Positions 1 to 64,000 of a DNA stretch of 64,000 bases are shown piece by piece. A model generated the notes under the pieces. That model saw nothing but the letters and a program-made list of their open reading frames with translations, did not search any database and was not told where the DNA came from. Source of the DNA: a virus; the IMG/VR virus record IMGVR_UViG_3300044614_002195, positions 1 through 64,000 of that record; one strand, written 5' to 3'. Each line of letters starts with the position of its first letter. Position 1 is the stretch's first letter. A program made the translations under genes and the position numbers.

Positions 1-1
1 C

Positions 2-1000
2 GATGTTCAAGACCCTAACATCACAACTATCCCTCCTGGGTTATGGGATTTAAATTTCTGGGCTAGCAGCACAGCTAATTATAACAATCAAACTATCGTG
101 CAGGTCAAAGCCTATGTTTATAATGGCACAACACTGGGCGCGCCTTTTGCTACTTCTGATGAGTTGTTCATCTATGATCCCAGTGTTGTTGCTCAATACA
201 CAGCAAATCTTGTAGTTGGAGCAGGAGTAACAATAACATCCAGCGATCGTATTTATATCGAGATATGGGCTAAGGGGTCATCTAACAACTACACACTCAC
301 TCTTAAATTTGGGGCAGGTACTCCCACACATCTTCATACAACTATTCCTAGTGTAAGTGGTACAGGGATCGTGAAAGTTGAAAACGGTATTTTTAAAACG
401 CCTGCTTCACTTATTGCTGATGCAGACATTGCTACAAATGCAGCTATAGCCATTAGTAAAGTTAATTTAGATTATTTTAACTTGTCGATGAATGTGCCTG
501 TTGGTGCGTTAGAAACTATTCCTCGAAATCGTGGGTTTTCTACTTGGGCTACAATTAGTGGGCAAATATTTTTTACAATGTTTACACCCATACAAGATAT
601 TGAAGTTAACTATGTAAGCTTTTTGACTGGAAACGCTGCTGCTGTCACTACAAACGTGACTGTGGGAATTTATTCTTATAATGACTCAACCGGAGATGCA
701 ACAAAATTGGTTGAAACAGCTAATCTTTCTGGAAATATAACGCAAAACGCGCTTAATTTAAAACCAATATCATATGTAAAGTTAATGGGTGGTAATCGTT
801 ATGCCCTAAGTTTTTTTGTGGTCGGGTCAACGCTACCAAACCTTGCCGGATATGCTAGCGCATATGCGCCAGTTAATGATGTTTCTCCTGTTATTGCAAA
901 AAAGACAGTTTTAACAACATATACATCACTTCCTGCATCGGTTAATTTAAGTGCCGCAGGATCAACGACAGGGAATGTATTTTGGGCGAGGCTGTCGTAA
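2..1000 (+). CDS. Putative tail fibre/virion structural protein, 5'-truncated by the window edge
   Basis: The frame of track ORF 98..1000 is open back to position 2 (DVQDPNITTIPPGLWDLNFWASST...). It is rich in Thr/Ser/Ala/Gly and beta-prone segments, like phage fibre C-terminal domains. Confidence 0.55.
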   Translation, partial: DVQDPNITTIPPGLWDLNFWASSTANYNNQTIVQVKAYVYNGTTLGAPFATSDELFIYDPSVVAQYTANLVVGAGVTITSSDRIYIEIWAKGSSNNYTLTLKFGAGTPTHLHTTIPSVSGTGIVKVENGIFKTPASLIADADIATNAAIAISKVNLDYFNLSMNVPVGALETIPRNRGFSTWATISGQIFFTMFTPIQDIEVNYVSFLTGNAAAVTTNVTVGIYSYNDSTGDATKLVETANLSGNITQNALNLKPISYVKLMGGNRYALSFFVVGSTLPNLAGYASAYAPVNDVSPVIAKKTVLTTYTSLPASVNLSAAGSTTGNVFWARLS

Positions 1001-1011
1001 GCTTAATTTAA

Positions 1012-1020
1012 TGGTATAAT
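1012..1020 (+). promoter_or_regulatory. Extended -10 promoter (TGnTATAAT)
   Basis: TGGTATAAT 8 nt upstream of ATG 1029. Confidence 0.6.
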
Positions 1021-1028
1021 ATATTGAT

Positions 1029-1178
1029 ATGGAAAAAACTATTAATAGGGTTAAAATTTTACCTGATGTAAATCTTCCGCTGGTAAGCGATGAAGTTATG
1101 CAGCAGCTAAAAAAATCTACCCAAAAAGTAGACAAAGTTTTAAGTACGCTAAAACGTGCTTTTACCGTTAAGAAATAA
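1029..1178 (+). CDS. Small hypothetical protein (49 aa, MEKTINRVKILPDV...)
   Basis: Manually translated; follows a promoter; its stop overlaps the next start (TAATG). Confidence 0.55.
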   Translation: MEKTINRVKILPDVNLPLVSDEVMQQLKKSTQKVDKVLSTLKRAFTVKK

Positions 1179-1837
1179 TGAGTCTTTTATCAGACAATAT
1201 AATCAAGCTGGCAAAATCGCTTGAATTAAAGCGTCTGATTGAGGCTAAAAAGAAGTCGGATAATAACGACTATGCTGGTAAGAATAAAATACTAGCCGAC
1301 CTGTTTCAAAAGAGTCCTAAACAATTTAAGGTGGATTCTGAGTTAGAGGGCGGAAAGTATGTAGGCATAACTCACAAGCCTTCGGGGTTTCAAATACACG
1401 CTCCCAGGATGCTTGTTCCTGTAGGCATAGAAAACAAAATGAAAAAAGCAGAGTTTCCAAAACAGGAAAGAGTCAGAGTAATTATTCCCTATAAAGGGCA
1501 ATATCTTTTAGAAAGATTGTCTAATCCTAAATGGAAAGATAATTTTGGTAAGAGGAGATTTATTGGTGGAGGTATTGAGGGAAATGAAACTCCTCAGCAG
1601 GCCGCAAGTAGAGAGCTAAAGGAAGAGCTTGGCGTAACTGTCAAGCCTGGCAGATTTAAATATGTTGGTGTGGACCCAGAGAGTGGACATCATTACCTAA
1701 GACTGCCAAAGCATGACATTGCTCCAGGCAAGTATAAAGCTTCAGTAGGTTCAGATCCTTTCATTAACCTAGAACCTGGTCTACCTCATGGAGAGGACTA
1801 TATCGGACCAAATATCAAAACATTAAAAAAGCATTGA
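1178..1837 (+). CDS. Two-domain protein with C-terminal Nudix hydrolase
   Basis: Complete Nudix box GGGIEGNETPQQAASRELKEELGV (Gx5Ex7REUxEExGU); N-terminal domain of unknown function. Confidence 0.85.
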   Translation: MSLLSDNIIKLAKSLELKRLIEAKKKSDNNDYAGKNKILADLFQKSPKQFKVDSELEGGKYVGITHKPSGFQIHAPRMLVPVGIENKMKKAEFPKQERVRVIIPYKGQYLLERLSNPKWKDNFGKRRFIGGGIEGNETPQQAASRELKEELGVTVKPGRFKYVGVDPESGHHYLRLPKHDIAPGKYKASVGSDPFINLEPGLPHGEDYIGPNIKTLKKH

Positions 1838-1869
1838 TATTTTATAATGCTATTGGCATAGTTAGTCTT

Positions 1870-2049
1870 ATGAAAATCACTTCAGTAAAAGAAGTATTTA
1901 AAGACCACAGAGATGACATACATTTTGTCATCGAGAGTGCTCTTGGTAAGACGATGACTAAGGCAATAGCAGATACTCTAGGTTTAAGAAAAGTAAACAA
2001 AGTAAAAAAAATTTATGATAACTGGGTTAAAGAACGAACAAATAGATAA
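1870..2049 (+). CDS. Small hypothetical protein (59 aa)
   Basis: ATG at 1870 inside track ORF 1834..2049; overlaps the next gene by 35 nt. Confidence 0.4.
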   Translation: MKITSVKEVFKDHRDDIHFVIESALGKTMTKAIADTLGLRKVNKVKKIYDNWVKERTNR

Positions 2050-2626
2050 GCTCATAGATTTTGGTAATAAGTGGACAGCCGTTGGTTTAAGTACAGAACC
2101 TGTGGATATTTTTAGAGCTATGGACGCCGTCAAACTTGCATACAAATATGCGGGTTTAAATCCTCCAAAGATTTTTCTTGGGCCTTTCCATAATCCTATC
2201 GAATGTGCAAAAGCGCAGATCGTGGTTAAAAAACTTCCTAAAGATACCGATTGGGAAAAAATTGAAGTTTTGGATATCATGGAGGGAACTGAGTTTACTC
2301 TTGAAGAAATTGAGGACGCTGTTAGCGAGCAGCTGCACGGCTACCATGACAGCGAATGGTTATGCTACTACGACTTCATAAGAAACATACACGAAGATCT
2401 TTATGAGCTAGATACACTCAAGGGTATGATGGATGTGGCCAAGAATGTAGGCTGGTGGGCAGCTTACGATAAAGTGGCGTTTATTCAGGATCGACCTTTG
2501 GAGTTGCATTTTGACGAAAACGGAGAATTGCACAACTCTGATGGTCCGGCGATTAAATGGCGGGGAGAAGATAGAAGTTACGACATCTATTGTATTCATG
2601 GAGAGTTACAGCCTCCTCCAGAATAG
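2015..2626 (+). CDS. DUF6745-like protein
   Basis: GYHDSEWLCYYDF...GWWAAYDKVAFIQDRP...ELHNSDGPAIKW matches the recalled DUF6745 pattern. Confidence 0.7.
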   Translation: MITGLKNEQIDKLIDFGNKWTAVGLSTEPVDIFRAMDAVKLAYKYAGLNPPKIFLGPFHNPIECAKAQIVVKKLPKDTDWEKIEVLDIMEGTEFTLEEIEDAVSEQLHGYHDSEWLCYYDFIRNIHEDLYELDTLKGMMDVAKNVGWWAAYDKVAFIQDRPLELHFDENGELHNSDGPAIKWRGEDRSYDIYCIHGELQPPPE

Positions 2627-2964
2627 ACCATATCGGTAAGGTCAACAAAATGGTCCTGGCAAAGCATTTTGCCGTACGTCTGACTGACGTTAAAGGGAAC
2701 AAGTATATTAACAACATGTACGACTATCCAGAAATCAGCAATTACGAAGACAGAGAGTTTTGCGGATTAGCCGCAATTCAAAAAAATTTAACTTGGGCGT
2801 TATCTCTTCCAGGCGATCCAGACTTCAAGGAGCTCTGCACATTTGTGAAAAACACACAAAGCTGTGAAGGCATCATTGAACAAATCCGCAAAAGTTACAA
2901 CGACCCAGACTCACTGGCAAAAATTAAATCTGCCGTTGAGTGTATGCTGAAAGAGACATCCTAG
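2590..2964 (+). CDS. Hypothetical protein (start may be ATG 2649)
   Basis: 124-aa ORF followed directly by a terminator. Confidence 0.6.
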   Translation: MYSWRVTASSRIDHIGKVNKMVLAKHFAVRLTDVKGNKYINNMYDYPEISNYEDREFCGLAAIQKNLTWALSLPGDPDFKELCTFVKNTQSCEGIIEQIRKSYNDPDSLAKIKSAVECMLKETS

Positions 2965-2977
2965 TATGGGAGCAAAA

Positions 2978-3012
2978 AGGGCAGGTGTGGCTGCTCTTTT
3001 TTTAGCTATCAG
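2978..3012 (+). terminator. Intrinsic terminator with conserved tail T7-AGCTATCAG
   Basis: AGGGCAG-GTGTGG-CTGCTCT stem (one G-U), then T run and AGCTATCAG. Confidence 0.65.
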
Positions 3013-3041
3013 CCTCCATTTGTTTATAGTATAATAAGCTT

Positions 3042-3818
3042 ATGGATAAATCTAAAGTTGCCTCGAAAAAGAAACCCAAGGATCAGCCAAGAAAAGACAC
3101 TAGCCCTAAAGTGTATCAGAGAGAAAAGATAGACTTTGATCTTCATATCAGAGAGCTTCCCTGGACTGAAAAACAAAAAGCGCTTATAGATCTTGGAGGA
3201 AGTAGAGATTGCAGAATTATATTCTTGGCAGGTCCTGCGGGCAGCAGCAAGACCCTAAGCGCTGTTAGGATTGGCTTAGAACTTCTTAACCAAAAGAAAG
3301 TTAGCGATCTTGTATTTGTTAGAGCAGCTGTAGAAAGTGCAGACTCTAAGCTAGGCTTTCTTCCTGGAGACATTGCAGGAAAATACGAGCCTTATATGGG
3401 TCCGTTTGAAGACAAAATTGAGGAGCTTCTTCCTGCCGGAGAAGTTAAGCGCCTCAAAGGAGAAGGCAGGTTCATTTACCAGCCTATTAACTTTGTGCGT
3501 GGAGCCAGCTGGACGGCTAGGTGTGTGATTATAGATGAATGTCAGAATATGACTATCAACGAGATACAAACACTACTTACCCGTATTGGTAAGTTTACCA
3601 GGATGATTCTTTGTGCTGATAGTGCTCAGAGCGATCTACCTAAAGCCAAGCAGGGAGGCTTTGATAAGTGCTTACACATGTTTAATACAGAACACGCAGA
3701 GAAGATGGGCATTTATAGTCTAGCTTTCACTAACGAAGATATTATGCGAAGCGAACTCTGTAAGTTCATTGTGCAAACCTTCGAAGATAATCATAACGTA
3801 TTACATCCTCAGCACTAG
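3042..3818 (+). CDS. phoH: PhoH-family ATPase
   Basis: Walker A GPAGSSKT, VRAAVE, LGFLPGD, INFVRG, IIDECQN, and ADSAQSD motifs. Confidence 0.95.
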   Translation: MDKSKVASKKKPKDQPRKDTSPKVYQREKIDFDLHIRELPWTEKQKALIDLGGSRDCRIIFLAGPAGSSKTLSAVRIGLELLNQKKVSDLVFVRAAVESADSKLGFLPGDIAGKYEPYMGPFEDKIEELLPAGEVKRLKGEGRFIYQPINFVRGASWTARCVIIDECQNMTINEIQTLLTRIGKFTRMILCADSAQSDLPKAKQGGFDKCLHMFNTEHAEKMGIYSLAFTNEDIMRSELCKFIVQTFEDNHNVLHPQH

Positions 3819-3819
3819 T

Positions 3820-3921
3820 ATGAAAACACTTGGATATATTTTTATGGGTTTGGGTGTCATTATGGGCAGCGCAGTAGGCACGCTGGTGGCTTTAATTATG
3901 CTAGTCAGAATATTTTTCTAA
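3820..3921 (+). CDS. Small hydrophobic membrane peptide (33 aa)
   Basis: MKTLGYIFMGLGVIMGSAVGTLVALIMLVRIFF; starts 1 nt after the phoH stop and is TAATG-coupled to the next gene. Confidence 0.55.
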   Translation: MKTLGYIFMGLGVIMGSAVGTLVALIMLVRIFF

Positions 3922-4532
3922 TGAAGAGAGATCTGTGCATATTTGCGATATTTGCCTTCATTTGTCTGAGTGATATATTCCCAGGGCAGCATGAAGATGA
4001 TTCGTACATTATACGCAGAATATATTTGGATGTGCTGGGTGTTGTGCCTCTACCTCATGAGATAGACTGGTATTGTGTATATAACGACAACGGCTACAAT
4101 ATGGCTGTAGAATGGGTGTTGGCCAGACCTAGAGATAAGTGGACTCAGGGCTGGGAACATATGAGCGCAGAAGATATTAAAAAAACTTTGATGTCTCATA
4201 ATTATAAGCACTTTAAAAAAATGCCGCTAAGCAGAGAGCAGTTGAACAGGCAGCTGTGCTATATAGCAGGAGAAGAGTACACCGGAGACTATGCAGTCGT
4301 CGTAAAAGCTAGAAGCAAGCTAATCAAATATGCGCTAGAGGCTACAGATAGCGATGTAGACGCAATAGATCATCTTGCCTATCAGTTGATGAGTAGAGTG
4401 ACCAACATGAGTGAAGCTAATTATCTTAAAGGTAAGCTAAAAGATTATAAGCTTTCGCTTAAAACAGAACAACTCGCCTGGGAGTGTATCCTAGACGAGT
4501 TGTTAGGGTTTGAGGATGTTAGAAATAGATAG
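3921..4532 (+). CDS. Secreted protein with DUF1549/DUF1553-like motif
   Basis: Signal-peptide-like N-terminus, then DDSYIIRRIYLDVLGVVPLPHEI, resembling the xxRRxYLDLxGxxPTxxE motif of planctomycete DUF1549/DUF1553 proteins. Confidence 0.6.
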   Translation: MKRDLCIFAIFAFICLSDIFPGQHEDDSYIIRRIYLDVLGVVPLPHEIDWYCVYNDNGYNMAVEWVLARPRDKWTQGWEHMSAEDIKKTLMSHNYKHFKKMPLSREQLNRQLCYIAGEEYTGDYAVVVKARSKLIKYALEATDSDVDAIDHLAYQLMSRVTNMSEANYLKGKLKDYKLSLKTEQLAWECILDELLGFEDVRNR

Positions 4533-4766
4533 TTAAGCGTAAGCTAAAAGTGTGTTCGGATTTTTCATATCTAGAATACCGTGAGCATTATATAGCACTA
4601 CTGGTTTGATGTTGTGTGTTTTAGACTGCACGGATCCTGGGATTTCTGTAGGTAAAGAAGTCTTTGGCAGAGAATCAGATATATTTACAACTGCCGCAAT
4701 TAAAGGCTGCACGCCCATATAATTGCTTACTTGCGGGGAGGTTACAGAAATAGGTGGAATAGACAT
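4533..4766 (-). CDS. Hypothetical protein (77 aa)
   Basis: ATG-started ORF converging on the previous gene. Confidence 0.55.
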   Translation of the reverse strand: MSIPPISVTSPQVSNYMGVQPLIAAVVNISDSLPKTSLPTEIPGSVQSKTHNIKPVVLYNAHGILDMKNPNTLLAYA

Positions 4767-4805
4767 CTAGATATATTATCAAATATATTAATAGCGTCAA
4801 CAACC

Positions 4806-5096
4806 TCAAGTGTTCATTACAGAATTGTTAGGGCCACTCATCTTTCCTCTTCTCTTTTGCTCTTCTTTTACTTTATCTAATTCAACTGGGGTTAATACCC
4901 GCTCTAAAGAAGAGTCTACTATGGGGCTGTCCAGATCTACTGACAACTCTTTGATTTCACTCACAGGGGCACCGCTTACAGGGTCAGCCTGATATAACTG
5001 TACTCGCTCATTCTCGCCGTCAGGGATTATACGCTGTTCTAGTATTTCAATAGGGTCAGGAACTACAGAGATAGTTAACCCAGAATCGCTAGTTAC
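4806..5096 (-). CDS. Probable -1 frame C-terminal extension (96 codons) of gene 5093..5968
   Basis: Open -1 frame VTSDSGLTISVVPDPIEILEQ...NSVMNT begins at the A9G run ending the upstream gene; no start codon for its first 44 codons. Confidence 0.6.
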   Translation of the reverse strand, partial: VTSDSGLTISVVPDPIEILEQRIIPDGENERVQLYQADPVSGAPVSEIKELSVDLDSPIVDSSLERVLTPVELDKVKEEQKRRGKMSGPNNSVMNT

Positions 5097-5968
5097 TTTT
5101 TTTTTAAGCTAACCTCATTCTCATGCGGGATTATTTGCTGCGCTGCTTGCGGCGTATTAACCCCTTCGAATTCGACGGGTTTAAGACTAGCAATATAGGC
5201 TGCTTCTTCCTGTTCTTTCTTTTCTCTTCTAGCTTCCAATAGCTTATTCCAAGCTAATACAAGAGTTACTGCGAGAGGATCGAATACAAAGATTAGCGCA
5301 AATATAAAATACCTCACTGCCTCGTCTACAGTAGATCCTGTAGCCGCAGCGATAAACTTAAACGAGCCCACATCTGTAGTAGTATTCATACCTATCTTTA
5401 ATTCAGATATATCCTTCTCAATTTCAATGATTCTTTCTCTGTCTTTAGCCAGTGATTCTTCTTTCTGTTTAATTTCAAGGTTGGCTTCTTCGATAGCCTT
5501 GTATGCCTGCTCTCTAGGAGCCTTATAGTTTCCAGCATCTTTAACTCGCTGCTCCTGATCTTGTCTCAGCGTGGTGAGACTTTTGATTCGTTCGCTATAT
5601 TCAGCTACGCCAGTTTCAATAGCTGTCTTTTCTGTAGTTAAAGCTTCAATCTTACTTTCAAAAGTACCTACAGTCGCAGAGTGCACCTGGTAGGCTCCTG
5701 TGAGGAAGCCGAAGATACCTAGGCTAGTAACTCCCATAAGAGTGAGTACAGCAACACAAAGATATGTCTTCAGCAGGAAGCTGATATGCTTCCAATAGGT
5801 ATGCAGGAAACTGGCTGCGACCAGCTTACCTATCTCAAGGCTGCTGGCCATAATCCCGATTGCCAGACTGCTTCCAGAGAACAGAACAATAAGCCCCTTG
5901 ATGCTGAAGAAGGCTGCGCACCCAGCCACAAACAAAGCACTAAAAGCGACAAGTATAATGAATAGCAT
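5093..5968 (-). CDS. Membrane-anchored coiled-coil protein
   Basis: Three N-terminal hydrophobic helices (SLEIGKLVAASFL motif), a long coiled coil, and a further TM segment (FIFALIFVFDPLAVTLV). Confidence 0.8.
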   Translation of the reverse strand: MLFIILVAFSALFVAGCAAFFSIKGLIVLFSGSSLAIGIMASSLEIGKLVAASFLHTYWKHISFLLKTYLCVAVLTLMGVTSLGIFGFLTGAYQVHSATVGTFESKIEALTTEKTAIETGVAEYSERIKSLTTLRQDQEQRVKDAGNYKAPREQAYKAIEEANLEIKQKEESLAKDRERIIEIEKDISELKIGMNTTTDVGSFKFIAAATGSTVDEAVRYFIFALIFVFDPLAVTLVLAWNKLLEARREKKEQEEAAYIASLKPVEFEGVNTPQAAQQIIPHENEVSLKKK

Positions 5969-6063
5969 ACTACTATTATAATACTATTATTTTTTAGTGT
6001 ATACACTAATTATACCCCCTCCCTGAAGCTTGGCTCTCACCACAGCATAATTAATAGGTTTTA

Positions 6064-6085
6064 TGGTATAATATTATGAAGGCTA
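6064..6085 (+). promoter_or_regulatory. Extended -10 promoter with conserved initial transcribed region, copy 1
   Basis: TGGTATAATATTATGAAGGCTA, identical to 8427..8448. Confidence 0.75.
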
Positions 6086-6106
6086 GTTGGCCTTTCAATT
6101 AACCAA

Positions 6107-6445
6107 ATGAAAATATCAGAAAAAAAGATTGCGGTGGTCGTATGTAAGCAAAAAAGTACGTTTGATAACGTCTTTGATACGGGAGAGTATGAAGACGTTG
6201 TATCATACCATGGTGATTTGGATATACCCATTGAAGAGGTGATGAACATGCTAAATCACTTAAAGAAAAACCCTAGAATCGCCGCACAGGGCGCGGAGTT
6301 TGATCAGTTGGTTGTGATATTGGATGATTACTATTATCCCAAAATGTCGCCGATGATGAAGCTCACGCCAGAAATGGGGCCGGTGGCATTTGGTCGCTGG
6401 AATAGTAAAAAGCGGAAGTTTGTAAAAACAGGATACCTAGCGTAA
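6107..6445 (+). CDS. Hypothetical early protein
   Basis: 112-aa ORF between a promoter and a terminator. Confidence 0.7.
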   Translation: MKISEKKIAVVVCKQKSTFDNVFDTGEYEDVVSYHGDLDIPIEEVMNMLNHLKKNPRIAAQGAEFDQLVVILDDYYYPKMSPMMKLTPEMGPVAFGRWNSKKRKFVKTGYLA

Positions 6446-6449
6446 CACT

Positions 6450-6500
6450 AAAGAGCGCACCGGGCAGTACCTATTACTGTCGCTCTTTTTTAGCTGTTAG
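6450..6500 (+). terminator. Intrinsic terminator with conserved tail T6-AGCTGTTAG
   Basis: AAAGAGCG...GCAGTA-CCTAT-TACTGT...CGCTCTTT stem, T run, AGCTGTTAG. Confidence 0.65.
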
Positions 6501-6551
6501 TTACTTTCTATACCCCTCCCTACCCCCCCCGCATATAACTAGCTACTCTTG

Positions 6552-6560
6552 TGGTATATT
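6552..6560 (+). promoter_or_regulatory. Extended -10 promoter (TGnTATATT)
   Basis: TGGTATATT followed by AATATGAA, similar to the 6064 and 8427 copies; a C-rich box lies upstream. Confidence 0.55.
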
Positions 6561-6565
6561 AATAT

Positions 6566-6725
6566 GAATCAGAGTTTGTAGCTATAATATAGCTGCAGGG
6601 CTGACTCCGGCTGACTGCGAGGCTGTTAACTCGTCGCAATGTGCCGAAAGGCACTGAAGACACAACCGATTGGTTTGTCGTAGGGGAGTAGGTGATTCGA
6701 AGCATCTGCTCCCCTATCTTCTATA
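6566..6725 (+). ncRNA. Candidate structured RNA or 5' leader (five hairpins), family unassigned
   Basis: Non-coding stretch with stems at 6573-6602, 6616-6638, 6641-6654 (GAAA tetraloop), 6659-6679 and 6681-6716 (14 bp with two G-U pairs). Confidence 0.5.
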
Positions 6726-6768
6726 TAAGATACAGTGTTATTAGGACCTCTAGGAGAACAGTTCAGTT

Positions 6769-6972
6769 ATGGATAAAATATTCTTTGGTACCAAAATAGT
6801 TGGCGAAGATGGTGAGACGAAGGGTTACTTCAAGTCTCCCACAGATGCTCTTGCAGCCCAGAACAGCCACTGGAGCTTTGAGGGCGCAATAATGCCTTAC
6901 AGTGTCTTAGTCGACTCAGATGAGTCCAGCATTCGGAGAAATGCGGTCGGTCAAGTTATTGGAGCTTGGTAG
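6769..6972 (+). CDS. Small hypothetical early protein (67 aa)
   Basis: AGGAG at 6752-6756, ATG 6769, terminator downstream. Confidence 0.65.
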   Translation: MDKIFFGTKIVGEDGETKGYFKSPTDALAAQNSHWSFEGAIMPYSVLVDSDESSIRRNAVGQVIGAW

Positions 6973-7018
6973 AGGATGCGCCAATCGTGGCGCCAAAATC
7001 TACTGGAGTTGGTAGTTC

Positions 7019-7070
7019 ATGCGCACATCAGGGTTCTATTTCTTGGTGTGCGCATTTTTTTAGCTATCAG
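7019..7070 (+). terminator. Intrinsic terminator with conserved tail T7-AGCTATCAG
   Basis: ATGCGCACATC...GGTGTGCGCAT stem (extends to about 15 bp with G-U pairs), T run, AGCTATCAG. Confidence 0.75.
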
Positions 7071-7072
7071 AC

Positions 7073-7109
7073 AAAAAGGAAAGCTGGCCTGGATTTCTCC
7101 AGACCAGCT
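7073..7109 (-). terminator. Minus-strand intrinsic terminator
   Basis: AGCTGG-C-CTGGA-TTTC-TCCAG-A-CCAGCT hairpin with TTCCTTTTT after it on the minus strand, downstream of gene 7151..7564. Confidence 0.6.
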
Positions 7110-7150
7110 GTCTCGTTCGCAACAACACAACACGACTCTACTAAAAAGAA

Positions 7151-7564
7151 CTATATACAATCATGAAGAATTGTAGGGTTCACAATCTCAAGATGCAATA
7201 CAGGAAAACCTAAATCTGGATTATAGTCTATTTTTGCTCTGACTACGCAAGTTAATTCGATATCTCCAACAAAAACCTTTGTGTCTTCAGCTCTTTGCGC
7301 AGGCATGAACACTATGTTGCTTTTGTCCGTTTCTGGTAAGTCGTTGTACATTAAAGGATGCGTAGCCTGTACGGAGTTGTCGATTTGTTTTTGACTTGCA
7401 CACTGCGTGTTTGTCGGCAAAGGGATATTCTTAATAGCCTCAACAATTTTAGCTACATCATTGAATTTACTCATAATCTCTGACTGTACACCTTCTACAT
7501 TTTTTTGTATCTTTTGCACGTCTAACAATTTAAGTATGTTTTTTAAATCTGCAGCGTCACTCAT
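7151..7564 (-). CDS. Hypothetical protein
   Basis: 137-aa ATG ORF with an upstream promoter-like TTGCAC-N16-TATATT and its own terminator. Confidence 0.7.
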   Translation of the reverse strand: MSDAADLKNILKLLDVQKIQKNVEGVQSEIMSKFNDVAKIVEAIKNIPLPTNTQCASQKQIDNSVQATHPLMYNDLPETDKSNIVFMPAQRAEDTKVFVGDIELTCVVRAKIDYNPDLGFPVLHLEIVNPTILHDCI

Positions 7565-7591
7565 AATTAATATCTATTTGATTTTGTTTGC

Positions 7592-7635
7592 TTTAAATCT
7601 GAGAGCTAACTTAGCTCAGCCTCATTAGATTTAAA
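7592..7635. repeat. Nested inverted repeat in the 5' region of gene 7151..7564
   Basis: TTTAAATCT (7592-7600) and AGATTTAAA (7627-7635) enclose the 7-1-7 dyad GAGCTAA-C-TTAGCTC (7603-7617). Confidence 0.6.
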
Positions 7636-7652
7636 TATAGACGGTAGACCTC

Positions 7653-8351
7653 CTAGTGCAACAACTTTTTTAAAAAATCTAAAACCAATTGATGCTGTAT
7701 GCAATCCAGCCATCTGTTTTTGATTTTTGGTTGCACATAGAACCACCACTTTTGCGCTTCTGGGTGAGGACCTATAATGCCTACATTTCCTAGTCCGTTT
7801 TTCTGTATCAATGCGGCGGCGTCACCGTTTTGATATGTAGCTATAATGTCTCCTGATATTTTTCGGCTAAATAAAGATGGAACAAATGCTGTGCCGTCGT
7901 GGAAGTACATACTTTTTTCTTCATCATACCAGCTGACTGTTACAATCGCCCTTTTTTCATGCTTAATAGTAGAGTCTTTTCTTTTTACGTATTGCACTGC
8001 TCTTGTGTTTTTTGAAAGTAAATTAAAGTAGTTTCTGTCTGCAAAATAAGCACCCATACATATGCCGAGATAATTGCCGCCTTCGTGGATATATTCCTGC
8101 AGGTCTTTCTTGATGCTTTTTAAATTAGATTTTTTAAACTTAGATGCGTCACCTGTTCCTCCTGGAATAACCAAACAGTCTGCAGAATATAACAATTCAG
8201 CTGTAAGTTCTTTTTTAGGTAAACTGCTAGGGCCTACAAGCGTGGTAGTATATTCTCCTGATTTGTCCAATACATCCCTTAAACCGTCTGCACAGTCAAT
8301 ACTGCACATAGGGTTTTCAACATATATAAGTATGCTTTTCTTTTTGGACAT
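7653..8351 (-). CDS. Class I glutamine amidotransferase-like protein (BPL_N-like)
   Basis: LVIPGG, nucleophile elbow YLGICMGAY, and GPHPE (Cys-His-Glu triad present). Confidence 0.8.
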   Translation of the reverse strand: MSKKKSILIYVENPMCSIDCADGLRDVLDKSGEYTTTLVGPSSLPKKELTAELLYSADCLVIPGGTGDASKFKKSNLKSIKKDLQEYIHEGGNYLGICMGAYFADRNYFNLLSKNTRAVQYVKRKDSTIKHEKRAIVTVSWYDEEKSMYFHDGTAFVPSLFSRKISGDIIATYQNGDAAALIQKNGLGNVGIIGPHPEAQKWWFYVQPKIKNRWLDCIQHQLVLDFLKKLLH

Positions 8352-8426
8352 ACCTTACTATACACCAATATCCTCTCCAGGTAAAAAGAATATAATTATT
8401 GCGCTTTATGCAAATTGCATTAATTT

Positions 8427-8448
8427 TGGTATAATATTATGAAGGCTA
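8427..8448 (+). promoter_or_regulatory. Extended -10 promoter with conserved initial transcribed region, copy 2
   Basis: TGGTATAATATTATGAAGGCTA, identical to 6064..6085. Confidence 0.75.
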
Positions 8449-8473
8449 AATAGCTTTTAAATAAACCCACAAA

Positions 8474-8650
8474 ATGAAACCTCATTGGTATAAACCAAAG
8501 CCAGAACCGCTCTTGGCGCCAACTCCGCCAGGTGCTAGCAGAATGACTGCAGTGAAGATAATGACCTCTGCTCCTGATATAGAGAAAAGCTATAGAAATA
8601 TAGATATAAGAGGTCCGCTTAAACCTGCAAGGATCAGTAAGTCTAAATAA
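8474..8650 (+). CDS. Small basic early protein (58 aa, MKPHWYKPKPEPLL...)
   Basis: Manually translated; lies between promoter copy 2 and a strong terminator. Confidence 0.6.
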   Translation: MKPHWYKPKPEPLLAPTPPGASRMTAVKIMTSAPDIEKSYRNIDIRGPLKPARISKSK

Positions 8651-8654
8651 AATA

Positions 8655-8700
8655 TCCCGGCCCCTACAAGGGGCCGGGAATTTCTTTTTTTAGCTATTAG
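8655..8700 (+). terminator. Intrinsic, probably bidirectional, terminator with conserved tail T7-AGCTATTAG
   Basis: Perfect 10-bp stem TCCCGGCCCC-TACAA-GGGGCCGGGA, T run, AGCTATTAG; an A-rich upstream side could serve nrdA. Confidence 0.85.
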
Positions 8701-8706
8701 CTAACG

Positions 8707-10356
8707 CTACGACTGACAATTTTGGCAACTCATTATATTCCTGGCTAATTCTTGGGCCGGATTAGCGCTGCGCTGGTAATACAAGCTTTTTACACCCATC
8801 TCCCAGGCAAACAGAATTAGTTCATTAACATCTTTAGGTTTAGTGTCTGGAGGGATCATTAGGTTTAAACTCTGGGCTTGATCAATATACTTTTGACGTT
8901 GTCCTGCCTGGATGACAATCTCTTTTTGACTAATTTCTCCAAAAGTCTTAAACACATCTTTTTCTTCTTGAGACAAGAAATCTAGATGCTGCACACTTCC
9001 CCCTTTTACAAGGATACTCTTCCATGTCTCCTGATTATCTTTATCTTTGGTTTTCAGCAAGGCCTGCAAGTGGTTATTCTTGTATGTAAATTTTCCTTTG
9101 GCTAGATCTTTGACAAAATAGTTACTGTTCAAAGGTTCAATACTCGGAGAAACCTGACCAAGAATAAACGAGCTGCTGGTTGTAGGGGCGACTGCAAGGG
9201 TAGTGACGTTTCTTCTACCATACCCTTTCAGTATAGGTGCTTCGCCATATTTGTCTGCGAGGCTCATGGTAGCTTTGTCTGCCCTATCTCTGATAAGCTT
9301 CCATATCTCTACGTTTAAAAACTTAGCCTCCATAGACTCCCACGCAATCATTTTACTTTGGAGTAAAGAGTGCCATCCTAGTACTCCAACACCAAGCGCA
9401 CGCTGGTTTATAGCAAATCTTCTGGGAGCCTCCATATACTGCATGCCTTTTGTTTTATCTATAAACTCAGTCATTACAGCGTCCAGGAAATAGACCATTG
9501 TTTCTACCGCATCTGTATCTTTCCAATTGTCATAATTTTCAAGATTTAAAGAAGATAGGTTACATACGAAAGACTCATCTTCGCTATTTGACAAAGCTAT
9601 CTCGCTGCAAAGATTGCTATTTTTAATTTTAAGATTTCTATCCTTGTACACCTGAGGAGCCTGCGCGTTCATAGTGTCGATAAACACAATATACGGATAG
9701 CCTGTCTCAAACTTTTTCTTGATTGCAAGGCTCCATATTTTGCGCTTATCTTTATCGCCGTCACGCATAGCTTTAAGCCAAGCGTCTGTAACAGTAATTC
9801 CAAAGCTAAGATCTTGTATGCTGTTGCCTTCAGACTTAAGTTTTAAAAACTCTTCTATATCAGGATGCTCTATCGGAAGATATGCAGCAAAACTACCTCT
9901 ACGTACATTCCCTTGACTTACCACACTCATCAGTTTATCGAACAACTCCATAAAATGTACTGCACCTGTGCTTTCTCCTCCTGAACTGATACTTGCGCCT
10001 CTGCCTCTTACGTCTCCAAAATACGCACTCGTGCCTCCACCATGTTTGGTCATAATGGCTACTTCACTGGCCTTAGTCATGATGCCTTCCATAGTGTCAG
10101 GTACATAGCTTCCAAAGCAGCTGATGGGTAATCCGCGCTTTCTTCCAAAGTTGCTCCATACTGGAGAACTTAAAGAATAGAACCCGCGACTCATATAATC
10201 TTCAAACTTATCAGCAAAGCCAGTTATACCTAGCAGCTGCTCTGCAGAATCAGCAATATCTCGGATTCTATGCTCTGCTGTTTCGCCTTCTAGAAGGTAG
10301 CCGCGCTCTAAGAACTTTCTAGAGTCCTTGTTCAACCAATAGTATTTTTCAGTCAT
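8707..10356 (-). CDS. nrdA: Class I ribonucleotide reductase alpha subunit (short, no ATP cone)
   Basis: PISCF, SNLCSEI, CNLSSLN, APTTSSS, SPSIEP, QSLNL, KSLYY, and C-terminal CQNC redox pair. Confidence 0.97.
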   Translation of the reverse strand: MTEKYYWLNKDSRKFLERGYLLEGETAEHRIRDIADSAEQLLGITGFADKFEDYMSRGFYSLSSPVWSNFGRKRGLPISCFGSYVPDTMEGIMTKASEVAIMTKHGGGTSAYFGDVRGRGASISSGGESTGAVHFMELFDKLMSVVSQGNVRRGSFAAYLPIEHPDIEEFLKLKSEGNSIQDLSFGITVTDAWLKAMRDGDKDKRKIWSLAIKKKFETGYPYIVFIDTMNAQAPQVYKDRNLKIKNSNLCSEIALSNSEDESFVCNLSSLNLENYDNWKDTDAVETMVYFLDAVMTEFIDKTKGMQYMEAPRRFAINQRALGVGVLGWHSLLQSKMIAWESMEAKFLNVEIWKLIRDRADKATMSLADKYGEAPILKGYGRRNVTTLAVAPTTSSSFILGQVSPSIEPLNSNYFVKDLAKGKFTYKNNHLQALLKTKDKDNQETWKSILVKGGSVQHLDFLSQEEKDVFKTFGEISQKEIVIQAGQRQKYIDQAQSLNLMIPPDTKPKDVNELILFAWEMGVKSLYYQRSANPAQELARNIMSCQNCQS

Positions 10357-10359
10357 AAT

Positions 10360-11331
10360 TTAAAACAGGTCGTCTTCGCTAAATGATTGGTTTTTCTTGC
10401 TATACTCGACTGGGCGAGAGTGAAAGAAATCCGTCATGTTATTACCTAACAGTTCTTCTTCAAACCACAAGCTGTCTTTTAGAATTTCTTCGTTTACTTC
10501 AAAAGGTTTTGTAAACCCTATCTGCTGCATAGACTCGTTTATCCTGTTTTTAATAAACTCTTTCAGGATATTTGCGCTAAGTCCTTTCTCTTGTATACCG
10601 TTGACCATCCAGTCAATGATTTTGCTCTCAGATTCAAAAGCTGACTTTGCCTCGTCAACAATACGCTCTTCAAGTTCACTGTCAAATAGCTCAGGGTATT
10701 CTTCACGGATAGTATTCACTATCTTGATACCTACAAGAGCATGTATTGCCTCTTCATTCCTGGTGTACTTGACTTGCTGGTCAGTATCTTTAAGTACGTT
10801 CTTGAATCTAGCAAACCAGTTGATTACATAAAACTGACTGAATAGAGAGACGTTCTCTACGAACAAGGTAAACAAAATCAAAGCGTACAGATATTGCTTT
10901 TTGCTGTCCTTGTAAAACTTATGTGTGTACTTCCTGAGATACTTAACACGTCCTTGAATCCATTCTAACTTTAGATTCTCTTCAAAGACATCCTCAAGCC
11001 CAAGAACAGAGAGTAAACGCTCATAAGCGCTATTGTGTATAACTTCCACGTTAGCCATTACATAGCCTAGGTCTTGTAGGGACGGATGTGGAAGGTTATC
11101 TCCGAGCTTTGCCCAAAATGTTTTAACAGCTACCTCTATCTGCCCGATAGCTGAAAGGGTGCGGACAATAATCTCTCTTTCTTTATCTGAAAGATTTACT
11201 TTGAACTGCTGAATATCTGATTTAAAAGAAAACTCTTTATCCGTCCAGAAGCCGTTATGCATGGCTTCTATAAAAGACTCAGTCCAAGGATATTTGTTTG
11301 GTTTTCTGGAAATTTGTTCTTCAAATATCAT
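10360..11331 (-). CDS. nrdB: Class I ribonucleotide reductase beta subunit
   Basis: Metal ligands and radical Tyr: QIEV, EVIHNSAY, ENVSLFSQF, NEEAIH; C-terminal DFF..RPVEY. Confidence 0.96.
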   Translation of the reverse strand: MIFEEQISRKPNKYPWTESFIEAMHNGFWTDKEFSFKSDIQQFKVNLSDKEREIIVRTLSAIGQIEVAVKTFWAKLGDNLPHPSLQDLGYVMANVEVIHNSAYERLLSVLGLEDVFEENLKLEWIQGRVKYLRKYTHKFYKDSKKQYLYALILFTLFVENVSLFSQFYVINWFARFKNVLKDTDQQVKYTRNEEAIHALVGIKIVNTIREEYPELFDSELEERIVDEAKSAFESESKIIDWMVNGIQEKGLSANILKEFIKNRINESMQQIGFTKPFEVNEEILKDSLWFEEELLGNNMTDFFHSRPVEYSKKNQSFSEDDLF

Positions 11332-11434
11332 ATACTTTTTTGGTTAAGGGTTAATAAGCTATACTACCAAAAACAATGGTATTATGAGAGCGAATTAACA
11401 TCGCTCAACGCAGATTTATAGCTTGCCTTTTGTA

Positions 11435-12100
11435 CTACCCTACAAGCGTAATTCCATTAGAAGAAATTTTATCTAGGCACCAAGAGGAAAGGGGCAAACT
11501 TCTAGAGTCTCTGTTTAAATTTGCGCACGAAACTACACTGGAGGAGCAAACAGAATCCTCATTAAAACTTGTAGTGTTTTTACTCATGGTAAGACTCATA
11601 TCGTTACGTGTACAGATATCTTTGATAAGCTCTACTGTGGCGTCTATTTGAGCTTCCTCGAAATCAGCCCAGTGTTCATACCCCTTAAATTTCATTTCAA
11701 ATACTTTACCCTGGTACATATTGTAAGGTTTGTTAAAACCAAAAGCATAGTATTTATTATTTTCTTTTTCTAAATAAGACTCGTTAGCCAAGAAAATTGC
11801 GATGGTACTTTTATTGAAATCAGCAAATTTCCTTCCTGCTCCTACATGATTGGACCAGAGTTCTTCTTCAAAGCATTTATATATAGTGCCGTCTCGGCCT
11901 ACTACATAGTGCCCTGCACGTTTATCTGCCATAATGTTCCAGTTTTTCATTAAATAAGTTTCATCTTTTTGATCTGCAGTAAAAGTGTACTTTGTTCTTG
12001 AGAAAGAACTATGCAAAACGATGTTTGTCTTTTTTGTAATCCCTGGCACGTAGGCCTTTACACTCAAAGGATAATTATTGATTTTTTCTAAGTATTTCAT
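11435..12100 (-). CDS. Amidase_2/PGRP-fold protein, possibly with an altered active site
   Basis: IVLHSS...AGHYVVGRDGTIY...WSNHVG...NKSTIAI pattern; the usual later Glu, His and Cys/Asp residues are not evident. Confidence 0.75.
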   Translation of the reverse strand: MKYLEKINNYPLSVKAYVPGITKKTNIVLHSSFSRTKYTFTADQKDETYLMKNWNIMADKRAGHYVVGRDGTIYKCFEEELWSNHVGAGRKFADFNKSTIAIFLANESYLEKENNKYYAFGFNKPYNMYQGKVFEMKFKGYEHWADFEEAQIDATVELIKDICTRNDMSLTMSKNTTSFNEDSVCSSSVVSCANLNRDSRSLPLSSWCLDKISSNGITLVG

Positions 12101-12521
12101 CTGATAATGTTAGTTGGCGTATGACTATTTTAAGACTAGCTGCTCTGGTTAAGGATGAGCAATCTTTATCGTATATTTGATCATATATAACTTCCTTCAC
12201 ACCATACTCATCAATCATGTCCAGACATTTACGACATGGCAACATGGTCACATAAAGATAGTGCACTTCACCAGGCTGGGTATATTTAAGGCAGTTGTAT
12301 TCTGCATGCAAGACTAAAGGTCTTCTAGCATCTCTGTCAGACCAATCTATTTCCAGACCAGGTAAAGCGCCGTTGTAGCCTGTAGCTACGGTAGAGTGGT
12401 CAGATCTAAAGGCAGCTGCTCCTACTATAACATACGGATCTGGCGATCTTTGTGCGGCAGTGTGCGCCAATAGCATGCCGTACTCATCCCAAGTTGGGCG
12501 TTTTCTTTCTGTCGTATTCAT
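12075..12521 (-). CDS. dCMP deaminase family protein
   Basis: RSPD..VIVGAA, ATGYNG, HAEYN, and PCRKC zinc motif. Confidence 0.92.
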   Translation of the reverse strand: MNTTERKRPTWDEYGMLLAHTAAQRSPDPYVIVGAAAFRSDHSTVATGYNGALPGLEIDWSDRDARRPLVLHAEYNCLKYTQPGEVHYLYVTMLPCRKCLDMIDEYGVKEVIYDQIYDKDCSSLTRAASLKIVIRQLTLSDEILRKNQ

Positions 12522-12527
12522 GAAGAG

Positions 12528-12740
12528 TTAAGCTAGCACGTCAAAAGCTTCTCTGCAAAGTCTTTTTAACATACCCTCTACTTCTTCATCCTTAAGCCTT
12601 TCAAAGTTTTTATAGGCAACCCGCTCACCGTCAAACGTAGACTTTAAAACACAAGAACCATCGTAAACGATTGTTATCTCATCTGTATCCGTGTTATAAT
12701 CAAATTCAAAAGTCATCTGTTCTTGTTGTATTTTTAGCAA
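12528..12740 (-). CDS. Small hypothetical protein
   Basis: 70-aa track ORF with TTG start; an internal ATG (MTFEF) may be the true start. Confidence 0.55.
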   Translation of the reverse strand: MLKIQQEQMTFEFDYNTDTDEITIVYDGSCVLKSTFDGERVAYKNFERLKDEEVEGMLKRLCREAFDVLA

Positions 12741-12754
12741 CTAATCACTAATAT
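12726..12754 (+). promoter_or_regulatory. Sigma70-type promoter for the RNAP beta middle fragment
   Basis: TTGTAT-N17-TAATAT, 7 nt before ATG 12762. Confidence 0.65.
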
Positions 12755-12761
12755 AACTAAT

Positions 12762-13454
12762 ATGGCTACTACAAAACAAGAAAAAATAAATAAGCTTAAA
12801 GAATATTTTAAAAACATGAAGTTAGACGCGTCCGTCATGGGTAGAACCCTAGGAAGTCCGACTACTTTTGTAACTCCGCAAATAATGCTAGATGCGTCGG
12901 CTAAACTTTTAAAAATATATGGTCGACAGGCAGATCCAGACGATAGAGACAATCTTGTTTTCTCAAAGTTTATGGGTCCTGAGGACCATGTGAAAGAGCA
13001 TATTGAACATGATGCAGGAAAAATTCAATTTAAAGCTAAAAGCAAACTAAGACAAAAAAGAAACCTCTCCTGGCTACATGCAGGGTTCTTTTCTCCTCAA
13101 GTAAAGTCTGTTTTTGTGGGAAATGCACTGAGTCAGAATATTGAGGGAGTAAATCCTATGGAGCAATATATGCTGGCTCACAAGGTCACTAAGATGGGTG
13201 AAGGCGGGATAGGTTCTACGCAAGCAATCCCAGAAACTTCTCGCGAGGTTAACGAATCACAGTTTGGGCTTCTTGACCCTATCCAGACAGTAGAAGCAAA
13301 CACCATCGGGGTAGTAAATTTTTTCGTTAACAACACGAGGAAAGGCGCTGACGGAAAGCTTTATCGCCAGGTAATTGACAATGCTACAAATAAGCCTGTA
13401 TGGATTGATCATCAAGAGTTCCTTTCTTCTACGATTGAGATTCCTGAGTATTAG
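12762..13454 (+). CDS. rpoB: RNA polymerase beta subunit, middle fragment (fork/rifampicin-pocket region)
   Basis: DDRDNLVFSKF; SQNIEGVNPMEQYMLAHKVTKMGEGG; REVNESQFGLLDPIQTVEANTIG align by eye to [20 protein letters not shown]...[10 protein letters not shown] and [23 protein letters not shown]. Confidence 0.88.
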   Translation: MATTKQEKINKLKEYFKNMKLDASVMGRTLGSPTTFVTPQIMLDASAKLLKIYGRQADPDDRDNLVFSKFMGPEDHVKEHIEHDAGKIQFKAKSKLRQKRNLSWLHAGFFSPQVKSVFVGNALSQNIEGVNPMEQYMLAHKVTKMGEGGIGSTQAIPETSREVNESQFGLLDPIQTVEANTIGVVNFFVNNTRKGADGKLYRQVIDNATNKPVWIDHQEFLSSTIEIPEY

Positions 13455-13884
13455 AGGCAGACCATTTTTGCGTCGGGCATTGTTCGTTTGCTAGCCAAGG
13501 CTTTATATTACTCTCACCAGATAGCACGCAGTGACCTATGTTGGGAGATCTCTCATGACTATCCCAGAACGAGCAACCTTTACAGGCAGTAATGCGACTC
13601 AAGCAATCTTCTTTTTTAACTACAGGGAAGCCTAATATTGCCCAACGGAAAACTGACAGCTCGTAGTTATTTTTTAATGAGTTTAATGAAACTATATCTG
13701 TAGCTGCAGGAGTAGAAACATTGCTAGCTTCTAAAACCTCTAATAGTTTTTCTCTAGATACACTGAGTTCGGTCCTCTGTTCGTTCCACTCACCGTTTTT
13801 TTCAATCTCATTAACAGTGTTTGATGCAGTTTTTGAATAGTTTTGCAAGTCTTTCGAGGTGAATACAATTTTTTCGTTTTGCAT
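13429..13884 (-). CDS. Protein with C-terminal DUF6171-like Cys motif
   Basis: RITACKGC...GHC...CPTQKW. Confidence 0.65.
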   Translation of the reverse strand: MQNEKIVFTSKDLQNYSKTASNTVNEIEKNGEWNEQRTELSVSREKLLEVLEASNVSTPAATDIVSLNSLKNNYELSVFRWAILGFPVVKKEDCLSRITACKGCSFWDSHERSPNIGHCVLSGESNIKPWLANEQCPTQKWSASNTQESQS

Positions 13885-13903
13885 AATTTAAAGTCTGTAG
13901 TGT

Positions 13904-14785
13904 TTAAGAAAAAACTAAAAGTTCTTCTTCTTCTTGATAATAGTCTGTAATCCGAGTATTTAATTTTTTAATCTCTTCTTCAAGAATTTGTCTCACAGTA
14001 GGCATGTTTTCATGAATTAAAACTAAAAAATTAGAGTATTGGTTATTTAAATATTCTAAGTTATTAGGAGTTTTAAAATGTTCTATGTTTTCTATGGTTA
14101 GAGTTAAATCAGGTATGTTTCTTAGTTTATTAATAACTAGTAAATCTTTAAATTTAAGAGCAACTACGCAAAAATTAACAATGTCTTCTTCTGTTGTCTC
14201 ATACTGTTCTTTCACCGCATCCTCTTCCCGCCATTTACCTACAGGACATTTTTCATTAGCTATGTTTAATTTATACTTGATGGAGCACCCGCATTTCAAG
14301 CACTGACCTGTACCTGCGAAGGCTTCAATTTTAAAATATTCGCAACCTTTACACAGTTCTAACCTTTTTTGATACTCATTTTCATTTGTGCTGCGTGCTT
14401 GATTTACAGGTATTTTTTTTAACTTTGCCTTTAAATTTTTTACTGTATTGTATATAGCTACTGAGTCATCCTTATCGGGGTCTGGTAAAAATCCTGAGAA
14501 AGGTGCCTGCTTTGGTTGTATAGATTTTTTTTGCTCTACATTTTTTAAAAAGCCTGCCCACGAAGAAGCTAATAAATCTTTTACTTTAGGATCTTCATCT
14601 AATCTTTTTTTCCAATAGCTAAATAAAGCATTTTCTTTTCTCCTATGCATTCTGTGAAATGCTCCATCTAGCAGGTATAAATCTCTTTTATCTGCACGTT
14701 CTTTAATAGTCATGGCGTACATGACTATTTCTAGTTTTTCATATTCTGACAATTTGTTTAATTCTTCTAAAGTAAAATTGTACAT
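13904..14785 (-). CDS. Protein with central DUF6171-like Cys motif
   Basis: RLELCKGC...QCLKCGC..KYK...KCPVGKW; start reassigned to ATG 14785 (MYNFTLEEL). Confidence 0.7.
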   Translation of the reverse strand: MYNFTLEELNKLSEYEKLEIVMYAMTIKERADKRDLYLLDGAFHRMHRRKENALFSYWKKRLDEDPKVKDLLASSWAGFLKNVEQKKSIQPKQAPFSGFLPDPDKDDSVAIYNTVKNLKAKLKKIPVNQARSTNENEYQKRLELCKGCEYFKIEAFAGTGQCLKCGCSIKYKLNIANEKCPVGKWREEDAVKEQYETTEEDIVNFCVVALKFKDLLVINKLRNIPDLTLTIENIEHFKTPNNLEYLNNQYSNFLVLIHENMPTVRQILEEEIKKLNTRITDYYQEEEELLVFS

Positions 14786-14799
14786 ATATAGCTTAATTT

Positions 14800-15021
14800 T
14801 TAATCGTCGTTGCAAGGTGTGTAGACGCAAGAGCAATTTGGACCATTCGGACTATAATCTCCAGGACAGCAGCAGCATTTTGCTCCACTTTTACAATTAC
14901 CGCATGCACAGCCAGTTTCTCCTCCGCAACATTCAGTGGCGGCAGCTGTACCGCACTCACATCCTTTTAATCCACCTCCAGTACAATTACACTCACAGTT
15001 AGATCCTTCGCCTCCCAGCAT
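14800..15021 (-). CDS. Small Cys-rich, metallothionein-like protein (17 Cys in 73 aa)
   Basis: CxCxC, CxC, CC and CCCC clusters; fits the operon spacing between its neighbours. Confidence 0.7.
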   Translation of the reverse strand: MLGGEGSNCECNCTGGGLKGCECGTAAATECCGGETGCACGNCKSGAKCCCCPGDYSPNGPNCSCVYTPCNDD

Positions 15022-15039
15022 AATTAAATAATTTGTATA

Positions 15040-16569
15040 TTAACCTATGTCTATTCCTGCTCCCGTCCATTCTGGGGAGTTACCGACGATTAACTCACCA
15101 TCTAGACCACTGCTGCCTCCGCTGCTACCGCAACCACTTTCTAAAGTTACATTACTTACATAAGTAAAACTGCTTGTACTTGTACCTCCAGAGCAGTATT
15201 GCATAGACTCTGTGTCTACTTGGAGAGTAAGTCCATCTGCTACGCATCCAATATAGTCGTATATTGCCTGTATTGTGCCATCTAACGACGACCATCCTGC
15301 ATTTACACTAGCTTTCAGCTGAGAAAGGTGTCCTGCAGCTTGAGCTATCCATTGGTAGATGTTCTCAAACGCCGGCTTTAAACTAGCTATTGATCGCTCT
15401 GCGGATTGAAGAGACGACCAGAGATTTTCGCTGTCTTTCCATAGTGAATCGACGTTGTCTAAAGCCCTGACTGCGTCCCAGGAGGCATCTTCGGCGACTG
15501 CTTGAGCTTGAGCTGCCGCAGTGGCCGATGCTGATGCTTCCGCCTTAGCCTCTGCTGCTGCACTAGCCGCTGCTCTTGCTTCTGCATAAGCGTCAGCTGC
15601 TGCACTGGCCGCTGCAAATGCTTCTGCATAAGCATCAGCCGCTGCCTGTGCTGCGGCGTTAATGGCTGCCCATACGTCCGCAAATGCCGACGCGGAAGCC
15701 TCCGCCCATGCGGAGGCAGAGGCGCTTGCATTGCTTCCTGGACACGTAGACGTGGCCTTGCAATTCCAGCAACCGTTCCCTGTGCTTGCGCCTGGGATAT
15801 AACTGTCAGTTTCACTTGCGTGCGCTGCGTCCCATGCTGCGGCTGCGGCGGGATCAGATGGACGTTGGTTGCCAAAGCGGTCAGTTCCCATTACGTATTT
15901 GCATCCCCCTCCTCCGCCTCCGCCGGAATTACATGAACTGCAATCCAATACCGCGCCATCTTTTCCGTCTACCCCATCCTTGCCGTCCTTGCCGTCTTCG
16001 CCGTCTTTTCCATCTTTACCATCGACCCCGTTTGCGCCTGCGAGTCCTTGAGGCCCCTCTGCGCCATCTACTCCATCTCTCCCAATACCGTCTACTCCAT
16101 CTCTCCCATCAATGCCATCTCTCCCATTAACTCCGTCTATACCATCTTTTCCGTTTATACCGTCTACCCCGTTTGCTCCATTGATTCCACTGACGCATGG
16201 AACATATCCAGACAGGGTTAAACTGCAGGTGTTATCTCCAGTCATTCCGTTGTAGCGTAGAGATAAATTGCCTCCACAAACACTGACAGCATTATATATA
16301 GCTAATCTTTCGCAAGCTTTCGGTATTATTTGAGGAATATCTATCGTGGGAGGTAAAGGTATAATATCAGGGAAATTATACGTGCAACCTACGTCAAGTG
16401 GAACCAGAGGTATAGGCGTAACCGGCGGAATTACGCTTGGAGGAAGAGGACAGTCAGGCTTTTGCTCTTCTGGAGACGTGGGGAGATAGCTTACAAAAAA
16501 CTTTTGATCCCAATCTCCTTCAGGAGGTTTACCTAAATGCAAACTGTTGAGATCAATTTTATTGGGCAT
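15040..16569 (-). CDS. Collagen-like and coiled-coil fibre protein with Cys-rich ends
   Basis: About 27 G-X-Y triplets (GIDGKDG...), an Ala-rich segment with a 14-aa duplication (AAADAYAEAxAAAS), a heptad region, and scattered Cys. Confidence 0.8.
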   Translation of the reverse strand: MPNKIDLNSLHLGKPPEGDWDQKFFVSYLPTSPEEQKPDCPLPPSVIPPVTPIPLVPLDVGCTYNFPDIIPLPPTIDIPQIIPKACERLAIYNAVSVCGGNLSLRYNGMTGDNTCSLTLSGYVPCVSGINGANGVDGINGKDGIDGVNGRDGIDGRDGVDGIGRDGVDGAEGPQGLAGANGVDGKDGKDGEDGKDGKDGVDGKDGAVLDCSSCNSGGGGGGGCKYVMGTDRFGNQRPSDPAAAAAWDAAHASETDSYIPGASTGNGCWNCKATSTCPGSNASASASAWAEASASAFADVWAAINAAAQAAADAYAEAFAAASAAADAYAEARAAASAAAEAKAEASASATAAAQAQAVAEDASWDAVRALDNVDSLWKDSENLWSSLQSAERSIASLKPAFENIYQWIAQAAGHLSQLKASVNAGWSSLDGTIQAIYDYIGCVADGLTLQVDTESMQYCSGGTSTSSFTYVSNVTLESGCGSSGGSSGLDGELIVGNSPEWTGAGIDIG

Positions 16570-16907
16570 TAGAGTACCTTGTTAAAAATAGCGTAAAAAA
16601 ATAAAGTCAGAGGTCCTACTATGAAATGTAAAAAAGAACCAAACCAGAGAGCTGAAAAAGCTCCACACCAAAAGCTCAAGCATACAGGGCAAGATACAAG
16701 CCTAACTAAAAACATATCCTTGTAATACTCATGCAAAAAACTGCTATAGTTACCACCATAGCCTTCTAGGTTTAACTTGTTATATTCTTTTAATCTGAAC
16801 AGTACAGGTATCTTTAGCAGATTGAAGTACTCTGCCACCGCATCTGTTCTAAACCATATAAGAATAAAATAAGCTGCCACAAAGGCTATGGTGATAATCG
16901 TGAACAT
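16569..16907 (-). CDS. DUF1360-like membrane protein
   Basis: Hydrophobic helices and LVSCPVCLSFW motif; TAATG-coupled to the fibre gene. Confidence 0.65.
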   Translation of the reverse strand: MFTIITIAFVAAYFILIWFRTDAVAEYFNLLKIPVLFRLKEYNKLNLEGYGGNYSSFLHEYYKDMFLVRLVSCPVCLSFWCGAFSALWFGSFLHFIVGPLTLFFYAIFNKVL

Positions 16908-16909
16908 AA

Positions 16910-17200
16910 TTATTTCAATTTATCTAGCTCAATAATTTTTTGGTACAACTCAGTCAGCATGTTTTTTTGAGCTGTGGTAGCGATCCGCATAGACTGTAAT
17001 TGCTGTAATTGATCTGAACCTGAGCGAAATCTTACTTCAAGTTCTTCAAGATTTTTTGACGCTTGCTTAAGAGCATCAGCGATAATCACCAGAGAAATGT
17101 GGGGATTATTAGGAAGTGTTTCTGCGTACAGCGGAAGCTCAATTTTATCTTCTGGCACAACAGCTGTCTGCGCTTCTTTATTTTCTTCAGTTGATTCCAT
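16910..17200 (-). CDS. Small coiled-coil protein
   Basis: 96-aa ORF with a heptad pattern, in operon. Confidence 0.7.
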   Translation of the reverse strand: MESTEENKEAQTAVVPEDKIELPLYAETLPNNPHISLVIIADALKQASKNLEELEVRFRSGSDQLQQLQSMRIATTAQKNMLTELYQKIIELDKLK

Positions 17201-17205
17201 AGTAG

Positions 17206-17373
17206 TTATTCTATTTCGTTGTTATCTGTAAGCAAGTCTTTAATTTCTGCTTGAATTCTTTTTACTTCTTCGTTGTGGGCTTTAACCACGTCACGTTTGT
17301 TTTTTTTAGCTATCTCCAACTCAATTACAAGGTTGTAGATCTTTTGTTCTTTTGTTGTTTGTTGTTCAGGCAT
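17206..17373 (-). CDS. Small coiled-coil protein (55 aa, MPEQQTTKEQKIYNL...)
   Basis: Manually translated; first gene of the operon after TTGATC-N17-TATGTT. Confidence 0.6.
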   Translation of the reverse strand: MPEQQTTKEQKIYNLVIELEIAKKNKRDVVKAHNEEVKRIQAEIKDLLTDNNEIE

Positions 17374-17453
17374 AGTGACTTATTGTTTGATTGAGCTTGT
17401 GCTCAAGTAAAAACATACTACAGGTAAAAAAGAGGATCAAGCGATTTTTGCAC

Positions 17454-17488
17454 AAAAAAAGACGCAGCTTTTGGCTGCGCCTCTTTTT
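17454..17488. terminator. Bidirectional intrinsic terminator
   Basis: A7-GA-CGCAGC-TTTTG-GCTGCG-CC-TC-T5. Confidence 0.7.
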
Positions 17489-17509
17489 ATTCTAGCTAGC
17501 TGTTTAAGC

Positions 17510-18079
17510 TTATGCTCCAGTTGCGCCTGTTGCTCCGGCAGCTCCCGAAGGACCAGCGACACCAGTTGCTCCAGTTGCGCCTGTACTTGTTCCAGTTGCT
17601 CCGGTTGCGCCGGTTGCGCCGATGTTTTCATCGCCAGAAGCTGTGCCTGCAGTAACGCTTACACCGGTAGTTACGGTGATCTTGAGGCGGTCGCCCTGAT
17701 CGTCGGATGTTTCGCCTTCGGCCAGCCCGGAAACAGGACCCACTCTGCCTGTACCACGCACGTACTCAATTACATAACTGATTTTTGCGTGTTGTGTAGC
17801 TCTGAGTGTCAAGGTCCCAGAAACGTCTGTTCCTGGATAGACGTAGAGCTCAGCAGGGTTCGTGGTATGTACGATGACTGTTGCGCGAATGATGTCCCTA
17901 GAAGGAACGTCAGCAAAAACAATAGTGTCTCCGCTTTCGTACTCGTCTGTGTTGATTACTCCATAGCTGATTTGCAACTTTTCGTAACGGCTGCTCTTGA
18001 GTCCACCGATGCTTGTTTCGCCTTCAGGCATTTCACTCTCAGGACGTTCGTATTTTTGGATATGTACTAGATTTGGCAT
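17510..18079 (-). CDS. Virion decoration-like protein with collagen-like GAT tail
   Basis: Beta-rich N-terminal domain, C-terminal GATGATG repeats, and a long A/C-rich leader like that of the capsid decoration gene. Confidence 0.6.
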   Translation of the reverse strand: MPNLVHIQKYERPESEMPEGETSIGGLKSSRYEKLQISYGVINTDEYESGDTIVFADVPSRDIIRATVIVHTTNPAELYVYPGTDVSGTLTLRATQHAKISYVIEYVRGTGRVGPVSGLAEGETSDDQGDRLKITVTTGVSVTAGTASGDENIGATGATGATGTSTGATGATGVAGPSGAAGATGATGA

Positions 18080-18217
18080 ATTAGTTTATTTTTATTTAGT
18101 TGTTTTTGTTTTTAACAACAGAAAGTCAGGATGCAACAGGAACATTGTTCCCAGAGGATCGAGGATCTACTCCATTGCTAAAAGTATTATTACCTAGGGT
18201 AAAAGTTTTTGCAAGAG

Positions 18218-18625
18218 TTAAATCCAGAATGGATAGCCTACCCTATTAGGTCTAGGCTCCATCCTATAGTCTACGAAAAGTTCCTCGTCTTCAGGTATAT
18301 GCCTATTTGCGACAATCACACGATCTCTGACAATCCAATCGCAATTAGGTTCTCTTGAATGGTTTATGAATGAAAACTTAGAATACTTGTCGTTGGTTAG
18401 GCAGTACTCATTATCTAGCATAACATAGGCATTTCTAGAAATCTGCTCTTCTGTAAGATCAGCGTATTTCATTTTATACCAGCTGGATGGAAAAAGGTTG
18501 TAGTCAACAACAACGTCGCCAGGCTCAAAAGCTCTTGATGAGAACAACCCAAAGCCTTCTACGTGAGACTTTTTTACGTATGTTTCTGGTCCGTTATCTT
18601 CTTCAACTCGAATTATAAGACTCAT
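18218..18625 (-). CDS. SET-domain methyltransferase
   Basis: SHVEGFGLFS (GxG), FINHSREPN (NHS signature) and EELFVDY (ELxFDY-like); no post-SET Cys cluster. Confidence 0.9.
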   Translation of the reverse strand: MSLIIRVEEDNGPETYVKKSHVEGFGLFSSRAFEPGDVVVDYNLFPSSWYKMKYADLTEEQISRNAYVMLDNEYCLTNDKYSKFSFINHSREPNCDWIVRDRVIVANRHIPEDEELFVDYRMEPRPNRVGYPFWI

Positions 18626-18687
18626 AGAGAATAGTTATTATAAGCTACGTCTACAGCATTTCACTAAAAAAGTTCAGTTTTTTTAGG

Positions 18688-19353
18688 CTAATCTCCACCG
18701 ATTAGAATGCCGTACAGCTTGTCTACCTCGTCCCCCGTGTACTGACTTCTATTAGCGTTGTAAATTTTTTCTCCCCAAGCCTGCTTGATACTCATATCTA
18801 AAAGTCCAAGGTCTTTTAGAAGACCATAAAGACGAATTTGAGAATTTTTTATCATCAGTACAAAAAGTTGTTTTTCAGGTAGAAATAATATACGTCCAGA
18901 CTGTCCTGTTCTAGCCTCTGGATTGATGTGAGATTCTGGAATTCCGTCTTGTCTGATCCTGGAATATACACCTGGTAGAAGTCTTTGTTGATTAAGACTC
19001 TCATACTCAGAGCCATTATAAATCACAGTATTATGATTCGTTACATAAGGAATGTGTGCAATCGTTGTAGACTTAGACTCTAGCACTTTACCGGATGCTT
19101 TATGTATAAGATCTACTGTTCCCTTCAAAGGTACTGTAAGGTCTTTCTTTTCGAGTACAGCTTTTTTCTGTGTTGCTGTAGTGATCGTAGGTGCATCTAT
19201 CTTTAGATTTTTAGCCTGCAGTTTAAAATCCTGAGTCTCAATAGCATTTATTTTTTTACCAAAAGAATCTATCGCGGTATCAAATAGCATCTTCCTCAAT
19301 CCGACAGGATCAAAGAAAGGTCTAGTGTTACTTGGAGGATTAGTTGGTTGCAT
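18688..19353 (-). CDS. rpoB: RNA polymerase beta subunit, N-terminal fragment
   Basis: KKAVLEKKDLTVPLKGTVDLIHKASGKV...IAHIPYVTNHNTVIYNGSEYESLNQQRLLPGVY aligns to CxxRxxTYSxPLxVxxRLIxKETGEV...FMGDLPLMTxxGTFIINGxERVIVSQLxRSPGVY. Confidence 0.85.
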   Translation of the reverse strand: MQPTNPPSNTRPFFDPVGLRKMLFDTAIDSFGKKINAIETQDFKLQAKNLKIDAPTITTATQKKAVLEKKDLTVPLKGTVDLIHKASGKVLESKSTTIAHIPYVTNHNTVIYNGSEYESLNQQRLLPGVYSRIRQDGIPESHINPEARTGQSGRILFLPEKQLFVLMIKNSQIRLYGLLKDLGLLDMSIKQAWGEKIYNANRSQYTGDEVDKLYGILIGGD

Positions 19354-19558
19354 GCTTGTTTAATTTTGCTTTTACAGCTCTAGTAATATTTATCCAGGTC
19401 GTATGGTACTCTTCAGAATTTTGGAAGTCTTCTAGAGAAAGAGAGATATCAAAAGATTCTCCAGGGTAAGCAATCTTGTCATCAGCTCCTCCAATCTCCT
19501 CCATAAATGCGCCTTTTATGTTTATTGATGGTATATAGATTTGTTTATTGGCTGCCAT
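19340..19558 (-). CDS. Small hypothetical protein
   Basis: 72-aa ATG ORF overlapping the beta-N gene start; upstream TTGCTT-N17-TATTTT. Confidence 0.6.
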   Translation of the reverse strand: MAANKQIYIPSINIKGAFMEEIGGADDKIAYPGESFDISLSLEDFQNSEEYHTTWINITRAVKAKLNKHATN

Positions 19559-19601
19559 AATTTATCTTAAAATAAATGGTCAGCCTGTTTAAAGCAAGCA
19601 A

Positions 19602-20258
19602 TTACGATTGTTCTTTTAAAAGCTTTTCAAGATAGGCTTTGTTTTCTTCTTTGTTAAGCATCTCTGCCATTTCTGGGTACTTAGAAACGAGTTCTATTTT
19701 TTTACTGTCATCAGGGGATGTTGCTGTGTGTGCTTGCTGCGGAACAGACACAGAGTCGATCACTTTATTAGCTAATCTCATTTGAGCTGCCCTAGCTAAT
19801 GCGTCTGTGACCAGATCTGCCTTTTTAGCTAGTTCTCCTGTTTTCTTAAAATTGTCCACAAAACCTTCGCCCATGTTTGGGGAAGACAATGAACCCACTT
19901 CTCCTGGAGACATATCAAAGATAGTTTTGGGCTTTGCTAGGTTTACGTTTATAATAGGTCTCAAGCCTCCAGGTTGTGCTGAGTGAGATAATCCTCCAAA
20001 TCTGTTATTCAACATCGACGGAAGTAAATTACCAGCTACAGGAGCAAGCCCCTCCATACCTTTTTCAACATACCCAACACCTTTTGATGTTAAATAATTT
20101 GCTCCTGCGCCTGCGGCTGTAAGTCCTCCGCCTACAAGAAGAGGTCTAGCTAGCTTGCCTGCGCCTGCAGCTATAGGGCTAAGTATCTTACCCAAATTTG
20201 CCTTTTTTTGAAAGCTGTCGTCTATACCCTTCGATAGTTCTGTCCAATCAAGTTTCAT
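19602..20258 (-). CDS. Putative internal head/ejection protein (glycine zipper, K-x-A motifs)
   Basis: Start reassigned to MKLDWTEL; FQKKA, AKKA; hydrophobic Gly-rich helix LLVGGGLTAAGAGA. Confidence 0.6.
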   Translation of the reverse strand: MKLDWTELSKGIDDSFQKKANLGKILSPIAAGAGKLARPLLVGGGLTAAGAGANYLTSKGVGYVEKGMEGLAPVAGNLLPSMLNNRFGGLSHSAQPGGLRPIINVNLAKPKTIFDMSPGEVGSLSSPNMGEGFVDNFKKTGELAKKADLVTDALARAAQMRLANKVIDSVSVPQQAHTATSPDDSKKIELVSKYPEMAEMLNKEENKAYLEKLLKEQS

Positions 20259-20259
20259 A

Positions 20260-21261
20260 TTAAGCGTAAGGTTCAAGCTCAACTCTGGTAGGCAGAGACT
20301 CACTCATATACTTCTCAGGCTCTTCACGCATCTTCTTTCTAAGGAGATATGTGAGATACGCTCCGCCTGCAGCTGTACCTACAAGACCAGTTGCGGCAGC
20401 ATCCATTGCTGGCTGGAATGGTTTTTTGGCTACACCTAAAGTATCTGAGAGTAATCTCTTGATGGCGCCTTCCTCAATCTCAGGCTCTTGAAAATCTGCA
20501 GTTTTACCAAATAACGTTGTGTGAGCTATACCGTTACAGAAAGCATCTACGCAAGGAGTTTCAATTTCAGCTGAACCTGTTTTAATTCTGGATAATGTGT
20601 TGATGTACTCCTTCTGTGCATCCATCAATTCTTTATGAATTCTGGCACGCTCTTGCATATAATAGTCTCTTTTAGCGTTATTAAAGCCTTCCTGTCCTCC
20701 TGAAAGCATACGTAAAGGTTCGTTGCTAGTTCTGAATGCCCTGGCAAATAACCCAGGTGAATCTCCATAACTTTCAGTACTTGCCATCTTCTCTGAGTCA
20801 TTATCAAGAGCTAGACGTAAGTTTCGCTGTTTAATTTTTTCATTGATGAGCGCATCAAGCAAAGCTCCTCCACCGAGACCTGCGGCCGCCCCAAGCAATC
20901 CTCCTTGCATAGTTCTTTTTGCGCCATGCAGAAAACCTCTTGATTGGTTTCGTAAAGCTGATCCTGCTCCCCCTCCTGCAATTCCGCCAAGTAATGCGAG
21001 CGGAGCTTTCGTCACATTGACGTCTTCACTGCTTTCGTTATCTTGAGCCATTTTATCTCTAACAGGAAGCATGCTTACAGGAACAGGGATTCTCAATGTG
21101 CCGTCGTCCTTGAACATCTCCTGTCTTTCTAGCAGCTTTCTTTTTTCCTGCTCTTTTGCCAACTGAAGGGCACTAAATAAACTTCTACCAAAAAGCTGAG
21201 ACGCTTCTTGAGTTTCTTCTGGAGATAAAGGTAGTGGTGTGGAGGCTTTTTTATGTTGCAT
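20260..21261 (-). CDS. Putative internal head/ejection protein (glycine zippers, K-x-A motifs)
   Basis: HKKA, DKMA, EKMA, GKTA; segments LLGGIAGGGAG, GGLLGAAAGLGGG, GLVGTAAGGAYL. Confidence 0.6.
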   Translation of the reverse strand: MQHKKASTPLPLSPEETQEASQLFGRSLFSALQLAKEQEKRKLLERQEMFKDDGTLRIPVPVSMLPVRDKMAQDNESSEDVNVTKAPLALLGGIAGGGAGSALRNQSRGFLHGAKRTMQGGLLGAAAGLGGGALLDALINEKIKQRNLRLALDNDSEKMASTESYGDSPGLFARAFRTSNEPLRMLSGGQEGFNNAKRDYYMQERARIHKELMDAQKEYINTLSRIKTGSAEIETPCVDAFCNGIAHTTLFGKTADFQEPEIEEGAIKRLLSDTLGVAKKPFQPAMDAAATGLVGTAAGGAYLTYLLRKKMREEPEKYMSESLPTRVELEPYA

Positions 21262-21267
21262 AATCTT

Positions 21268-21636
21268 TTATTTTTTTTCTTTTTTACTTCCGTAGATTAT
21301 AAACACTCTGAAGTTTCCCTGAGGGGTCCAGGTGTCTTTCCATAGCGTAATCATATAATTCTTATTGTTCATGAGCTCATTGAGCATGTCCTGATCTTTT
21401 TGCTGCTCTGGATCTAGGATGATGTTTTTGAAAACATAATCATCCATCTCCTGGGCTTTAGGTCTCTTCTTGATTCCCTTAGCCATCTCATAAGCATCAA
21501 TTACCGCTTCAGGATCAAATCCCTTGTTGGTAACTTCGTTACGCACATTTCTTTTTTTGCCTGTAATAGACAGGTCGTAGGCGCTTGCACCAAAATCAAA
21601 ATGTTCTGTAGCTCTAACTTCTTTAAATGAATCCAT
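21268..21636 (-). CDS. Hypothetical protein in the cargo operon
   Basis: Start reassigned to ATG 21636 (MDSFKEV), overlapping the upstream stop. Confidence 0.6.
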   Translation of the reverse strand: MDSFKEVRATEHFDFGASAYDLSITGKKRNVRNEVTNKGFDPEAVIDAYEMAKGIKKRPKAQEMDDYVFKNIILDPEQQKDQDMLNELMNNKNYMITLWKDTWTPQGNFRVFIIYGSKKEKK

Positions 21637-21982
21637 GTTCTTTTTTAAGGTTTTCTGTGATACGTCTGACCATGTTAATCTTCTCGCGCTCGCGATCAAG
21701 AGCTTTGTTCACCTCATGCACCGATTTGTCCATCTCATCTAGAGTCAATCCTCCCAAGGCTCCTCCTGTGAGTGTTGTCTTGAATGCAAATTCTGGAAGT
21801 GACCCTGCAGCACCCATAAAATTTCCAGCTATATTGGAAGTTGCTTCGGCTACCTTATAAACTCCTTCACCTGTATTAATAGTTTGTAAAGCCTGTTCAA
21901 ATTCTTCAATAGATGAACCCTGCTTGCTAAGTTCTTCGGCAAGCATGCTCTTGATAGCTTTTGCGTATTTTGTCATTTCCAT
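21623..21982 (-). CDS. Putative internal head protein
   Basis: TKYA, YKVA; TTLTGGALGGLTL followed by a coiled coil. Confidence 0.6.
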   Translation of the reverse strand: MEMTKYAKAIKSMLAEELSKQGSSIEEFEQALQTINTGEGVYKVAEATSNIAGNFMGAAGSLPEFAFKTTLTGGALGGLTLDEMDKSVHEVNKALDREREKINMVRRITENLKKEHGFI

Positions 21983-21984
21983 AC

Positions 21985-22356
21985 TTATATTTTAATTTTT
22001 ATTGTATCTTTGTTGCTATTATAGCTTGAAAATGTCTCAGGGTCATGAAATAAATCATAAACAGCTCGACCAAGACCAAACCCAGCCATAGTCACTAGCA
22101 TCTGTGCAGGCTTTGACATTTTCTCAAAGTTACCTACAGATCTTATCAGTGCTCCTCCTGCAGCTCCAGAGAGCAAGCTATTAAAAGTTTTTGGGTTATC
22201 AAGCATAGCCAATACCGACTGCTTTTTATTTTCGTCAAGCCCATGATCGTTGTTGATGATTTTTGAGAGCACAGAAGCGTTGCTCTGTAATACATCCATT
22301 CCATACATCTTTACACCATATGGAGATATTGCGTTTGGGCTATAGGTGTTTTGCAT
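21985..22356 (-). CDS. Putative internal head/membrane-active protein
   Basis: LLSGAAGGAL and MAGFGLGRAV Gly-rich helices. Confidence 0.55.
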   Translation of the reverse strand: MQNTYSPNAISPYGVKMYGMDVLQSNASVLSKIINNDHGLDENKKQSVLAMLDNPKTFNSLLSGAAGGALIRSVGNFEKMSKPAQMLVTMAGFGLGRAVYDLFHDPETFSSYNSNKDTIKIKI

Positions 22357-22359
22357 AAA

Positions 22360-23340
22360 TTATTTTGCCATGATAGCGGAGCTTGCAACCACTGGAGCAA
22401 CTGCTCCGGCTAGAGGCCAAACTAAAGAATCTGTTCTAGCTCGTGGGTCAATCATGCGCTCATGTACGCGCTCAGGATTAATTTTGTCTCTAATGTCATT
22501 AAAAATTTTTGCACCTATAAGAGAGCGTGCAATGGAGGTTATAGGTTTTTCGCTCATCGAGCTAATCATCCCTTTTCCAAACTCTCCAATACTGCTGAGC
22601 CCAGCGTTTATACTGTTAGCTGCGTCTGTAGCATCATTGAATATACCTCCATTTGAAGAAAGATCAAAGGCTTGTTTTATTGCATCCTGGCCACCTGATA
22701 TTAATGACGCAGTGTCTATAAGCACAGAGTTCACCTGAGGGTGTTCTTCTTCTTTTACGCTCTCAGGAGCGACTGCTGGCGCAACTTGCGTCGGACTGCC
22801 TGACTCCATGGCTTTCAGTTTTGCTATAAATTTTTTGGAGGGGCTATACCTCCAGTTCTGTCCCCCTTCATGCTGCAGCATAAATGTAGGGTTATCTCCT
22901 CCTGTTGCCAGTGTCATATAAATGTTGTCTGGACTGCTTCTATGAATTTGGGCTGTACCTTTACTCAAAGCGTCGTTCTCAAAGTTAAGAATGTTGTCGT
23001 CAGTCATCCTCGAAACTCTAGAGTCTTCTGACGGATATTGCTCAGGAAAACCTCCAAAGCTGTACACAAGATTTCCATCACTAAGCTTCAAGCCATCTTT
23101 AGTTCTAACATATCTCCATTTAGCCTGTCTGCTGATGTTAGGAAGAATGTTTTCGTTTACAGGCATGCTACTGAGGTCTGTAGCCGCTTTCTTTTCTTTT
23201 TTACTTTTTTTAGGTCTGCAGCTGTCTTCAGAGTATGGCTCTTTTCCAGGTACAGTCTCATAACCCTCCCAGCATCTTGCCTGCTTCTGTAGTTCTTCAT
23301 GTACGCCTAGATAGAAGGCTGGAAGGTATATTTGTTGCAT
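22360..23340 (-). CDS. Putative internal head protein
   Basis: Leader AFYLGVHEELQKQA, then EKKA and IKQA; hydrophobic C-terminus. Confidence 0.6.
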   Translation of the reverse strand: MQQIYLPAFYLGVHEELQKQARCWEGYETVPGKEPYSEDSCRPKKSKKEKKAATDLSSMPVNENILPNISRQAKWRYVRTKDGLKLSDGNLVYSFGGFPEQYPSEDSRVSRMTDDNILNFENDALSKGTAQIHRSSPDNIYMTLATGGDNPTFMLQHEGGQNWRYSPSKKFIAKLKAMESGSPTQVAPAVAPESVKEEEHPQVNSVLIDTASLISGGQDAIKQAFDLSSNGGIFNDATDAANSINAGLSSIGEFGKGMISSMSEKPITSIARSLIGAKIFNDIRDKINPERVHERMIDPRARTDSLVWPLAGAVAPVVASSAIMAK

Positions 23341-23342
23341 AG

Positions 23343-25400
23343 CTATTGGCGGTTATAGTAGGCCTGTATAGGGTGAATCTGATTTTCTCCTACACCATAC
23401 GGATCTTTCCATTTGTTCATCATTTCAGGAAGATATTTATGCCCTGCGATGCCTCCAAGTACAGGAGCAGCTATACCCATTAGACCTGAGTCCATACCCA
23501 TTTCTCTAGCAATTAGTGAGGCCAGAATTGCTCCTCCTATTCCACCTGTAGCCTGATTGCTCATAATTGGAAGGGCTCTATGTCTGTCTACTGGGAGACC
23601 ATATTTATCCTGCTCTCCAGCACCTCCTCCTAGAATCTTTTTACCTGCCCACATTCCTCCTAATGCCAGTGGCACGCCTCCGGCTACGAGTGCTCCGCCT
23701 GGTCCAAGTGTGCCTGCAAGCCCTCCTATTCCTGCGCCTACGCCTGCACCAGCAAGCGATCCAAGAGGACCACCTAGCATTCCTGCAGTTCCACCAATCA
23801 TTGCACCTGTTCCTGCGGCTGATAATCCTTTACCTGGAGTCCATCTAAAGGCTCCGGTGTCAATTGGACTTCCTGCAGCCCCTTCACCTGTCATTATATT
23901 GCTGAACGGCACAGCGCTACCAGGATTATTCACATAGTCCTTCGCCCAGTCTCTTGTTTTTGCCAAGCGTCCCGCGTCAGGAGCATGCACACCTTTTCCT
24001 GCCGCCCAGCCTGGAGATTTCATACCCTGAACAACATTAGGATCTAGATTAAGATCTTTACCTATAGCCGACCAATTGTTTTTGCTGATATCTCTTAATT
24101 TAGAGTGAGCTTTAGCTCCTTGTGCTCCTCCTAGTCTTGCCTGCTCTTCCAGCTTTGCGATATGAGATTGAATTGCGTTGGTGCCTACACGATTTAACTG
24201 CTGACCTGCTCTCCCTTTTGCTCCTGCAGATATTTGGTCTAGCATGTCTTTAACTTCTCTGCTGGCTCCAGGACCTATTTGATTTCTCAGGCTTTCAGCC
24301 ATGTTCAATGTTCGCGCCCCTGAAAGATTAGCAGGCATAGTCTGGTCTGTCAGTATGGAGCCAGGAAGCTTGCCTTTTCCCTTGGTCATAATACCTCCAA
24401 GAGATCTGTCAGTAGCGGCTCTAGACAGATAGTCTTTGGTGGCGTTGCTTCCCTGCCATAGAGTTTTGGCTGCGGTAGGTACAGTTTTGCCCATGTGCTT
24501 CCACATCTTGGGGCTGAAAATCATTCTACCCACATCATAGACAGAGCCTGCTTCTTTTACGATTCCGTCGATGAAATCTTCTGAGGCTCCTTCTTTTTGA
24601 AGCGTATCCTTGATTCCCTCCCAAACAACCTGTGCCTCATCGTGAGCTGCCTTGTTGAACGCTTCTGCCGACTTTGTAATTCTGTCAATGTACTCGTCAG
24701 AATAGCCTGCATCTGTAGATGCTGACATCTTTTTAAGCTCCTGGTTTAGATATTGAAGATAGTCCTCTTCGCTGCTCTTGCACATTCCGTCCCTGCATCC
24801 GAAAGCTTGCGAGGCTGGTACAAAGTTGGGGTTTTTCTGTCCTCCGAAACCTGGCTCGGCCTGAGTTCTCAAGTTCGGTCTCTGATGATCAAATACTGGA
24901 GGAGCTACAAATCTGCTCTGCTGGGGCTGACCTTGAGGGGCGAGAGGAATGTATGGAGTTTTGGCCGCAGGCTTGGGTTGAACCACAGGAGCCGGCATGT
25001 TTGGGTTTGCTCTTGCGATCTGTTCTCTCAAAGCCTGCATCTGTGCCTGCTGATAGACAGGATTGTTCTCCATTCTGTTTTGAAATTGAGCTCCCATCTG
25101 CCCTGCCTGCTGATTGAACTGATTCTTCTGCTGAGGAGAAATCTGGGGATTTGAAGCTTTTTGCTGAAGGTTTGAGATCTGCTGTGCTTGCGGATCCTTG
25201 TGCTGCATCATTACCTGCTCTGCTGGAGACGGAGCTCCTGACTTCTTCTCTAGCTCTTTGAACACTCCCAGACAGAAGCTCTCGCTGAAGCCTAGCTCTT
25301 TTGCGACTTTTTTGAACTCGGCTACTTTCTCTGGATTTGTTGTGTCCAGACTCTTGAGCATCTGAGGATTTATTTTTGGAAGGTTTCCTGGTAGAGACAT
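23343..25400 (-). CDS. Large putative ejection/internal head protein
   Basis: Gln/Pro-rich N-terminal half; FCLGVFKELEKKS and FIDGIVKEA motifs; very long Gly/Ala zipper (GLSAAGTGAMIGGTAGMLGGPLG...). Confidence 0.65.
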   Translation of the reverse strand: MSLPGNLPKINPQMLKSLDTTNPEKVAEFKKVAKELGFSESFCLGVFKELEKKSGAPSPAEQVMMQHKDPQAQQISNLQQKASNPQISPQQKNQFNQQAGQMGAQFQNRMENNPVYQQAQMQALREQIARANPNMPAPVVQPKPAAKTPYIPLAPQGQPQQSRFVAPPVFDHQRPNLRTQAEPGFGGQKNPNFVPASQAFGCRDGMCKSSEEDYLQYLNQELKKMSASTDAGYSDEYIDRITKSAEAFNKAAHDEAQVVWEGIKDTLQKEGASEDFIDGIVKEAGSVYDVGRMIFSPKMWKHMGKTVPTAAKTLWQGSNATKDYLSRAATDRSLGGIMTKGKGKLPGSILTDQTMPANLSGARTLNMAESLRNQIGPGASREVKDMLDQISAGAKGRAGQQLNRVGTNAIQSHIAKLEEQARLGGAQGAKAHSKLRDISKNNWSAIGKDLNLDPNVVQGMKSPGWAAGKGVHAPDAGRLAKTRDWAKDYVNNPGSAVPFSNIMTGEGAAGSPIDTGAFRWTPGKGLSAAGTGAMIGGTAGMLGGPLGSLAGAGVGAGIGGLAGTLGPGGALVAGGVPLALGGMWAGKKILGGGAGEQDKYGLPVDRHRALPIMSNQATGGIGGAILASLIAREMGMDSGLMGIAAPVLGGIAGHKYLPEMMNKWKDPYGVGENQIHPIQAYYNRQ

Positions 25401-26715
25401 AGGTTTTGGAATTTTCTTTTTTAATTGTATTTGACTTCTTCCTCTTTTGCAACAACGGATGTTTGTAAAGAGAGGTATCGTTTCTCTCTGGAATGTAGGA
25501 GGAGTTGAACCTTCTAACTCCTTTGAGTCCGTTAGCCTCTTCAGCTTTAAACAGCCAGACCAGGTTGTGATAGCATTCTACAGTCTTCTGATTGAGCTCT
25601 CTGATGTTGTGCTCGTTGATTTCTCTCAGATAGTTCTCTGCAAGGCTATATGCCCTGAACAGATAGCCTACGCTGTGTTCTATGTCCTTGAACTTGCCAG
25701 CCCTTCTAGGAACCAGCGTATCGTCCTTTTCATATCTTTCCAGGCTCATCTCTCTGTCAGAGTATACTGAGTTGAACTCTTTCTCGATAGCTTCTACCTC
25801 TAGAGATTCTTGAACATGATTGCTTTTTTCTATAAAGACTATGCTGTGGGTATGAGGACGGTATTCTGACTTCAGGATAGAATCTACACTGATTTCGTTG
25901 CTGTATAGATAGCTGAGAATCTTTTTCTTTTTATTTACCAGCTTGCCTAGATAGCCTGTGTTCTCTCTGAAGAAAGAGTGAATCCTTCTTTTGCTCTCGA
26001 TAGGATCATCTTTACTAATTTTTCTATAAGACTCGTCACTTCTGATTACCAACTGATAGGCAACCAATCCAGCTTTGAAGAGTTTTTCAACATCATAGCT
26101 TCTGTTGAACTTGTATAGACTGTGCATACAGGACTTGGCATCAATAGTACGATTTCCACAAGAGCTAGTGTTAAAGTCCCCTTTTATATAGTTACCATCC
26201 TTATCATAGTAGCCAGGAGCTCTTAGATTGCTTCTTACAGAGTCGTTAGGGGTATTTAGGATGTTGTTCATGTCACATCCAAGATTTAGCAGTAGATGAG
26301 CTTCAAGATTTTTAGTTTTTAAACCATACCTGTTACTGTTGCTTTTAAAGTCACTCATAACAAGCATACGAAAGGTCACCTGTTCATCTTTAGTGAGTTT
26401 AGACCAGTTAGAGATATAGTCGTCAGGAGATAGCCAGTTAATGTCATAGCGCCCCGAGATCAACCCAGATGATGTTATAGAGCTACGAGAACTGCTAAAG
26501 AGAGAGTGAGACTCTTTAAAAGCTTCTATGTGCTTCTCCCTAGGCTTAGCCACCTCCTGCTTAAACTCAAACCTGTTATCGTAAGTATCACAAGAGTACT
26601 TTGCTTGATCTCTATCTTCCCCGTGGTCGACTTGAGACTCAGCTAAAAATTCTGATAGTGAGAGTTTGCCTGCTAGCATTGATTCGATGATGTGTACGTT
26701 TAGATCGCTAGTCAA
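24889..26715 (-). CDS. HUH-endonuclease (rolling-circle Rep-like) protein
   Basis: CGNR...SC, motif I-like YQLVIRSD, motif II EISVDSILKSEYRPHTHSIVF (HuH), motif III-like SVGYLFR; TTG start; the last 170 codons overlap the next gene. Confidence 0.6.
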   Translation of the reverse strand: MTSDLNVHIIESMLAGKLSLSEFLAESQVDHGEDRDQAKYSCDTYDNRFEFKQEVAKPREKHIEAFKESHSLFSSSRSSITSSGLISGRYDINWLSPDDYISNWSKLTKDEQVTFRMLVMSDFKSNSNRYGLKTKNLEAHLLLNLGCDMNNILNTPNDSVRSNLRAPGYYDKDGNYIKGDFNTSSCGNRTIDAKSCMHSLYKFNRSYDVEKLFKAGLVAYQLVIRSDESYRKISKDDPIESKRRIHSFFRENTGYLGKLVNKKKKILSYLYSNEISVDSILKSEYRPHTHSIVFIEKSNHVQESLEVEAIEKEFNSVYSDREMSLERYEKDDTLVPRRAGKFKDIEHSVGYLFRAYSLAENYLREINEHNIRELNQKTVECYHNLVWLFKAEEANGLKGVRRFNSSYIPERNDTSLYKHPLLQKRKKSNTIKKENSKTYVSTRKPSKNKSSDAQESGHNKSRESSRVQKSRKRARLQRELLSGSVQRAREEVRSSVSSRAGNDAAQGSASTADLKPSAKSFKSPDFSSAEESVQSAGRADGSSISKQNGEQSCLSAGTDAGFERTDRKSKPKHAGSCGSTQACGQNSIHSSRPSRSAPAEQICSSSSI

Positions 26716-26811
26716 TGGTGTTTCTTAGCGTTATTACGAGAGTCATTGAGAGAGGAAGGAAGAGACACTATATAAGTATATACCTGTGTTTGGACCCTGC
26801 GGAGGCTTTGG

Positions 26812-26840
26812 TTGCTTTTTAAGAGTAAACATTATATAAT
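26812..26840 (+). promoter_or_regulatory. Sigma70-type promoter at the strand switch
   Basis: TTGCTT-N17-TATAAT. Confidence 0.75.
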
Positions 26841-26856
26841 TTCTACTACCCGACCT

Positions 26857-27159
26857 ATGCGCGACATCGAAAAAATAAAAGCCATCACTATACGCGGTAA
26901 AAGATACAACTTTGTTGTAAAGAAGCTTAAGGCCGCCAGAGGGCTGACCGAGCATCCGGACACCAAGAATAAGACAGTCTACATAGACTCCAGGGAAAGG
27001 GGCAAGGAATTACTTGCTACTTTGATCGACGAATTCTTTCATTGCGCTATATGGGAGGTACAAAACGATATAGTGGATCAGATATCCGACGACATGGCAG
27101 ATGCTCTCTGGAGGTGTGGGTTGAGGTTTAAAGACGAAGAAGATTCTAAGGAAGGTTGA
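26857..27159 (+). CDS. Small zincin-like protein with DExxH in place of HExxH
   Basis: LLATLIDEFFHCAIW...DMADALWRCG; start reassigned to ATG 26857. Confidence 0.55.
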   Translation: MRDIEKIKAITIRGKRYNFVVKKLKAARGLTEHPDTKNKTVYIDSRERGKELLATLIDEFFHCAIWEVQNDIVDQISDDMADALWRCGLRFKDEEDSKEG

Positions 27160-27184
27160 TATTTGTTTTGATGTAGCGTAACAT
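27156..27184 (+). promoter_or_regulatory. Sigma70-type promoter for the RNAP betaC-beta'N gene
   Basis: TTGATA-N17-TAACAT, 6 nt before ATG 27191. Confidence 0.7.
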
Positions 27185-27190
27185 CTAGCT

Positions 27191-30184
27191 ATGACCGGTA
27201 AAAATTTTAAGTATGTTTTAGAAAGTGGAAAACTTAAAAAAGTTTCCTCTAGCGTAAAGGCCAAGTATAGGATTGCGGACCCTTCCGAGTTTTTTAGTCC
27301 TGTTACAAATCTTATTCCAGGACTTAGCTCTGTTTCCGGTGCTCGTGTACTTATCGGAGATAAGTCGTCTGTTCAGGCGATGACGCTTGTTAATAGAGAG
27401 GCCCCACTAGTTCAGTCATCACCTAAAGGAAACGTAGCGAGTTTCAACAAGCAGTTTAGTAGCTTTGTGAGTGTGTCGTCCAGAGTGGCAGGTAAAGTTA
27501 CTAAAATAGATGAAGAACATATCACGATTAAAGATATCGTCGGCAAAGAGCATCAGCACGATATTTACCATAACTATATAGTAGGTAGGGATAGTCACAT
27601 CCATCACACACCTGCGGTAAAAGTTGGAGACAAAGTCGAGGTAGGTCAACTTCTCGCCACTTCAAACCATTCTGATAATAAGGGCACACTCGCGATAGGT
27701 ATGAATTTAAAAACCGCGATCATGCCGTTTAGATCTCTGAACTTTGAAGACGCCTTGGTTATATCAGAGACTGCTGCAAAAAAGTTAGAAGGCGAACAAT
27801 TGATGCCTATCAGGATGGAAATAGCCAGAGGCATATCTACAGACAAGGACAGATATATTTCTCTTTTTCCTAATAAGTTTTATAATGATCAATTGGCGAA
27901 TATAGACTCAAACGGGGTGGTAAAAAGAGGCGTGGTATTAAAACATGGCGACCCTGTGATATTAGCTTTTCAGCCAAAAACTTTAAAATCTTTAGATATA
28001 CAATTAGGTAAATTGGCGAAGGTAATTAGAAATGCTTTTTCAGATATATCTAATACCTGGAGTTATGAATATGACGGAGAGGTGACTGACGTGGCAGTTA
28101 CAAGCAAGCTCATAACGGTTACAGTGAAAACAAAAAGACCCATGAGTCATGCAGACAAACTTAATATGCCCTTCGGGGCAAAAGGAGTTGTGTCCATTGC
28201 TCCGGACACGCAAATGCCTCAGGGTGAAGACGGAAAGCCTGTAGATGTACTACTTAATACCATGAGTATTACCTCACGCGTGGCTCCTGGTCTTGTGAGC
28301 GCCATGAGCTTAGGTAAACTTGCAGAGAAAAAGGGTAAAGCCATTAACATGACAGGCTTTACTGAAGGCTCGGCAGTTCAAAAAGTGTCAGATGTTTTGA
28401 AGAAAAATAATATAAAAGATACCGAAAAACTATATGATCCTATATCAGGAAAACATATTGAAGTACTTACCGGTCCTTTATATTTTAATAGACTACATCA
28501 TATTGCCGAGGATAAGATTTCCACAAGGTCTGCAGCTACCTCTTATGATATTAATATGCAGCCCTCAAAAGCAGGGTCTGAAGAAAAAGCAAAAAGAATA
28601 GGTAATTTAGCTACAACAGTAGCATTATCTAACGATGCTAAAGCTGTGCTGAAGGATATCGCTACAGTTAGAGCGACAAAGAACGACGACTTCTGGACTG
28701 CGATCAAACTAGGACATACACCTCCACCTCCTAAAGTACCTTTTATTTTCGATAAATTTCTAGGACACCTACGAGGAGCTGGAGTCAATGTACAACAAGA
28801 AGGTTCAAAGTTCCATATTCTTCCTCAGACAGACAAAGACATTGAAGCTATGTCTAAAGGGGAAATTAAAGAGCCTTTAACTTATAAGCTTAAAAAAGAC
28901 GAGCTAGTACATGAGGACGACGGGCTATTTGATCCTACCCTGGTAGGTATACACGGGGATCAATATAATCACATAGTTTTGCAGCATAGCATTCCTAATC
29001 CTATGGCCGAGGAGCATATAAGGAAGCTTCTGAAATTAACTAAAGTTAATTATGATAAAGCTATAGTCTCAGGAAAGCTTGAGAAAGATCTAAAAGCTAT
29101 TGATATCGAGAATAAGATAGTTGAGTTGAAGAAAATTATCTCCTCAGATAAAAAATCAGGAAGAGATGATGCTGTAAAAGCTTTAAGCTTTTTAACTATG
29201 CTTAAACAGAACAATCTTAAGTTATCAGATATGATGCTTACTAAAGTGCCTGTTATTCCTGCGCAATATAGACCGGTAATGGTGCAAGGAGATCAGACAT
29301 TAACAGCAGATGTTAATGAACTTTATAAAGATCTTATGCTGGTAAATAGATCTCTGGGAGAAGCCAAAGATATGCCTGAAGTTGCAGCTGAGCATATAGA
29401 AACAGCTAAGCAACAAGTTTATGACGGAGTTAAGGCTGTCTATGGTTTGGGTGATCCGATTAGACAAAAGAGTATAGAAAAAAGCTATAAAGGACTATTA
29501 GCTTCTGCCTTAGGTTTACAGGGAGGGTCAGCCAAAGAATCAATGTTCCAGGCAAAGGTGGTAAACAAACCAATTGATCTTGTTGGAAGAGCTGTATTGT
29601 TGCCAGACTCAAAACTTGATCTTAACCAGGCAAGCATTCCTCAGCAGGTAGCCTGGGATATATACTCTCCTTTCATCATTAGAAGAATGGTGCGTCAAGG
29701 AATTCCGGCAACTAAAGCCAGAGAGTATCTTGAGAACAAACATCCTCTTGCATCCGCAGCTCTACAAGAAGAGATGCTGGACAGACCAGGGATAGTTACA
29801 CGCGACCCTCAGGTATCTAAATATAACTTCCAAGGGATGTATCTAAAGATCAATCCTGACCCTAAAGATTTTTCAATTAAACTAAATCCTCTAGTGTTTA
29901 AAGGCTATGGAGGAGATTGTGACGGCGATCAGCTTAACGTACAACTCCCCGCTTCAGATGACGCAAAAGAAGAAATTAAAGAAAAGCTGCTGCCTGAAAA
30001 AAACCTAATATATCATAGGTCGTTTTCACCTATATACACACCAGCAAACGAGTCCGCTACAGGACTATTTGCTGCCAGTTACGAAGATAATAAAAATAAA
30101 CCTACAAAATATAACTCCGCCCAGGAAGTTGTTCGAGATTTTTTAGCGGGAAAACTTGATCTAGGTGATAGGGTTGAGTTATAA
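27191..30184 (+). CDS. rpoBC: RNA polymerase fusion of beta C-terminal part and beta' N-terminal/catalytic part
   Basis: Beta motifs LNFEDALVISE, ADKLNMPFGAKG, DVLLNTMSITSR, LHHIAEDKISTR and VPFIFDKFLGHLRGAGVNV are followed in frame by beta' motifs GLFDP, VPVIPAQYRP, KPIDLVGRAV and NPLVFKGYGGDCDGDQ. Confidence 0.95.
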   Translation: MTGKNFKYVLESGKLKKVSSSVKAKYRIADPSEFFSPVTNLIPGLSSVSGARVLIGDKSSVQAMTLVNREAPLVQSSPKGNVASFNKQFSSFVSVSSRVAGKVTKIDEEHITIKDIVGKEHQHDIYHNYIVGRDSHIHHTPAVKVGDKVEVGQLLATSNHSDNKGTLAIGMNLKTAIMPFRSLNFEDALVISETAAKKLEGEQLMPIRMEIARGISTDKDRYISLFPNKFYNDQLANIDSNGVVKRGVVLKHGDPVILAFQPKTLKSLDIQLGKLAKVIRNAFSDISNTWSYEYDGEVTDVAVTSKLITVTVKTKRPMSHADKLNMPFGAKGVVSIAPDTQMPQGEDGKPVDVLLNTMSITSRVAPGLVSAMSLGKLAEKKGKAINMTGFTEGSAVQKVSDVLKKNNIKDTEKLYDPISGKHIEVLTGPLYFNRLHHIAEDKISTRSAATSYDINMQPSKAGSEEKAKRIGNLATTVALSNDAKAVLKDIATVRATKNDDFWTAIKLGHTPPPPKVPFIFDKFLGHLRGAGVNVQQEGSKFHILPQTDKDIEAMSKGEIKEPLTYKLKKDELVHEDDGLFDPTLVGIHGDQYNHIVLQHSIPNPMAEEHIRKLLKLTKVNYDKAIVSGKLEKDLKAIDIENKIVELKKIISSDKKSGRDDAVKALSFLTMLKQNNLKLSDMMLTKVPVIPAQYRPVMVQGDQTLTADVNELYKDLMLVNRSLGEAKDMPEVAAEHIETAKQQVYDGVKAVYGLGDPIRQKSIEKSYKGLLASALGLQGGSAKESMFQAKVVNKPIDLVGRAVLLPDSKLDLNQASIPQQVAWDIYSPFIIRRMVRQGIPATKAREYLENKHPLASAALQEEMLDRPGIVTRDPQVSKYNFQGMYLKINPDPKDFSIKLNPLVFKGYGGDCDGDQLNVQLPASDDAKEEIKEKLLPEKNLIYHRSFSPIYTPANESATGLFAASYEDNKNKPTKYNSAQEVVRDFLAGKLDLGDRVEL

Positions 30185-30243
30185 GTTTATTTACCGACAA
30201 CACAGGTAAAACAATAGTCTTTATTTTTATATTATTCCAGGTT

Positions 30244-30444
30244 ATGCTAGATGAAAATATATGGTTGCAATTAAGCGACGATGAAAAGTTTGCTGAATTG
30301 GAAGCATATCTAGACGAAGTTATAACTATTGATAGCGGAAAGCATGCCTTAAGTAATTCCAGAGAACAGGGCAAGTTAACTGCTATAAAAAAAGAGCTAC
30401 AAGAGAAAATTTTTAAAATAATAGAACTAGAGAACGCAATATGA
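30244..30444 (+). CDS. Small acidic coiled-coil protein
   Basis: 66-aa ATG ORF with a 4-nt overlap to the next gene. Confidence 0.6.
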   Translation: MLDENIWLQLSDDEKFAELEAYLDEVITIDSGKHALSNSREQGKLTAIKKELQEKIFKIIELENAI

Positions 30445-31367
30445 AAATCGCTGAATTAATGCAGTCGTATGACGCAATAGCTAAAAATCGTAACTACCCA
30501 GTCAAAACTGCTTTTGTGGCTAATCCTAATGTTCCTCCTCCTCAGCCAGGACAGCCTGTACAGCAGGCATTACCAGCTGGACAGCAAGACCCTAACCAGC
30601 AAGCAATGCAGCAACAGCAGGCAGCCCCACAACAACCTGTTCCACAGCAGGCTCCTGCACCGCAAGCGGCACCTCAAGATCCTAGCCAACAGACAATGCA
30701 GCAGTCTCCACCTGCCCAGCAGACCCAGGGAGACTCAAACGGTAACGGCACATTAATGGACGAAGTCATGAGTGCCGCCCAACAACTTCCACCTGAAGCC
30801 CAACAGCAGGTCGCACCCATACTTCAGCAGCTACAGCAAATGCCCGCAGATCAGAGAGAACAGCAGTTAATGCAAATTTTATCAGAGATTTCAGGGCAGC
30901 AGCAGCCTCAAGAACAAGCGCAGCCTCAACCCCAACCTCAACCCCAACCTCAACAAGATCAAGGCATGGTGGCTCAAGCGGCAGATGATATGATGATGCA
31001 GGCACCGCAGCAGGATCCCACGATGGAAGCCCAGCCCATGGACCCTCAGCAGCAGGCATCAGACGACGCAGCTCAGGCCGAAAATTCAGCAATAGAAGCC
31101 AAGAACGAGTTAGATAACGTAAGAGTATCTCTATCGGTAAGAGAACTTTTAGACCTGGTAGGCAAAGGTTCCGCCACAGCGTCATTATTAAAAGTTAAAC
31201 AACTAGCCGACACCCATCAGCAAAAGATGGAACAGACTAGACAAAAGGCCGAAAGCGATCAGCAAAAAGCTCAAGCAGACCAAGAGCAGCAGCAACAGCA
31301 GCAGCAACAAGGATTGATGGGTGACGGAGGTATATATTCAGCCCCTATGGGTGGTGCACCTCAATAA
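30441..31367 (+). CDS. Gln/Pro-rich low-complexity protein
   Basis: MKIA and VKTA leader; QP repeats at about 30920-30955; polyQ at about 31284-31310. Confidence 0.75.
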   Translation: MKIAELMQSYDAIAKNRNYPVKTAFVANPNVPPPQPGQPVQQALPAGQQDPNQQAMQQQQAAPQQPVPQQAPAPQAAPQDPSQQTMQQSPPAQQTQGDSNGNGTLMDEVMSAAQQLPPEAQQQVAPILQQLQQMPADQREQQLMQILSEISGQQQPQEQAQPQPQPQPQPQQDQGMVAQAADDMMMQAPQQDPTMEAQPMDPQQQASDDAAQAENSAIEAKNELDNVRVSLSVRELLDLVGKGSATASLLKVKQLADTHQQKMEQTRQKAESDQQKAQADQEQQQQQQQQGLMGDGGIYSAPMGGAPQ

Positions 31368-31377
31368 TTTTAAACAT

Positions 31378-31788
31378 ATGCCAGACTTTACAAAACTTGC
31401 AGCCTACCTGGACTCTTTTTCAAAAGAAAGTCCAGACTATGATACAGCTCAATATATAAAGTCAAAGATAGCTGCAGACCTTAAGGACACTAATACCGTA
31501 AACAACGGAGAAGATGCAGAGCTGGACGACAATGATGTAACCATGAGTACACCTGAGCAGCAAACTCAGGAAAACCAAGAAGGTGAAGAAATGCACGGAG
31601 CCTTCAAAGAGCTAGATGTCATGAATCAGCTTAAAGAAGAAAAAGAAGAAGTTAAGCTGCCCGGACAAAAAGACGAAAATGGAAATACCAAATTAGACGT
31701 ATCTACCGAAGAAACTTTCGGAGACAATGTTTTGAATCGTAAAAGCGCTTCACTCTTTGAAGTAATAAAACAAAAGCTTAAAAAATAA
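31378..31788 (+). CDS. Acidic putative internal head protein
   Basis: Start reassigned to MPDFTKLAAYL; TKLA and RKSA motifs; TAATG-coupled to beta'-C. Confidence 0.6.
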   Translation: MPDFTKLAAYLDSFSKESPDYDTAQYIKSKIAADLKDTNTVNNGEDAELDDNDVTMSTPEQQTQENQEGEEMHGAFKELDVMNQLKEEKEEVKLPGQKDENGNTKLDVSTEETFGDNVLNRKSASLFEVIKQKLKK

Positions 31789-33641
31789 TGGCTACAACTA
31801 CAGTAGGGAGAGTTCTTTTAAAGTTTTTTACTCCCCCTCAATTCCATAGTTTGATAGACGGCCTTGTCTTGGATAAAAAGGGTATATCTAAGCTTTTTGC
31901 TGAAATAGCAGAAAAGGCGCCTGACGAATACAGCAAGATTGCTTCAGAATTAACTCGTCTAGGATTTGAGATAGCCACGAGGCAAGGCACATCCATAACT
32001 TTAAAAGACCTAATTTCTCCAATAGATAAAGAAAAGGTATGGAAAGACTTTGAGAGTTATAAAGAAAAAATAGAAGCTTCGTCGGATACTCAGCAGGTCA
32101 AAGACCATAAAATATTTGATAAGTATAATCAAATGATGTCTGACATTGAAAAAGACATTCTTGATAAAGGACTAACTGAGAACAAATCTTTGGCTAAAAT
32201 TATTCTAGCAGGGTCTAGAGGTTCACCTGCACAGTATAGAGGAACTATAGCCACTCAAGGTTTTGTGGTGGATGCAGAAGGCAAGCCTAAGATGGATATT
32301 CCAATTAAAAGCTCTTATGCTGAAGGTTTATCCCTGCCTGAATATCTGGCTACTTCTTTTGGTACACGTACTGGAGAAGTCTTGAAAAAGATATCCGTTG
32401 CTCAAGGCGGCTACGGGTCAAAGCAATTCGCCAGGGCACTTATGCCTTTACAGGTCGTAGAAAACGATTGCGAGACGCTAAACGGGATTACCGTATCTGT
32501 AAGCGACAAGGAATCAGCAGGAGCATATTTAGCAAAGGCTGTTGAAAACTATAACAGGAACAATGAAGTAACTTTTAAAATGCTTAATGATCTTAATAAT
32601 AAGAACATTAAGTCTATAGTCATAAGATCCCCGATGACCTGCCAATCTAACAAGAAGCATCATTCAGGCGGATTGTGCCAGATGTGTGTAGGTAAAAGAG
32701 AAAAAGGTCTTGCAGCTTTAGATAGCTATATAGGCCTGGTGGCAGGTACGGCTGTAGCTGAACCTTTGACCGAAAGCGCCATGAAAGCAAGACATGGTGG
32801 AGGTGCTGCGACATCACTAGCGGGGAGTCATTTAGGTTTTAAACTAATTAATCAGTTAGCTAACATTCCTAAGACATTTGTAGGTAAAGCCCCTCTAGCT
32901 CAAGAAGATGGATTTGTAACTGCGTTAGAACCTGCGGCAGCTGGAGGATTTTTTATCTCGGTAAATAATCACGAGCATTATATAGGCATTGATCAGCAGC
33001 CTACAGTTAAACTTGGTGATCGCGTAGAACAAGGACAGGTACTCAGTTCAGGTCTGGTAGATCCCAGAGAAGCTGTTAAATATAGAGGTATAGGAGACGG
33101 TAGAAAGTATTATATGGAGGCCATGAAGAAAGCCTTCGACGATAGTGGTCTAGGAGTTAATAGAAGAAATTTTGAGCTTATAGCCAAAGCAGCCATAGAT
33201 CATGTAAAGATCACAGACCCTGAAGGTATCGGAGATTATCTTCCAGATCAGGTTGTATCATATTCAGCTATAGAGAAAGACTATACACCTAGAGCAGACT
33301 CTAAAATGCTTAGAGTAGATTTGGCTTATGGTAAGTATTTAGAGAAGCCTGAAATGCATTACACTATAGGTACAAGAATAACTACAGGTGTTATTAAAGA
33401 TTTAAAAGATCATGAGATCGAGGCAATCCTTGTTAACGATAATGAACCTAATTTTGAGCCTACAATGGTGAGGCTTGTAGATATTCCAGAACATCATGAC
33501 GATTGGATGCATGTACTTAACAGTACAAATCTAGCGAAAAGGTTCGTCAATATGGTTAACAGAGGGTCAACATCCGACACAAAGGGCCCAAGTCCAATTC
33601 CAGGTTTGGCCTACGGTGTAGGCTTCGGTCAAAAAGATTAA
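31788..33641 (+). CDS. rpoC: RNA polymerase beta' subunit, C-terminal fragment
   Basis: TTVGR, AGSRGSPAQY, bridge helix GLSLPEYLATSFGTRTG...GGY, Zn site DCET...RSPMTC...CQMCVG, trigger loop AEPLTESAMKARHGGG, and NRRNFELI. Confidence 0.95.
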   Translation: MATTTVGRVLLKFFTPPQFHSLIDGLVLDKKGISKLFAEIAEKAPDEYSKIASELTRLGFEIATRQGTSITLKDLISPIDKEKVWKDFESYKEKIEASSDTQQVKDHKIFDKYNQMMSDIEKDILDKGLTENKSLAKIILAGSRGSPAQYRGTIATQGFVVDAEGKPKMDIPIKSSYAEGLSLPEYLATSFGTRTGEVLKKISVAQGGYGSKQFARALMPLQVVENDCETLNGITVSVSDKESAGAYLAKAVENYNRNNEVTFKMLNDLNNKNIKSIVIRSPMTCQSNKKHHSGGLCQMCVGKREKGLAALDSYIGLVAGTAVAEPLTESAMKARHGGGAATSLAGSHLGFKLINQLANIPKTFVGKAPLAQEDGFVTALEPAAAGGFFISVNNHEHYIGIDQQPTVKLGDRVEQGQVLSSGLVDPREAVKYRGIGDGRKYYMEAMKKAFDDSGLGVNRRNFELIAKAAIDHVKITDPEGIGDYLPDQVVSYSAIEKDYTPRADSKMLRVDLAYGKYLEKPEMHYTIGTRITTGVIKDLKDHEIEAILVNDNEPNFEPTMVRLVDIPEHHDDWMHVLNSTNLAKRFVNMVNRGSTSDTKGPSPIPGLAYGVGFGQKD

Positions 33642-33664
33642 CTTACGCTAATGTGAGAAGGTTC

Positions 33665-33693
33665 TTGATATACAAGAAGAAAATTCATAAAAT
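33665..33693 (+). promoter_or_regulatory. Sigma70-type promoter
   Basis: TTGATA-N17-TAAAAT upstream of ATG 33715. Confidence 0.7.
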
Positions 33694-33714
33694 AAGTTAA
33701 ATATCGATATTATT

Positions 33715-35925
33715 ATGCGCAAAACAAATTTAAATAAAGCGGCTGCAGATGATCAAATTGAAGGAGCATTCTTCCAGCTGGCTTATCAGCGCCTGCAAGA
33801 TACTCTTAAAAAACTTATCCCATATCTCGTAGGTTTTGAGATTGTTAAAAAGAACGAGGATAATACAAAAGCTTTAGGTGTTTTTGGTTTTAGGTCCGAC
33901 GGAGGACAAATTCTTTTCGTTCCTGCCTTTTTTGTGGATGGTAAAGTAAAGCCATTGGACCTCCTATATAGTAAAAATAACGAGCAGTTCTATCCGTTAA
34001 ACGAAGATTTTGCTGAAATGTTTGTTAAGGAAGAAATGCTTGGACTAGGAGACAACTCCAAGGAAAACAGATCTGACATCATGCGTGATGCTACTCAGGG
34101 AGACTACAGACAAATGTCTGTACCTCCTCGTACAGGACGTTACGCAATAGCCTCTGTTATTGACTATGTTAAAGACGCAGGAGAGCCCACAAAGAAAGCA
34201 TTTACAGATCTAATTGAGAAAGACGCAGAGTTCTGCGAATCTCTGTTACGCTTTTATCCTCTAGAAAAAGTAGCCGAAGCTATTTCCCTTGAAGACGGCA
34301 AAGAATACCGCAAGTCCGATCAGGCAGCCAAGAAGATTGAATTGGTTAAACTTAAAGATAAGGGTAAGGTTAAAAAGCTTACAGATTCACAAAAAAAGAC
34401 CCTGCTAACCCAGGGTTATGTGATTGTAGACGATCGCGCCGCAAATGAGAAATCTACTTTTGGTGCTGTTGATTATCTTAAAAAGTTCATTAATCCTCCT
34501 GAGTCTGGCTTTTATTCTTATGTAACTAAACTAGGTGGCCTTCGCTACGGTCTTATCCTGGTGAGACCAAAGCAGCTCCAGCAGGATTTTGCCACTGACG
34601 ACGTACTTGTTTTAGATATCGAGTCCAAAGACGGCTCGACCTATATCAAAGATCACAAGCAGGTTTTTGTTAAAGATCAGATTAGAGTGCAGGACTATAG
34701 TGCTGTACATAAAATGATGGTGGACGCTGCTGAAGGTAAACCTGGGTATTCTAACGTTTACGTATTAATTAATGAAAATTTAAAGGCCACGCAGCCCTTC
34801 AGAATTAATGCAAATTTTAAAGACGCTTCAGGAATTCGCAGAATTGCAGTAGAGCCGCATAGCATATGGGCAGACTCATGCTGCGACGAAAAGGGAGGCG
34901 TAAAAGACAGACCAGGAAGCATTCATGATCTACCTAGAGGCAACTTCTACAACCACCCCAAGAAAGCTAGAGAAGTACATCTTGTCATGACCAAGAGACA
35001 AGGTGATCGCCTAGACTATCAGGATAATACCATTTACGTTCCTGCAGGATTTAAACTATTAAAGATTACTCCAGCATGCTGCTTTCCCGGCTGGAGAGAA
35101 ACAGGCTTCTCCGGCAATGAAAACGACGGAGACGCTAAAGCTCACGAACAAAAGCTTAGAGGTGAACCTGGCACACCGGGGAAACTGCACGCAATGCTGG
35201 AAGATAAAAACGTCTTCCCTATGACTGTACACACCAACGGCAGTGAATACTTCGTAGACATCAAGGGAGCAAAGAAAAAATACGAAGATCCGATTAAAGC
35301 TAAAATAGCGATGGTCATGGATATCGGACTAGACGAAAAGGCAGCAGAAGATCTACTGGATAGCCTGGTCCCAGGGTTTTCCAAAAAGGGGCACTTGAAG
35401 ATGGCCTATACAGGAGACATTTATCCTCAGCCTTTTGAAGAGCAGCCATACACCAACGAGTTTGGACAAAGTACGTATGTGGGTGTAGGACAGGAGAACA
35501 CACTGCCGACCCTGGATAGCTATGTTGGAAATCCTACCCGTCAAGATCTTGGCACAATGCCTGAGGTTAAGGGTATCGACCCTAGATACGTGCAACAAGC
35601 TATACAATTAGCCCAAAACGGACAAAAGGAAATTTTCGACACTCAAATGATTGGCGCTTTAGCCAAGTACGTTTCTGTGGGAGATAAAATTTCCGAGTAT
35701 TTACCATCTATGGTTGAGGCGATGGATAGACTTGGAAGAATCCTGTTTTTATTGCACTGGGAAACAGACAAGTTTAAAGAGATGTACGGCCGAGGGGATC
35801 TACCTGAGTTGGTAGAATTAGTGACTAGTGTTCTTAAGAATATTGGAGACCTGATCATTTTCTTGAAGCGGAAATCTCCCGAGTTGTCAATTAACATGAC
35901 CCAAACGGAAAGCACAGAAATTTAA
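33715..35925 (+). CDS. Large hypothetical head-associated protein
   Basis: 736-aa ORF at the start of the head region, with NKAA and LKMA motifs; family not recognised. Confidence 0.75.
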   Translation: MRKTNLNKAAADDQIEGAFFQLAYQRLQDTLKKLIPYLVGFEIVKKNEDNTKALGVFGFRSDGGQILFVPAFFVDGKVKPLDLLYSKNNEQFYPLNEDFAEMFVKEEMLGLGDNSKENRSDIMRDATQGDYRQMSVPPRTGRYAIASVIDYVKDAGEPTKKAFTDLIEKDAEFCESLLRFYPLEKVAEAISLEDGKEYRKSDQAAKKIELVKLKDKGKVKKLTDSQKKTLLTQGYVIVDDRAANEKSTFGAVDYLKKFINPPESGFYSYVTKLGGLRYGLILVRPKQLQQDFATDDVLVLDIESKDGSTYIKDHKQVFVKDQIRVQDYSAVHKMMVDAAEGKPGYSNVYVLINENLKATQPFRINANFKDASGIRRIAVEPHSIWADSCCDEKGGVKDRPGSIHDLPRGNFYNHPKKAREVHLVMTKRQGDRLDYQDNTIYVPAGFKLLKITPACCFPGWRETGFSGNENDGDAKAHEQKLRGEPGTPGKLHAMLEDKNVFPMTVHTNGSEYFVDIKGAKKKYEDPIKAKIAMVMDIGLDEKAAEDLLDSLVPGFSKKGHLKMAYTGDIYPQPFEEQPYTNEFGQSTYVGVGQENTLPTLDSYVGNPTRQDLGTMPEVKGIDPRYVQQAIQLAQNGQKEIFDTQMIGALAKYVSVGDKISEYLPSMVEAMDRLGRILFLLHWETDKFKEMYGRGDLPELVELVTSVLKNIGDLIIFLKRKSPELSINMTQTESTEI

Positions 35926-35937
35926 GCTTTTCTGATT

Positions 35938-36882
35938 ATGGCGGAGCAGCAAAACACCTCATATTTAGAGAGGTTAGCCGCATTGAAGTTGTTGCGTGAA
36001 AACATGTATTACGCACAACCCTCTAGGTATGCGGCAACTGATTTTGCTGACGATTTACCAGGGCCACTTAGAGCTGTTGCACCTAACATAGGTGAGATAG
36101 CTCCTTCTATGGCGATTATTTCAAAAGACCCTGAGGAAAGGAAAAGTCAAATTCGTGAAGCCATAAATAGAATCAAACAAACAGGCAACGCTTCTACTAA
36201 CCTAGGTAAAGAGATTTTACATAACGTTAAAGACATGGGACTCGGCGCCATAGCCCCTGGGCTTGCACTAGCCACTGCCTTTAATTTAATGGGTTTTAGA
36301 TCGCCTGTAGCAAAACTTAAATCAGGTAAAAAAGTATGGAGATCCCCAGCAACTCCAATAGAAAATATTAAAAAGCTATTTAATAAGCCTGGTTACGCTA
36401 AAGAAATTGCAAAAGAAAGTGGAAAGGAAGCACTGACTGGTGCAGGAATCGCAGCTATATCCGCAGGAGCATATCCCATTTTCGCAAGAGCCACAAAACC
36501 TTCAGATAAAGCACTGAGTGAAGCCGCAAGCGTAATACAAGATCAGCCCAACCTCAGCGCTATTCCAGCCTCTGAGTATATGAGTATTATGCGTAAGAGT
36601 AAAGAAGACGCCGGCTCTCCAATCTCTCAAAAAATAAAAGCCATAGCACAGGGGACAGGAATAGGTGCAGGGGTTGGAGCAGCAGCCGCACTAGCCCCTA
36701 GCGCTTTAAAGGTACTTGCACTAGCCGCAAGGAATGCCATAACTAGAAGACCAATATCCGCCGATATGGGTGGAATAATTAAAAAAGATCTACCTAGAGA
36801 CTTGAGTCTCGGCAGCATTACCGGCGGAGCGCTAGGAGCAGCGGCAGGACCGTTTACAGAAAAGCTACCAGAAAATGAATAA
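35938..36882 (+). CDS. Putative internal head/ejection protein with glycine zippers
   Basis: GTGIGAGVGAAAALA and GSITGGALGAAAG helices. Confidence 0.6.
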   Translation: MAEQQNTSYLERLAALKLLRENMYYAQPSRYAATDFADDLPGPLRAVAPNIGEIAPSMAIISKDPEERKSQIREAINRIKQTGNASTNLGKEILHNVKDMGLGAIAPGLALATAFNLMGFRSPVAKLKSGKKVWRSPATPIENIKKLFNKPGYAKEIAKESGKEALTGAGIAAISAGAYPIFARATKPSDKALSEAASVIQDQPNLSAIPASEYMSIMRKSKEDAGSPISQKIKAIAQGTGIGAGVGAAAALAPSALKVLALAARNAITRRPISADMGGIIKKDLPRDLSLGSITGGALGAAAGPFTEKLPENE

Positions 36883-37960
36883 GCTTAAGACTATTAGACT
36901 TAATCAGGTAGGCTCATTTTATAATTTTCCTAACTGGCGTTATCTTGTTTACCTAGAGCCTCACAGAGCAAATTTGGCCTACTGTAAAAGAAAACCAAAA
37001 GATGGTGCTAGATGTCTCCTAAGATACCTTAAAGACCATGAAGAAATATCAGAAAGGTCTGTGGTTTCCTTTTCATTTACTCCGAAGTTTTCAAAAGCGA
37101 TAGAAAAGTTAAACATAAAGCAAAAAGACACGTTCTATAAGTTGTTTAACAAAAAGTTAAAAATGCAGGGAGATAAAAAGGTATTCACTTCTTCATATAG
37201 AGAAGAGCACGTAGAGGTATGGAACGGTAAGTATATAGCTCTCGTACAAGACGTACCTCTTAAAGAATTTTTATACCACGTAACAAATATCAAGTACTCA
37301 AAAGATTTTGATTTTGCTGTAAAGTTTAGAAACTCACCAGAACACCAGCGCAATTTCTGCGTGATAGGTTACTGTATTTTCGCAGGGTTATCTGACGCGG
37401 TTATTGCTCACAGATATAAGCTATACCCCAAACAGGTAAAGGCCTTACGTGAGCTTTTCTTTGATTTCACAAATGCTCCCACTGACGTTGTCGCTAGGGC
37501 AGCGTATTTCACGCAACTCACAGACAATAACATTATCAATGACGTAGATAGGAGATATTTTAAAATTATTGGCGCCCTAGGAGAGCTAGGCCTAAAGGCT
37601 GAGGCTGATCCTTCAAGTCTAACAATAGACGAAAAAGAAAGGCTCAATTCCTATCTAGCGGACTCTATGCTGGATAATGTTACCTCTTTATACTTTAGTA
37701 TTGAAGATAAAAAAGACGCTTTAGCTTATAATGGTGTAATCAATAACCTAGCGTCATTCTTCATCAAGAAAGAAGAAATAAATTATTTTAGATCAAAAGT
37801 CAGGAATCTAGATGCTAGTACCGCTAGGATTGTTAACGAACGCACAGATTACACTACAGGAATACAAGAGGAGGATATATTGGCAATGGAAATGATCACC
37901 AAGCTGGCCTTGAAGGAAAATCCTCCTCCAGAATATAAAGTAATTACTGAATTGAAATAA
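36875..37960 (+). CDS. Hypothetical protein
   Basis: 361-aa ORF, aromatic-rich and helical; function not recognised. Confidence 0.75.
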   Translation: MNKLKTIRLNQVGSFYNFPNWRYLVYLEPHRANLAYCKRKPKDGARCLLRYLKDHEEISERSVVSFSFTPKFSKAIEKLNIKQKDTFYKLFNKKLKMQGDKKVFTSSYREEHVEVWNGKYIALVQDVPLKEFLYHVTNIKYSKDFDFAVKFRNSPEHQRNFCVIGYCIFAGLSDAVIAHRYKLYPKQVKALRELFFDFTNAPTDVVARAAYFTQLTDNNIINDVDRRYFKIIGALGELGLKAEADPSSLTIDEKERLNSYLADSMLDNVTSLYFSIEDKKDALAYNGVINNLASFFIKKEEINYFRSKVRNLDASTARIVNERTDYTTGIQEEDILAMEMITKLALKENPPPEYKVITELK

Positions 37961-37980
37961 TTTTAAAATGATGGTATAAC
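37952..37980 (+). promoter_or_regulatory. Sigma70-type promoter with extended -10
   Basis: TTGAAA-N17-TATAAC with TG at -15/-14. Confidence 0.7.
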
Positions 37981-37993
37981 TGTAAACAATCAT

Positions 37994-39490
37994 ATGGACG
38001 AGCCTAACATTCTAATCAAAACAGCCCTAAGCGAAGCAGTGCAAAAGGTAAATGCCGGCATGTCTCCTACCGAGGCGCTAAAGAAAGTCGCAGAAGACTT
38101 GGACCTTAACCCCAATTATATTCAAAGAACCGGAGAAGCCTTGAACGTAGCTTTAAACTACAAGCATTTTAAGACAGCTTCAGACAGATCCACAGATTTT
38201 GAAATTGCAGACATCTCTAAAGCAATTCAAGACGCATTCACATTCACAGAAAAAACGGCAGCAGAAAAAATATCTGAGCGTTTCTCTGTAGCTGAAACAA
38301 ACGAGCATATTTTTAACTATAATAGAGCTCTTAGTAATCCCATGTACAAAAGAGCGTTTTTAGAAATTGCTAATGCTCCTGAAGTAAATGAAAGCTATCC
38401 AACAACTTTTAATACTGTCTACGAAAAGTCTGCAAATTATATTCAAAGCCTAAACAAGCAGGCAGAAGAAGCTGAAGTGGCTAGAGTTGAAGCAGAGTTT
38501 GAACTGAATGCAAAGTTTTCAGAGCTTTCAGACGCTTTTAGAAAAGACGCAGGATATAGAACATCTTTTGACGAGTTTGAATCACAGGTTTTCTCTAAGT
38601 ATGGACAAGCGGCTTTACCTTATCTAGATCTTTTACACAAGACTGCAGCCCAGCACGAAGAAAGAGGCGTTCACGATTCTGGCTATATTATGTTTGAGCA
38701 GTGCAAGGAAGCTCAAATGTTTGAAGGCTTAATGTCCGCAGCCAGCCAATGGACTGCAGCCACAAAGACAGCAGAAGAAATTTCAGAAAATTTAAATTTC
38801 GAAAAAGCTTATCTCAAAGACTCCTGCAGACTTCTAGGCAAGCAGTCAGCAACTAAATGCTGCGGAAAATGTACAGGAGAGTGTAAGTGTGGTAGTTCTT
38901 GCTCTTGTCAAAAAAGTGAAGACGCCGACAAAGAAAAGAGTGCAGAAGAATCCGTCCAGCCTCATATTGAAGCGGATCCTGTCCTTGAAGAGATTAAAAA
39001 AAAAGCTTCAGATGAAAGCTACAAAATAGCTAAAGACTATACTAAAGACCCTGTCCTGAAAGAAGCCATGGAAAAAGAGGCTTTTTTGGGTCTGGGAAAA
39101 TCCACTGGATTTGGGGGACTTATTAGCGAGCACGTTTCTGAAGCTTTTTCCGCAGGCTTTAAACCGCATAATACTGCACCCAAACCTAACATGACTTTAG
39201 ATAATATGGAGCGCAAGCTCTTATTACAAGAGCTCATGATGACAGATCCTATTTTGTCAAAAATAAACCCAGCCAGAGTCGCTAGAGCCTTTGAACAACT
39301 TCTGAGGTTATCTCCAGAAATCTCAAAAGAAAAAGAGGTCGTCAGGGCAGAATTAAGAGCCATGGTATCGTCACAGGCGTTAAGTAAGTTTGATGCAGAT
39401 CTTATGGCTAAAACAGATGTAGGAATGCTAAAGCGTCGAATAGCTACACAAAACTTTAACTCAGGTCATATGGACACCTTTAGAATATAA
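37994..39490 (+). CDS. Putative internal head protein rich in K-x-A motifs, with a Cys cluster
   Basis: More than a dozen K-x-A motifs (IKTA, FKTA, EKTA, EKSA, NKQA, HKTA, TKTA, EKEA and others); CCGKCTGECKCGSSCSC at 38858-38908. Confidence 0.7.
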   Translation: MDEPNILIKTALSEAVQKVNAGMSPTEALKKVAEDLDLNPNYIQRTGEALNVALNYKHFKTASDRSTDFEIADISKAIQDAFTFTEKTAAEKISERFSVAETNEHIFNYNRALSNPMYKRAFLEIANAPEVNESYPTTFNTVYEKSANYIQSLNKQAEEAEVARVEAEFELNAKFSELSDAFRKDAGYRTSFDEFESQVFSKYGQAALPYLDLLHKTAAQHEERGVHDSGYIMFEQCKEAQMFEGLMSAASQWTAATKTAEEISENLNFEKAYLKDSCRLLGKQSATKCCGKCTGECKCGSSCSCQKSEDADKEKSAEESVQPHIEADPVLEEIKKKASDESYKIAKDYTKDPVLKEAMEKEAFLGLGKSTGFGGLISEHVSEAFSAGFKPHNTAPKPNMTLDNMERKLLLQELMMTDPILSKINPARVARAFEQLLRLSPEISKEKEVVRAELRAMVSSQALSKFDADLMAKTDVGMLKRRIATQNFNSGHMDTFRI

Positions 39491-39494
39491 TAAT

Positions 39495-39872
39495 ATGCCA
39501 GCACTATTAAAAATCAAAAGAGCTATAGATAACGACGTTTTTAAACTAACGTTTTCGCTAGACATCAATTCTTTACCTGAAAGCGATAAAGAGCTTATTA
39601 GGAAATTTGGCGAGCCTCAGATCAACATTGGTGGAGAATATCTACCAGAAACAGATAATACTTTTTCTCTTCCAGATAAATTTTTAAGAGTAAGATCAGA
39701 TTTACCATACACTCAGGAGTTTGATGCAAAATCGAATCTCCTTGGATTTGCTTCTACCGAAGCGCAGGCTTACGCATTTCAAGCTGAGTTTATCTCCAGA
39801 TACACTGACGCTTTTTTAACACTCAGGAGTAACGCAGATACCTTTACAGGTGAAACAGTTGAAAATATTTAA
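39495..39872 (+). CDS. Hypothetical head-region protein
   Basis: 125-aa ORF in operon. Confidence 0.65.
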   Translation: MPALLKIKRAIDNDVFKLTFSLDINSLPESDKELIRKFGEPQINIGGEYLPETDNTFSLPDKFLRVRSDLPYTQEFDAKSNLLGFASTEAQAYAFQAEFISRYTDAFLTLRSNADTFTGETVENI

Positions 39873-39877
39873 TACTT

Positions 39878-40255
39878 ATGGATGCTAGTATTCTTGAAAA
39901 TTCTTTTATAGCTGGTATGCAAAAAAGGGCTGAACAATTAGGTTTGGAAAAAGAAGCCTTCATGCCTTTCTTTATGCAAAATATTGCACCTATGTTCGGT
40001 GGAGCTGTAGCACAGCATTACGCAGCTCGAGGAATAAAAAATCTAGCAAAAAGAAAATTAGCAAAAGGAGTAAAGCCAGGGCTAATTACCCGCGCAGCCA
40101 GGAAAGCTCATGGACTTTTAGAAGCAAAAGGAATTCAAGGACCTTTAGCACAGACAGGCTTAATGATGGGGTCGTCCATGGCAGTTGAACCTGTTTTTAG
40201 CGCAATAAACAAAAAATTATACCCCGATGCACAAGAGCAGGAATACATGCAGTAA
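39878..40255 (+). CDS. Putative internal head protein with helical leader
   Basis: SFIAGMQKRAEQLGLEKEA leader followed by a basic amphipathic part. Confidence 0.65.
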   Translation: MDASILENSFIAGMQKRAEQLGLEKEAFMPFFMQNIAPMFGGAVAQHYAARGIKNLAKRKLAKGVKPGLITRAARKAHGLLEAKGIQGPLAQTGLMMGSSMAVEPVFSAINKKLYPDAQEQEYMQ

Positions 40256-40273
40256 GTTTAGCCACTGATTTAT

Positions 40274-42595
40274 ATGGAAAATAAATTTAAAAATATCAAT
40301 GAACTGCAGCGATTAGTTATGCAGAAAGCAGCAGGCGCGGAGTTAAACCGTTATTATGACGCAGCCAATGACGAGAATGCAAAGATTGGGTTACCTCAGA
40401 CAGGCAAGTTACCTGCAAGGGTCAGAGCAAAAAACCCAGCAAAAGCACGCATACCAGTCACCCAAGCTGCAGCACCAACTCCCGCGCCGGCCCCTGCACC
40501 AGCTCCTGCACCCGCGCCAGCCCCTGCACCAGCTCCTGCACCCGCGCCAGCCCCTGCACCTTCAGCAGCTACAAGCAGCGCAGCAAAGCCTAGACGCACC
40601 CAAGCAAGGAATAAACCGAGCGGAGCTTCACAAGCAATGCCTCCGGCGGCTCAATTTGAACAAAGAATGCTATCCAGGGGAGGCAAGGCAGCGTTAGGAC
40701 TTGGAGCAATGCAGGGCGCTTATGATCTATGGAACGCAGACGATAAAGTCGAGGGATTAGGTCAGGCTGTCGGAGATGTACTTCCAGGAGCAGCGATGTA
40801 TGGATTAACTAGACCAGGTACCGGAGCAGGCGCATCCAATATGGCCGGACGCGCAGGCAAAGCCTTAAGTAATTTATCACAACGTACAGGCTTAACGGAA
40901 ATGGCGAAGGATATAAATCAAAATGCTATAGCTCCAGCGATGAAGAAAATCACCCCAAGCCTTCAGGCGGCAGGGCAGACCATTAGAAATAAAATGCCTG
41001 CAGGAGCATCAACTGTCGCAAATAAAATTATGCCTAATCTAGGTAGAGCTGCAGGCTTTCTCGGAAAGAGATTAATTCCGGGACTTGGCGCAGGTATGTC
41101 CGGCGCCTCAGCTGTCAGTAGATGGAAAGAAGGCGACCGCCTCGGCGCATTAATGGACGCCGGACTGGGGGCAGCAAGCTTTATTCCAGGAGTAGGAGGA
41201 GCTGTAAATTTAGCAGGCTCAGGATTAATGGGACTTAGAGACAGTTATAGAAATAAAAATGCACCAACTCAAGAATTACCCAAAACTGGAGCATTCAACC
41301 TATACAAGCACGCCATATCGAATTTTAGGCGAGATATAGAAGATCCGTCTACAGGATATAATTCTGACTTACATCAAGCCATAGCGCCTATGGTTTCGCC
41401 AAATGTTCAAAATTTACCTGCAGGCTCTCCAGACGCAAAAAGAATTAGCGGGCTACAGGGAGATTTAAGAAAAGGCCTTGTAGGCCTTGAGTATCTAACA
41501 GGATTAAAGAAGAATACTGGCGAATCTTTTTATGACGAACATCCAGCTGAGGCAGTAGTAACCGATTTGCTAGGCAATTCCCCATTGATCGGCGCTGGGG
41601 TAGCTGGAGGAGGAATTGGATTAAATTATTTAAGACAGGCAAAAAACATGAGGATGACACAACCCTCAGCTATGTCTAGAGAGGGAAATATACAGGACCC
41701 TAGCAACTCTGCAAATCTCTTAGATCCTGCTAAAGGAAATTTACGAGCAGATGTTGGTCGTGTTTTCGGTGATGAAGAAAATGTTACTGCACGCTTAAAG
41801 ATATTAGATAGACTCAATAAGAATGCACCAGATAAAGGTTTCGAAAAACAATATCAACGTTTGGCTGACGCAAAAGCAGCTATAGAAAGAAAGAACAGTC
41901 AGATTTTAAACGAGCTTAATTCAAGCCTGGAATCTTCAAAAATCAGTGAAAAAGATATCAAGCGAATACAGACTAGAATTAATGCAATTGAAAAAGCTCA
42001 AGCTCACCAGACTGGGGCTATAGATAAGGATATAAAGGCTTTACTCACAAAGGCAAAAAGCTCTAGAGGGGCCTCAGCTTTACCTGAATACGCTAATTTT
42101 CATGAGTCTCTTCAAAAAGCAAATCGCCAGGGAGGACTTAAGAATTACATAGGAGAGGGTCTTCACGATTATCTCGGAGACGGAGAAATTGCTAGCTGGA
42201 TTAAGAAAAATATTCTTCCCGGAAGAGATCAAGCTATAGGAGATCTTCTTGAAAGGCATAAGTTGACAGGACAAAACCCTCATTTCGATGACATGCTCAT
42301 CAAGGATATTATAAGAGAAAACAAAGGAGGAGCACCACTTCATCCTGGGTTTAACGAAACAACCTTAAGGCGTATAGCCGACCCTGAGCACCAGTCTTCA
42401 GGATTGAGAAGAAGCTTTAGCAAGATGAAACTTCCTCTAGCTGCCGGCGCAGGGATTGCAGCAGGAGGCACAGGGCTTTATTATCTGCTCAAAGCAATAC
42501 AGAATCAAATGCATCCGAAAGAAAAAACCGATGAGTGGAAGAGAACTCTCTTAAAAGCTCGCGGAGATTTTGACGCAGCAAATAGAATAGGATAA
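40274..42595 (+). CDS. Large putative ejection/internal head protein
   Basis: QKAA leader, (PA)n linker, multiple Gly-zipper helices, coiled coil, and C-terminal LAAGAGIAAGGTGLYYL. Confidence 0.65.
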   Translation: MENKFKNINELQRLVMQKAAGAELNRYYDAANDENAKIGLPQTGKLPARVRAKNPAKARIPVTQAAAPTPAPAPAPAPAPAPAPAPAPAPAPAPAPSAATSSAAKPRRTQARNKPSGASQAMPPAAQFEQRMLSRGGKAALGLGAMQGAYDLWNADDKVEGLGQAVGDVLPGAAMYGLTRPGTGAGASNMAGRAGKALSNLSQRTGLTEMAKDINQNAIAPAMKKITPSLQAAGQTIRNKMPAGASTVANKIMPNLGRAAGFLGKRLIPGLGAGMSGASAVSRWKEGDRLGALMDAGLGAASFIPGVGGAVNLAGSGLMGLRDSYRNKNAPTQELPKTGAFNLYKHAISNFRRDIEDPSTGYNSDLHQAIAPMVSPNVQNLPAGSPDAKRISGLQGDLRKGLVGLEYLTGLKKNTGESFYDEHPAEAVVTDLLGNSPLIGAGVAGGGIGLNYLRQAKNMRMTQPSAMSREGNIQDPSNSANLLDPAKGNLRADVGRVFGDEENVTARLKILDRLNKNAPDKGFEKQYQRLADAKAAIERKNSQILNELNSSLESSKISEKDIKRIQTRINAIEKAQAHQTGAIDKDIKALLTKAKSSRGASALPEYANFHESLQKANRQGGLKNYIGEGLHDYLGDGEIASWIKKNILPGRDQAIGDLLERHKLTGQNPHFDDMLIKDIIRENKGGAPLHPGFNETTLRRIADPEHQSSGLRRSFSKMKLPLAAGAGIAAGGTGLYYLLKAIQNQMHPKEKTDEWKRTLLKARGDFDAANRIG
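40481..40560 (+). repeat. 30-nt tandem repeat (2.7 copies) encoding (PA)n
   Basis: CCCGCGCC(G/A)GCCCCTGCACCAGCTCCTGCA units start at 40481, 40511 and 40541. Confidence 0.95.
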
Positions 42596-42599
42596 CTAT

Positions 42600-44051
42600 A
42601 TGTACAAAGGCTTAATTAAATTTAGCAATACAAACGACTGGAATTGGGATGTGGAGCCCGTACAGCTTATCCGAAGCAGTAACACATTAACTAAAGCAGG
42701 CGCTGATAACTCTGAGTTAAAAACAGAAAAAACAGCCGGACAGACGGATGTTCTTGTGATCGCGCTTGGAGCCTACGAAGGAACAGGAGCAAATAGAAAT
42801 GGTGACATCTTCAAAGAAGCGTCATGCAAAGCACACTATAAAACTTTTGTTAAGTCAGGAAGCAAACGCAGTGATGGATCGTATGATGGCAGAGCAGTAA
42901 ATAGACATCATAAAAATAAGCCTGAAGATCCTAAATTTGGTAATATCAAAGCAGCTTCGTATAACGATAAAATGAAGCGCATTGAGCTAGTTATCGGCCT
43001 TGATAACGATAAATGTGCAGAAGAAATCCAAAAGCTAGCGGAAGGAAAACAGATTAATGTGAGCATGGCGGCCAAGGTTGCCTACGACAAATGCACCTGG
43101 TGCGGACACAATGCAAAAACAGACAACGATCGTTGTAAGCATATCCCAAAAGAACTTGGAGAAATCAACAAGCAGGGTGAAATGTGTAGCATGGATAACA
43201 TCGACCCTAAATGGTTTGAAATCTCTATAGTAGGCAGACCGGCAGATAGAATAGGTATGTCTCTCAAACTTGCTTCAGACAATAACTATATTAAAACAGC
43301 TAGTGATTACCGCGAAATGTACCCAGGATTTGTCGCACCTGCAGACGAAGAGCAGTTTTTAACTATTTCAAAATATGCCTCTGAAAAGAGAAGTCTTGTT
43401 AAAAAATTGGCCGCGCTAGAAAAGCATATTGATGCTGTGATGACTGGAGGACCTAAAAACTCTAAAGATAAATACCTGAAAGAGCATAGGTCTAAAATAA
43501 AGCACTCGGATAATATTTCTGAAGACACTATCGACGAGCTTAGAAATTTCGAACCTTCCAAGCTATTAAGAGCTTTAGCTGATAACGGAATTGTTTTTTC
43601 TCCTGAAGATTTTGTGAAATACCTATTCGGGAGCAGCAAATTCAAAGGATCTTCGTCAGACATGTTTAGCAAGATAAAGGATCATTTACCTTTGATGTTT
43701 TCTGACGCTGAAGATGATGGAGATGATGGAGATGATGTTGTTAACGAGGAAAAGTATGAACCTTCAAGTTCTGATGTAATACCCAAGGAATTATCCTCTC
43801 TAGTAAAAAAGCTTTTTGATGGTCACTCTATGTTTGACTCTCCAGCACATGGAAGAATTATGCGAATCACTATAGTCAAACGTATTCCAAAAGAACGAGC
43901 GCATGAGGATAAGGAGATCTCAAAAGAGGCAGCGATTAAGACGTTAGCTAAGCAATATGCTGCTTATAAACTCGCGGCCTTACGTTATATGGATGAGCAA
44001 AATAAGCTCGACGAAGATACAATGCTTAATATTTTAATGCAGAACAGATAA
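42600..44051 (+). CDS. Prohead maturation protease (assemblin/HK97-like serine protease) with C-terminal scaffold-like region
   Basis: NRNGDIF, VNRHH, INVSMA, Zn-finger-like CTWCGH...RCKH, and WFEISIVGRPAD; located upstream of scaffold and capsid genes. Confidence 0.8.
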   Translation: MYKGLIKFSNTNDWNWDVEPVQLIRSSNTLTKAGADNSELKTEKTAGQTDVLVIALGAYEGTGANRNGDIFKEASCKAHYKTFVKSGSKRSDGSYDGRAVNRHHKNKPEDPKFGNIKAASYNDKMKRIELVIGLDNDKCAEEIQKLAEGKQINVSMAAKVAYDKCTWCGHNAKTDNDRCKHIPKELGEINKQGEMCSMDNIDPKWFEISIVGRPADRIGMSLKLASDNNYIKTASDYREMYPGFVAPADEEQFLTISKYASEKRSLVKKLAALEKHIDAVMTGGPKNSKDKYLKEHRSKIKHSDNISEDTIDELRNFEPSKLLRALADNGIVFSPEDFVKYLFGSSKFKGSSSDMFSKIKDHLPLMFSDAEDDGDDGDDVVNEEKYEPSSSDVIPKELSSLVKKLFDGHSMFDSPAHGRIMRITIVKRIPKERAHEDKEISKEAAIKTLAKQYAAYKLAALRYMDEQNKLDEDTMLNILMQNR

Positions 44052-44058
44052 AAAACAC

Positions 44059-44087
44059 TTGGAACAAACAAAGAAGTAAGTTAACAT
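44059..44087 (+). promoter_or_regulatory. Sigma70-type promoter
   Basis: TTGGAA-N17-TAACAT upstream of ATG 44104. Confidence 0.6.
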
Positions 44088-44103
44088 TTAAAAAATATAA
44101 ATT

Positions 44104-45228
44104 ATGTCAAACAACTACATGAAAACACTGGCCGCCTCTTTTCTGAGAGCTAAATTAGCAGCACAAACTCCAGAAGAAAAGATGCATGAACAAGCTGAAA
44201 CCCCTGAGCAAGAGCAACTCGAGCACGCTGCAGGAGGCTATGAAGAAGGTGGCGAACTTCCAGGCAACGAAGCTCACGAAGAAATGGAAACACCTGAGGC
44301 TGAAAGCCTAGAGCATGCTCCTGGCGGCTATGAAGAAGGCGGCGAAGAAATGCCTGCAGGAAACCCCGACGAGGACGCTCATCTTGATCAGATGTTATCG
44401 CAGCTATCTCCAGAAGAATTAGATCAACTCGCTGAGCAGCTTGCAGGCGAAATGCAGGGTGGTGGAGTAGCTGGACCTGGAGCTGAAGGCGAAGACGTCG
44501 GAGAACTTGCTCAAGCCATCGAGCAGCATTTAGCACAAAATCCAGAAGCAGCAGTACCCCAAGCAGAGCCACAAAAAATGGCAGCTCTAGAATTTGTTAA
44601 GTCCGCCTCATACATCGAAGGATTTTTAAATCAGGCAATTGAAAGAGGTGTAAGTGTCAAGCAGGCTGTGGATATGTATGACCAGTCTCTTACAAACACG
44701 ATTCAAGCACTTAAACAGGCAGAGTTGAAAGGTAATCAGCATAAATTAGATGTTGATCACGACGGTAAGATCGAAGCAGAAGATCTTAAAAAGCTTAGAG
44801 AAGGGAAAAAAGCTAAAACAGCTGAAGAATTAAGAGAAGAAATTAAGACTGCTGCCTACTACGAAGGCGTAATTGAAAGAGCCAGAGAATACGGATTTTC
44901 TGACTACGAGGCTGTTAATTTTGTTAAGCAAGCAGCAACCAAAGGTTTTAGCCAATACGGCTCAAAGGGACAAAAAGGAAGTATGTTTGCTAAGAAAGCT
45001 AAAACACAAGCTAAAACACAAGCTAAAACACAAGCTAAACCACAAGCTAAAACAAAAGATGCGCCAAAAGCCTCCCAACCAACTTCATCTTACGATAGAC
45101 TAAAGCAAGATGCTGCAGCAATGAAGAACAAGGCAGTAAAGTACGTCAAAGATAATCCAATTAAATCTACAATAGCTGGAGCAGGCGCAGCAGGTTTAGC
45201 TGGAGGTTACCTGAGCAGCAAAGATTAA
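44104..45228 (+). CDS. Scaffold/prohead-core-like protein
   Basis: Glu-rich duplicated N-terminus, EF-hand-like DVDHDGKIEAED, many K-x-A motifs, and a basic AKTQ tail. Confidence 0.65.
   Translation: MSNNYMKTLAASFLRAKLAAQTPEEKMHEQAETPEQEQLEHAAGGYEEGGELPGNEAHEEMETPEAESLEHAPGGYEEGGEEMPAGNPDEDAHLDQMLSQLSPEELDQLAEQLAGEMQGGGVAGPGAEGEDVGELAQAIEQHLAQNPEAAVPQAEPQKMAALEFVKSASYIEGFLNQAIERGVSVKQAVDMYDQSLTNTIQALKQAELKGNQHKLDVDHDGKIEAEDLKKLREGKKAKTAEELREEIKTAAYYEGVIERAREYGFSDYEAVNFVKQAATKGFSQYGSKGQKGSMFAKKAKTQAKTQAKTQAKPQAKTKDAPKASQPTSSYDRLKQDAAAMKNKAVKYVKDNPIKSTIAGAGAAGLAGGYLSSKD
44998..45057 (+). repeat. 12-nt tandem repeat (five copies) encoding AKTQ
   Basis: GCTAAAACACAA x3, GCTAAACCACAA, GCTAAAACAAAA. 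Confidence 0.95.
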
Positions 45229-45303
45229 TAATTACTAATTTAACTATTTACAAACAACTAAAACTGAAATAAAATCTAAAACAATAGGAGTAATCAAAAA
45301 TAT

Positions 45304-46221
45304 ATGGCTAAACTAACAAAACATGCAGAAGTACTTAACCAATTACATACCATGGTTAAGAAGCAGGCTGAAGAAGCTCAGAAGAATATTTCCGGCGTCC
45401 CCGGCGGAGATGTCAAATCTGTAAGCGTCAGCGATGAGCACGAAACAACAAATAAGAATTCGGTGGGTCCAGAGAATGTAGCTCAGGGATATCATCAAAA
45501 GCCATCAGAAGATTCTTCTAAACCTCTTGCAAACGCTAAAAGCGCCAGTGAGTTAGGTACAGAAATTTTAGACATTATCCGCAAGCAGGCTGAAGCTCAG
45601 GACAGCGTCACTGGCGCACCTGGCGACGTGAAGTCCGAAAGCGTTGGCGACAATCAGGAAAAAGTGGACAAGAACAGCGTCAAGCCTGAAAATAACAAGC
45701 AGGACTATGAGCAGAAGGCATCCACAGACGAATCAAAGCCATTAGCTTCAGCAAAAAAGGCAGAAGTTGAAGAGCTTGCAGCCAAAGTTGCCTCTTACGA
45801 ATTGGGTCGCCAGTTTTGTGCAGCACTTTTAAAGGCCGCTGGAGAAGACCAGAGACAAGATGAAGCAGAACTCATGAAGCAGGCAGGCCGCAGGGATTTT
45901 GATCTTTTAATCTCTGAAGCTGCTGAAAGTCTTGAGGCTCAAGCCGAAGAAGAGGAGCAGGTCAAGCAGGCAGAACAGGCAGGCGCCACTTATTTTGACG
46001 AATTACTCAAGGAAGCTGCACTACAGGAAGCTGCCGAAGAAAACAAGCAGCTCAAGAGTAAGCTTGCTGAATACGAGCAGTTCGTTAAAGAAGCTCAGGC
46101 TCAGCAGGAAGCAGCAGAATATCAACAGGCCTTTGAACAGCAGCAGGTCAAACTTGCAGAGTCAGTAGCAGCTACAGTTCTCGAAAGACTGAAGAGCGAA
46201 ATGGCTCAGCCTGCACAGTAA
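45304..46221 (+). CDS. Scaffold-like protein with two 60-aa repeats and a coiled coil
   Basis: Repeats KQAE...PG.DVKS.SV.D..E...KNSV.PEN..Q.Y.QK.S.D.SKPLA.AK[SK]A; acidic coiled-coil C-terminus; AGGAG upstream. Confidence 0.7.
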   Translation: MAKLTKHAEVLNQLHTMVKKQAEEAQKNISGVPGGDVKSVSVSDEHETTNKNSVGPENVAQGYHQKPSEDSSKPLANAKSASELGTEILDIIRKQAEAQDSVTGAPGDVKSESVGDNQEKVDKNSVKPENNKQDYEQKASTDESKPLASAKKAEVEELAAKVASYELGRQFCAALLKAAGEDQRQDEAELMKQAGRRDFDLLISEAAESLEAQAEEEEQVKQAEQAGATYFDELLKEAALQEAAEENKQLKSKLAEYEQFVKEAQAQQEAAEYQQAFEQQQVKLAESVAATVLERLKSEMAQPAQ

Positions 46222-46233
46222 TTTAAGCTTGTC

Positions 46234-46389
46234 ATGCCTGCTGACTCTCTAGATCCAATTTCTATAGAGCAGCAGGCATTGAACGCCTTAGATTATTTAA
46301 GTGACGAAGATAAGAGTAAGGTTCTCAAATACATTGAGAGCCTTATACAACTACAATCACCATCAAATGACAAAACAAGCGCTATATAA
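46234..46389 (+). CDS. Small hypothetical protein (51 aa) whose start codon lies in an 18-bp hairpin
   Basis: Manually translated MPADSLDPISIEQQALNALD...; stem 46234-46279. Confidence 0.45.
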   Translation: MPADSLDPISIEQQALNALDYLSDEDKSKVLKYIESLIQLQSPSNDKTSAI

Positions 46390-46762
46390 AGTAGAAGAAT
46401 TTGTTAAGGTTGCTCTTGATGAGATTTCTGATCTTCAACAAAAGCTAGCGCAACAAAAAACAAAGCAGGCAGAGCAACAAGCTGAACTCGATAAGAATTT
46501 AGACACGGCACTTAAAAAGGCTGCAGCTGCAATGTATAGCTCTGATTTTATTAATGATGAAGAAGAAAAATCTTTGTTCATTAAAAAAGCAAAAGAAGAC
46601 TCATGCTATCTAGCTAAAGTTGTAGAACGTGTTTGCCAGGCCGCAGATGTCGCATATATGGGTAAGTCGGCCAGCGTTAAATCCAGCAGCCAATCCGAAG
46701 ATCCTGTTATGCGTAGAGCTTTTGGATACGATCAAAATTACAGTCTTTTAGACGACGAATAA
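46367..46762 (+). CDS. Scaffold-like coiled-coil protein
   Basis: Start reassigned to MTKQALY; TKQA, VKVA, QKLA, KKAA and GKSA motifs. Confidence 0.65.
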   Translation: MTKQALYKVEEFVKVALDEISDLQQKLAQQKTKQAEQQAELDKNLDTALKKAAAAMYSSDFINDEEEKSLFIKKAKEDSCYLAKVVERVCQAADVAYMGKSASVKSSSQSEDPVMRRAFGYDQNYSLLDDE

Positions 46763-46766
46763 TATT

Positions 46767-47111
46767 ATGAATAACTATTTCTTGGTAGGCTTTTTAAAAA
46801 GAGCAGAACAGCATGGTATAGATAGAGATACTGCGATTAGACTTCACGAAAAATACGCAGGGCCTATCGAAGACTTTAAATCCATGCAATCTCCAGGAAT
46901 GCAGGTCACAGCACCTACACCAGCGGTAGGCACATTATCTACAGGGTCTACAGGTACAGTAGGTAAACCTGTCGTAAGAAAATCCACTAGCGTAGCACCA
47001 GGTACAGTCTCCGCAGGTACAGCAACCGCCACCCCAGGCTTAAGATCCGGAGTAGCAGGTATGCAGGGAGGACTGGACAATTTAAAAAACTTTTTCGGAT
47101 TAGGCAAATAG
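46767..47111 (+). CDS. Putative internal head protein with helical leader
   Basis: YFLVGFLKRAEQHG...EKYA leader followed by Thr/Gly-rich cargo. Confidence 0.6.
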   Translation: MNNYFLVGFLKRAEQHGIDRDTAIRLHEKYAGPIEDFKSMQSPGMQVTAPTPAVGTLSTGSTGTVGKPVVRKSTSVAPGTVSAGTATATPGLRSGVAGMQGGLDNLKNFFGLGK

Positions 47112-47129
47112 TCTAATCTAAAAATATTG

Positions 47130-47158
47130 TTGACTCATAAGTATTTTTTTACGACAAT
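47130..47158 (+). promoter_or_regulatory. Sigma70-type promoter for the decoration and capsid genes
   Basis: TTGACT-N17-GACAAT, then a leader of about 105 nt with AGGAG. Confidence 0.65.
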
Positions 47159-47268
47159 ATTAATATAACTTTTCAGCGGAACATTTCTGATGCGGTCTTG
47201 AACGACGCTCGGGGTAGGAAGCAACCAAACAAAAAACAAACTAAACAAAAATAGGAGAAAAACTTAAT

Positions 47269-47712
47269 ATGATTAATTTCAAAAAAGGTCCCGCTCTCAG
47301 TTTGCATCAAGTAAACTATATCGGTGCCGCAAAAACAAATGAAGGTGTAGTTGCAGGAATGGTTGTTGAAATCGACCCTACAACTAAACAAGTGGTTAAA
47401 GCCACTATCGGTTCAGGCGAAACCACAGGATTATACGGATTTGCAATCAACAACCAGTCCTCTGGAGATGTGATTGAGTCCGGCAAAATCGGAGTTTATG
47501 CCCTCGATGGCGCATCCGTGGTTGAAACAGATCAAGTCCTTGAAACCATTAACGGAACAAATTTCCCGATTGGGGCATTGGTTTCTGCTTCAGGTGGAAA
47601 AGTGACTAAGGATGTTGTCGGCAAAGCCATCGGTCAGGTCGAAGGCTTCCGCGATATCCCGAGAGGTTCCGAGCCTTCCGTGAAGGTGCTCGGCGTTAAA
47701 CTCTTCAGCTAA
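47269..47712 (+). CDS. Capsid decoration/cement protein
   Basis: Small beta-rich Gly/Val protein (GVVAGMVVEI, GKIGVYALDG, KAIGQV) immediately upstream of the major capsid gene. Confidence 0.7.
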   Translation: MINFKKGPALSLHQVNYIGAAKTNEGVVAGMVVEIDPTTKQVVKATIGSGETTGLYGFAINNQSSGDVIESGKIGVYALDGASVVETDQVLETINGTNFPIGALVSASGGKVTKDVVGKAIGQVEGFRDIPRGSEPSVKVLGVKLFS

Positions 47713-47738
47713 TCTAACCAGGAGAAAAAATTAAATAT

Positions 47739-48698
47739 ATGGAAAAAATCGCAAATCAAAGAGTTTTCAACGATACGTTCGTTGAAATGGTTAAAGCTGG
47801 CGAAGAGAAGAAGGCAGCAGTGTCTGCACAGTCCTTCACCCGCAACAAGCTTCGTGAAGAAAGCTTCACGGAAAAGATTATCACCCCTATCGACATCAGC
47901 AATGATGACCTCGACAAGGCCCAGAATCCTGAGATGCTTGTTAAGTGGAATGATCGTGAGCCTGATACTGCACCTGCAGTGACAATCCCATTGGGTGTTG
48001 TTCCTGACATGTTCCAGTTCTCTGGTACGCGTTATCCTTCCTACTTCACTCGTATCACGAGCCCGAAGTTCAACAAGGACATCGATCAGCTCCGTAGCTA
48101 CGACTACGACATTCGTGCAATCATGCTCGAATTGAGTACCAAGGACATCGCGACCGAAATCGACACACGCTTCATGGAGCGCGTGGATAGCATCATCGGT
48201 CCAGTTAACGCAGCTAACACCCTCAACGGCCTCGAGCTCCCACAGAATGTCACCATTAGCGGTGGTATTACCCGTGAGAACGTCGCAGAAGCATTCAAGG
48301 TCATTCAGCGCTTGAAGGTGCCGTTTGGTCCTTCCCAGCCTGATGGCGGCGAAAGCAAGGGCGTTATGCTCATGAACAACGTCACTGCGCAGGACTTCGT
48401 CAAGATGAGCCGTAGTGAAGTTGGCGGCGATCTCGCACAGGAAATGTTCGTCAGCGGTCTTCCTTCCAAGACTCTCTTGGGGGTTAAGCCGATCTATACG
48501 ATCAAGCGCGATCTCGTGCCTGATGGCGTTATCTATCTGTTCTCTTCCGAAGAATTCTTCGGCAAGTACTACAGATTGCAGCCATTGACAGTGTTCATGA
48601 AGAACGAAGCTTACTTCCTCGAGTACTTCCAGTACATGAACCTCTCGCTCGCAATCGGTAACGTTAAGGGTGTTGTCCGCGTGGACTTCAACGCTTAA
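47739..48698 (+). CDS. Major capsid protein (HK97-type)
   Basis: 319 aa; RNKLREESF.EKII, DIATEIDTRF, and P-domain-like LLGVKPIYT..RDLVP.GVIYL; strongly biased codons; SD and terminator flank it. Confidence 0.85.
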   Translation: MEKIANQRVFNDTFVEMVKAGEEKKAAVSAQSFTRNKLREESFTEKIITPIDISNDDLDKAQNPEMLVKWNDREPDTAPAVTIPLGVVPDMFQFSGTRYPSYFTRITSPKFNKDIDQLRSYDYDIRAIMLELSTKDIATEIDTRFMERVDSIIGPVNAANTLNGLELPQNVTISGGITRENVAEAFKVIQRLKVPFGPSQPDGGESKGVMLMNNVTAQDFVKMSRSEVGGDLAQEMFVSGLPSKTLLGVKPIYTIKRDLVPDGVIYLFSSEEFFGKYYRLQPLTVFMKNEAYFLEYFQYMNLSLAIGNVKGVVRVDFNA

Positions 48699-48724
48699 TC
48701 TAAACTAGAGCTAGTGATTTAATG

Positions 48725-48754
48725 AGGGGACCCTTTAACCGGGGTCCCCTTTTT
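48725..48754 (+). terminator. Intrinsic terminator after the major capsid gene
   Basis: AGGGGACCC-(8 nt)-GGGTCCCCT followed by a T run. Confidence 0.85.
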
Positions 48755-48770
48755 AATGCCTACATGCCGC

Positions 48771-48799
48771 TTGATATATAGTGATATTATATCTATAAT
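48771..48799 (+). promoter_or_regulatory. Sigma70-type promoter for the neck operon
   Basis: TTGATA-N17-TATAAT, 7 nt before ATG 48807. Confidence 0.75.
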
Positions 48800-48806
48800 A
48801 GCTTTT

Positions 48807-49055
48807 ATGAACGAAAATATCCTTACAGAGTTTTTTAGCTTTCTAGATAAATCAGCGACTCTTAAAGCTGCGAACGAGGAAATAGGTACAAATCCTCCGC
48901 CACTACCTACAGGCAAAGAACCTAGGCACTCAGCTGTAGATCAGGTTAACAATACACAAGCCCCAGGATTAAATAATCCAAGCCATGGTGGAGCAGGAGG
49001 AATGCCCTTAAAAGCTCCAGCACTTAAACCTGTATCTTGGAATAAACCTTCATAG
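48807..49055 (+). CDS. Small Pro-rich protein with K-x-A motifs
   Basis: Start reassigned to MNENILTEFF; DKSA and LKAA motifs. Confidence 0.6.
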   Translation: MNENILTEFFSFLDKSATLKAANEEIGTNPPPLPTGKEPRHSAVDQVNNTQAPGLNNPSHGGAGGMPLKAPALKPVSWNKPS

Positions 49056-49057
49056 TA

Positions 49058-49504
49058 ATGGCTACTCCTATACTAACAAGCGAAGAAGTCAGACTCTTCC
49101 TACAGGATAGAACTGAATTGAATCCTCTATTATTGGGTATAAGATTTACACCTGAAATGATAGAGCAGGCGATGATTAATACGGTAGACTATTATAATCT
49201 AATGAATCCTCCTACAGGAGAAATGCATGCATTAGAAACGTTTCCGTACAGATCACTATTACTTCTAGGTACAGCTTCATATCTACTTAGATCAGGAGCA
49301 ATAAACGAAGCAGCCAATTCGTTATCATATGCCGCAGACGGCATTCAAGTTAACGACAAGGATAAAGCTCAAATATTTATGTCTTTATCTCAAAATCTGC
49401 AGCAAGACTTCAAAGAGTTAGCCCAGCAGATAAAGATGAATCACAACATTAGTCAGATTTACGGAGTCAAGCATTCAGAGTATATCTACAGAAGAAGATA
49501 CTAA
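49058..49504 (+). CDS. Putative head-tail adaptor
   Basis: Helical 148-aa protein (EVRLFLQD, EQAMINTVDYYN, YAADGIQVNDKDK) located after the capsid gene. Confidence 0.6.
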   Translation: MATPILTSEEVRLFLQDRTELNPLLLGIRFTPEMIEQAMINTVDYYNLMNPPTGEMHALETFPYRSLLLLGTASYLLRSGAINEAANSLSYAADGIQVNDKDKAQIFMSLSQNLQQDFKELAQQIKMNHNISQIYGVKHSEYIYRRRY

Positions 49505-49710
49505 TGGACATACAACCTAAAAAAACGCTGGCGGATAATATTGCGCAGTTAAACACTGTTTTGTCTCAGCTGCCAAGCACGGCAGGATTTCAAAAGAATT
49601 TCAAAGCTAAGTTAAAATTCTTGCAGTTAAAGAGAACAGCCAAGCATTGGATAGACGCAGTGACTGGAGCACATCATAGTAAGCATAAAGCAGATCAGCA
49701 GCCTCATTAG
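49504..49710 (+). CDS. Small hypothetical protein
   Basis: 68-aa ORF coupled to its neighbours. Confidence 0.5.
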   Translation: MDIQPKKTLADNIAQLNTVLSQLPSTAGFQKNFKAKLKFLQLKRTAKHWIDAVTGAHHSKHKADQQPH

Positions 49711-49711
49711 C

Positions 49712-50539
49712 ATGTCCACTATTAATAAAGTGTTTAGTAAACTAGTAGTTATCCCAGATTGGGGAGAAGGACACTTTATACAGTGGGAGCTAGATACCTT
49801 TTTTAAAGGACTAAGACCGTACAATTTTTCTTTAGAGATTTCTGAAACTATAGATTTTTCAGAAATAGTCGCAGTTAAAGAAAATCTTGGAGATGTGTTT
49901 TTTACTAGAGACACGACAAACATCAAACAAAACTGGGGCCCCAACCATACATATCGTGTAGTTTTAAATACAGCTGACGGTAAGCGATATGCTTCTCACC
50001 CTATGACTTTTGGCAGTGCTCCGCAGGAAAAACAAAAGTATGCAATGGCCGCCGAAATTATTAGAAAAGAAATACTGATGTGTAGATATGCAGGCACATC
50101 TGGCTGGCTTTTAAAAAGAAAAGGCTATAGCGCTAAAAATAAAAAAACATTAAGCCGTAACATAGACCCTGTTTCAGGTATACCTATAGCAGATACAGCT
50201 TATGAGGATTATGGAGTAGGTATAGATGGGGGCTATTTTGATCCTGTACCTTGTGCTTTTTATGCAGACGCAAACAGTCAGGATAAACAATTAGACCCTA
50301 GCGGCCTTGGCGTTAAAGAAAACTATTCATCAGCTGTAAGGTCTCCTGGATATCCTTTAATTGATGTGCGTGATATTATCTGCTCAGCCGACGGAGGACA
50401 AAGATATAGTGTGCAGAGCAAAAACGATAAACAGTTACCAGGCAGCAATATAACAATACTGCAGAAGCTTACATTAAATCTGATTCCTCCATCCGATACA
50501 ATTTATTCAATAGCTATACCTCTTCCGTTATATGTCTGA
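49712..50539 (+). CDS. Putative neck/head-closure protein
   Basis: N-terminal Fn3/Ig-like segment and C-terminal beta-barrel-like region (GIDGGYFDP, YPLIDVRDII, QRYSV); inferred from synteny. Confidence 0.5.
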   Translation: MSTINKVFSKLVVIPDWGEGHFIQWELDTFFKGLRPYNFSLEISETIDFSEIVAVKENLGDVFFTRDTTNIKQNWGPNHTYRVVLNTADGKRYASHPMTFGSAPQEKQKYAMAAEIIRKEILMCRYAGTSGWLLKRKGYSAKNKKTLSRNIDPVSGIPIADTAYEDYGVGIDGGYFDPVPCAFYADANSQDKQLDPSGLGVKENYSSAVRSPGYPLIDVRDIICSADGGQRYSVQSKNDKQLPGSNITILQKLTLNLIPPSDTIYSIAIPLPLYV

Positions 50540-51254
50540 CGCTAATCACGATAATAATTATAATCAGAGAGAGTTGACTACTTGTGACGAGGAGTTTATT
50601 TCGCATACCTCAGCATATAGAAGAGAACAGGACGCAAAAGACGAGCGCGAGATGGTATTAACTCCGTGGACGGTTCAAAATATATGCTACGAGGTTATAA
50701 AAAATTATATGATTGCAAATCCTCCTCAAAAGCAAGGATATAGATTTGCTCAAACATACGACCCAGACGATTTAAAAACCGGAATTGCTCTTGAAATTGC
50801 TTTTGCCTACAAAGATACAGTAATTCAAAAAAGGCCTGCAATATATGTGGGGAGAGGCGAAGTGAACTACCAATTTCCTACAATCAATCAGACTATGGGA
50901 GGAAACTCGAAAGAATCTGAGAAAAACAGATTTGGTATGGGGCAGATGCCTATAAATATTTCAATCGTAGCTACAAACGTAGGTTTTGCAGAACAATTAA
51001 CAGACTATATATCTAAAGTATTTTTTAACTACCAAGAAATAATTAAAAATGATTTCTGTATACGTCAATTAAAGCTAGTAAGTATAAGCCCACCTAGCTT
51101 ATACTTAGAAAGTAAAGATCACATAGCTATAACCATTATGCTTTTAGCCACGTTTGATTTAACGGCGGTTATCAGAGGAGATGACTTAAAGCTAAAAACC
51201 GTAGCATACACAATATTTACAAATTGCCTGAACGGCACAGTATTTCATCAGTAA
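50532..51254 (+). CDS. Putative tail terminator/completion protein
   Basis: QKRPAIYVGRG and mixed alpha/beta pattern; directly upstream of the sheath gene. Confidence 0.5.
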   Translation: MSDANHDNNYNQRELTTCDEEFISHTSAYRREQDAKDEREMVLTPWTVQNICYEVIKNYMIANPPQKQGYRFAQTYDPDDLKTGIALEIAFAYKDTVIQKRPAIYVGRGEVNYQFPTINQTMGGNSKESEKNRFGMGQMPINISIVATNVGFAEQLTDYISKVFFNYQEIIKNDFCIRQLKLVSISPPSLYLESKDHIAITIMLLATFDLTAVIRGDDLKLKTVAYTIFTNCLNGTVFHQ

Positions 51255-51267
51255 AAATCAAAAATAG

Positions 51268-51296
51268 TTGCAACACTAAAAAAATTCAGTTAAACT
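51268..51296 (+). promoter_or_regulatory. Sigma70-type promoter for the sheath gene
   Basis: TTGCAA-N17-TAAACT, with AGGAG downstream. Confidence 0.6.
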
Positions 51297-51338
51297 TATA
51301 TAGTATAAATCAAAAAAAATACACAGGAGAAATAAAAT

Positions 51339-54300
51339 ATGTACATCACACCTAGAGTCTTAATTCAACAGGAATTCGCACAAGTCGCAGTATACAGGGA
51401 ATTCCCAATGCCTGCTTTCATTATTGGGCCACATTATGGGTTGACCCGTTATAATGTAAGTAGTGAAAAGCCTAATACGATTTTAAACTCCCTTGATGGA
51501 GAACTGCTCACTTCGGGCAATTCTTACATTGCTGACCAGGATACGCGCTACAGCTTTTCAAATATTAAGCCTGGAGGAGAAGTAGATCACACCTTCACTA
51601 AGGTTTATGCGGAAGGTGTCGAAGCCCAGTACTTCCCTAACGAAGATTTAGGTTCTGACGACATCGCATTTTTGGATGCCGTAGAATTAATCGAAGGACC
51701 TGTAGGTAAGCCTTACGCCAACAAAGTCAGATTTTCAAATTTGATTCTTAAGACAGAAAACGGTTACGATCGCTCTGAGTACTTCTCAAACCGCGACGTA
51801 AATGTTGGCGATTTGATTAACATTACAGATGATCTCGGCAATACTCTCAAGGCCAGAATCACTGATCTGGTTGCCGAAACGTCAGACACAGATGTCAGCT
51901 TGGCTTCAGAAATTGCTGAAGTTAAGTACGACGGCAACGACGGAGTAACCAACGGCACGAGAACGTTTGTCTCCGCTAGCGCAGACTTTGCGGCCTCCGA
52001 AGTGGTTGGGCAGTACATCACAATCTATCATATCGAAAATACTCCAGGAGTATTTAAGATTTTAGCTTGCACAGACAATCATACGCTTGTGCTTGATAAG
52101 GTGGCGCCCTCCCACTCCAATCGCGCATGGTCAATAGGAGGCGTATATAACGATGTAAACAATACGGCCTGGCAGTCCTCGAGTTACAACAGCGCTCCTG
52201 TCAGTATAGGCACAACTAACGCAACCGTTGTTGTTGATAATGTATCTGAGGCTTATGTAGGCTACGCAGCCAAAGGAATTGTAACTGACACCTATACCGC
52301 GACAGTCACAACTTCCGGTAACGCGACCACCGCGCGTTTCTCGGTTTCTTCGGCAAACGGAGCATTCTCGACAAAGACAGACCTGTCTCTTGATGACCTG
52401 TTCCTTAGCCTTGATGAAGCAAACGGCAACGCTGCTGGTATTGAATTCACCGAAGCCGAAGGAGCAACACTAGCTTTCGCCAAGGGGAACTCCTGGTCTA
52501 TCGGTCAGTTCATTGCTGCCGTTGAGCCTACAAATCCAACAACTGACGGAGAATACACCGGCACAGTAGACGCCACATATACAATCCGAGTAGATCGTGG
52601 CGGCGCTTTCTTTGACGGAAGCAATGCAGCTACCTGCGCCAGAATTACCATCAATTCGTCCAGCGTGGATGCATCTACGACAATTCTTCCCCGCATCGAC
52701 ACTTCATTCAATGTTGGAAGTCATGGTGTGACTGCTATGTTTGAGTCCGCCACGAATAACGGGGGTTTAATTGTAGGGGACACGTACTACATCCCAGTTA
52801 GATCAGCAAGATTAGGCGCAGTTAGAATTGTAGAGCTTTCCGAGGCCCTGCCACAGGTCACACTGGAAGCAGCCTCATCACTCACAGTCACACTGGCAAT
52901 CCATCAGGCAAGCATCAACATTCCGGAAATGCGTAGCCTTGTGGATGATTCGGTTAACTGGAGTCAGGAAGAAAACTACATCACCATTAATGCAGGAATT
53001 ACTTCCTATAACTCTTCCTTGCTAAGCTCTACATTAGAGCCTGCAAGATTACCGATTAACAGCGCTAAGCTTTTTGCGGAGCACAGAGACTTGTTACAGG
53101 ACTACGTAAATGCTATTGATGACGTGAGAAGCCTTGCAGATGTGGAGCGTAAGTTGGGAACAATTCATCCTGATAACCCATTAGCGCAGGGTGTATATGA
53201 CGCTGTCCTCAACGCCGCAAACGCTATCGTTTACTTCATCGCAGTAGAGACCGATGACTTAAGTGGTTATGCGAAGAGCATAAAGATCTCTGAAAAGAGC
53301 GATAAGGTTTACAGCTTTGTGCCTATGACCTTCGACAGAACAATTCAGGATGCCGTGGTGTCACATGTGAATGCCTACAGTACACCTGAGGTTGGTCGCT
53401 GGAGAATTTGCTGGCTTGCCGCTAAGGACGAGCCCACCAGATTAATATACGACCTCAAGGAAGACGGTAGCGACTACCAGGCCACAATCACAGACGACAC
53501 GGCTGTTTCAGGTACACAGAATAAACTTGTCACAATTCAAGGAGCTAAATTTATTGAAGACGGCGTACGTCCAAATGACACACTCAGAATTAACTTCAGG
53601 CTCCGCGCGGACGGTAAGCGTACATATGACGAGTATGTTGTTGACCGTGTGAGAACAAACACAACTTTAGTATTAACGAGGAGCTTAGCCACACCTATCA
53701 GCTCGCCTGTTAAAGCTCAAGTTGTGCGTAACTTCACTAAGTCCGAAAGGGCAACAAACATCGCATACACTGCAGGAGAGTACAATAATCGTCGTGTGCG
53801 TATGGTGTTCCCTGATACCTATAAGTATGGAGGGGTTGTGAAGCAGGGTTATTTTGCAGCCGCAGGATTAGCAGGATTACGCTCCGGCGTGGTACCTCAC
53901 CAGGGTCTCACAAACTCTGAGTTCCTTGGAGCTGACGATTTAACTAAGGTGGTAATAGACTTCACTGCGGATGACCTCAATACAATCGCAGAGCAGGGTG
54001 TGTGGGTTATTACCCAAGAAGTGATTGGAGCTACCCCATATGTAAGACACCAGCTTACAACCGACGAGCGTAGCTTAAATACCTCGGAAGATTCTATCAC
54101 AACAAACGTCGATAACATCAGCTACGCGCTCAAGCACACGCTGACTCCGTTTATTGGCAGATACAACATAAATGACGACAACTTGCTCGCCGTTTATGCT
54201 GCTGTTGTCAAAGAATTAACATTCAGAGCCTCTAGTACTAGAACCATCAGAGCAGGTAACCAGCTCACAAGCTTTACGCCTGCAGACGATATTCTTCTAT

Positions 54301-54401
54301 TACAAGTCAATCCTACCTATAAGGACAGGATTGATGTAGAAGTCAGGCTCAATGTTCCATATCCCTTGAACTTCATTAACTTGAAATTGATAGTGGAGTA
54401 A
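51339..54401 (+). CDS. Tail sheath protein (large, with beta-rich insertions)
   Basis: N-terminal YITPRVLIQQEF...PAFIIGP; C-terminal AAAGLAGLRSG..PHQGLTN, VRHQLTT, NVDNISY, and DVEVRLNVPYPLNFINLKL. Confidence 0.88.
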   Translation: MYITPRVLIQQEFAQVAVYREFPMPAFIIGPHYGLTRYNVSSEKPNTILNSLDGELLTSGNSYIADQDTRYSFSNIKPGGEVDHTFTKVYAEGVEAQYFPNEDLGSDDIAFLDAVELIEGPVGKPYANKVRFSNLILKTENGYDRSEYFSNRDVNVGDLINITDDLGNTLKARITDLVAETSDTDVSLASEIAEVKYDGNDGVTNGTRTFVSASADFAASEVVGQYITIYHIENTPGVFKILACTDNHTLVLDKVAPSHSNRAWSIGGVYNDVNNTAWQSSSYNSAPVSIGTTNATVVVDNVSEAYVGYAAKGIVTDTYTATVTTSGNATTARFSVSSANGAFSTKTDLSLDDLFLSLDEANGNAAGIEFTEAEGATLAFAKGNSWSIGQFIAAVEPTNPTTDGEYTGTVDATYTIRVDRGGAFFDGSNAATCARITINSSSVDASTTILPRIDTSFNVGSHGVTAMFESATNNGGLIVGDTYYIPVRSARLGAVRIVELSEALPQVTLEAASSLTVTLAIHQASINIPEMRSLVDDSVNWSQEENYITINAGITSYNSSLLSSTLEPARLPINSAKLFAEHRDLLQDYVNAIDDVRSLADVERKLGTIHPDNPLAQGVYDAVLNAANAIVYFIAVETDDLSGYAKSIKISEKSDKVYSFVPMTFDRTIQDAVVSHVNAYSTPEVGRWRICWLAAKDEPTRLIYDLKEDGSDYQATITDDTAVSGTQNKLVTIQGAKFIEDGVRPNDTLRINFRLRADGKRTYDEYVVDRVRTNTTLVLTRSLATPISSPVKAQVVRNFTKSERATNIAYTAGEYNNRRVRMVFPDTYKYGGVVKQGYFAAAGLAGLRSGVVPHQGLTNSEFLGADDLTKVVIDFTADDLNTIAEQGVWVITQEVIGATPYVRHQLTTDERSLNTSEDSITTNVDNISYALKHTLTPFIGRYNINDDNLLAVYAAVVKELTFRASSTRTIRAGNQLTSFTPADDILLLQVNPTYKDRIDVEVRLNVPYPLNFINLKLIVE

Positions 54402-54405
54402 ACAT

Positions 54406-54639
54406 ATGACCTCCTTTTCAGCAGGGTTCATAGCTGAAGCCGCAGTAATGGGGTTGTCCTCTTCGGAGGCAACCCAGTTACTTAAAAGAGCTGCAGAATA
54501 TCCAGGGATGGAGCAATTAACATCTCATGAGCACAACACTGAAGAAGACCCTTCCTCCATGGATGTGTTAAAAGAACTTCTACAGCAGGACATGATAAAC
54601 AAAAATTTTGGTGGGTATAAACACAAAATTAATATCTAA
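54406..54639 (+). CDS. Small protein with the head-type helical leader
   Basis: SFSAGFIAEAAVMGL...LLKRAA. Confidence 0.55.
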   Translation: MTSFSAGFIAEAAVMGLSSSEATQLLKRAAEYPGMEQLTSHEHNTEEDPSSMDVLKELLQQDMINKNFGGYKHKINI

Positions 54640-54842
54640 TGAAAGTAGTAGTCACAGGCGATTTCAGAGAGCCTATCTTGCTTGATACAGATAAAGCCAC
54701 AGGTCTTTTAATATTCTCTGACGAAGGCAGGCCTAATGTAATATATAGGATAGTCGGAAAAGGAAGAGCCTGGGTTAGATATACTAAAGGCGAAGATGAA
54801 AATTTTGACGAAGTAGCAAAATCTCTAGGACTATTAAAATAA
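54639..54842 (+). CDS. Small hypothetical protein
   Basis: 67-aa ORF, TAATG-coupled. Confidence 0.6.
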   Translation: MKVVVTGDFREPILLDTDKATGLLIFSDEGRPNVIYRIVGKGRAWVRYTKGEDENFDEVAKSLGLLK

Positions 54843-54853
54843 AACTAATACCG

Positions 54854-54882
54854 TTGCATTTAAATAGTAAAAGAGCTATAAT
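54854..54882 (+). promoter_or_regulatory. Sigma70-type promoter for the tube gene
   Basis: TTGCAT-N17-TATAAT. Confidence 0.75.
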
Positions 54883-54914
54883 ATTAACATCAACAACAAA
54901 CCTAATAAAAACAT

Positions 54915-55337
54915 ATGGCAGATTTATATAAACATCAACACGCAACAGCAATAGCGCCATTTACGACAGACAAGTGCGCCATAAATTGGGGAGGACCTGT
55001 TTTCGCAGCAAACCAGGTATCTGTATCCTATACGCAGCAGGTGCAACGCAGACGTACTATTGGAAATAAAAACGTTATGCTCTGGGCAAATTTACCTAGC
55101 GGTCAGATTACTATAGCTAGAATGATGGGAGAAAACTCGAAAGAGATTTACAGTAAAAATGGCTGGAACATGTGTACCCCTACAGATATCACGCTTGAAA
55201 CAAAAGGCTGCAAAGGCTCAGTTAAATTTACAGCCAAAGATTGTCTTGTTGTCAATTATCAGATACAGCTTGAAACAGAAGGATTGACTGTTATCGATAA
55301 TCTTACTGTCGAATTCCTTGAGTTATCCCAAGGGTAA
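54915..55337 (+). CDS. Tail tube protein
   Basis: 140-aa beta-rich protein after the sheath (VSVSYTQQVQRRRTIG, GQITIARM, TVIDNLTVEFLEL). Confidence 0.7.
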   Translation: MADLYKHQHATAIAPFTTDKCAINWGGPVFAANQVSVSYTQQVQRRRTIGNKNVMLWANLPSGQITIARMMGENSKEIYSKNGWNMCTPTDITLETKGCKGSVKFTAKDCLVVNYQIQLETEGLTVIDNLTVEFLELSQG

Positions 55338-55363
55338 TTCTGAAGTACTTCTAGTATATTTCC

Positions 55364-55392
55364 TTGCAACAATAGCCCTAGCCTTATATATT
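55364..55392 (+). promoter_or_regulatory. Sigma70-type promoter
   Basis: TTGCAA-N17-TATATT upstream of ATG 55412. Confidence 0.6.
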
Positions 55393-55411
55393 GAGGCTAG
55401 GGTTATTTATT

Positions 55412-57760
55412 ATGTATATTAGAGAATATCAATCTGCAGACGTTTTTACTGCTGTCGTAATCACTAACAACGCAGGCACAGGAATAGTAAGTGTAATCAG
55501 GGAGTCTTATGGTGGAGCGGAAGCCGACTTTGGCTTTGAAATGCAAGGTATCCCATTAGGTTCGACTATTGCCACCTATCTAGGCTTTAAAGAATCATGT
55601 TTACCTCAACCAGGCTCTAGAGTGGTATGCATCAAATTTGCTTCGACTCATTGCTATATTATAGGCGTAATTCCTGAGGAAGCTGTCGGAGGCGAAGCTA
55701 TACCTTTAAGATCTATGCTGGGAGCCGGAGACGCGTCAAACGACTCTGCGAACAACCAAGGAATTACAGATAGAATAAGTATAGTAACAGACTTACAGAA
55801 ACCTTCCGACGTAGTTGATGGTGAGCACGTAGTCAGTAATGAGTTTGGCGTTTTACTTGGGTTATACCAACAGCTAGCCAATTTAAAAGGCTCTGAGCTA
55901 GCGCAAATTCAATGCTTCCTGTTGGATGATTTGGTTAGAGTTGTAAGCCATAATTTTCAACATTACACAGCTCTAGGCGAGTATAATATATATCACGACG
56001 GTAAAAAAATAATGGCCGAGTTCGGTGCCACGCATTTACCGAAAGAATCTTACGGAGCCACGGACTCTCCAACATTTCAAACAGACGAAGGCGCCTCTAA
56101 AGATGACTCTAAAGATCATTATAAGATAGAGGGAGACGAGCGCTTAAAGGCAATAGAAAGATTTAAGATTTTCCTGGGAGGGCTAGGAGATTTCCTTCAT
56201 ATTTTTCTAGTAAAACCTGCTGAAGAAGCCAGAAAACTAGACCCAGGATCTAGCGTAAGCGAGCCTGATAGAGGTCTCTTTAATATGCATGTGGGTACAG
56301 ATGGGGGACTACATTTAAGAAGCCTAAAGGAAGTATTTATTGAAAAAACTAATTGGATCAGGGTGCCTATCAGAAAAGCTGCTCCTGATGACCCAAAAGG
56401 AGATGATGCTGGGGAATTAAACTACGAAAAAAAGAAAAAATTTGAATTTGATGACTCAGTTAAATATCTAGACAACCCTTTTGCTTACAGCTTACAGCTT
56501 AAAGACTATGTAGCTTATGTTAACGAAAAACTAGGCTATCAGAATTTTAAAACACACGAAAAAGATTTCGACGTAAACGACAGTATAGGTAAAGAGAAAA
56601 AAATACCCGAAATAGACGAAATTGATGAGGAAACTAAATTAAATTTATCTGAGTATAAACTACGCACAGCGGGCATATATCTGATGCCTAATGGCGGTAT
56701 CACGATCAGAGACGCATGGAACTCCTCTATTGTTCTAGAGGGCGGAAACATCTATTTACAGCCAGCCAAAGATCTCATGTCTCTACCTTTAAGACATGAT
56801 ATAGTTAAAGCTGGAGGCTCTGTAAGTATTGCAAGTAGAAAGCACATGGATTTATCATCTACCGATGAAGGTATTAGATTAAAGGCTGAGAAATCAGCAT
56901 ACATCTACAGCAATAAAGGTGGAATTGTACTGGAATCTGCAGGAAACGAAGACACTCCAGGCACCCCAGAAGAGGAAGCACTGGAGTATGTGGGAGGTAT
57001 AGTACTCAAATCGGCTTTAGGTATATACAACTACGCAGCTGGAAATATATTGAATTATACTGTTAAAGACTTTTACATAGAAGCCACAGAGGCACTATAT
57101 GCAGTAGGTTCAAATGTGGTTCTTTTTGGCAAGAAAGGCTTTCTTGTGCTTGCAAAGAAAGGCTTTGATTTAATAAGTAAAACAACCACAACTTTAATGA
57201 GTGTAGGTAATGCAATGTTTGGCGGAATAGGCGCCACTTCTTTAGGAATGAAAGACCAAAAGCTAGGAATCAAAGCAACTCCAAAATTTGGGTGGCTAGA
57301 CGGAAAACCTCCCGAAGGTGTTGTAAACTTTCAAAGCTACTACGACGGTTATGAGGCAGATAAACAAATGAATGAGACCTTCGACTCTCTCCTTAAGTTT
57401 ACTGTGTTTGAGGAAAAACAAAAGTTTGAAGACTTAAAGTTTAGATTTTTAAAATCTCTAAAATACAACTTATCGGACGAGGAAGATTGTATAGTTGGGT
57501 CGCTAGCCCAGCAAGACGACCTAGTAAGTAATGCATTGAAACTTGAGACTTGGACTGAAAAAGAAGTAAATGAAACCATGCCTTTTCCAGGCAAAGAAAA
57601 AGGAGAAAAATATTACTTTTCTCCAGGCAAACTAACTAACCTAGAGAAAAGCCCTGACGACAAAGACCTTATTAACAAGGCGGACTCGAAAGAAAAAATG
57701 GAAGATAAAGCCAAAAAGGTTTCGTTATTTACAGAATATAAAGTACAAAAATCAAGTTAA
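55412..57760 (+). CDS. Baseplate central spike/hub (gp5/VgrG-like)
   Basis: OB-fold-like LPQPGSRVVC...YIIG and beta-helix-like ITIRDAWNSSIVLEGGNIYL...GSVSIAS; start reassigned to ATG 55412. Confidence 0.65.
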   Translation: MYIREYQSADVFTAVVITNNAGTGIVSVIRESYGGAEADFGFEMQGIPLGSTIATYLGFKESCLPQPGSRVVCIKFASTHCYIIGVIPEEAVGGEAIPLRSMLGAGDASNDSANNQGITDRISIVTDLQKPSDVVDGEHVVSNEFGVLLGLYQQLANLKGSELAQIQCFLLDDLVRVVSHNFQHYTALGEYNIYHDGKKIMAEFGATHLPKESYGATDSPTFQTDEGASKDDSKDHYKIEGDERLKAIERFKIFLGGLGDFLHIFLVKPAEEARKLDPGSSVSEPDRGLFNMHVGTDGGLHLRSLKEVFIEKTNWIRVPIRKAAPDDPKGDDAGELNYEKKKKFEFDDSVKYLDNPFAYSLQLKDYVAYVNEKLGYQNFKTHEKDFDVNDSIGKEKKIPEIDEIDEETKLNLSEYKLRTAGIYLMPNGGITIRDAWNSSIVLEGGNIYLQPAKDLMSLPLRHDIVKAGGSVSIASRKHMDLSSTDEGIRLKAEKSAYIYSNKGGIVLESAGNEDTPGTPEEEALEYVGGIVLKSALGIYNYAAGNILNYTVKDFYIEATEALYAVGSNVVLFGKKGFLVLAKKGFDLISKTTTTLMSVGNAMFGGIGATSLGMKDQKLGIKATPKFGWLDGKPPEGVVNFQSYYDGYEADKQMNETFDSLLKFTVFEEKQKFEDLKFRFLKSLKYNLSDEEDCIVGSLAQQDDLVSNALKLETWTEKEVNETMPFPGKEKGEKYYFSPGKLTNLEKSPDDKDLINKADSKEKMEDKAKKVSLFTEYKVQKSS

Positions 57761-57811
57761 GCTCGACAAGAACAATAAAATTTAGTCAAATCATTAAACC
57801 ACAAATAAAAT

Positions 57812-58327
57812 ATGGAAGAAACACAGCCATTCAATCAATCTATAGAAATGAATCCAGAACCTCCTAAGCAGGATTTAATTACCCCAGAAGACAAGGAAAG
57901 GTTCTTTAAAAGTATTCTAGCAAATACACCTTACGAAGAAACTATCAGTCTGTTTGACGGGCAGATGAAAGTACGCTTTAGAGCCATGAGTGTTAAAGAA
58001 AACAACGACGTGGTTGAACAGATTATCCAAGATAAAAAAAATGGTATGGCTGCCGATAATGACGCGTACTTCATCACCATTTCAACTTACAGACTAGCTA
58101 CGTCGCTTGTATCTATAGATGACAAGGAGTATTCAAGCGTCACTAAAGACAATTTTTCTGAAACGACAGAAAAAGATACATATATTCTAGCGAGAGCAAG
58201 GCCCATGCAAGCCTGGGCCACACCAAAGCTGTCCTTATTCTTGGATGCCTTTCAAAAATTTGAGGCAAAATTAGTTAAACTAACTAATGAGGTGCAGACT
58301 GCAAATTTTTGGAAAGCCAGCGCGTAA
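57812..58327 (+). CDS. Tail assembly chaperone (G-like)
   Basis: Acidic 171-aa protein two genes upstream of the tape measure; ends in a slippery sequence. Confidence 0.75.
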   Translation: MEETQPFNQSIEMNPEPPKQDLITPEDKERFFKSILANTPYEETISLFDGQMKVRFRAMSVKENNDVVEQIIQDKKNGMAADNDAYFITISTYRLATSLVSIDDKEYSSVTKDNFSETTEKDTYILARARPMQAWATPKLSLFLDAFQKFEAKLVKLTNEVQTANFWKASA

Positions 58328-58360
58328 AATGCCTTACTGAAGGTTATCTGCGTGGCTGGC
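58303..58360 (+). other. Programmed -1 ribosomal frameshift signal
   Basis: In-frame A AAT TTT heptamer (58303-58309), 6-nt spacer, then a stem-loop with GCCAGC-GCGTA pairing to TGCGT-G-GCTGGC; the downstream ORF is in the -1 frame. Confidence 0.8.
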
Positions 58361-58680
58361 TAAATTTTGAATATCCTCTCAACACGTCTAAATTAAGAGA
58401 AGATCTTATTTTAGACTATATTGAGGAAGATAGGCTATTTCAACTACTACAGCACAAGCTGTTCATGGAAACAGTTATTAGAAGCTCCCCAGGACCTGGG
58501 GCAAAAACGTTAGATCCTATATTCGAAGTGTCTAGATCGCTTATAGGATTAAAATTGCCTTCTGCGCTACCAGCAGATAAAATAAAGAAAGCTGGCAGTG
58601 CAGGAGGTTCAAATAAACCCCTCACACCTGAAGAAATTGAAGAATATAAAGCTTTACTAAAAGAGTTAAATAAAAAATAA
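58309..58680 (+). CDS. Tail assembly chaperone extension (T-like), probably made as a G-T fusion
   Basis: In the -1 frame relative to 57812..58327; only a TTG start; its stop abuts the tape measure ATG. Confidence 0.75.
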   Translation: MESQRVKCLTEGYLRGWLNFEYPLNTSKLREDLILDYIEEDRLFQLLQHKLFMETVIRSSPGPGAKTLDPIFEVSRSLIGLKLPSALPADKIKKAGSAGGSNKPLTPEEIEEYKALLKELNKK

Positions 58681-61600
58681 ATGAACGAGTACGGGGATCA
58701 AGTAGGCAGTTTTAGACCATACGGAGCGTTTTCCGAGTATCACAGTATGGGCAGAAACTACGGTGATCCCCGATTAAACATGCTAGGGCAGGTTTTGTTT
58801 GGGCATGCTTACATACCTAAACCAGAAAGCGGGCAAAGCGCATATGACGCCTTTCTTCAAAAAGAAAGATCTATGCATTTTATGAATTTGCAAAAAAGCC
58901 AGTTTGCAAATAACCCTTTTTTTCAATCTATAGGTGTAGGCAAAGATAACAAATTTTTAAAAAGCTTTGGCATGGCAGCTTCGCCGGACAGTACCATCAG
59001 CAGGTTCATGTCACCAATGATGGGAGGAAATCCGATGGCCGCGTCAATGGGTATATACGCTAGCATGGCAGGAGCTGGAGGGATGGGTAATTTTGGAAGA
59101 ATTAGTAGCATTTCTGAGGAAGAAACAGAATCAGTCATGCAGAACATAGCTAGCGAGTTTTATAAAACCCAGAAATACGAAGGCCCTGAAGGTTATAGGG
59201 AAAAACTCAAAAATAAAACTGCCGATTTTCTATCAGATCAATTAAAAACAGGACCTGCCGGCGAGAGATTTCTTCAAGACTTAGGTATAAAAGTAGAAAA
59301 GGATAAAAATGGCAAAGTTACACAAGAAACTAAAGACAGAATACGGAGATTTGATGTAACAGGTACCGAAAGCGATATAGCTCAGGAAGACGTTAAGTCC
59401 ACGGTATCTTCAAATATTAAAGCGGATATTGATAAAGCTATAAAAGAAAGCGATAGTAAAACAAAGAAGGCTCTTGATGAGCGTATTAAAAAGCAGATCT
59501 TGGCGCATGGAGTCGCAGCAGCAGACGAAATAGAAGAAGCCGCCAAAGATACTAGCGGAGTCAAGCTTAAGGAATTAGTTTCCAGGTACGACAGTAAGGG
59601 CGAAGTAAGAACAGGAAAAGAAAGCCAGGCGGCGCGAGAAGAAATAGCCAAAGATTTAGGCACCAGTATAGCTGGCCTTAAAAAAGCCGAAAAGAACTAC
59701 TCCGAGGCTTTAAGTCCTCCAGAAGTCGAGGCCGAAAAACGATCCGACAAGCCCTCCGAAACAACCAGGAAGCTAGTAAACCCTGAAGGAGAAAAACAAG
59801 AAAAAGAGTCCTTTTTTTCGAGGTTTTTAAAAGGATTTACAAAAGAAAAAACAACACAACCAATTGAGCAATCTGCAAAATACGATCCTCTGAAGCAGGA
59901 GGTTGCGCTAGAACAAAGACCTAACGCAGCTACAAAACTTACAAGCCCTTCTGGAGAGCAAAAACAGACTCAAGAGCAATCTGCAAAATACGATACTCTA
60001 AGGTTTGATAAAGATGGTGTATCCCTTGAAGCCTACGGCTCAGGAATTAAAGAGCAATTAACACAGATAAGAAAAGCCAAAGAACTCGGCTTACTCCCAA
60101 AAGAATCGAATGATTTTAATTTCACAGGATACCAGCTTACTGATAAAGAATTAAAACCTATTTTACCTGATGAAAATAGATCTAAGCTTAAGTCTGTATT
60201 GGCTGCCAGGCAGGCTGCAGCGATGATGACCGGAGACACTCAAGAGCTAGAAAAGATTCAAGCGGAGACAAAAGATGTTCTTGAAAAATATCCGAACATA
60301 AAACCAGAAACGGGAACATCCAATCAGCCTAACCAACCCAACCAACCTAACCAACCTAACCAACCCAACCAACCTAACCAACCCAACCAACCTAACCAAC
60401 CCAACCAACCTAACCAACCTAACCAACCTAACCAGGCAAATCGTAAAGCTTTAGAAGATGCTGCACAAGAAAGGAAAAAAGCTAGCTCAGAGGTAGCCAA
60501 GAAGCTTTTAGGTATAGGTGTACCTGAACAAAAGATTAAAGAAATAACATCAGAAGATGGAATCATATCTACGGATAAAGCTGAAGACTTGCTAGACTTC
60601 TATAAAAAAGGAGGTGTAGCTAAGGAAAATACAGGGACAGACGCAAAAAAAATAAGAGACAGTATCGAAGCGCAGAGCTATCTAGCTAACGAGATAGACA
60701 ATTTGGCCAGAGACGTAGATACAGCCAAAGATAGTAAGACTAAAAACATAGCGCAAAAAAGTCTAAAAAATAAACTGCAGAGCCAGCTCGGGTATGCCAG
60801 CAATCAATACCAGGACCTTTTAGATTCCGACGGAAATGTAGATACAGCTAAGGCTAGAAAATATGCAGAAGGAGCTAGAAGTTTAAATCCACTGCAGAGA
60901 GATTTCATGGACGCGCAAAACAAGGCGGACAGATATAATGGGATTAATTTTCAAAATACCCGAGGCTATAAAATAGAAGACTATACAAGTGCTTTCCAAA
61001 AAGCTTCAGAACTTAGAGCTCTAGGTGAAAAGAAATATGCAGATCCAGGGCAGACGGCAAAAGATTTCCAAAAAAATGCAGGGCAGTTCATGGATGCTGC
61101 AAAATCTTTATTTGGAGATAAGTCAGGTGCTGAATTAGTTGAAAGCGCCAGTAAGTTGGTAGGAAAAGATAAATTAGACCTTTCCTCCGCAAAAGGTACA
61201 AGCGAGATAAGCGAGCTGCTCAGAAAGGCAAAGGCAACCGCAAGAGTTGCAAATATGAGCTTGAGTACAATGTTTTCAATCATTGACGCAACTACGGACC
61301 TTGTCAGAAATAATCCTCAGTTGCAGTACATGAGCCAGGCAAGTGTTTCCAACATGGCCTTAAAGTCTATTGAAACTGCCGCAGATCTAGGATCCTCAAT
61401 GGGGGCCGCAGACTACAGAAAACTGGGAGGAGCTCAAGGAATAGCAACTACGGAAGCACAGGAAAATTTAAATTTTGCACAGTCTGAAAAGGGAGGAGCC
61501 ATAGCTGCCTTTATGCTAGCAGGCAAAGGAGTAGACGTGGACCCTCTTACAGGTAAGGACGCTTCAGATAGGATTAAAGATATGTTTGAAGCAGGCGAAT

Positions 61601-63267
61601 TGGACGCTAGAAGCATATATTCAGGAAAAGGATTGGATAAGGTGGCAAAAGAGTTAAAGACAAATATAGCTAGAGTACACACTATTGCGGGTGACGAAAT
61701 AATGCAGCAAGAGGCATTCAAAGACACCAAAATTTCTGACACTATCATGCAAGGCAACAAGAGAGATCGAGTTAACGATTTCTTTACATTAAATGAACAG
61801 CAGGGAGAGCTCTCAAAAGCTGTAGAGCAAGTTAAGGACGCTCAAGGTAATGTACAGTACGATGAGAATGGTAACGTCAAGACTAGGACTGTATATAAAA
61901 ACACTAAAAACAAAGAAGAAACTATAAAGAGGTTCAAAGAAGCCTACGCTAAAGGAGAGAGTATCAGCGACTTCTTTCAAAGAGAGTTTATTACAGGAAA
62001 TACAGGCAACGCTGACGCACAAACCGCAGCCAGACAAAGCAGACTGGCAATCATGGAGGAGATGCTGAACTCGGTCAGGTCCGAACCTGAAAAAGAGCGC
62101 GTTAAAAAGAGGATAAAGGCAGAGGCGGACGCACAAGAGGTAACGTCGAAAAGATTCAGCGCCATACAGGCCCCGGTGGTAACTCAAGCCATCAACGCAT
62201 TCATGCAGGGCAAAGTTGATGGAAATTTGACAGAAGCTTTAACAGGTATATTTGCGATTAAAGGAGAAGACGACGTCAGAGCAGAGCCTTTAAAAAATGC
62301 ACAAAAAGCAATGGAAAGTGCAGCCTCAAAAGTTCAAAAAAATGTAGGCACGCAGCAGGATTTAATTAGAGGAACGGATGTCACTAAAGACATTAATGAT
62401 ATAGTACAAGCAAGAAAAGATGCCGCATTTGCCGAGGGCGACATGGCGCAGGCTTCAAAATTAGGCAATGTAACAAAAGAAGAACTAGAGAACCTTGTAA
62501 ATACCGGCGGAGCTTTAAAAGCAGATCCAAACCTAGACACTGCAGAAAAGCGCAGAGATAGACTAAGCCAGCTTAGAGAAGAAGCTAAAGGAGGGTTTAA
62601 GGGAAGCAGCAAAGAGCAGGCCAGAATTAAAAAAGACATGCTTAAGGCTCTCGAAGCTCATGAGAAGCTAGGTACTCTTGATATCGATGAGGCATTTAAA
62701 GCCGCCAATAGCGGTACGGTTTCTGGTGTATTGGCTGGCGAAGCTATAGCTCACACTGAAACAGAAAAGAAAAAATTACTGCAGGCGTCTAAAAACGAAA
62801 AAGTTAAGACCATGAGTGAAACCCTGACAGAGCAGGCAGGCAGGGTACAGGGAGAATCTTCGGAAGAAATCAAGAAGGCTAGAGAATTCTATATACAGAA
62901 ATATGGAAAAAAGGACGCAGACTCAAAAATGCTTGAGGATTTCACAAAAAGAGGCAAGGAAGGAGACGAGCAAAACGATAAAGATAACTATTTTAGACAA
63001 AAAGAAGTTCAGGAAAAATTAAAAGACACCGGCAAAAAGGGCAAGGGAATGCGCGATTTGAGTGACATATTGACTAACACTCAAGATCAAATACAGGGAG
63101 AAAAAGACAGACTATCAGCGTCAGGCGGAGGAAAAGGGCCAGGAGACGGAGGAGCAGCAGGACTAAATGCAACCATGGAAAAAATAGCGACCATGTTAAG
63201 TGCAGACTCCGGCCTAGGTGGACAATTAGGTCAGCTAGTCATTGCTCTACAGCAACTCAAAAACTAA
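58681..63267 (+). CDS. Tape measure protein
   Basis: 1528-aa helical, charged protein after the chaperone pair. Confidence 0.85.
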   Translation: MNEYGDQVGSFRPYGAFSEYHSMGRNYGDPRLNMLGQVLFGHAYIPKPESGQSAYDAFLQKERSMHFMNLQKSQFANNPFFQSIGVGKDNKFLKSFGMAASPDSTISRFMSPMMGGNPMAASMGIYASMAGAGGMGNFGRISSISEEETESVMQNIASEFYKTQKYEGPEGYREKLKNKTADFLSDQLKTGPAGERFLQDLGIKVEKDKNGKVTQETKDRIRRFDVTGTESDIAQEDVKSTVSSNIKADIDKAIKESDSKTKKALDERIKKQILAHGVAAADEIEEAAKDTSGVKLKELVSRYDSKGEVRTGKESQAAREEIAKDLGTSIAGLKKAEKNYSEALSPPEVEAEKRSDKPSETTRKLVNPEGEKQEKESFFSRFLKGFTKEKTTQPIEQSAKYDPLKQEVALEQRPNAATKLTSPSGEQKQTQEQSAKYDTLRFDKDGVSLEAYGSGIKEQLTQIRKAKELGLLPKESNDFNFTGYQLTDKELKPILPDENRSKLKSVLAARQAAAMMTGDTQELEKIQAETKDVLEKYPNIKPETGTSNQPNQPNQPNQPNQPNQPNQPNQPNQPNQPNQPNQPNQANRKALEDAAQERKKASSEVAKKLLGIGVPEQKIKEITSEDGIISTDKAEDLLDFYKKGGVAKENTGTDAKKIRDSIEAQSYLANEIDNLARDVDTAKDSKTKNIAQKSLKNKLQSQLGYASNQYQDLLDSDGNVDTAKARKYAEGARSLNPLQRDFMDAQNKADRYNGINFQNTRGYKIEDYTSAFQKASELRALGEKKYADPGQTAKDFQKNAGQFMDAAKSLFGDKSGAELVESASKLVGKDKLDLSSAKGTSEISELLRKAKATARVANMSLSTMFSIIDATTDLVRNNPQLQYMSQASVSNMALKSIETAADLGSSMGAADYRKLGGAQGIATTEAQENLNFAQSEKGGAIAAFMLAGKGVDVDPLTGKDASDRIKDMFEAGELDARSIYSGKGLDKVAKELKTNIARVHTIAGDEIMQQEAFKDTKISDTIMQGNKRDRVNDFFTLNEQQGELSKAVEQVKDAQGNVQYDENGNVKTRTVYKNTKNKEETIKRFKEAYAKGESISDFFQREFITGNTGNADAQTAARQSRLAIMEEMLNSVRSEPEKERVKKRIKAEADAQEVTSKRFSAIQAPVVTQAINAFMQGKVDGNLTEALTGIFAIKGEDDVRAEPLKNAQKAMESAASKVQKNVGTQQDLIRGTDVTKDINDIVQARKDAAFAEGDMAQASKLGNVTKEELENLVNTGGALKADPNLDTAEKRRDRLSQLREEAKGGFKGSSKEQARIKKDMLKALEAHEKLGTLDIDEAFKAANSGTVSGVLAGEAIAHTETEKKKLLQASKNEKVKTMSETLTEQAGRVQGESSEEIKKAREFYIQKYGKKDADSKMLEDFTKRGKEGDEQNDKDNYFRQKEVQEKLKDTGKKGKGMRDLSDILTNTQDQIQGEKDRLSASGGGKGPGDGGAAGLNATMEKIATMLSADSGLGGQLGQLVIALQQLKN
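60322..60438 (+). repeat. 9-nt tandem repeat (12 NQP units plus NQA) inside the tape measure gene
   Basis: AACCAACC(T/C) units. Confidence 0.97.
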
Positions 63268-63273
63268 CAACAT

Positions 63274-63717
63274 ATGTCAGCATACCTAGCAACATCAACA
63301 AAGAATGACCTCTATAAATCTGGAGGCACAGCAGATCATTTAATTAAAATATCCGGAGTAGACGATATCGTGGGCGAGGAAGGCTTGGCCATTTACAATA
63401 CAATCACAGGTAAAATAAATGACACCCTGCAGTACTTCTTAACTTACGACGACGTAATTAAAGTTGTGTGGTTTGGCAAGGGTGTAGGCTCTATCACAGC
63501 AGAAGGCACAATGTTTTCAGATTGTGACGGAGATATTCCAGGCATAAATAAATTCCATTCAGCTATATCAGGCTTGAGAGGTACCGTGTCTTCAGCCACA
63601 ATAGGCAGTCTACATTTTGATGTGATGATCACGGACGCCAGCGTATCTGTTTCCGGCGATCCTGACACATTGGCAAACTTTCAGATCACCATGGCCGTCC
63701 TCAACCATAACATGTAA
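63274..63717 (+). CDS. Putative tube-initiator/baseplate protein (tube-like fold)
   Basis: LQYFLTYDDVIKVVWFGKGVGSITAEG; directly after the tape measure gene. Confidence 0.55.
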   Translation: MSAYLATSTKNDLYKSGGTADHLIKISGVDDIVGEEGLAIYNTITGKINDTLQYFLTYDDVIKVVWFGKGVGSITAEGTMFSDCDGDIPGINKFHSAISGLRGTVSSATIGSLHFDVMITDASVSVSGDPDTLANFQITMAVLNHNM

Positions 63718-63722
63718 AACCT

Positions 63723-64000
63723 ATGGTAAATCATTTTGCTACATTATTGATAAATCTAGACCTTAAGGAATTTAACGCCTTACGTGAGCGCTATCTACTT
63801 GCTGATAATTCTGATTTATTATTATTAGCTCAAAGTAATAACGATAGAAGTTATAAAATAGCGCTAGGCGATTATTACACAGAATTAGAATATATGGATA
63901 AGGTGAGTCTGTATATTAATAGAAAGTTTAAAAAAGTAGCACTGCCAGAACCCTTGACCAAATTTTATGAAATGCTTTTTCCAGCCGAAGCATCATTTCA
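63723..64000 (+). CDS. Putative baseplate protein, 3'-truncated by the window edge
   Basis: MVNHFATLLINL... is open to the end of the window. Confidence 0.55.
   Translation, partial: MVNHFATLLINLDLKEFNALRERYLLADNSDLLLLAQSNNDRSYKIALGDYYTELEYMDKVSLYINRKFKKVALPEPLTKFYEMLFPAEASF

Follow-up and report, generated by a model that had tools for sequence, protein, structure and literature searches.

The question raised by the head-gene block of this phage, an uncultured virus with a 198-kb genome, is whether a short motif that recurs in its proteins marks the bonds cut during head maturation. A preliminary description of a 64,000-nucleotide stretch of the genome (hereafter the window) had noted Lys-x-Ala (K-x-A) across about 20 putative head proteins, and had proposed that it is the cut site of an assemblin-like prohead protease of herpes-like specificity.

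We counted K-x-A against two controls, whole-protein shuffles and shuffles confined to 30-residue blocks. Both were exceeded in each of six neighbouring ORFs (starting at 33715, 37994, 42600, 44104, 45304 and 46301), which together contain 71 copies where 26.2 are expected (z = 8.8). This over-representation of about threefold survives correction for Lys and Ala content. K-x-A ranks first among the 2,000 residue-gap-residue motifs scanned in these ORFs and is the sole outlier, with x-E motifs with a one-residue gap absent from the top 15. An ORF beyond the window, at 93207–94262, contains a further 15 copies against 2.5 expected, giving 86 against 28.6 for the seven proteins. These seven come out on top when all 212 ORFs of the genome are ranked, and six of them still lead when three near-complete relatives are added to the ranking. 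BLAST self-comparison gave no sign that the seven proteins are paralogues, nor did it find internal repeats that could explain such an excess. Among the ORFs listed near genome positions 162–170 kb, enrichment is marginal (for example 5 copies against 1.7 expected at 169438–169692). By contrast, the remaining 55 window ORFs, including the minus-strand block at 19602–26715, sit at expectation (103 copies against 110), and the figure of about 20 head proteins was thus an overcount. The enrichment itself is real, but it is carried by seven window proteins, the capsid N-terminus included, and by about eight proteins overall, with no contribution from the minus-strand genes.

An excess of this kind could be a structural or compositional by-product of helical scaffold proteins rich in Lys, Ala and Glu, with no role as a signal, and the enriched proteins do have this composition and are probably helical. 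However, we regard this explanation as highly improbable. The block shuffles preserve local composition and still give p ≤ 0.004 for five proteins. Within the seven-protein set the counts of R-x-A, K-x-S, K-x-G and K-x-E do not exceed expectation, the neighbouring register K-x-x-A is not enriched in the K-x-A-dense proteins, and a Lys- and Ala-rich window protein of 1,528 aa has 17 copies against 17.2 expected. The core proteins of T4 show no clear K-x-A enrichment either (12 against 7.1). Furthermore, K-x-A is depleted in two Ala-rich proteins from this gene block. One, encoded on the plus strand at 35938–36882, has a single copy against 4.4 expected (6 against 36.7 across its family of 11), and is possibly a head protein that needs to stay intact. 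The other is a variable protein encoded directly upstream of the protease (40274–42595, plus strand), whose family of 12 has 23 copies against 60.3 expected.

As a positive control, the identical scan was run blind on T4 gp67, gp68, gp21 and gp22. It placed I-x-E and L-x-E on top, with 16 motif copies in gp22 against 5.7 expected. Because the scan recovers the known T4 code in this way, we read K-x-A as a cleavage code, and on the combined analysis we consider it likely to be the recognition and cleavage motif of the prohead protease encoded at 42600–44051. We infer that Lys would occupy P3 and Ala P1, with the scissile bond following the Ala. The residue at P1′ is Ser, Ala, Glu or Gly at 67% of sites in the K-x-A-dense proteins compared with 28% elsewhere (p = 1.5e-10), and a hydrophobic residue often precedes the Lys. 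In its extended form the motif is best read as hydrophobic at P5/P4, with Lys at P3, no preference at P2 and Ala at P1, followed by Ser, Ala, Glu or Gly. The motif is also concentrated at protein starts, with an N-terminal copy in 6 of the 8 signal-bearing proteins but in only 12 of the 204 other ORFs.

Comparison with 11 uncultured relatives shows that the Lys and Ala of the motif are better conserved than other Lys and Ala residues, while the middle residue varies freely. In all three of the near-complete relatives 57 of 75 sites are kept, against 31 of 136 elsewhere. Judged from these alignments, the K-x-A sites are under selection.

The putative processing enzyme is a protein of 483 aa encoded on the plus strand (42600–44051) that matches a head maturation protease family (phrog_18299, E = 1e-8). 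Its AlphaFold model (mean pLDDT 83.7, exceeding 90 across most of residues 45–215) comprises a catalytic domain at about residues 45–217, a disordered linker (218–253) and a helical C-terminal domain (260–483). As modelled, the catalytic domain has the fold shared by T4 gp21 and the herpesvirus assemblins. The closest match is to gp21 (5JBL; Z = 12.7, 150 residues aligned, rmsd 3.3, Foldseek probability 1.00), followed by the proteases of VZV (1VZV, Z = 8.6) and HCMV (8J3S, Z = 6.7). Sequence and profile searches of the PDB with the protease, the capsid protein and the 33715 protein returned no match. His104 and Ser155, the latter within a VSMA motif, are invariant in all 74 homologues of 24–50% identity, as are Asp69 and Asp163, and inteins split some relatives next to Ser155. 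The product is best read from these alignments as a serine protease with His104 and Ser155 as catalytic residues. This is a large family, comprising 2,455 clusters (50% identity, E ≤ 0.001). Its phages infect no fewer than four bacterial genera, and it has cultured members in Arash, D69 and its relatives, phage G and Finch. A literature search found no study on any member, and nothing relevant on an Ala-specific phage prohead protease or on processing in phage G.

The protease is itself dense in the motif, with 12 copies against 4.5 expected. The linker bears KLA/S (223–225) and KTA/S (232–234), confirming the LKLA-S (residues 222–226) and YIKTA-S (230–235) sequences reported at about nt 43263–43304. 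KYA/S follows the linker at 258–260, and KLA lies at 457–459, 24 residues before the C-terminal end. This arrangement recurs across the family. The 74 homologues together contain 856 copies against 266 expected; a copy is present in the linker after the catalytic domain in 73 of them (with Ser at P1′ in 55), N-terminally in 70 and near the C-terminal end in 38. In phage G gp19 and Finch gp17, K/R-x-A is found at matching places on both sides of the protease domain. Arg may replace Lys in high-GC phages such as Finch, in which [KR]-x-A has 29 copies against 13.3 expected. Copies at residues 72, 117, 138, 145 and 159 sit within the folded catalytic domain, where cutting is improbable, and some K-x-A copies are accordingly not expected to be sites.

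The link between motif and enzyme is one of sequence association, and the sites could instead be cut by another protease, either a host enzyme or a second phage enzyme. We think this improbable, since K-x-A accompanies the protease family in phages of Vibrio, Salmonella, Bacillus/Lysinibacillus and Rhodococcus and sits in the linkers of the protease itself. This makes a shared host enzyme, in particular, unlikely. Around the protease gene, K-x-A is the top motif both in Vibrio phage D69 (51 copies against 22 expected) and in Salmonella phage Arash (44 against 19.7). The gene order is also identical in the two phages and here, where genes for three K-x-A-dense proteins separate the protease gene from the capsid gene downstream at 47739–48698.

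The same distribution bears on whether the motif could mark sites of lysine modification instead of cleavage, for example by ubiquitin-like E1/E2 conjugation or capsid cross-linking. The sumoylation consensus, hydrophobic-K-x-E, offers an analogy; here too a hydrophobic residue often stands ahead of the Lys, and D69 and Arash, which share the motif, encode ThiF/E1 homologues. Yet K/R-x-A flanks the protease domain in phage G and Finch as well, and neither phage has a ThiF homologue. As is typical of processing sites, the copies fall in disordered linkers, at the borders of domains and at the very N-terminus of proteins, and selection is strict for the Ala at +2 and for a small or acidic residue at +3. 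As the T4 control shows that cleavage codes yield exactly such a signature, lysine modification seems to us very unlikely, and cleavage by the 42600–44051 protease remains our preferred reading.

The candidate substrates include three proteins encoded on the plus strand between the protease and capsid genes. The first (44104–45228, 374 aa) is acidic and probably a scaffold. It has 11 K-x-A copies against 5.4 expected (106 against 57.4 in its family) and is built, as are its counterparts in D69 and Arash (gp223), of repeated short helical modules that each close with F-V-K-x-A. The second (45304–46221, 305 aa) is a probable scaffold or core protein with 13 copies against 4.6 (shuffle p < 0.0005). 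Its family of 12 contains 172 copies against 58.8 expected, and conservation of the motif Lys and Ala is 0.94 and 0.96, compared with 0.76 and 0.61 at other Lys and Ala positions. If all 13 sites were cut, the protein would fall into 14 fragments, two of 57–59 residues and the others of 8–29. The third is a small head protein of 131 aa (46367–46762) whose start we place at Met23 of the listed ORF 46301–46762, as its homologues are of 129–134 aa. It begins with MTKQA and has 8 copies against 2.0 expected (84 against 23.5 in the family).

Upstream of the protease on the same strand, the internal head protein of 498 aa encoded at 37994–39490 has 16 copies against 5.1 expected (p < 0.0005; 174 against 54.6 in its family). 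All 16 lie within residues 1–363 and the C-terminal 135-aa domain is site-free, a distribution suggesting that the protein probably consists of a degraded propeptide and a retained C-terminal domain. The earlier counts for the 37994, 44104 and 45304 proteins hold, at 16, 11 and 13. PHROGs, Pfam and NCBIfam returned no match for the substrate proteins apart from sub-threshold Pfam matches to EF-hand (44104) and DUF6582 (ORF 93207), and a distant blastn search with the head block found a low-complexity stretch only.

A different pattern is seen in the large virion protein of 736 aa encoded at 33715–35925 (plus strand). This protein is homologous to Arash gp218, for which 1,149 virion spectra have been reported (PMC10585845), and had no match in the ESM Atlas. 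Its 11 copies, against 4.6 expected (p = 0.004; 98 against 46.3 in the family), are clustered at residue 8, at 153–187 and at 517–564, and it is probably cut at these clusters into a few large pieces. At the residue-8 site, Lys and Ala are 100% conserved in the family and the middle residue is variable. We considered this protein as a candidate portal and rejected it, the portal being encoded at genome positions 150113–151879 (homologous to Arash gp204).

The major capsid protein (47739–48698, plus strand, 319 aa), putatively of the HK97 fold, was assigned by homology to the major capsid protein of Arash, gp226 (29% identity, E = 1e-34), and by a language-model match (ESM Atlas score 0.98, 'phage major capsid protein'). 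The assignment rests on these two lines because AlphaFold modelling from a shallow alignment reached a pLDDT of only 31; there is also a weak NCBIfam match (E = 0.013). Profile comparison with the phage G capsid protein was weak (probability 8%). All K-x-A copies fall within the first 27 residues (K3-I-A5, K24-K-A26 and K25-A-A27), confirming the MEKIA start and the EEKKA at residues 22–26 noted earlier. K24-K-A26 aligns with K27-E-A29 of Arash gp226, and the D69 capsid protein has TKEA/G at the corresponding position, so that the motif occupies an aligned place in three lineages. We predict a capsid propeptide of about 26 residues.

By analogy with T4 and phiKZ-type phages, the protease would enter the procapsid along with the core and scaffold proteins and free itself at K-x-A in the disordered stretches flanking its catalytic domain. 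It would then chop the 45304, 44104 and 46367 proteins, residues 1–363 of the 37994 protein and the product of ORF 93207 into mostly short peptides (8–59 residues if all sites are cut), which would exit the head. It would also trim short N-terminal leaders, split the 33715 protein into a few large pieces and shorten the capsid protein by about 26 residues. Precedents for site-dense core proteins and for propeptides are known from T4 and SPN3US (PMC9958956, PMC10052503).

The system most closely resembles that of T4. The T4 prohead core contains gp21, gp22, gp67 and gp68, together with internal proteins that carry a capsid-targeting leader, and gp23 has a propeptide. Shared features are the gp21 fold, the position of the protease gene among core and scaffold genes directly upstream of the capsid gene, core proteins enriched about threefold in the cut motif, as in gp22, putative short N-terminal leaders ending in the motif and a predicted N-terminal capsid propeptide. 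A motif site N-terminal to the catalytic domain likewise recalls gp21 self-activation (PMC9958956). The T4 motif, however, is (L/I)-x-E, so that P1 would change from Glu to Ala and P3 from Leu/Ile to Lys. In addition, gp21 has no equivalent of the helical C-terminal domain of 220 residues in the window protease, and the capsid propeptide is 65 residues in T4 against about 26 predicted here. Sequence searches detected no similarity to the T4 system.

Like these phages, the giant phages phiKZ and SPN3US are large myoviruses with a multisubunit RNA polymerase of their own; in Arash this enzyme is present in the virion. In SPN3US-type giants processing extends to many internal head proteins, several copies of the motif are found in propeptides, and the protease undergoes C-terminal self-processing (PMC10052503), all of which would have counterparts here if the predicted cutting occurs. 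Their enzymes (phiKZ gp175, SPN3US gp245) nevertheless recognize (S/A/G)-x-E or A-x-E and cut after Glu, in contrast to P1 Ala and P3 Lys here. Indeed, all phage gp21-fold proteases with a specificity found in the literature (T4, phiKZ, 201phi2-1 and SPN3US) cut after Glu. A family-wide Lys-x-Ala code, if true, would be the first departure from this rule among phage proteases of the gp21 fold. It would allow head-internal proteins, mature ends and proteins that avoid cutting to be predicted from sequence.

The P1 Ala and P1′ Ser of such a code resemble those of the herpesvirus enzymes. The R and M sites of the herpesvirus assemblins (UL26 family) are (V/L/I)-x-A/S, with Val, Leu or Ile at P3; in the HCMV site YVKA/S, Lys occupies P2. 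The proposed herpes-like specificity would therefore be matched at P1 (Ala, as predicted here) and P1′ (Ser being commonest, in 55 of 73 homologues at the release-like site), but not at P3, which is Lys throughout. The assignment of K-x-A to an assemblin-fold protease is supported by the fold, the invariant His and Ser, site conservation and position at domain borders, distant recurrence and the T4 control, and was at fault in its extent and at P3. The overall layout may also be assemblin-like, since the protease continues into a helical domain at its C-terminal side and has one putative site directly behind the catalytic domain and a second one 24 residues before the end, although the structure is closer to gp21 and the C-terminal site is confined to 38 of 74 homologues. 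A doubtful extension is that the family cuts after Ala usually before Ser, that this specificity and the protease–scaffold fusion were already present before phages and herpesviruses diverged, and that the Glu-specific T4 and phiKZ enzymes are derived. The features shared with herpesviruses would then be a scaffold-like fusion, a release site behind the protease and a maturation site some 24 residues short of the C-terminus.

A protein of 155 aa encoded at 31321–31788 (plus strand) is a weak further candidate substrate, with 3 K-x-A copies against 0.9 expected. Its four-genome family contains 12 against 3.6 (p = 4e-4, a family-wide value that, like others of its kind, counts related sequences as independent), and near the N-terminus of the protein K-x-A-A is conserved at two places, residues 25 and 49.

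We analysed the distribution of K-x-A (Lys, any residue, Ala), the proposed cut motif of the prohead protease encoded at 42600-44051, in the 198,289 bp genome of this uncultured virus, which is rated complete by CheckV and of which the window covers the initial 64 kb. The 61 non-overlapping ORFs of the window were translated, expectations were derived from the Lys and Ala content of each protein, and counts were compared with those from shuffled sequences (2,000 randomisations of the whole protein and 2,000 inside 30-residue blocks). Six ORFs were enriched: 33715-35925 (11 K-x-A against 4.6 expected), 37994-39490 (16 against 5.1), the protease itself (12 against 4.5), 44104-45228 (11 against 5.4), 45304-46221 (13 against 4.6) and 46301-46762 (8 against 2.0), giving a total of 71 against 26.2. 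The other 55, including the minus-strand block 19602-26715, were at expectation (103 against 110). Recounting in the translated ORFs confirmed the K-x-A counts and coordinates of the preliminary description, but the signal is limited to these six ORFs and the N-terminus of the capsid protein (47739-48698) rather than spread over about twenty head proteins.

A pure composition effect can be excluded as the source of this excess, which persists in the block shuffles (p ≤ 0.004 in five of the six ORFs and 0.013 for 44104-45228). Register and residue controls also argue against it, and a Lys- and Ala-rich protein of 1,528 residues is at expectation (17 against 17.2). When 2,000 residue-gap-residue motifs with gaps of 0-4 were scanned blind, K-x-A had a z of 8.8 and the next motifs with real counts reached about 4.

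The same six ORFs top the K-x-A ranking of all 212 ORFs in the genome, together with one ORF outside the window at genome positions 93207-94262 (15 against 2.5, p = 6e-8; 59 against 9.6 for its family over four genomes). This ORF is the densest in the genome, with 15 sites in 351 aa. It is distant from the head block and near the large terminase gene (96553-98268), and probably encodes another core protein. In the seven proteins pooled, K-x-A occurs 86 times against 28.6 expected, and none of the related motifs is above expectation: R-x-A (8 against 9.2), K-x-S (20 against 19), K-x-G (11 against 16.4) and K-x-E (15 against 26.6). BLAST found no internal repeats or paralogy in the seven that would explain the counts.

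The surroundings of the motif are also distinctive. Ser, Ala, Glu or Gly directly follows the Ala at 67% of sites in enriched proteins, compared with a background level of 28% elsewhere (p = 1.5e-10), and the second residue after the Ala is Asp, Glu or Tyr at 45% compared with 21%. Hydrophobic residues are preferred at positions -1 and -2 relative to the motif Lys. Six of eight proteins (the seven and the capsid protein) have a K-x-A inside their first ten residues, as do 12 of 204 other ORFs.

We aligned orthologues from 11 uncultured relatives whose proteases are 60-79% identical. In every enriched family the motif Lys and Ala are more conserved than other Lys and Ala of the same protein; in the protease family, motif Lys is kept at 0.98 and other Lys at 0.68, and in the 45304-46221 family, motif Lys/Ala at 0.94/0.96 and other Lys/Ala at 0.76/0.61. 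The middle residue is unconstrained: site 8 of 33715-35925 has I, T, Y, L, Q or A between a Lys and an Ala that every relative retains. When three near-complete relatives were compared, 57 of the 75 sites of the enriched proteins proved to be shared by every genome, compared with 31 of 136 elsewhere. Six of the seven families lead the genome-wide ranking made with these relatives (p from 5e-6 to 4e-27, related sequences being treated as independent); 44104-45228, with only two family members, is tenth. Two Ala-rich head-block ORFs are instead depleted over 11-12 relatives, 35938-36882 (6 against 36.7) and 40274-42595 (23 against 60.3), which suggests selection against cut sites. Such avoidance would suit proteins that need to survive in the head. 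A short low-complexity stretch inside the latter ORF (40417-40577), matching unrelated phage genes (endolysins, ssDNA-binding proteins) by blastn, is probably a Gly/Ala-type linker.

An exhaustive profile-free search with the protease gave 2,455 representative clusters at E ≤ 0.001. Asn65, Asn67, Asp69, His104, Ser155 and Asp163 are invariant across 74 diverse homologues. In the AlphaFold model (mean pLDDT 83.7), residues 45-217, approximately, form a confident domain, for which T4 gp21 (Z = 12.7) and the VZV (8.6) and HCMV (6.7) proteases are structural matches. Residues 218-253 are a disordered linker (pLDDT < 50), and 260-483 are a helical domain, again modelled with confidence. The linker contains KLA|S (223-225) and KTA|S (232-234). 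The 74 homologues total 856 K-x-A against 266 expected; 73 of them have a site at the post-domain linker (Ser is the next residue in 55), 70 have one on the N-terminal side of the catalytic domain, and 38 have one close to the C-terminus, at Y-x-x-Y-K-L-A, which leaves a 24-residue tail in this phage. Many relatives (for example, L011:8342-10957 and P0005) carry one or two inteins with Hint and LAGLIDADG domains inside the protease, at a point equivalent to about residues 157-165, adjoining Ser155 and Asp163.

The few cultured phages matched by the protease are Vibrio D69, D181 and D148 and Salmonella Arash (all about 30% identity), phage G (gp19) and Rhodococcus Finch (gp17). In the same blind scan K-x-A is the top motif around the D69 protease (51 against 22, z = 6.1) and in Arash gp218-225 (44 against 19.7, z = 5.5). 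It is enriched in phage G gp19 (8 against 2.4) and gp21 (7 against 2.8); in Finch the motif has Lys or Arg (gp17, 29 against 13.3). Because the motif follows the protease family across hosts, cleavage by another, host protease is unlikely. We also considered that K-x-A is a lysine-modification signal read by a ubiquitin-like cassette of the phage, because D69 (OZ195729.1:173999-174484) and Arash (OQ632216.1:176809-177291) also have ThiF/E1 homologues; however, phage G and Finch lack such homologues and still retain the sites on either side of that domain of the protease. The three K-x-A of the capsid protein (47739-48698) all lie inside its first 27 residues. Its homologue in Arash, gp226 (E = 1e-34), is annotated as the major capsid protein and gave 1,333 virion spectra; K24-K-A26 in the protein of this phage aligns exactly with Arash K27-E-A29, D69 having T-K-E-A-G at the same place.

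As a control, an identical scan of T4 gp67, gp68, gp21 and gp22 returned I-x-E (15 against 5.8) and L-x-E (16 against 6.9) as top motifs, the established gp21 code. The excess in gp22 alone (16 against 5.7) is about threefold, as for K-x-A here, and K-x-A was not clearly enriched over the four proteins (12 against 7.1). Since the scan recovers the gp21 code, motif excess in core genes beside a protease gene is a valid read-out of cleavage code. A literature search found no paper on a K-x-A code and no experiment on this protease family; on sequence grounds, the proposed cleavage code is well supported.

In T4, gp21 becomes active through cleavage of its own N-terminus; it breaks gp22, gp67 and gp68 down into small peptides, and it also trims short leaders off internal proteins and the propeptide off the capsid protein (PMC9958956). 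SPN3US propeptides carry several A-x-E copies (PMC10052503). By analogy, the same scheme would fit here with K-x-A replacing x-E. The products of 45304-46221, 44104-45228, 46367-46762 and ORF 93207-94262 would be mostly short pieces, none exceeding 59 residues for 45304-46221 and ORF 93207-94262, with 44104-45228 retaining an acidic 141-residue N-terminal stretch and a 54-residue C-terminal piece. From the 37994-39490 product residues 1-363 would be removed, and the 135-residue domain that is free of sites would remain; the 33715-35925 product has three clusters of sites where cuts would fall, and the capsid protein would shed about 26 residues. The 44104-45228 protein is built of repeated short helical modules that each end in V-K-x-A, as are its counterparts in D69 and Arash; cuts between such modules would abolish multivalent binding to the shell. 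Homologues of 46301-46762 are 129-134 aa long, so its listed GTG start is probably wrong and translation probably begins at Met23 (nt 46367).

The preliminary description had proposed a herpes-like specificity. This would hold for Ala at P1, and also for Ser at P1′, but not for P3, which is hydrophobic in herpes assemblins and Lys here. The system here would work like the core processing of T4 and phiKZ/SPN3US, with which it shares the protease fold but not the cutting after Glu that defines their code.

In the window, the plus-strand head block comes after the genes for a split multisubunit RNA polymerase, the beta/beta′ pieces of which (27191-30184 and 31788-33641; PHROG matches) are slightly poor in K-x-A (3 against 7.6 and 3 against 4.4, respectively). 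In Arash, the beta/beta′ subunits rank near the top of the virion proteins in abundance. The portal gene, homologous to Arash gp204 (E = 9e-52), is on the minus strand at genome positions 150113-151879, separated by about 100 kb from the block that encodes the protease, scaffold and capsid proteins.
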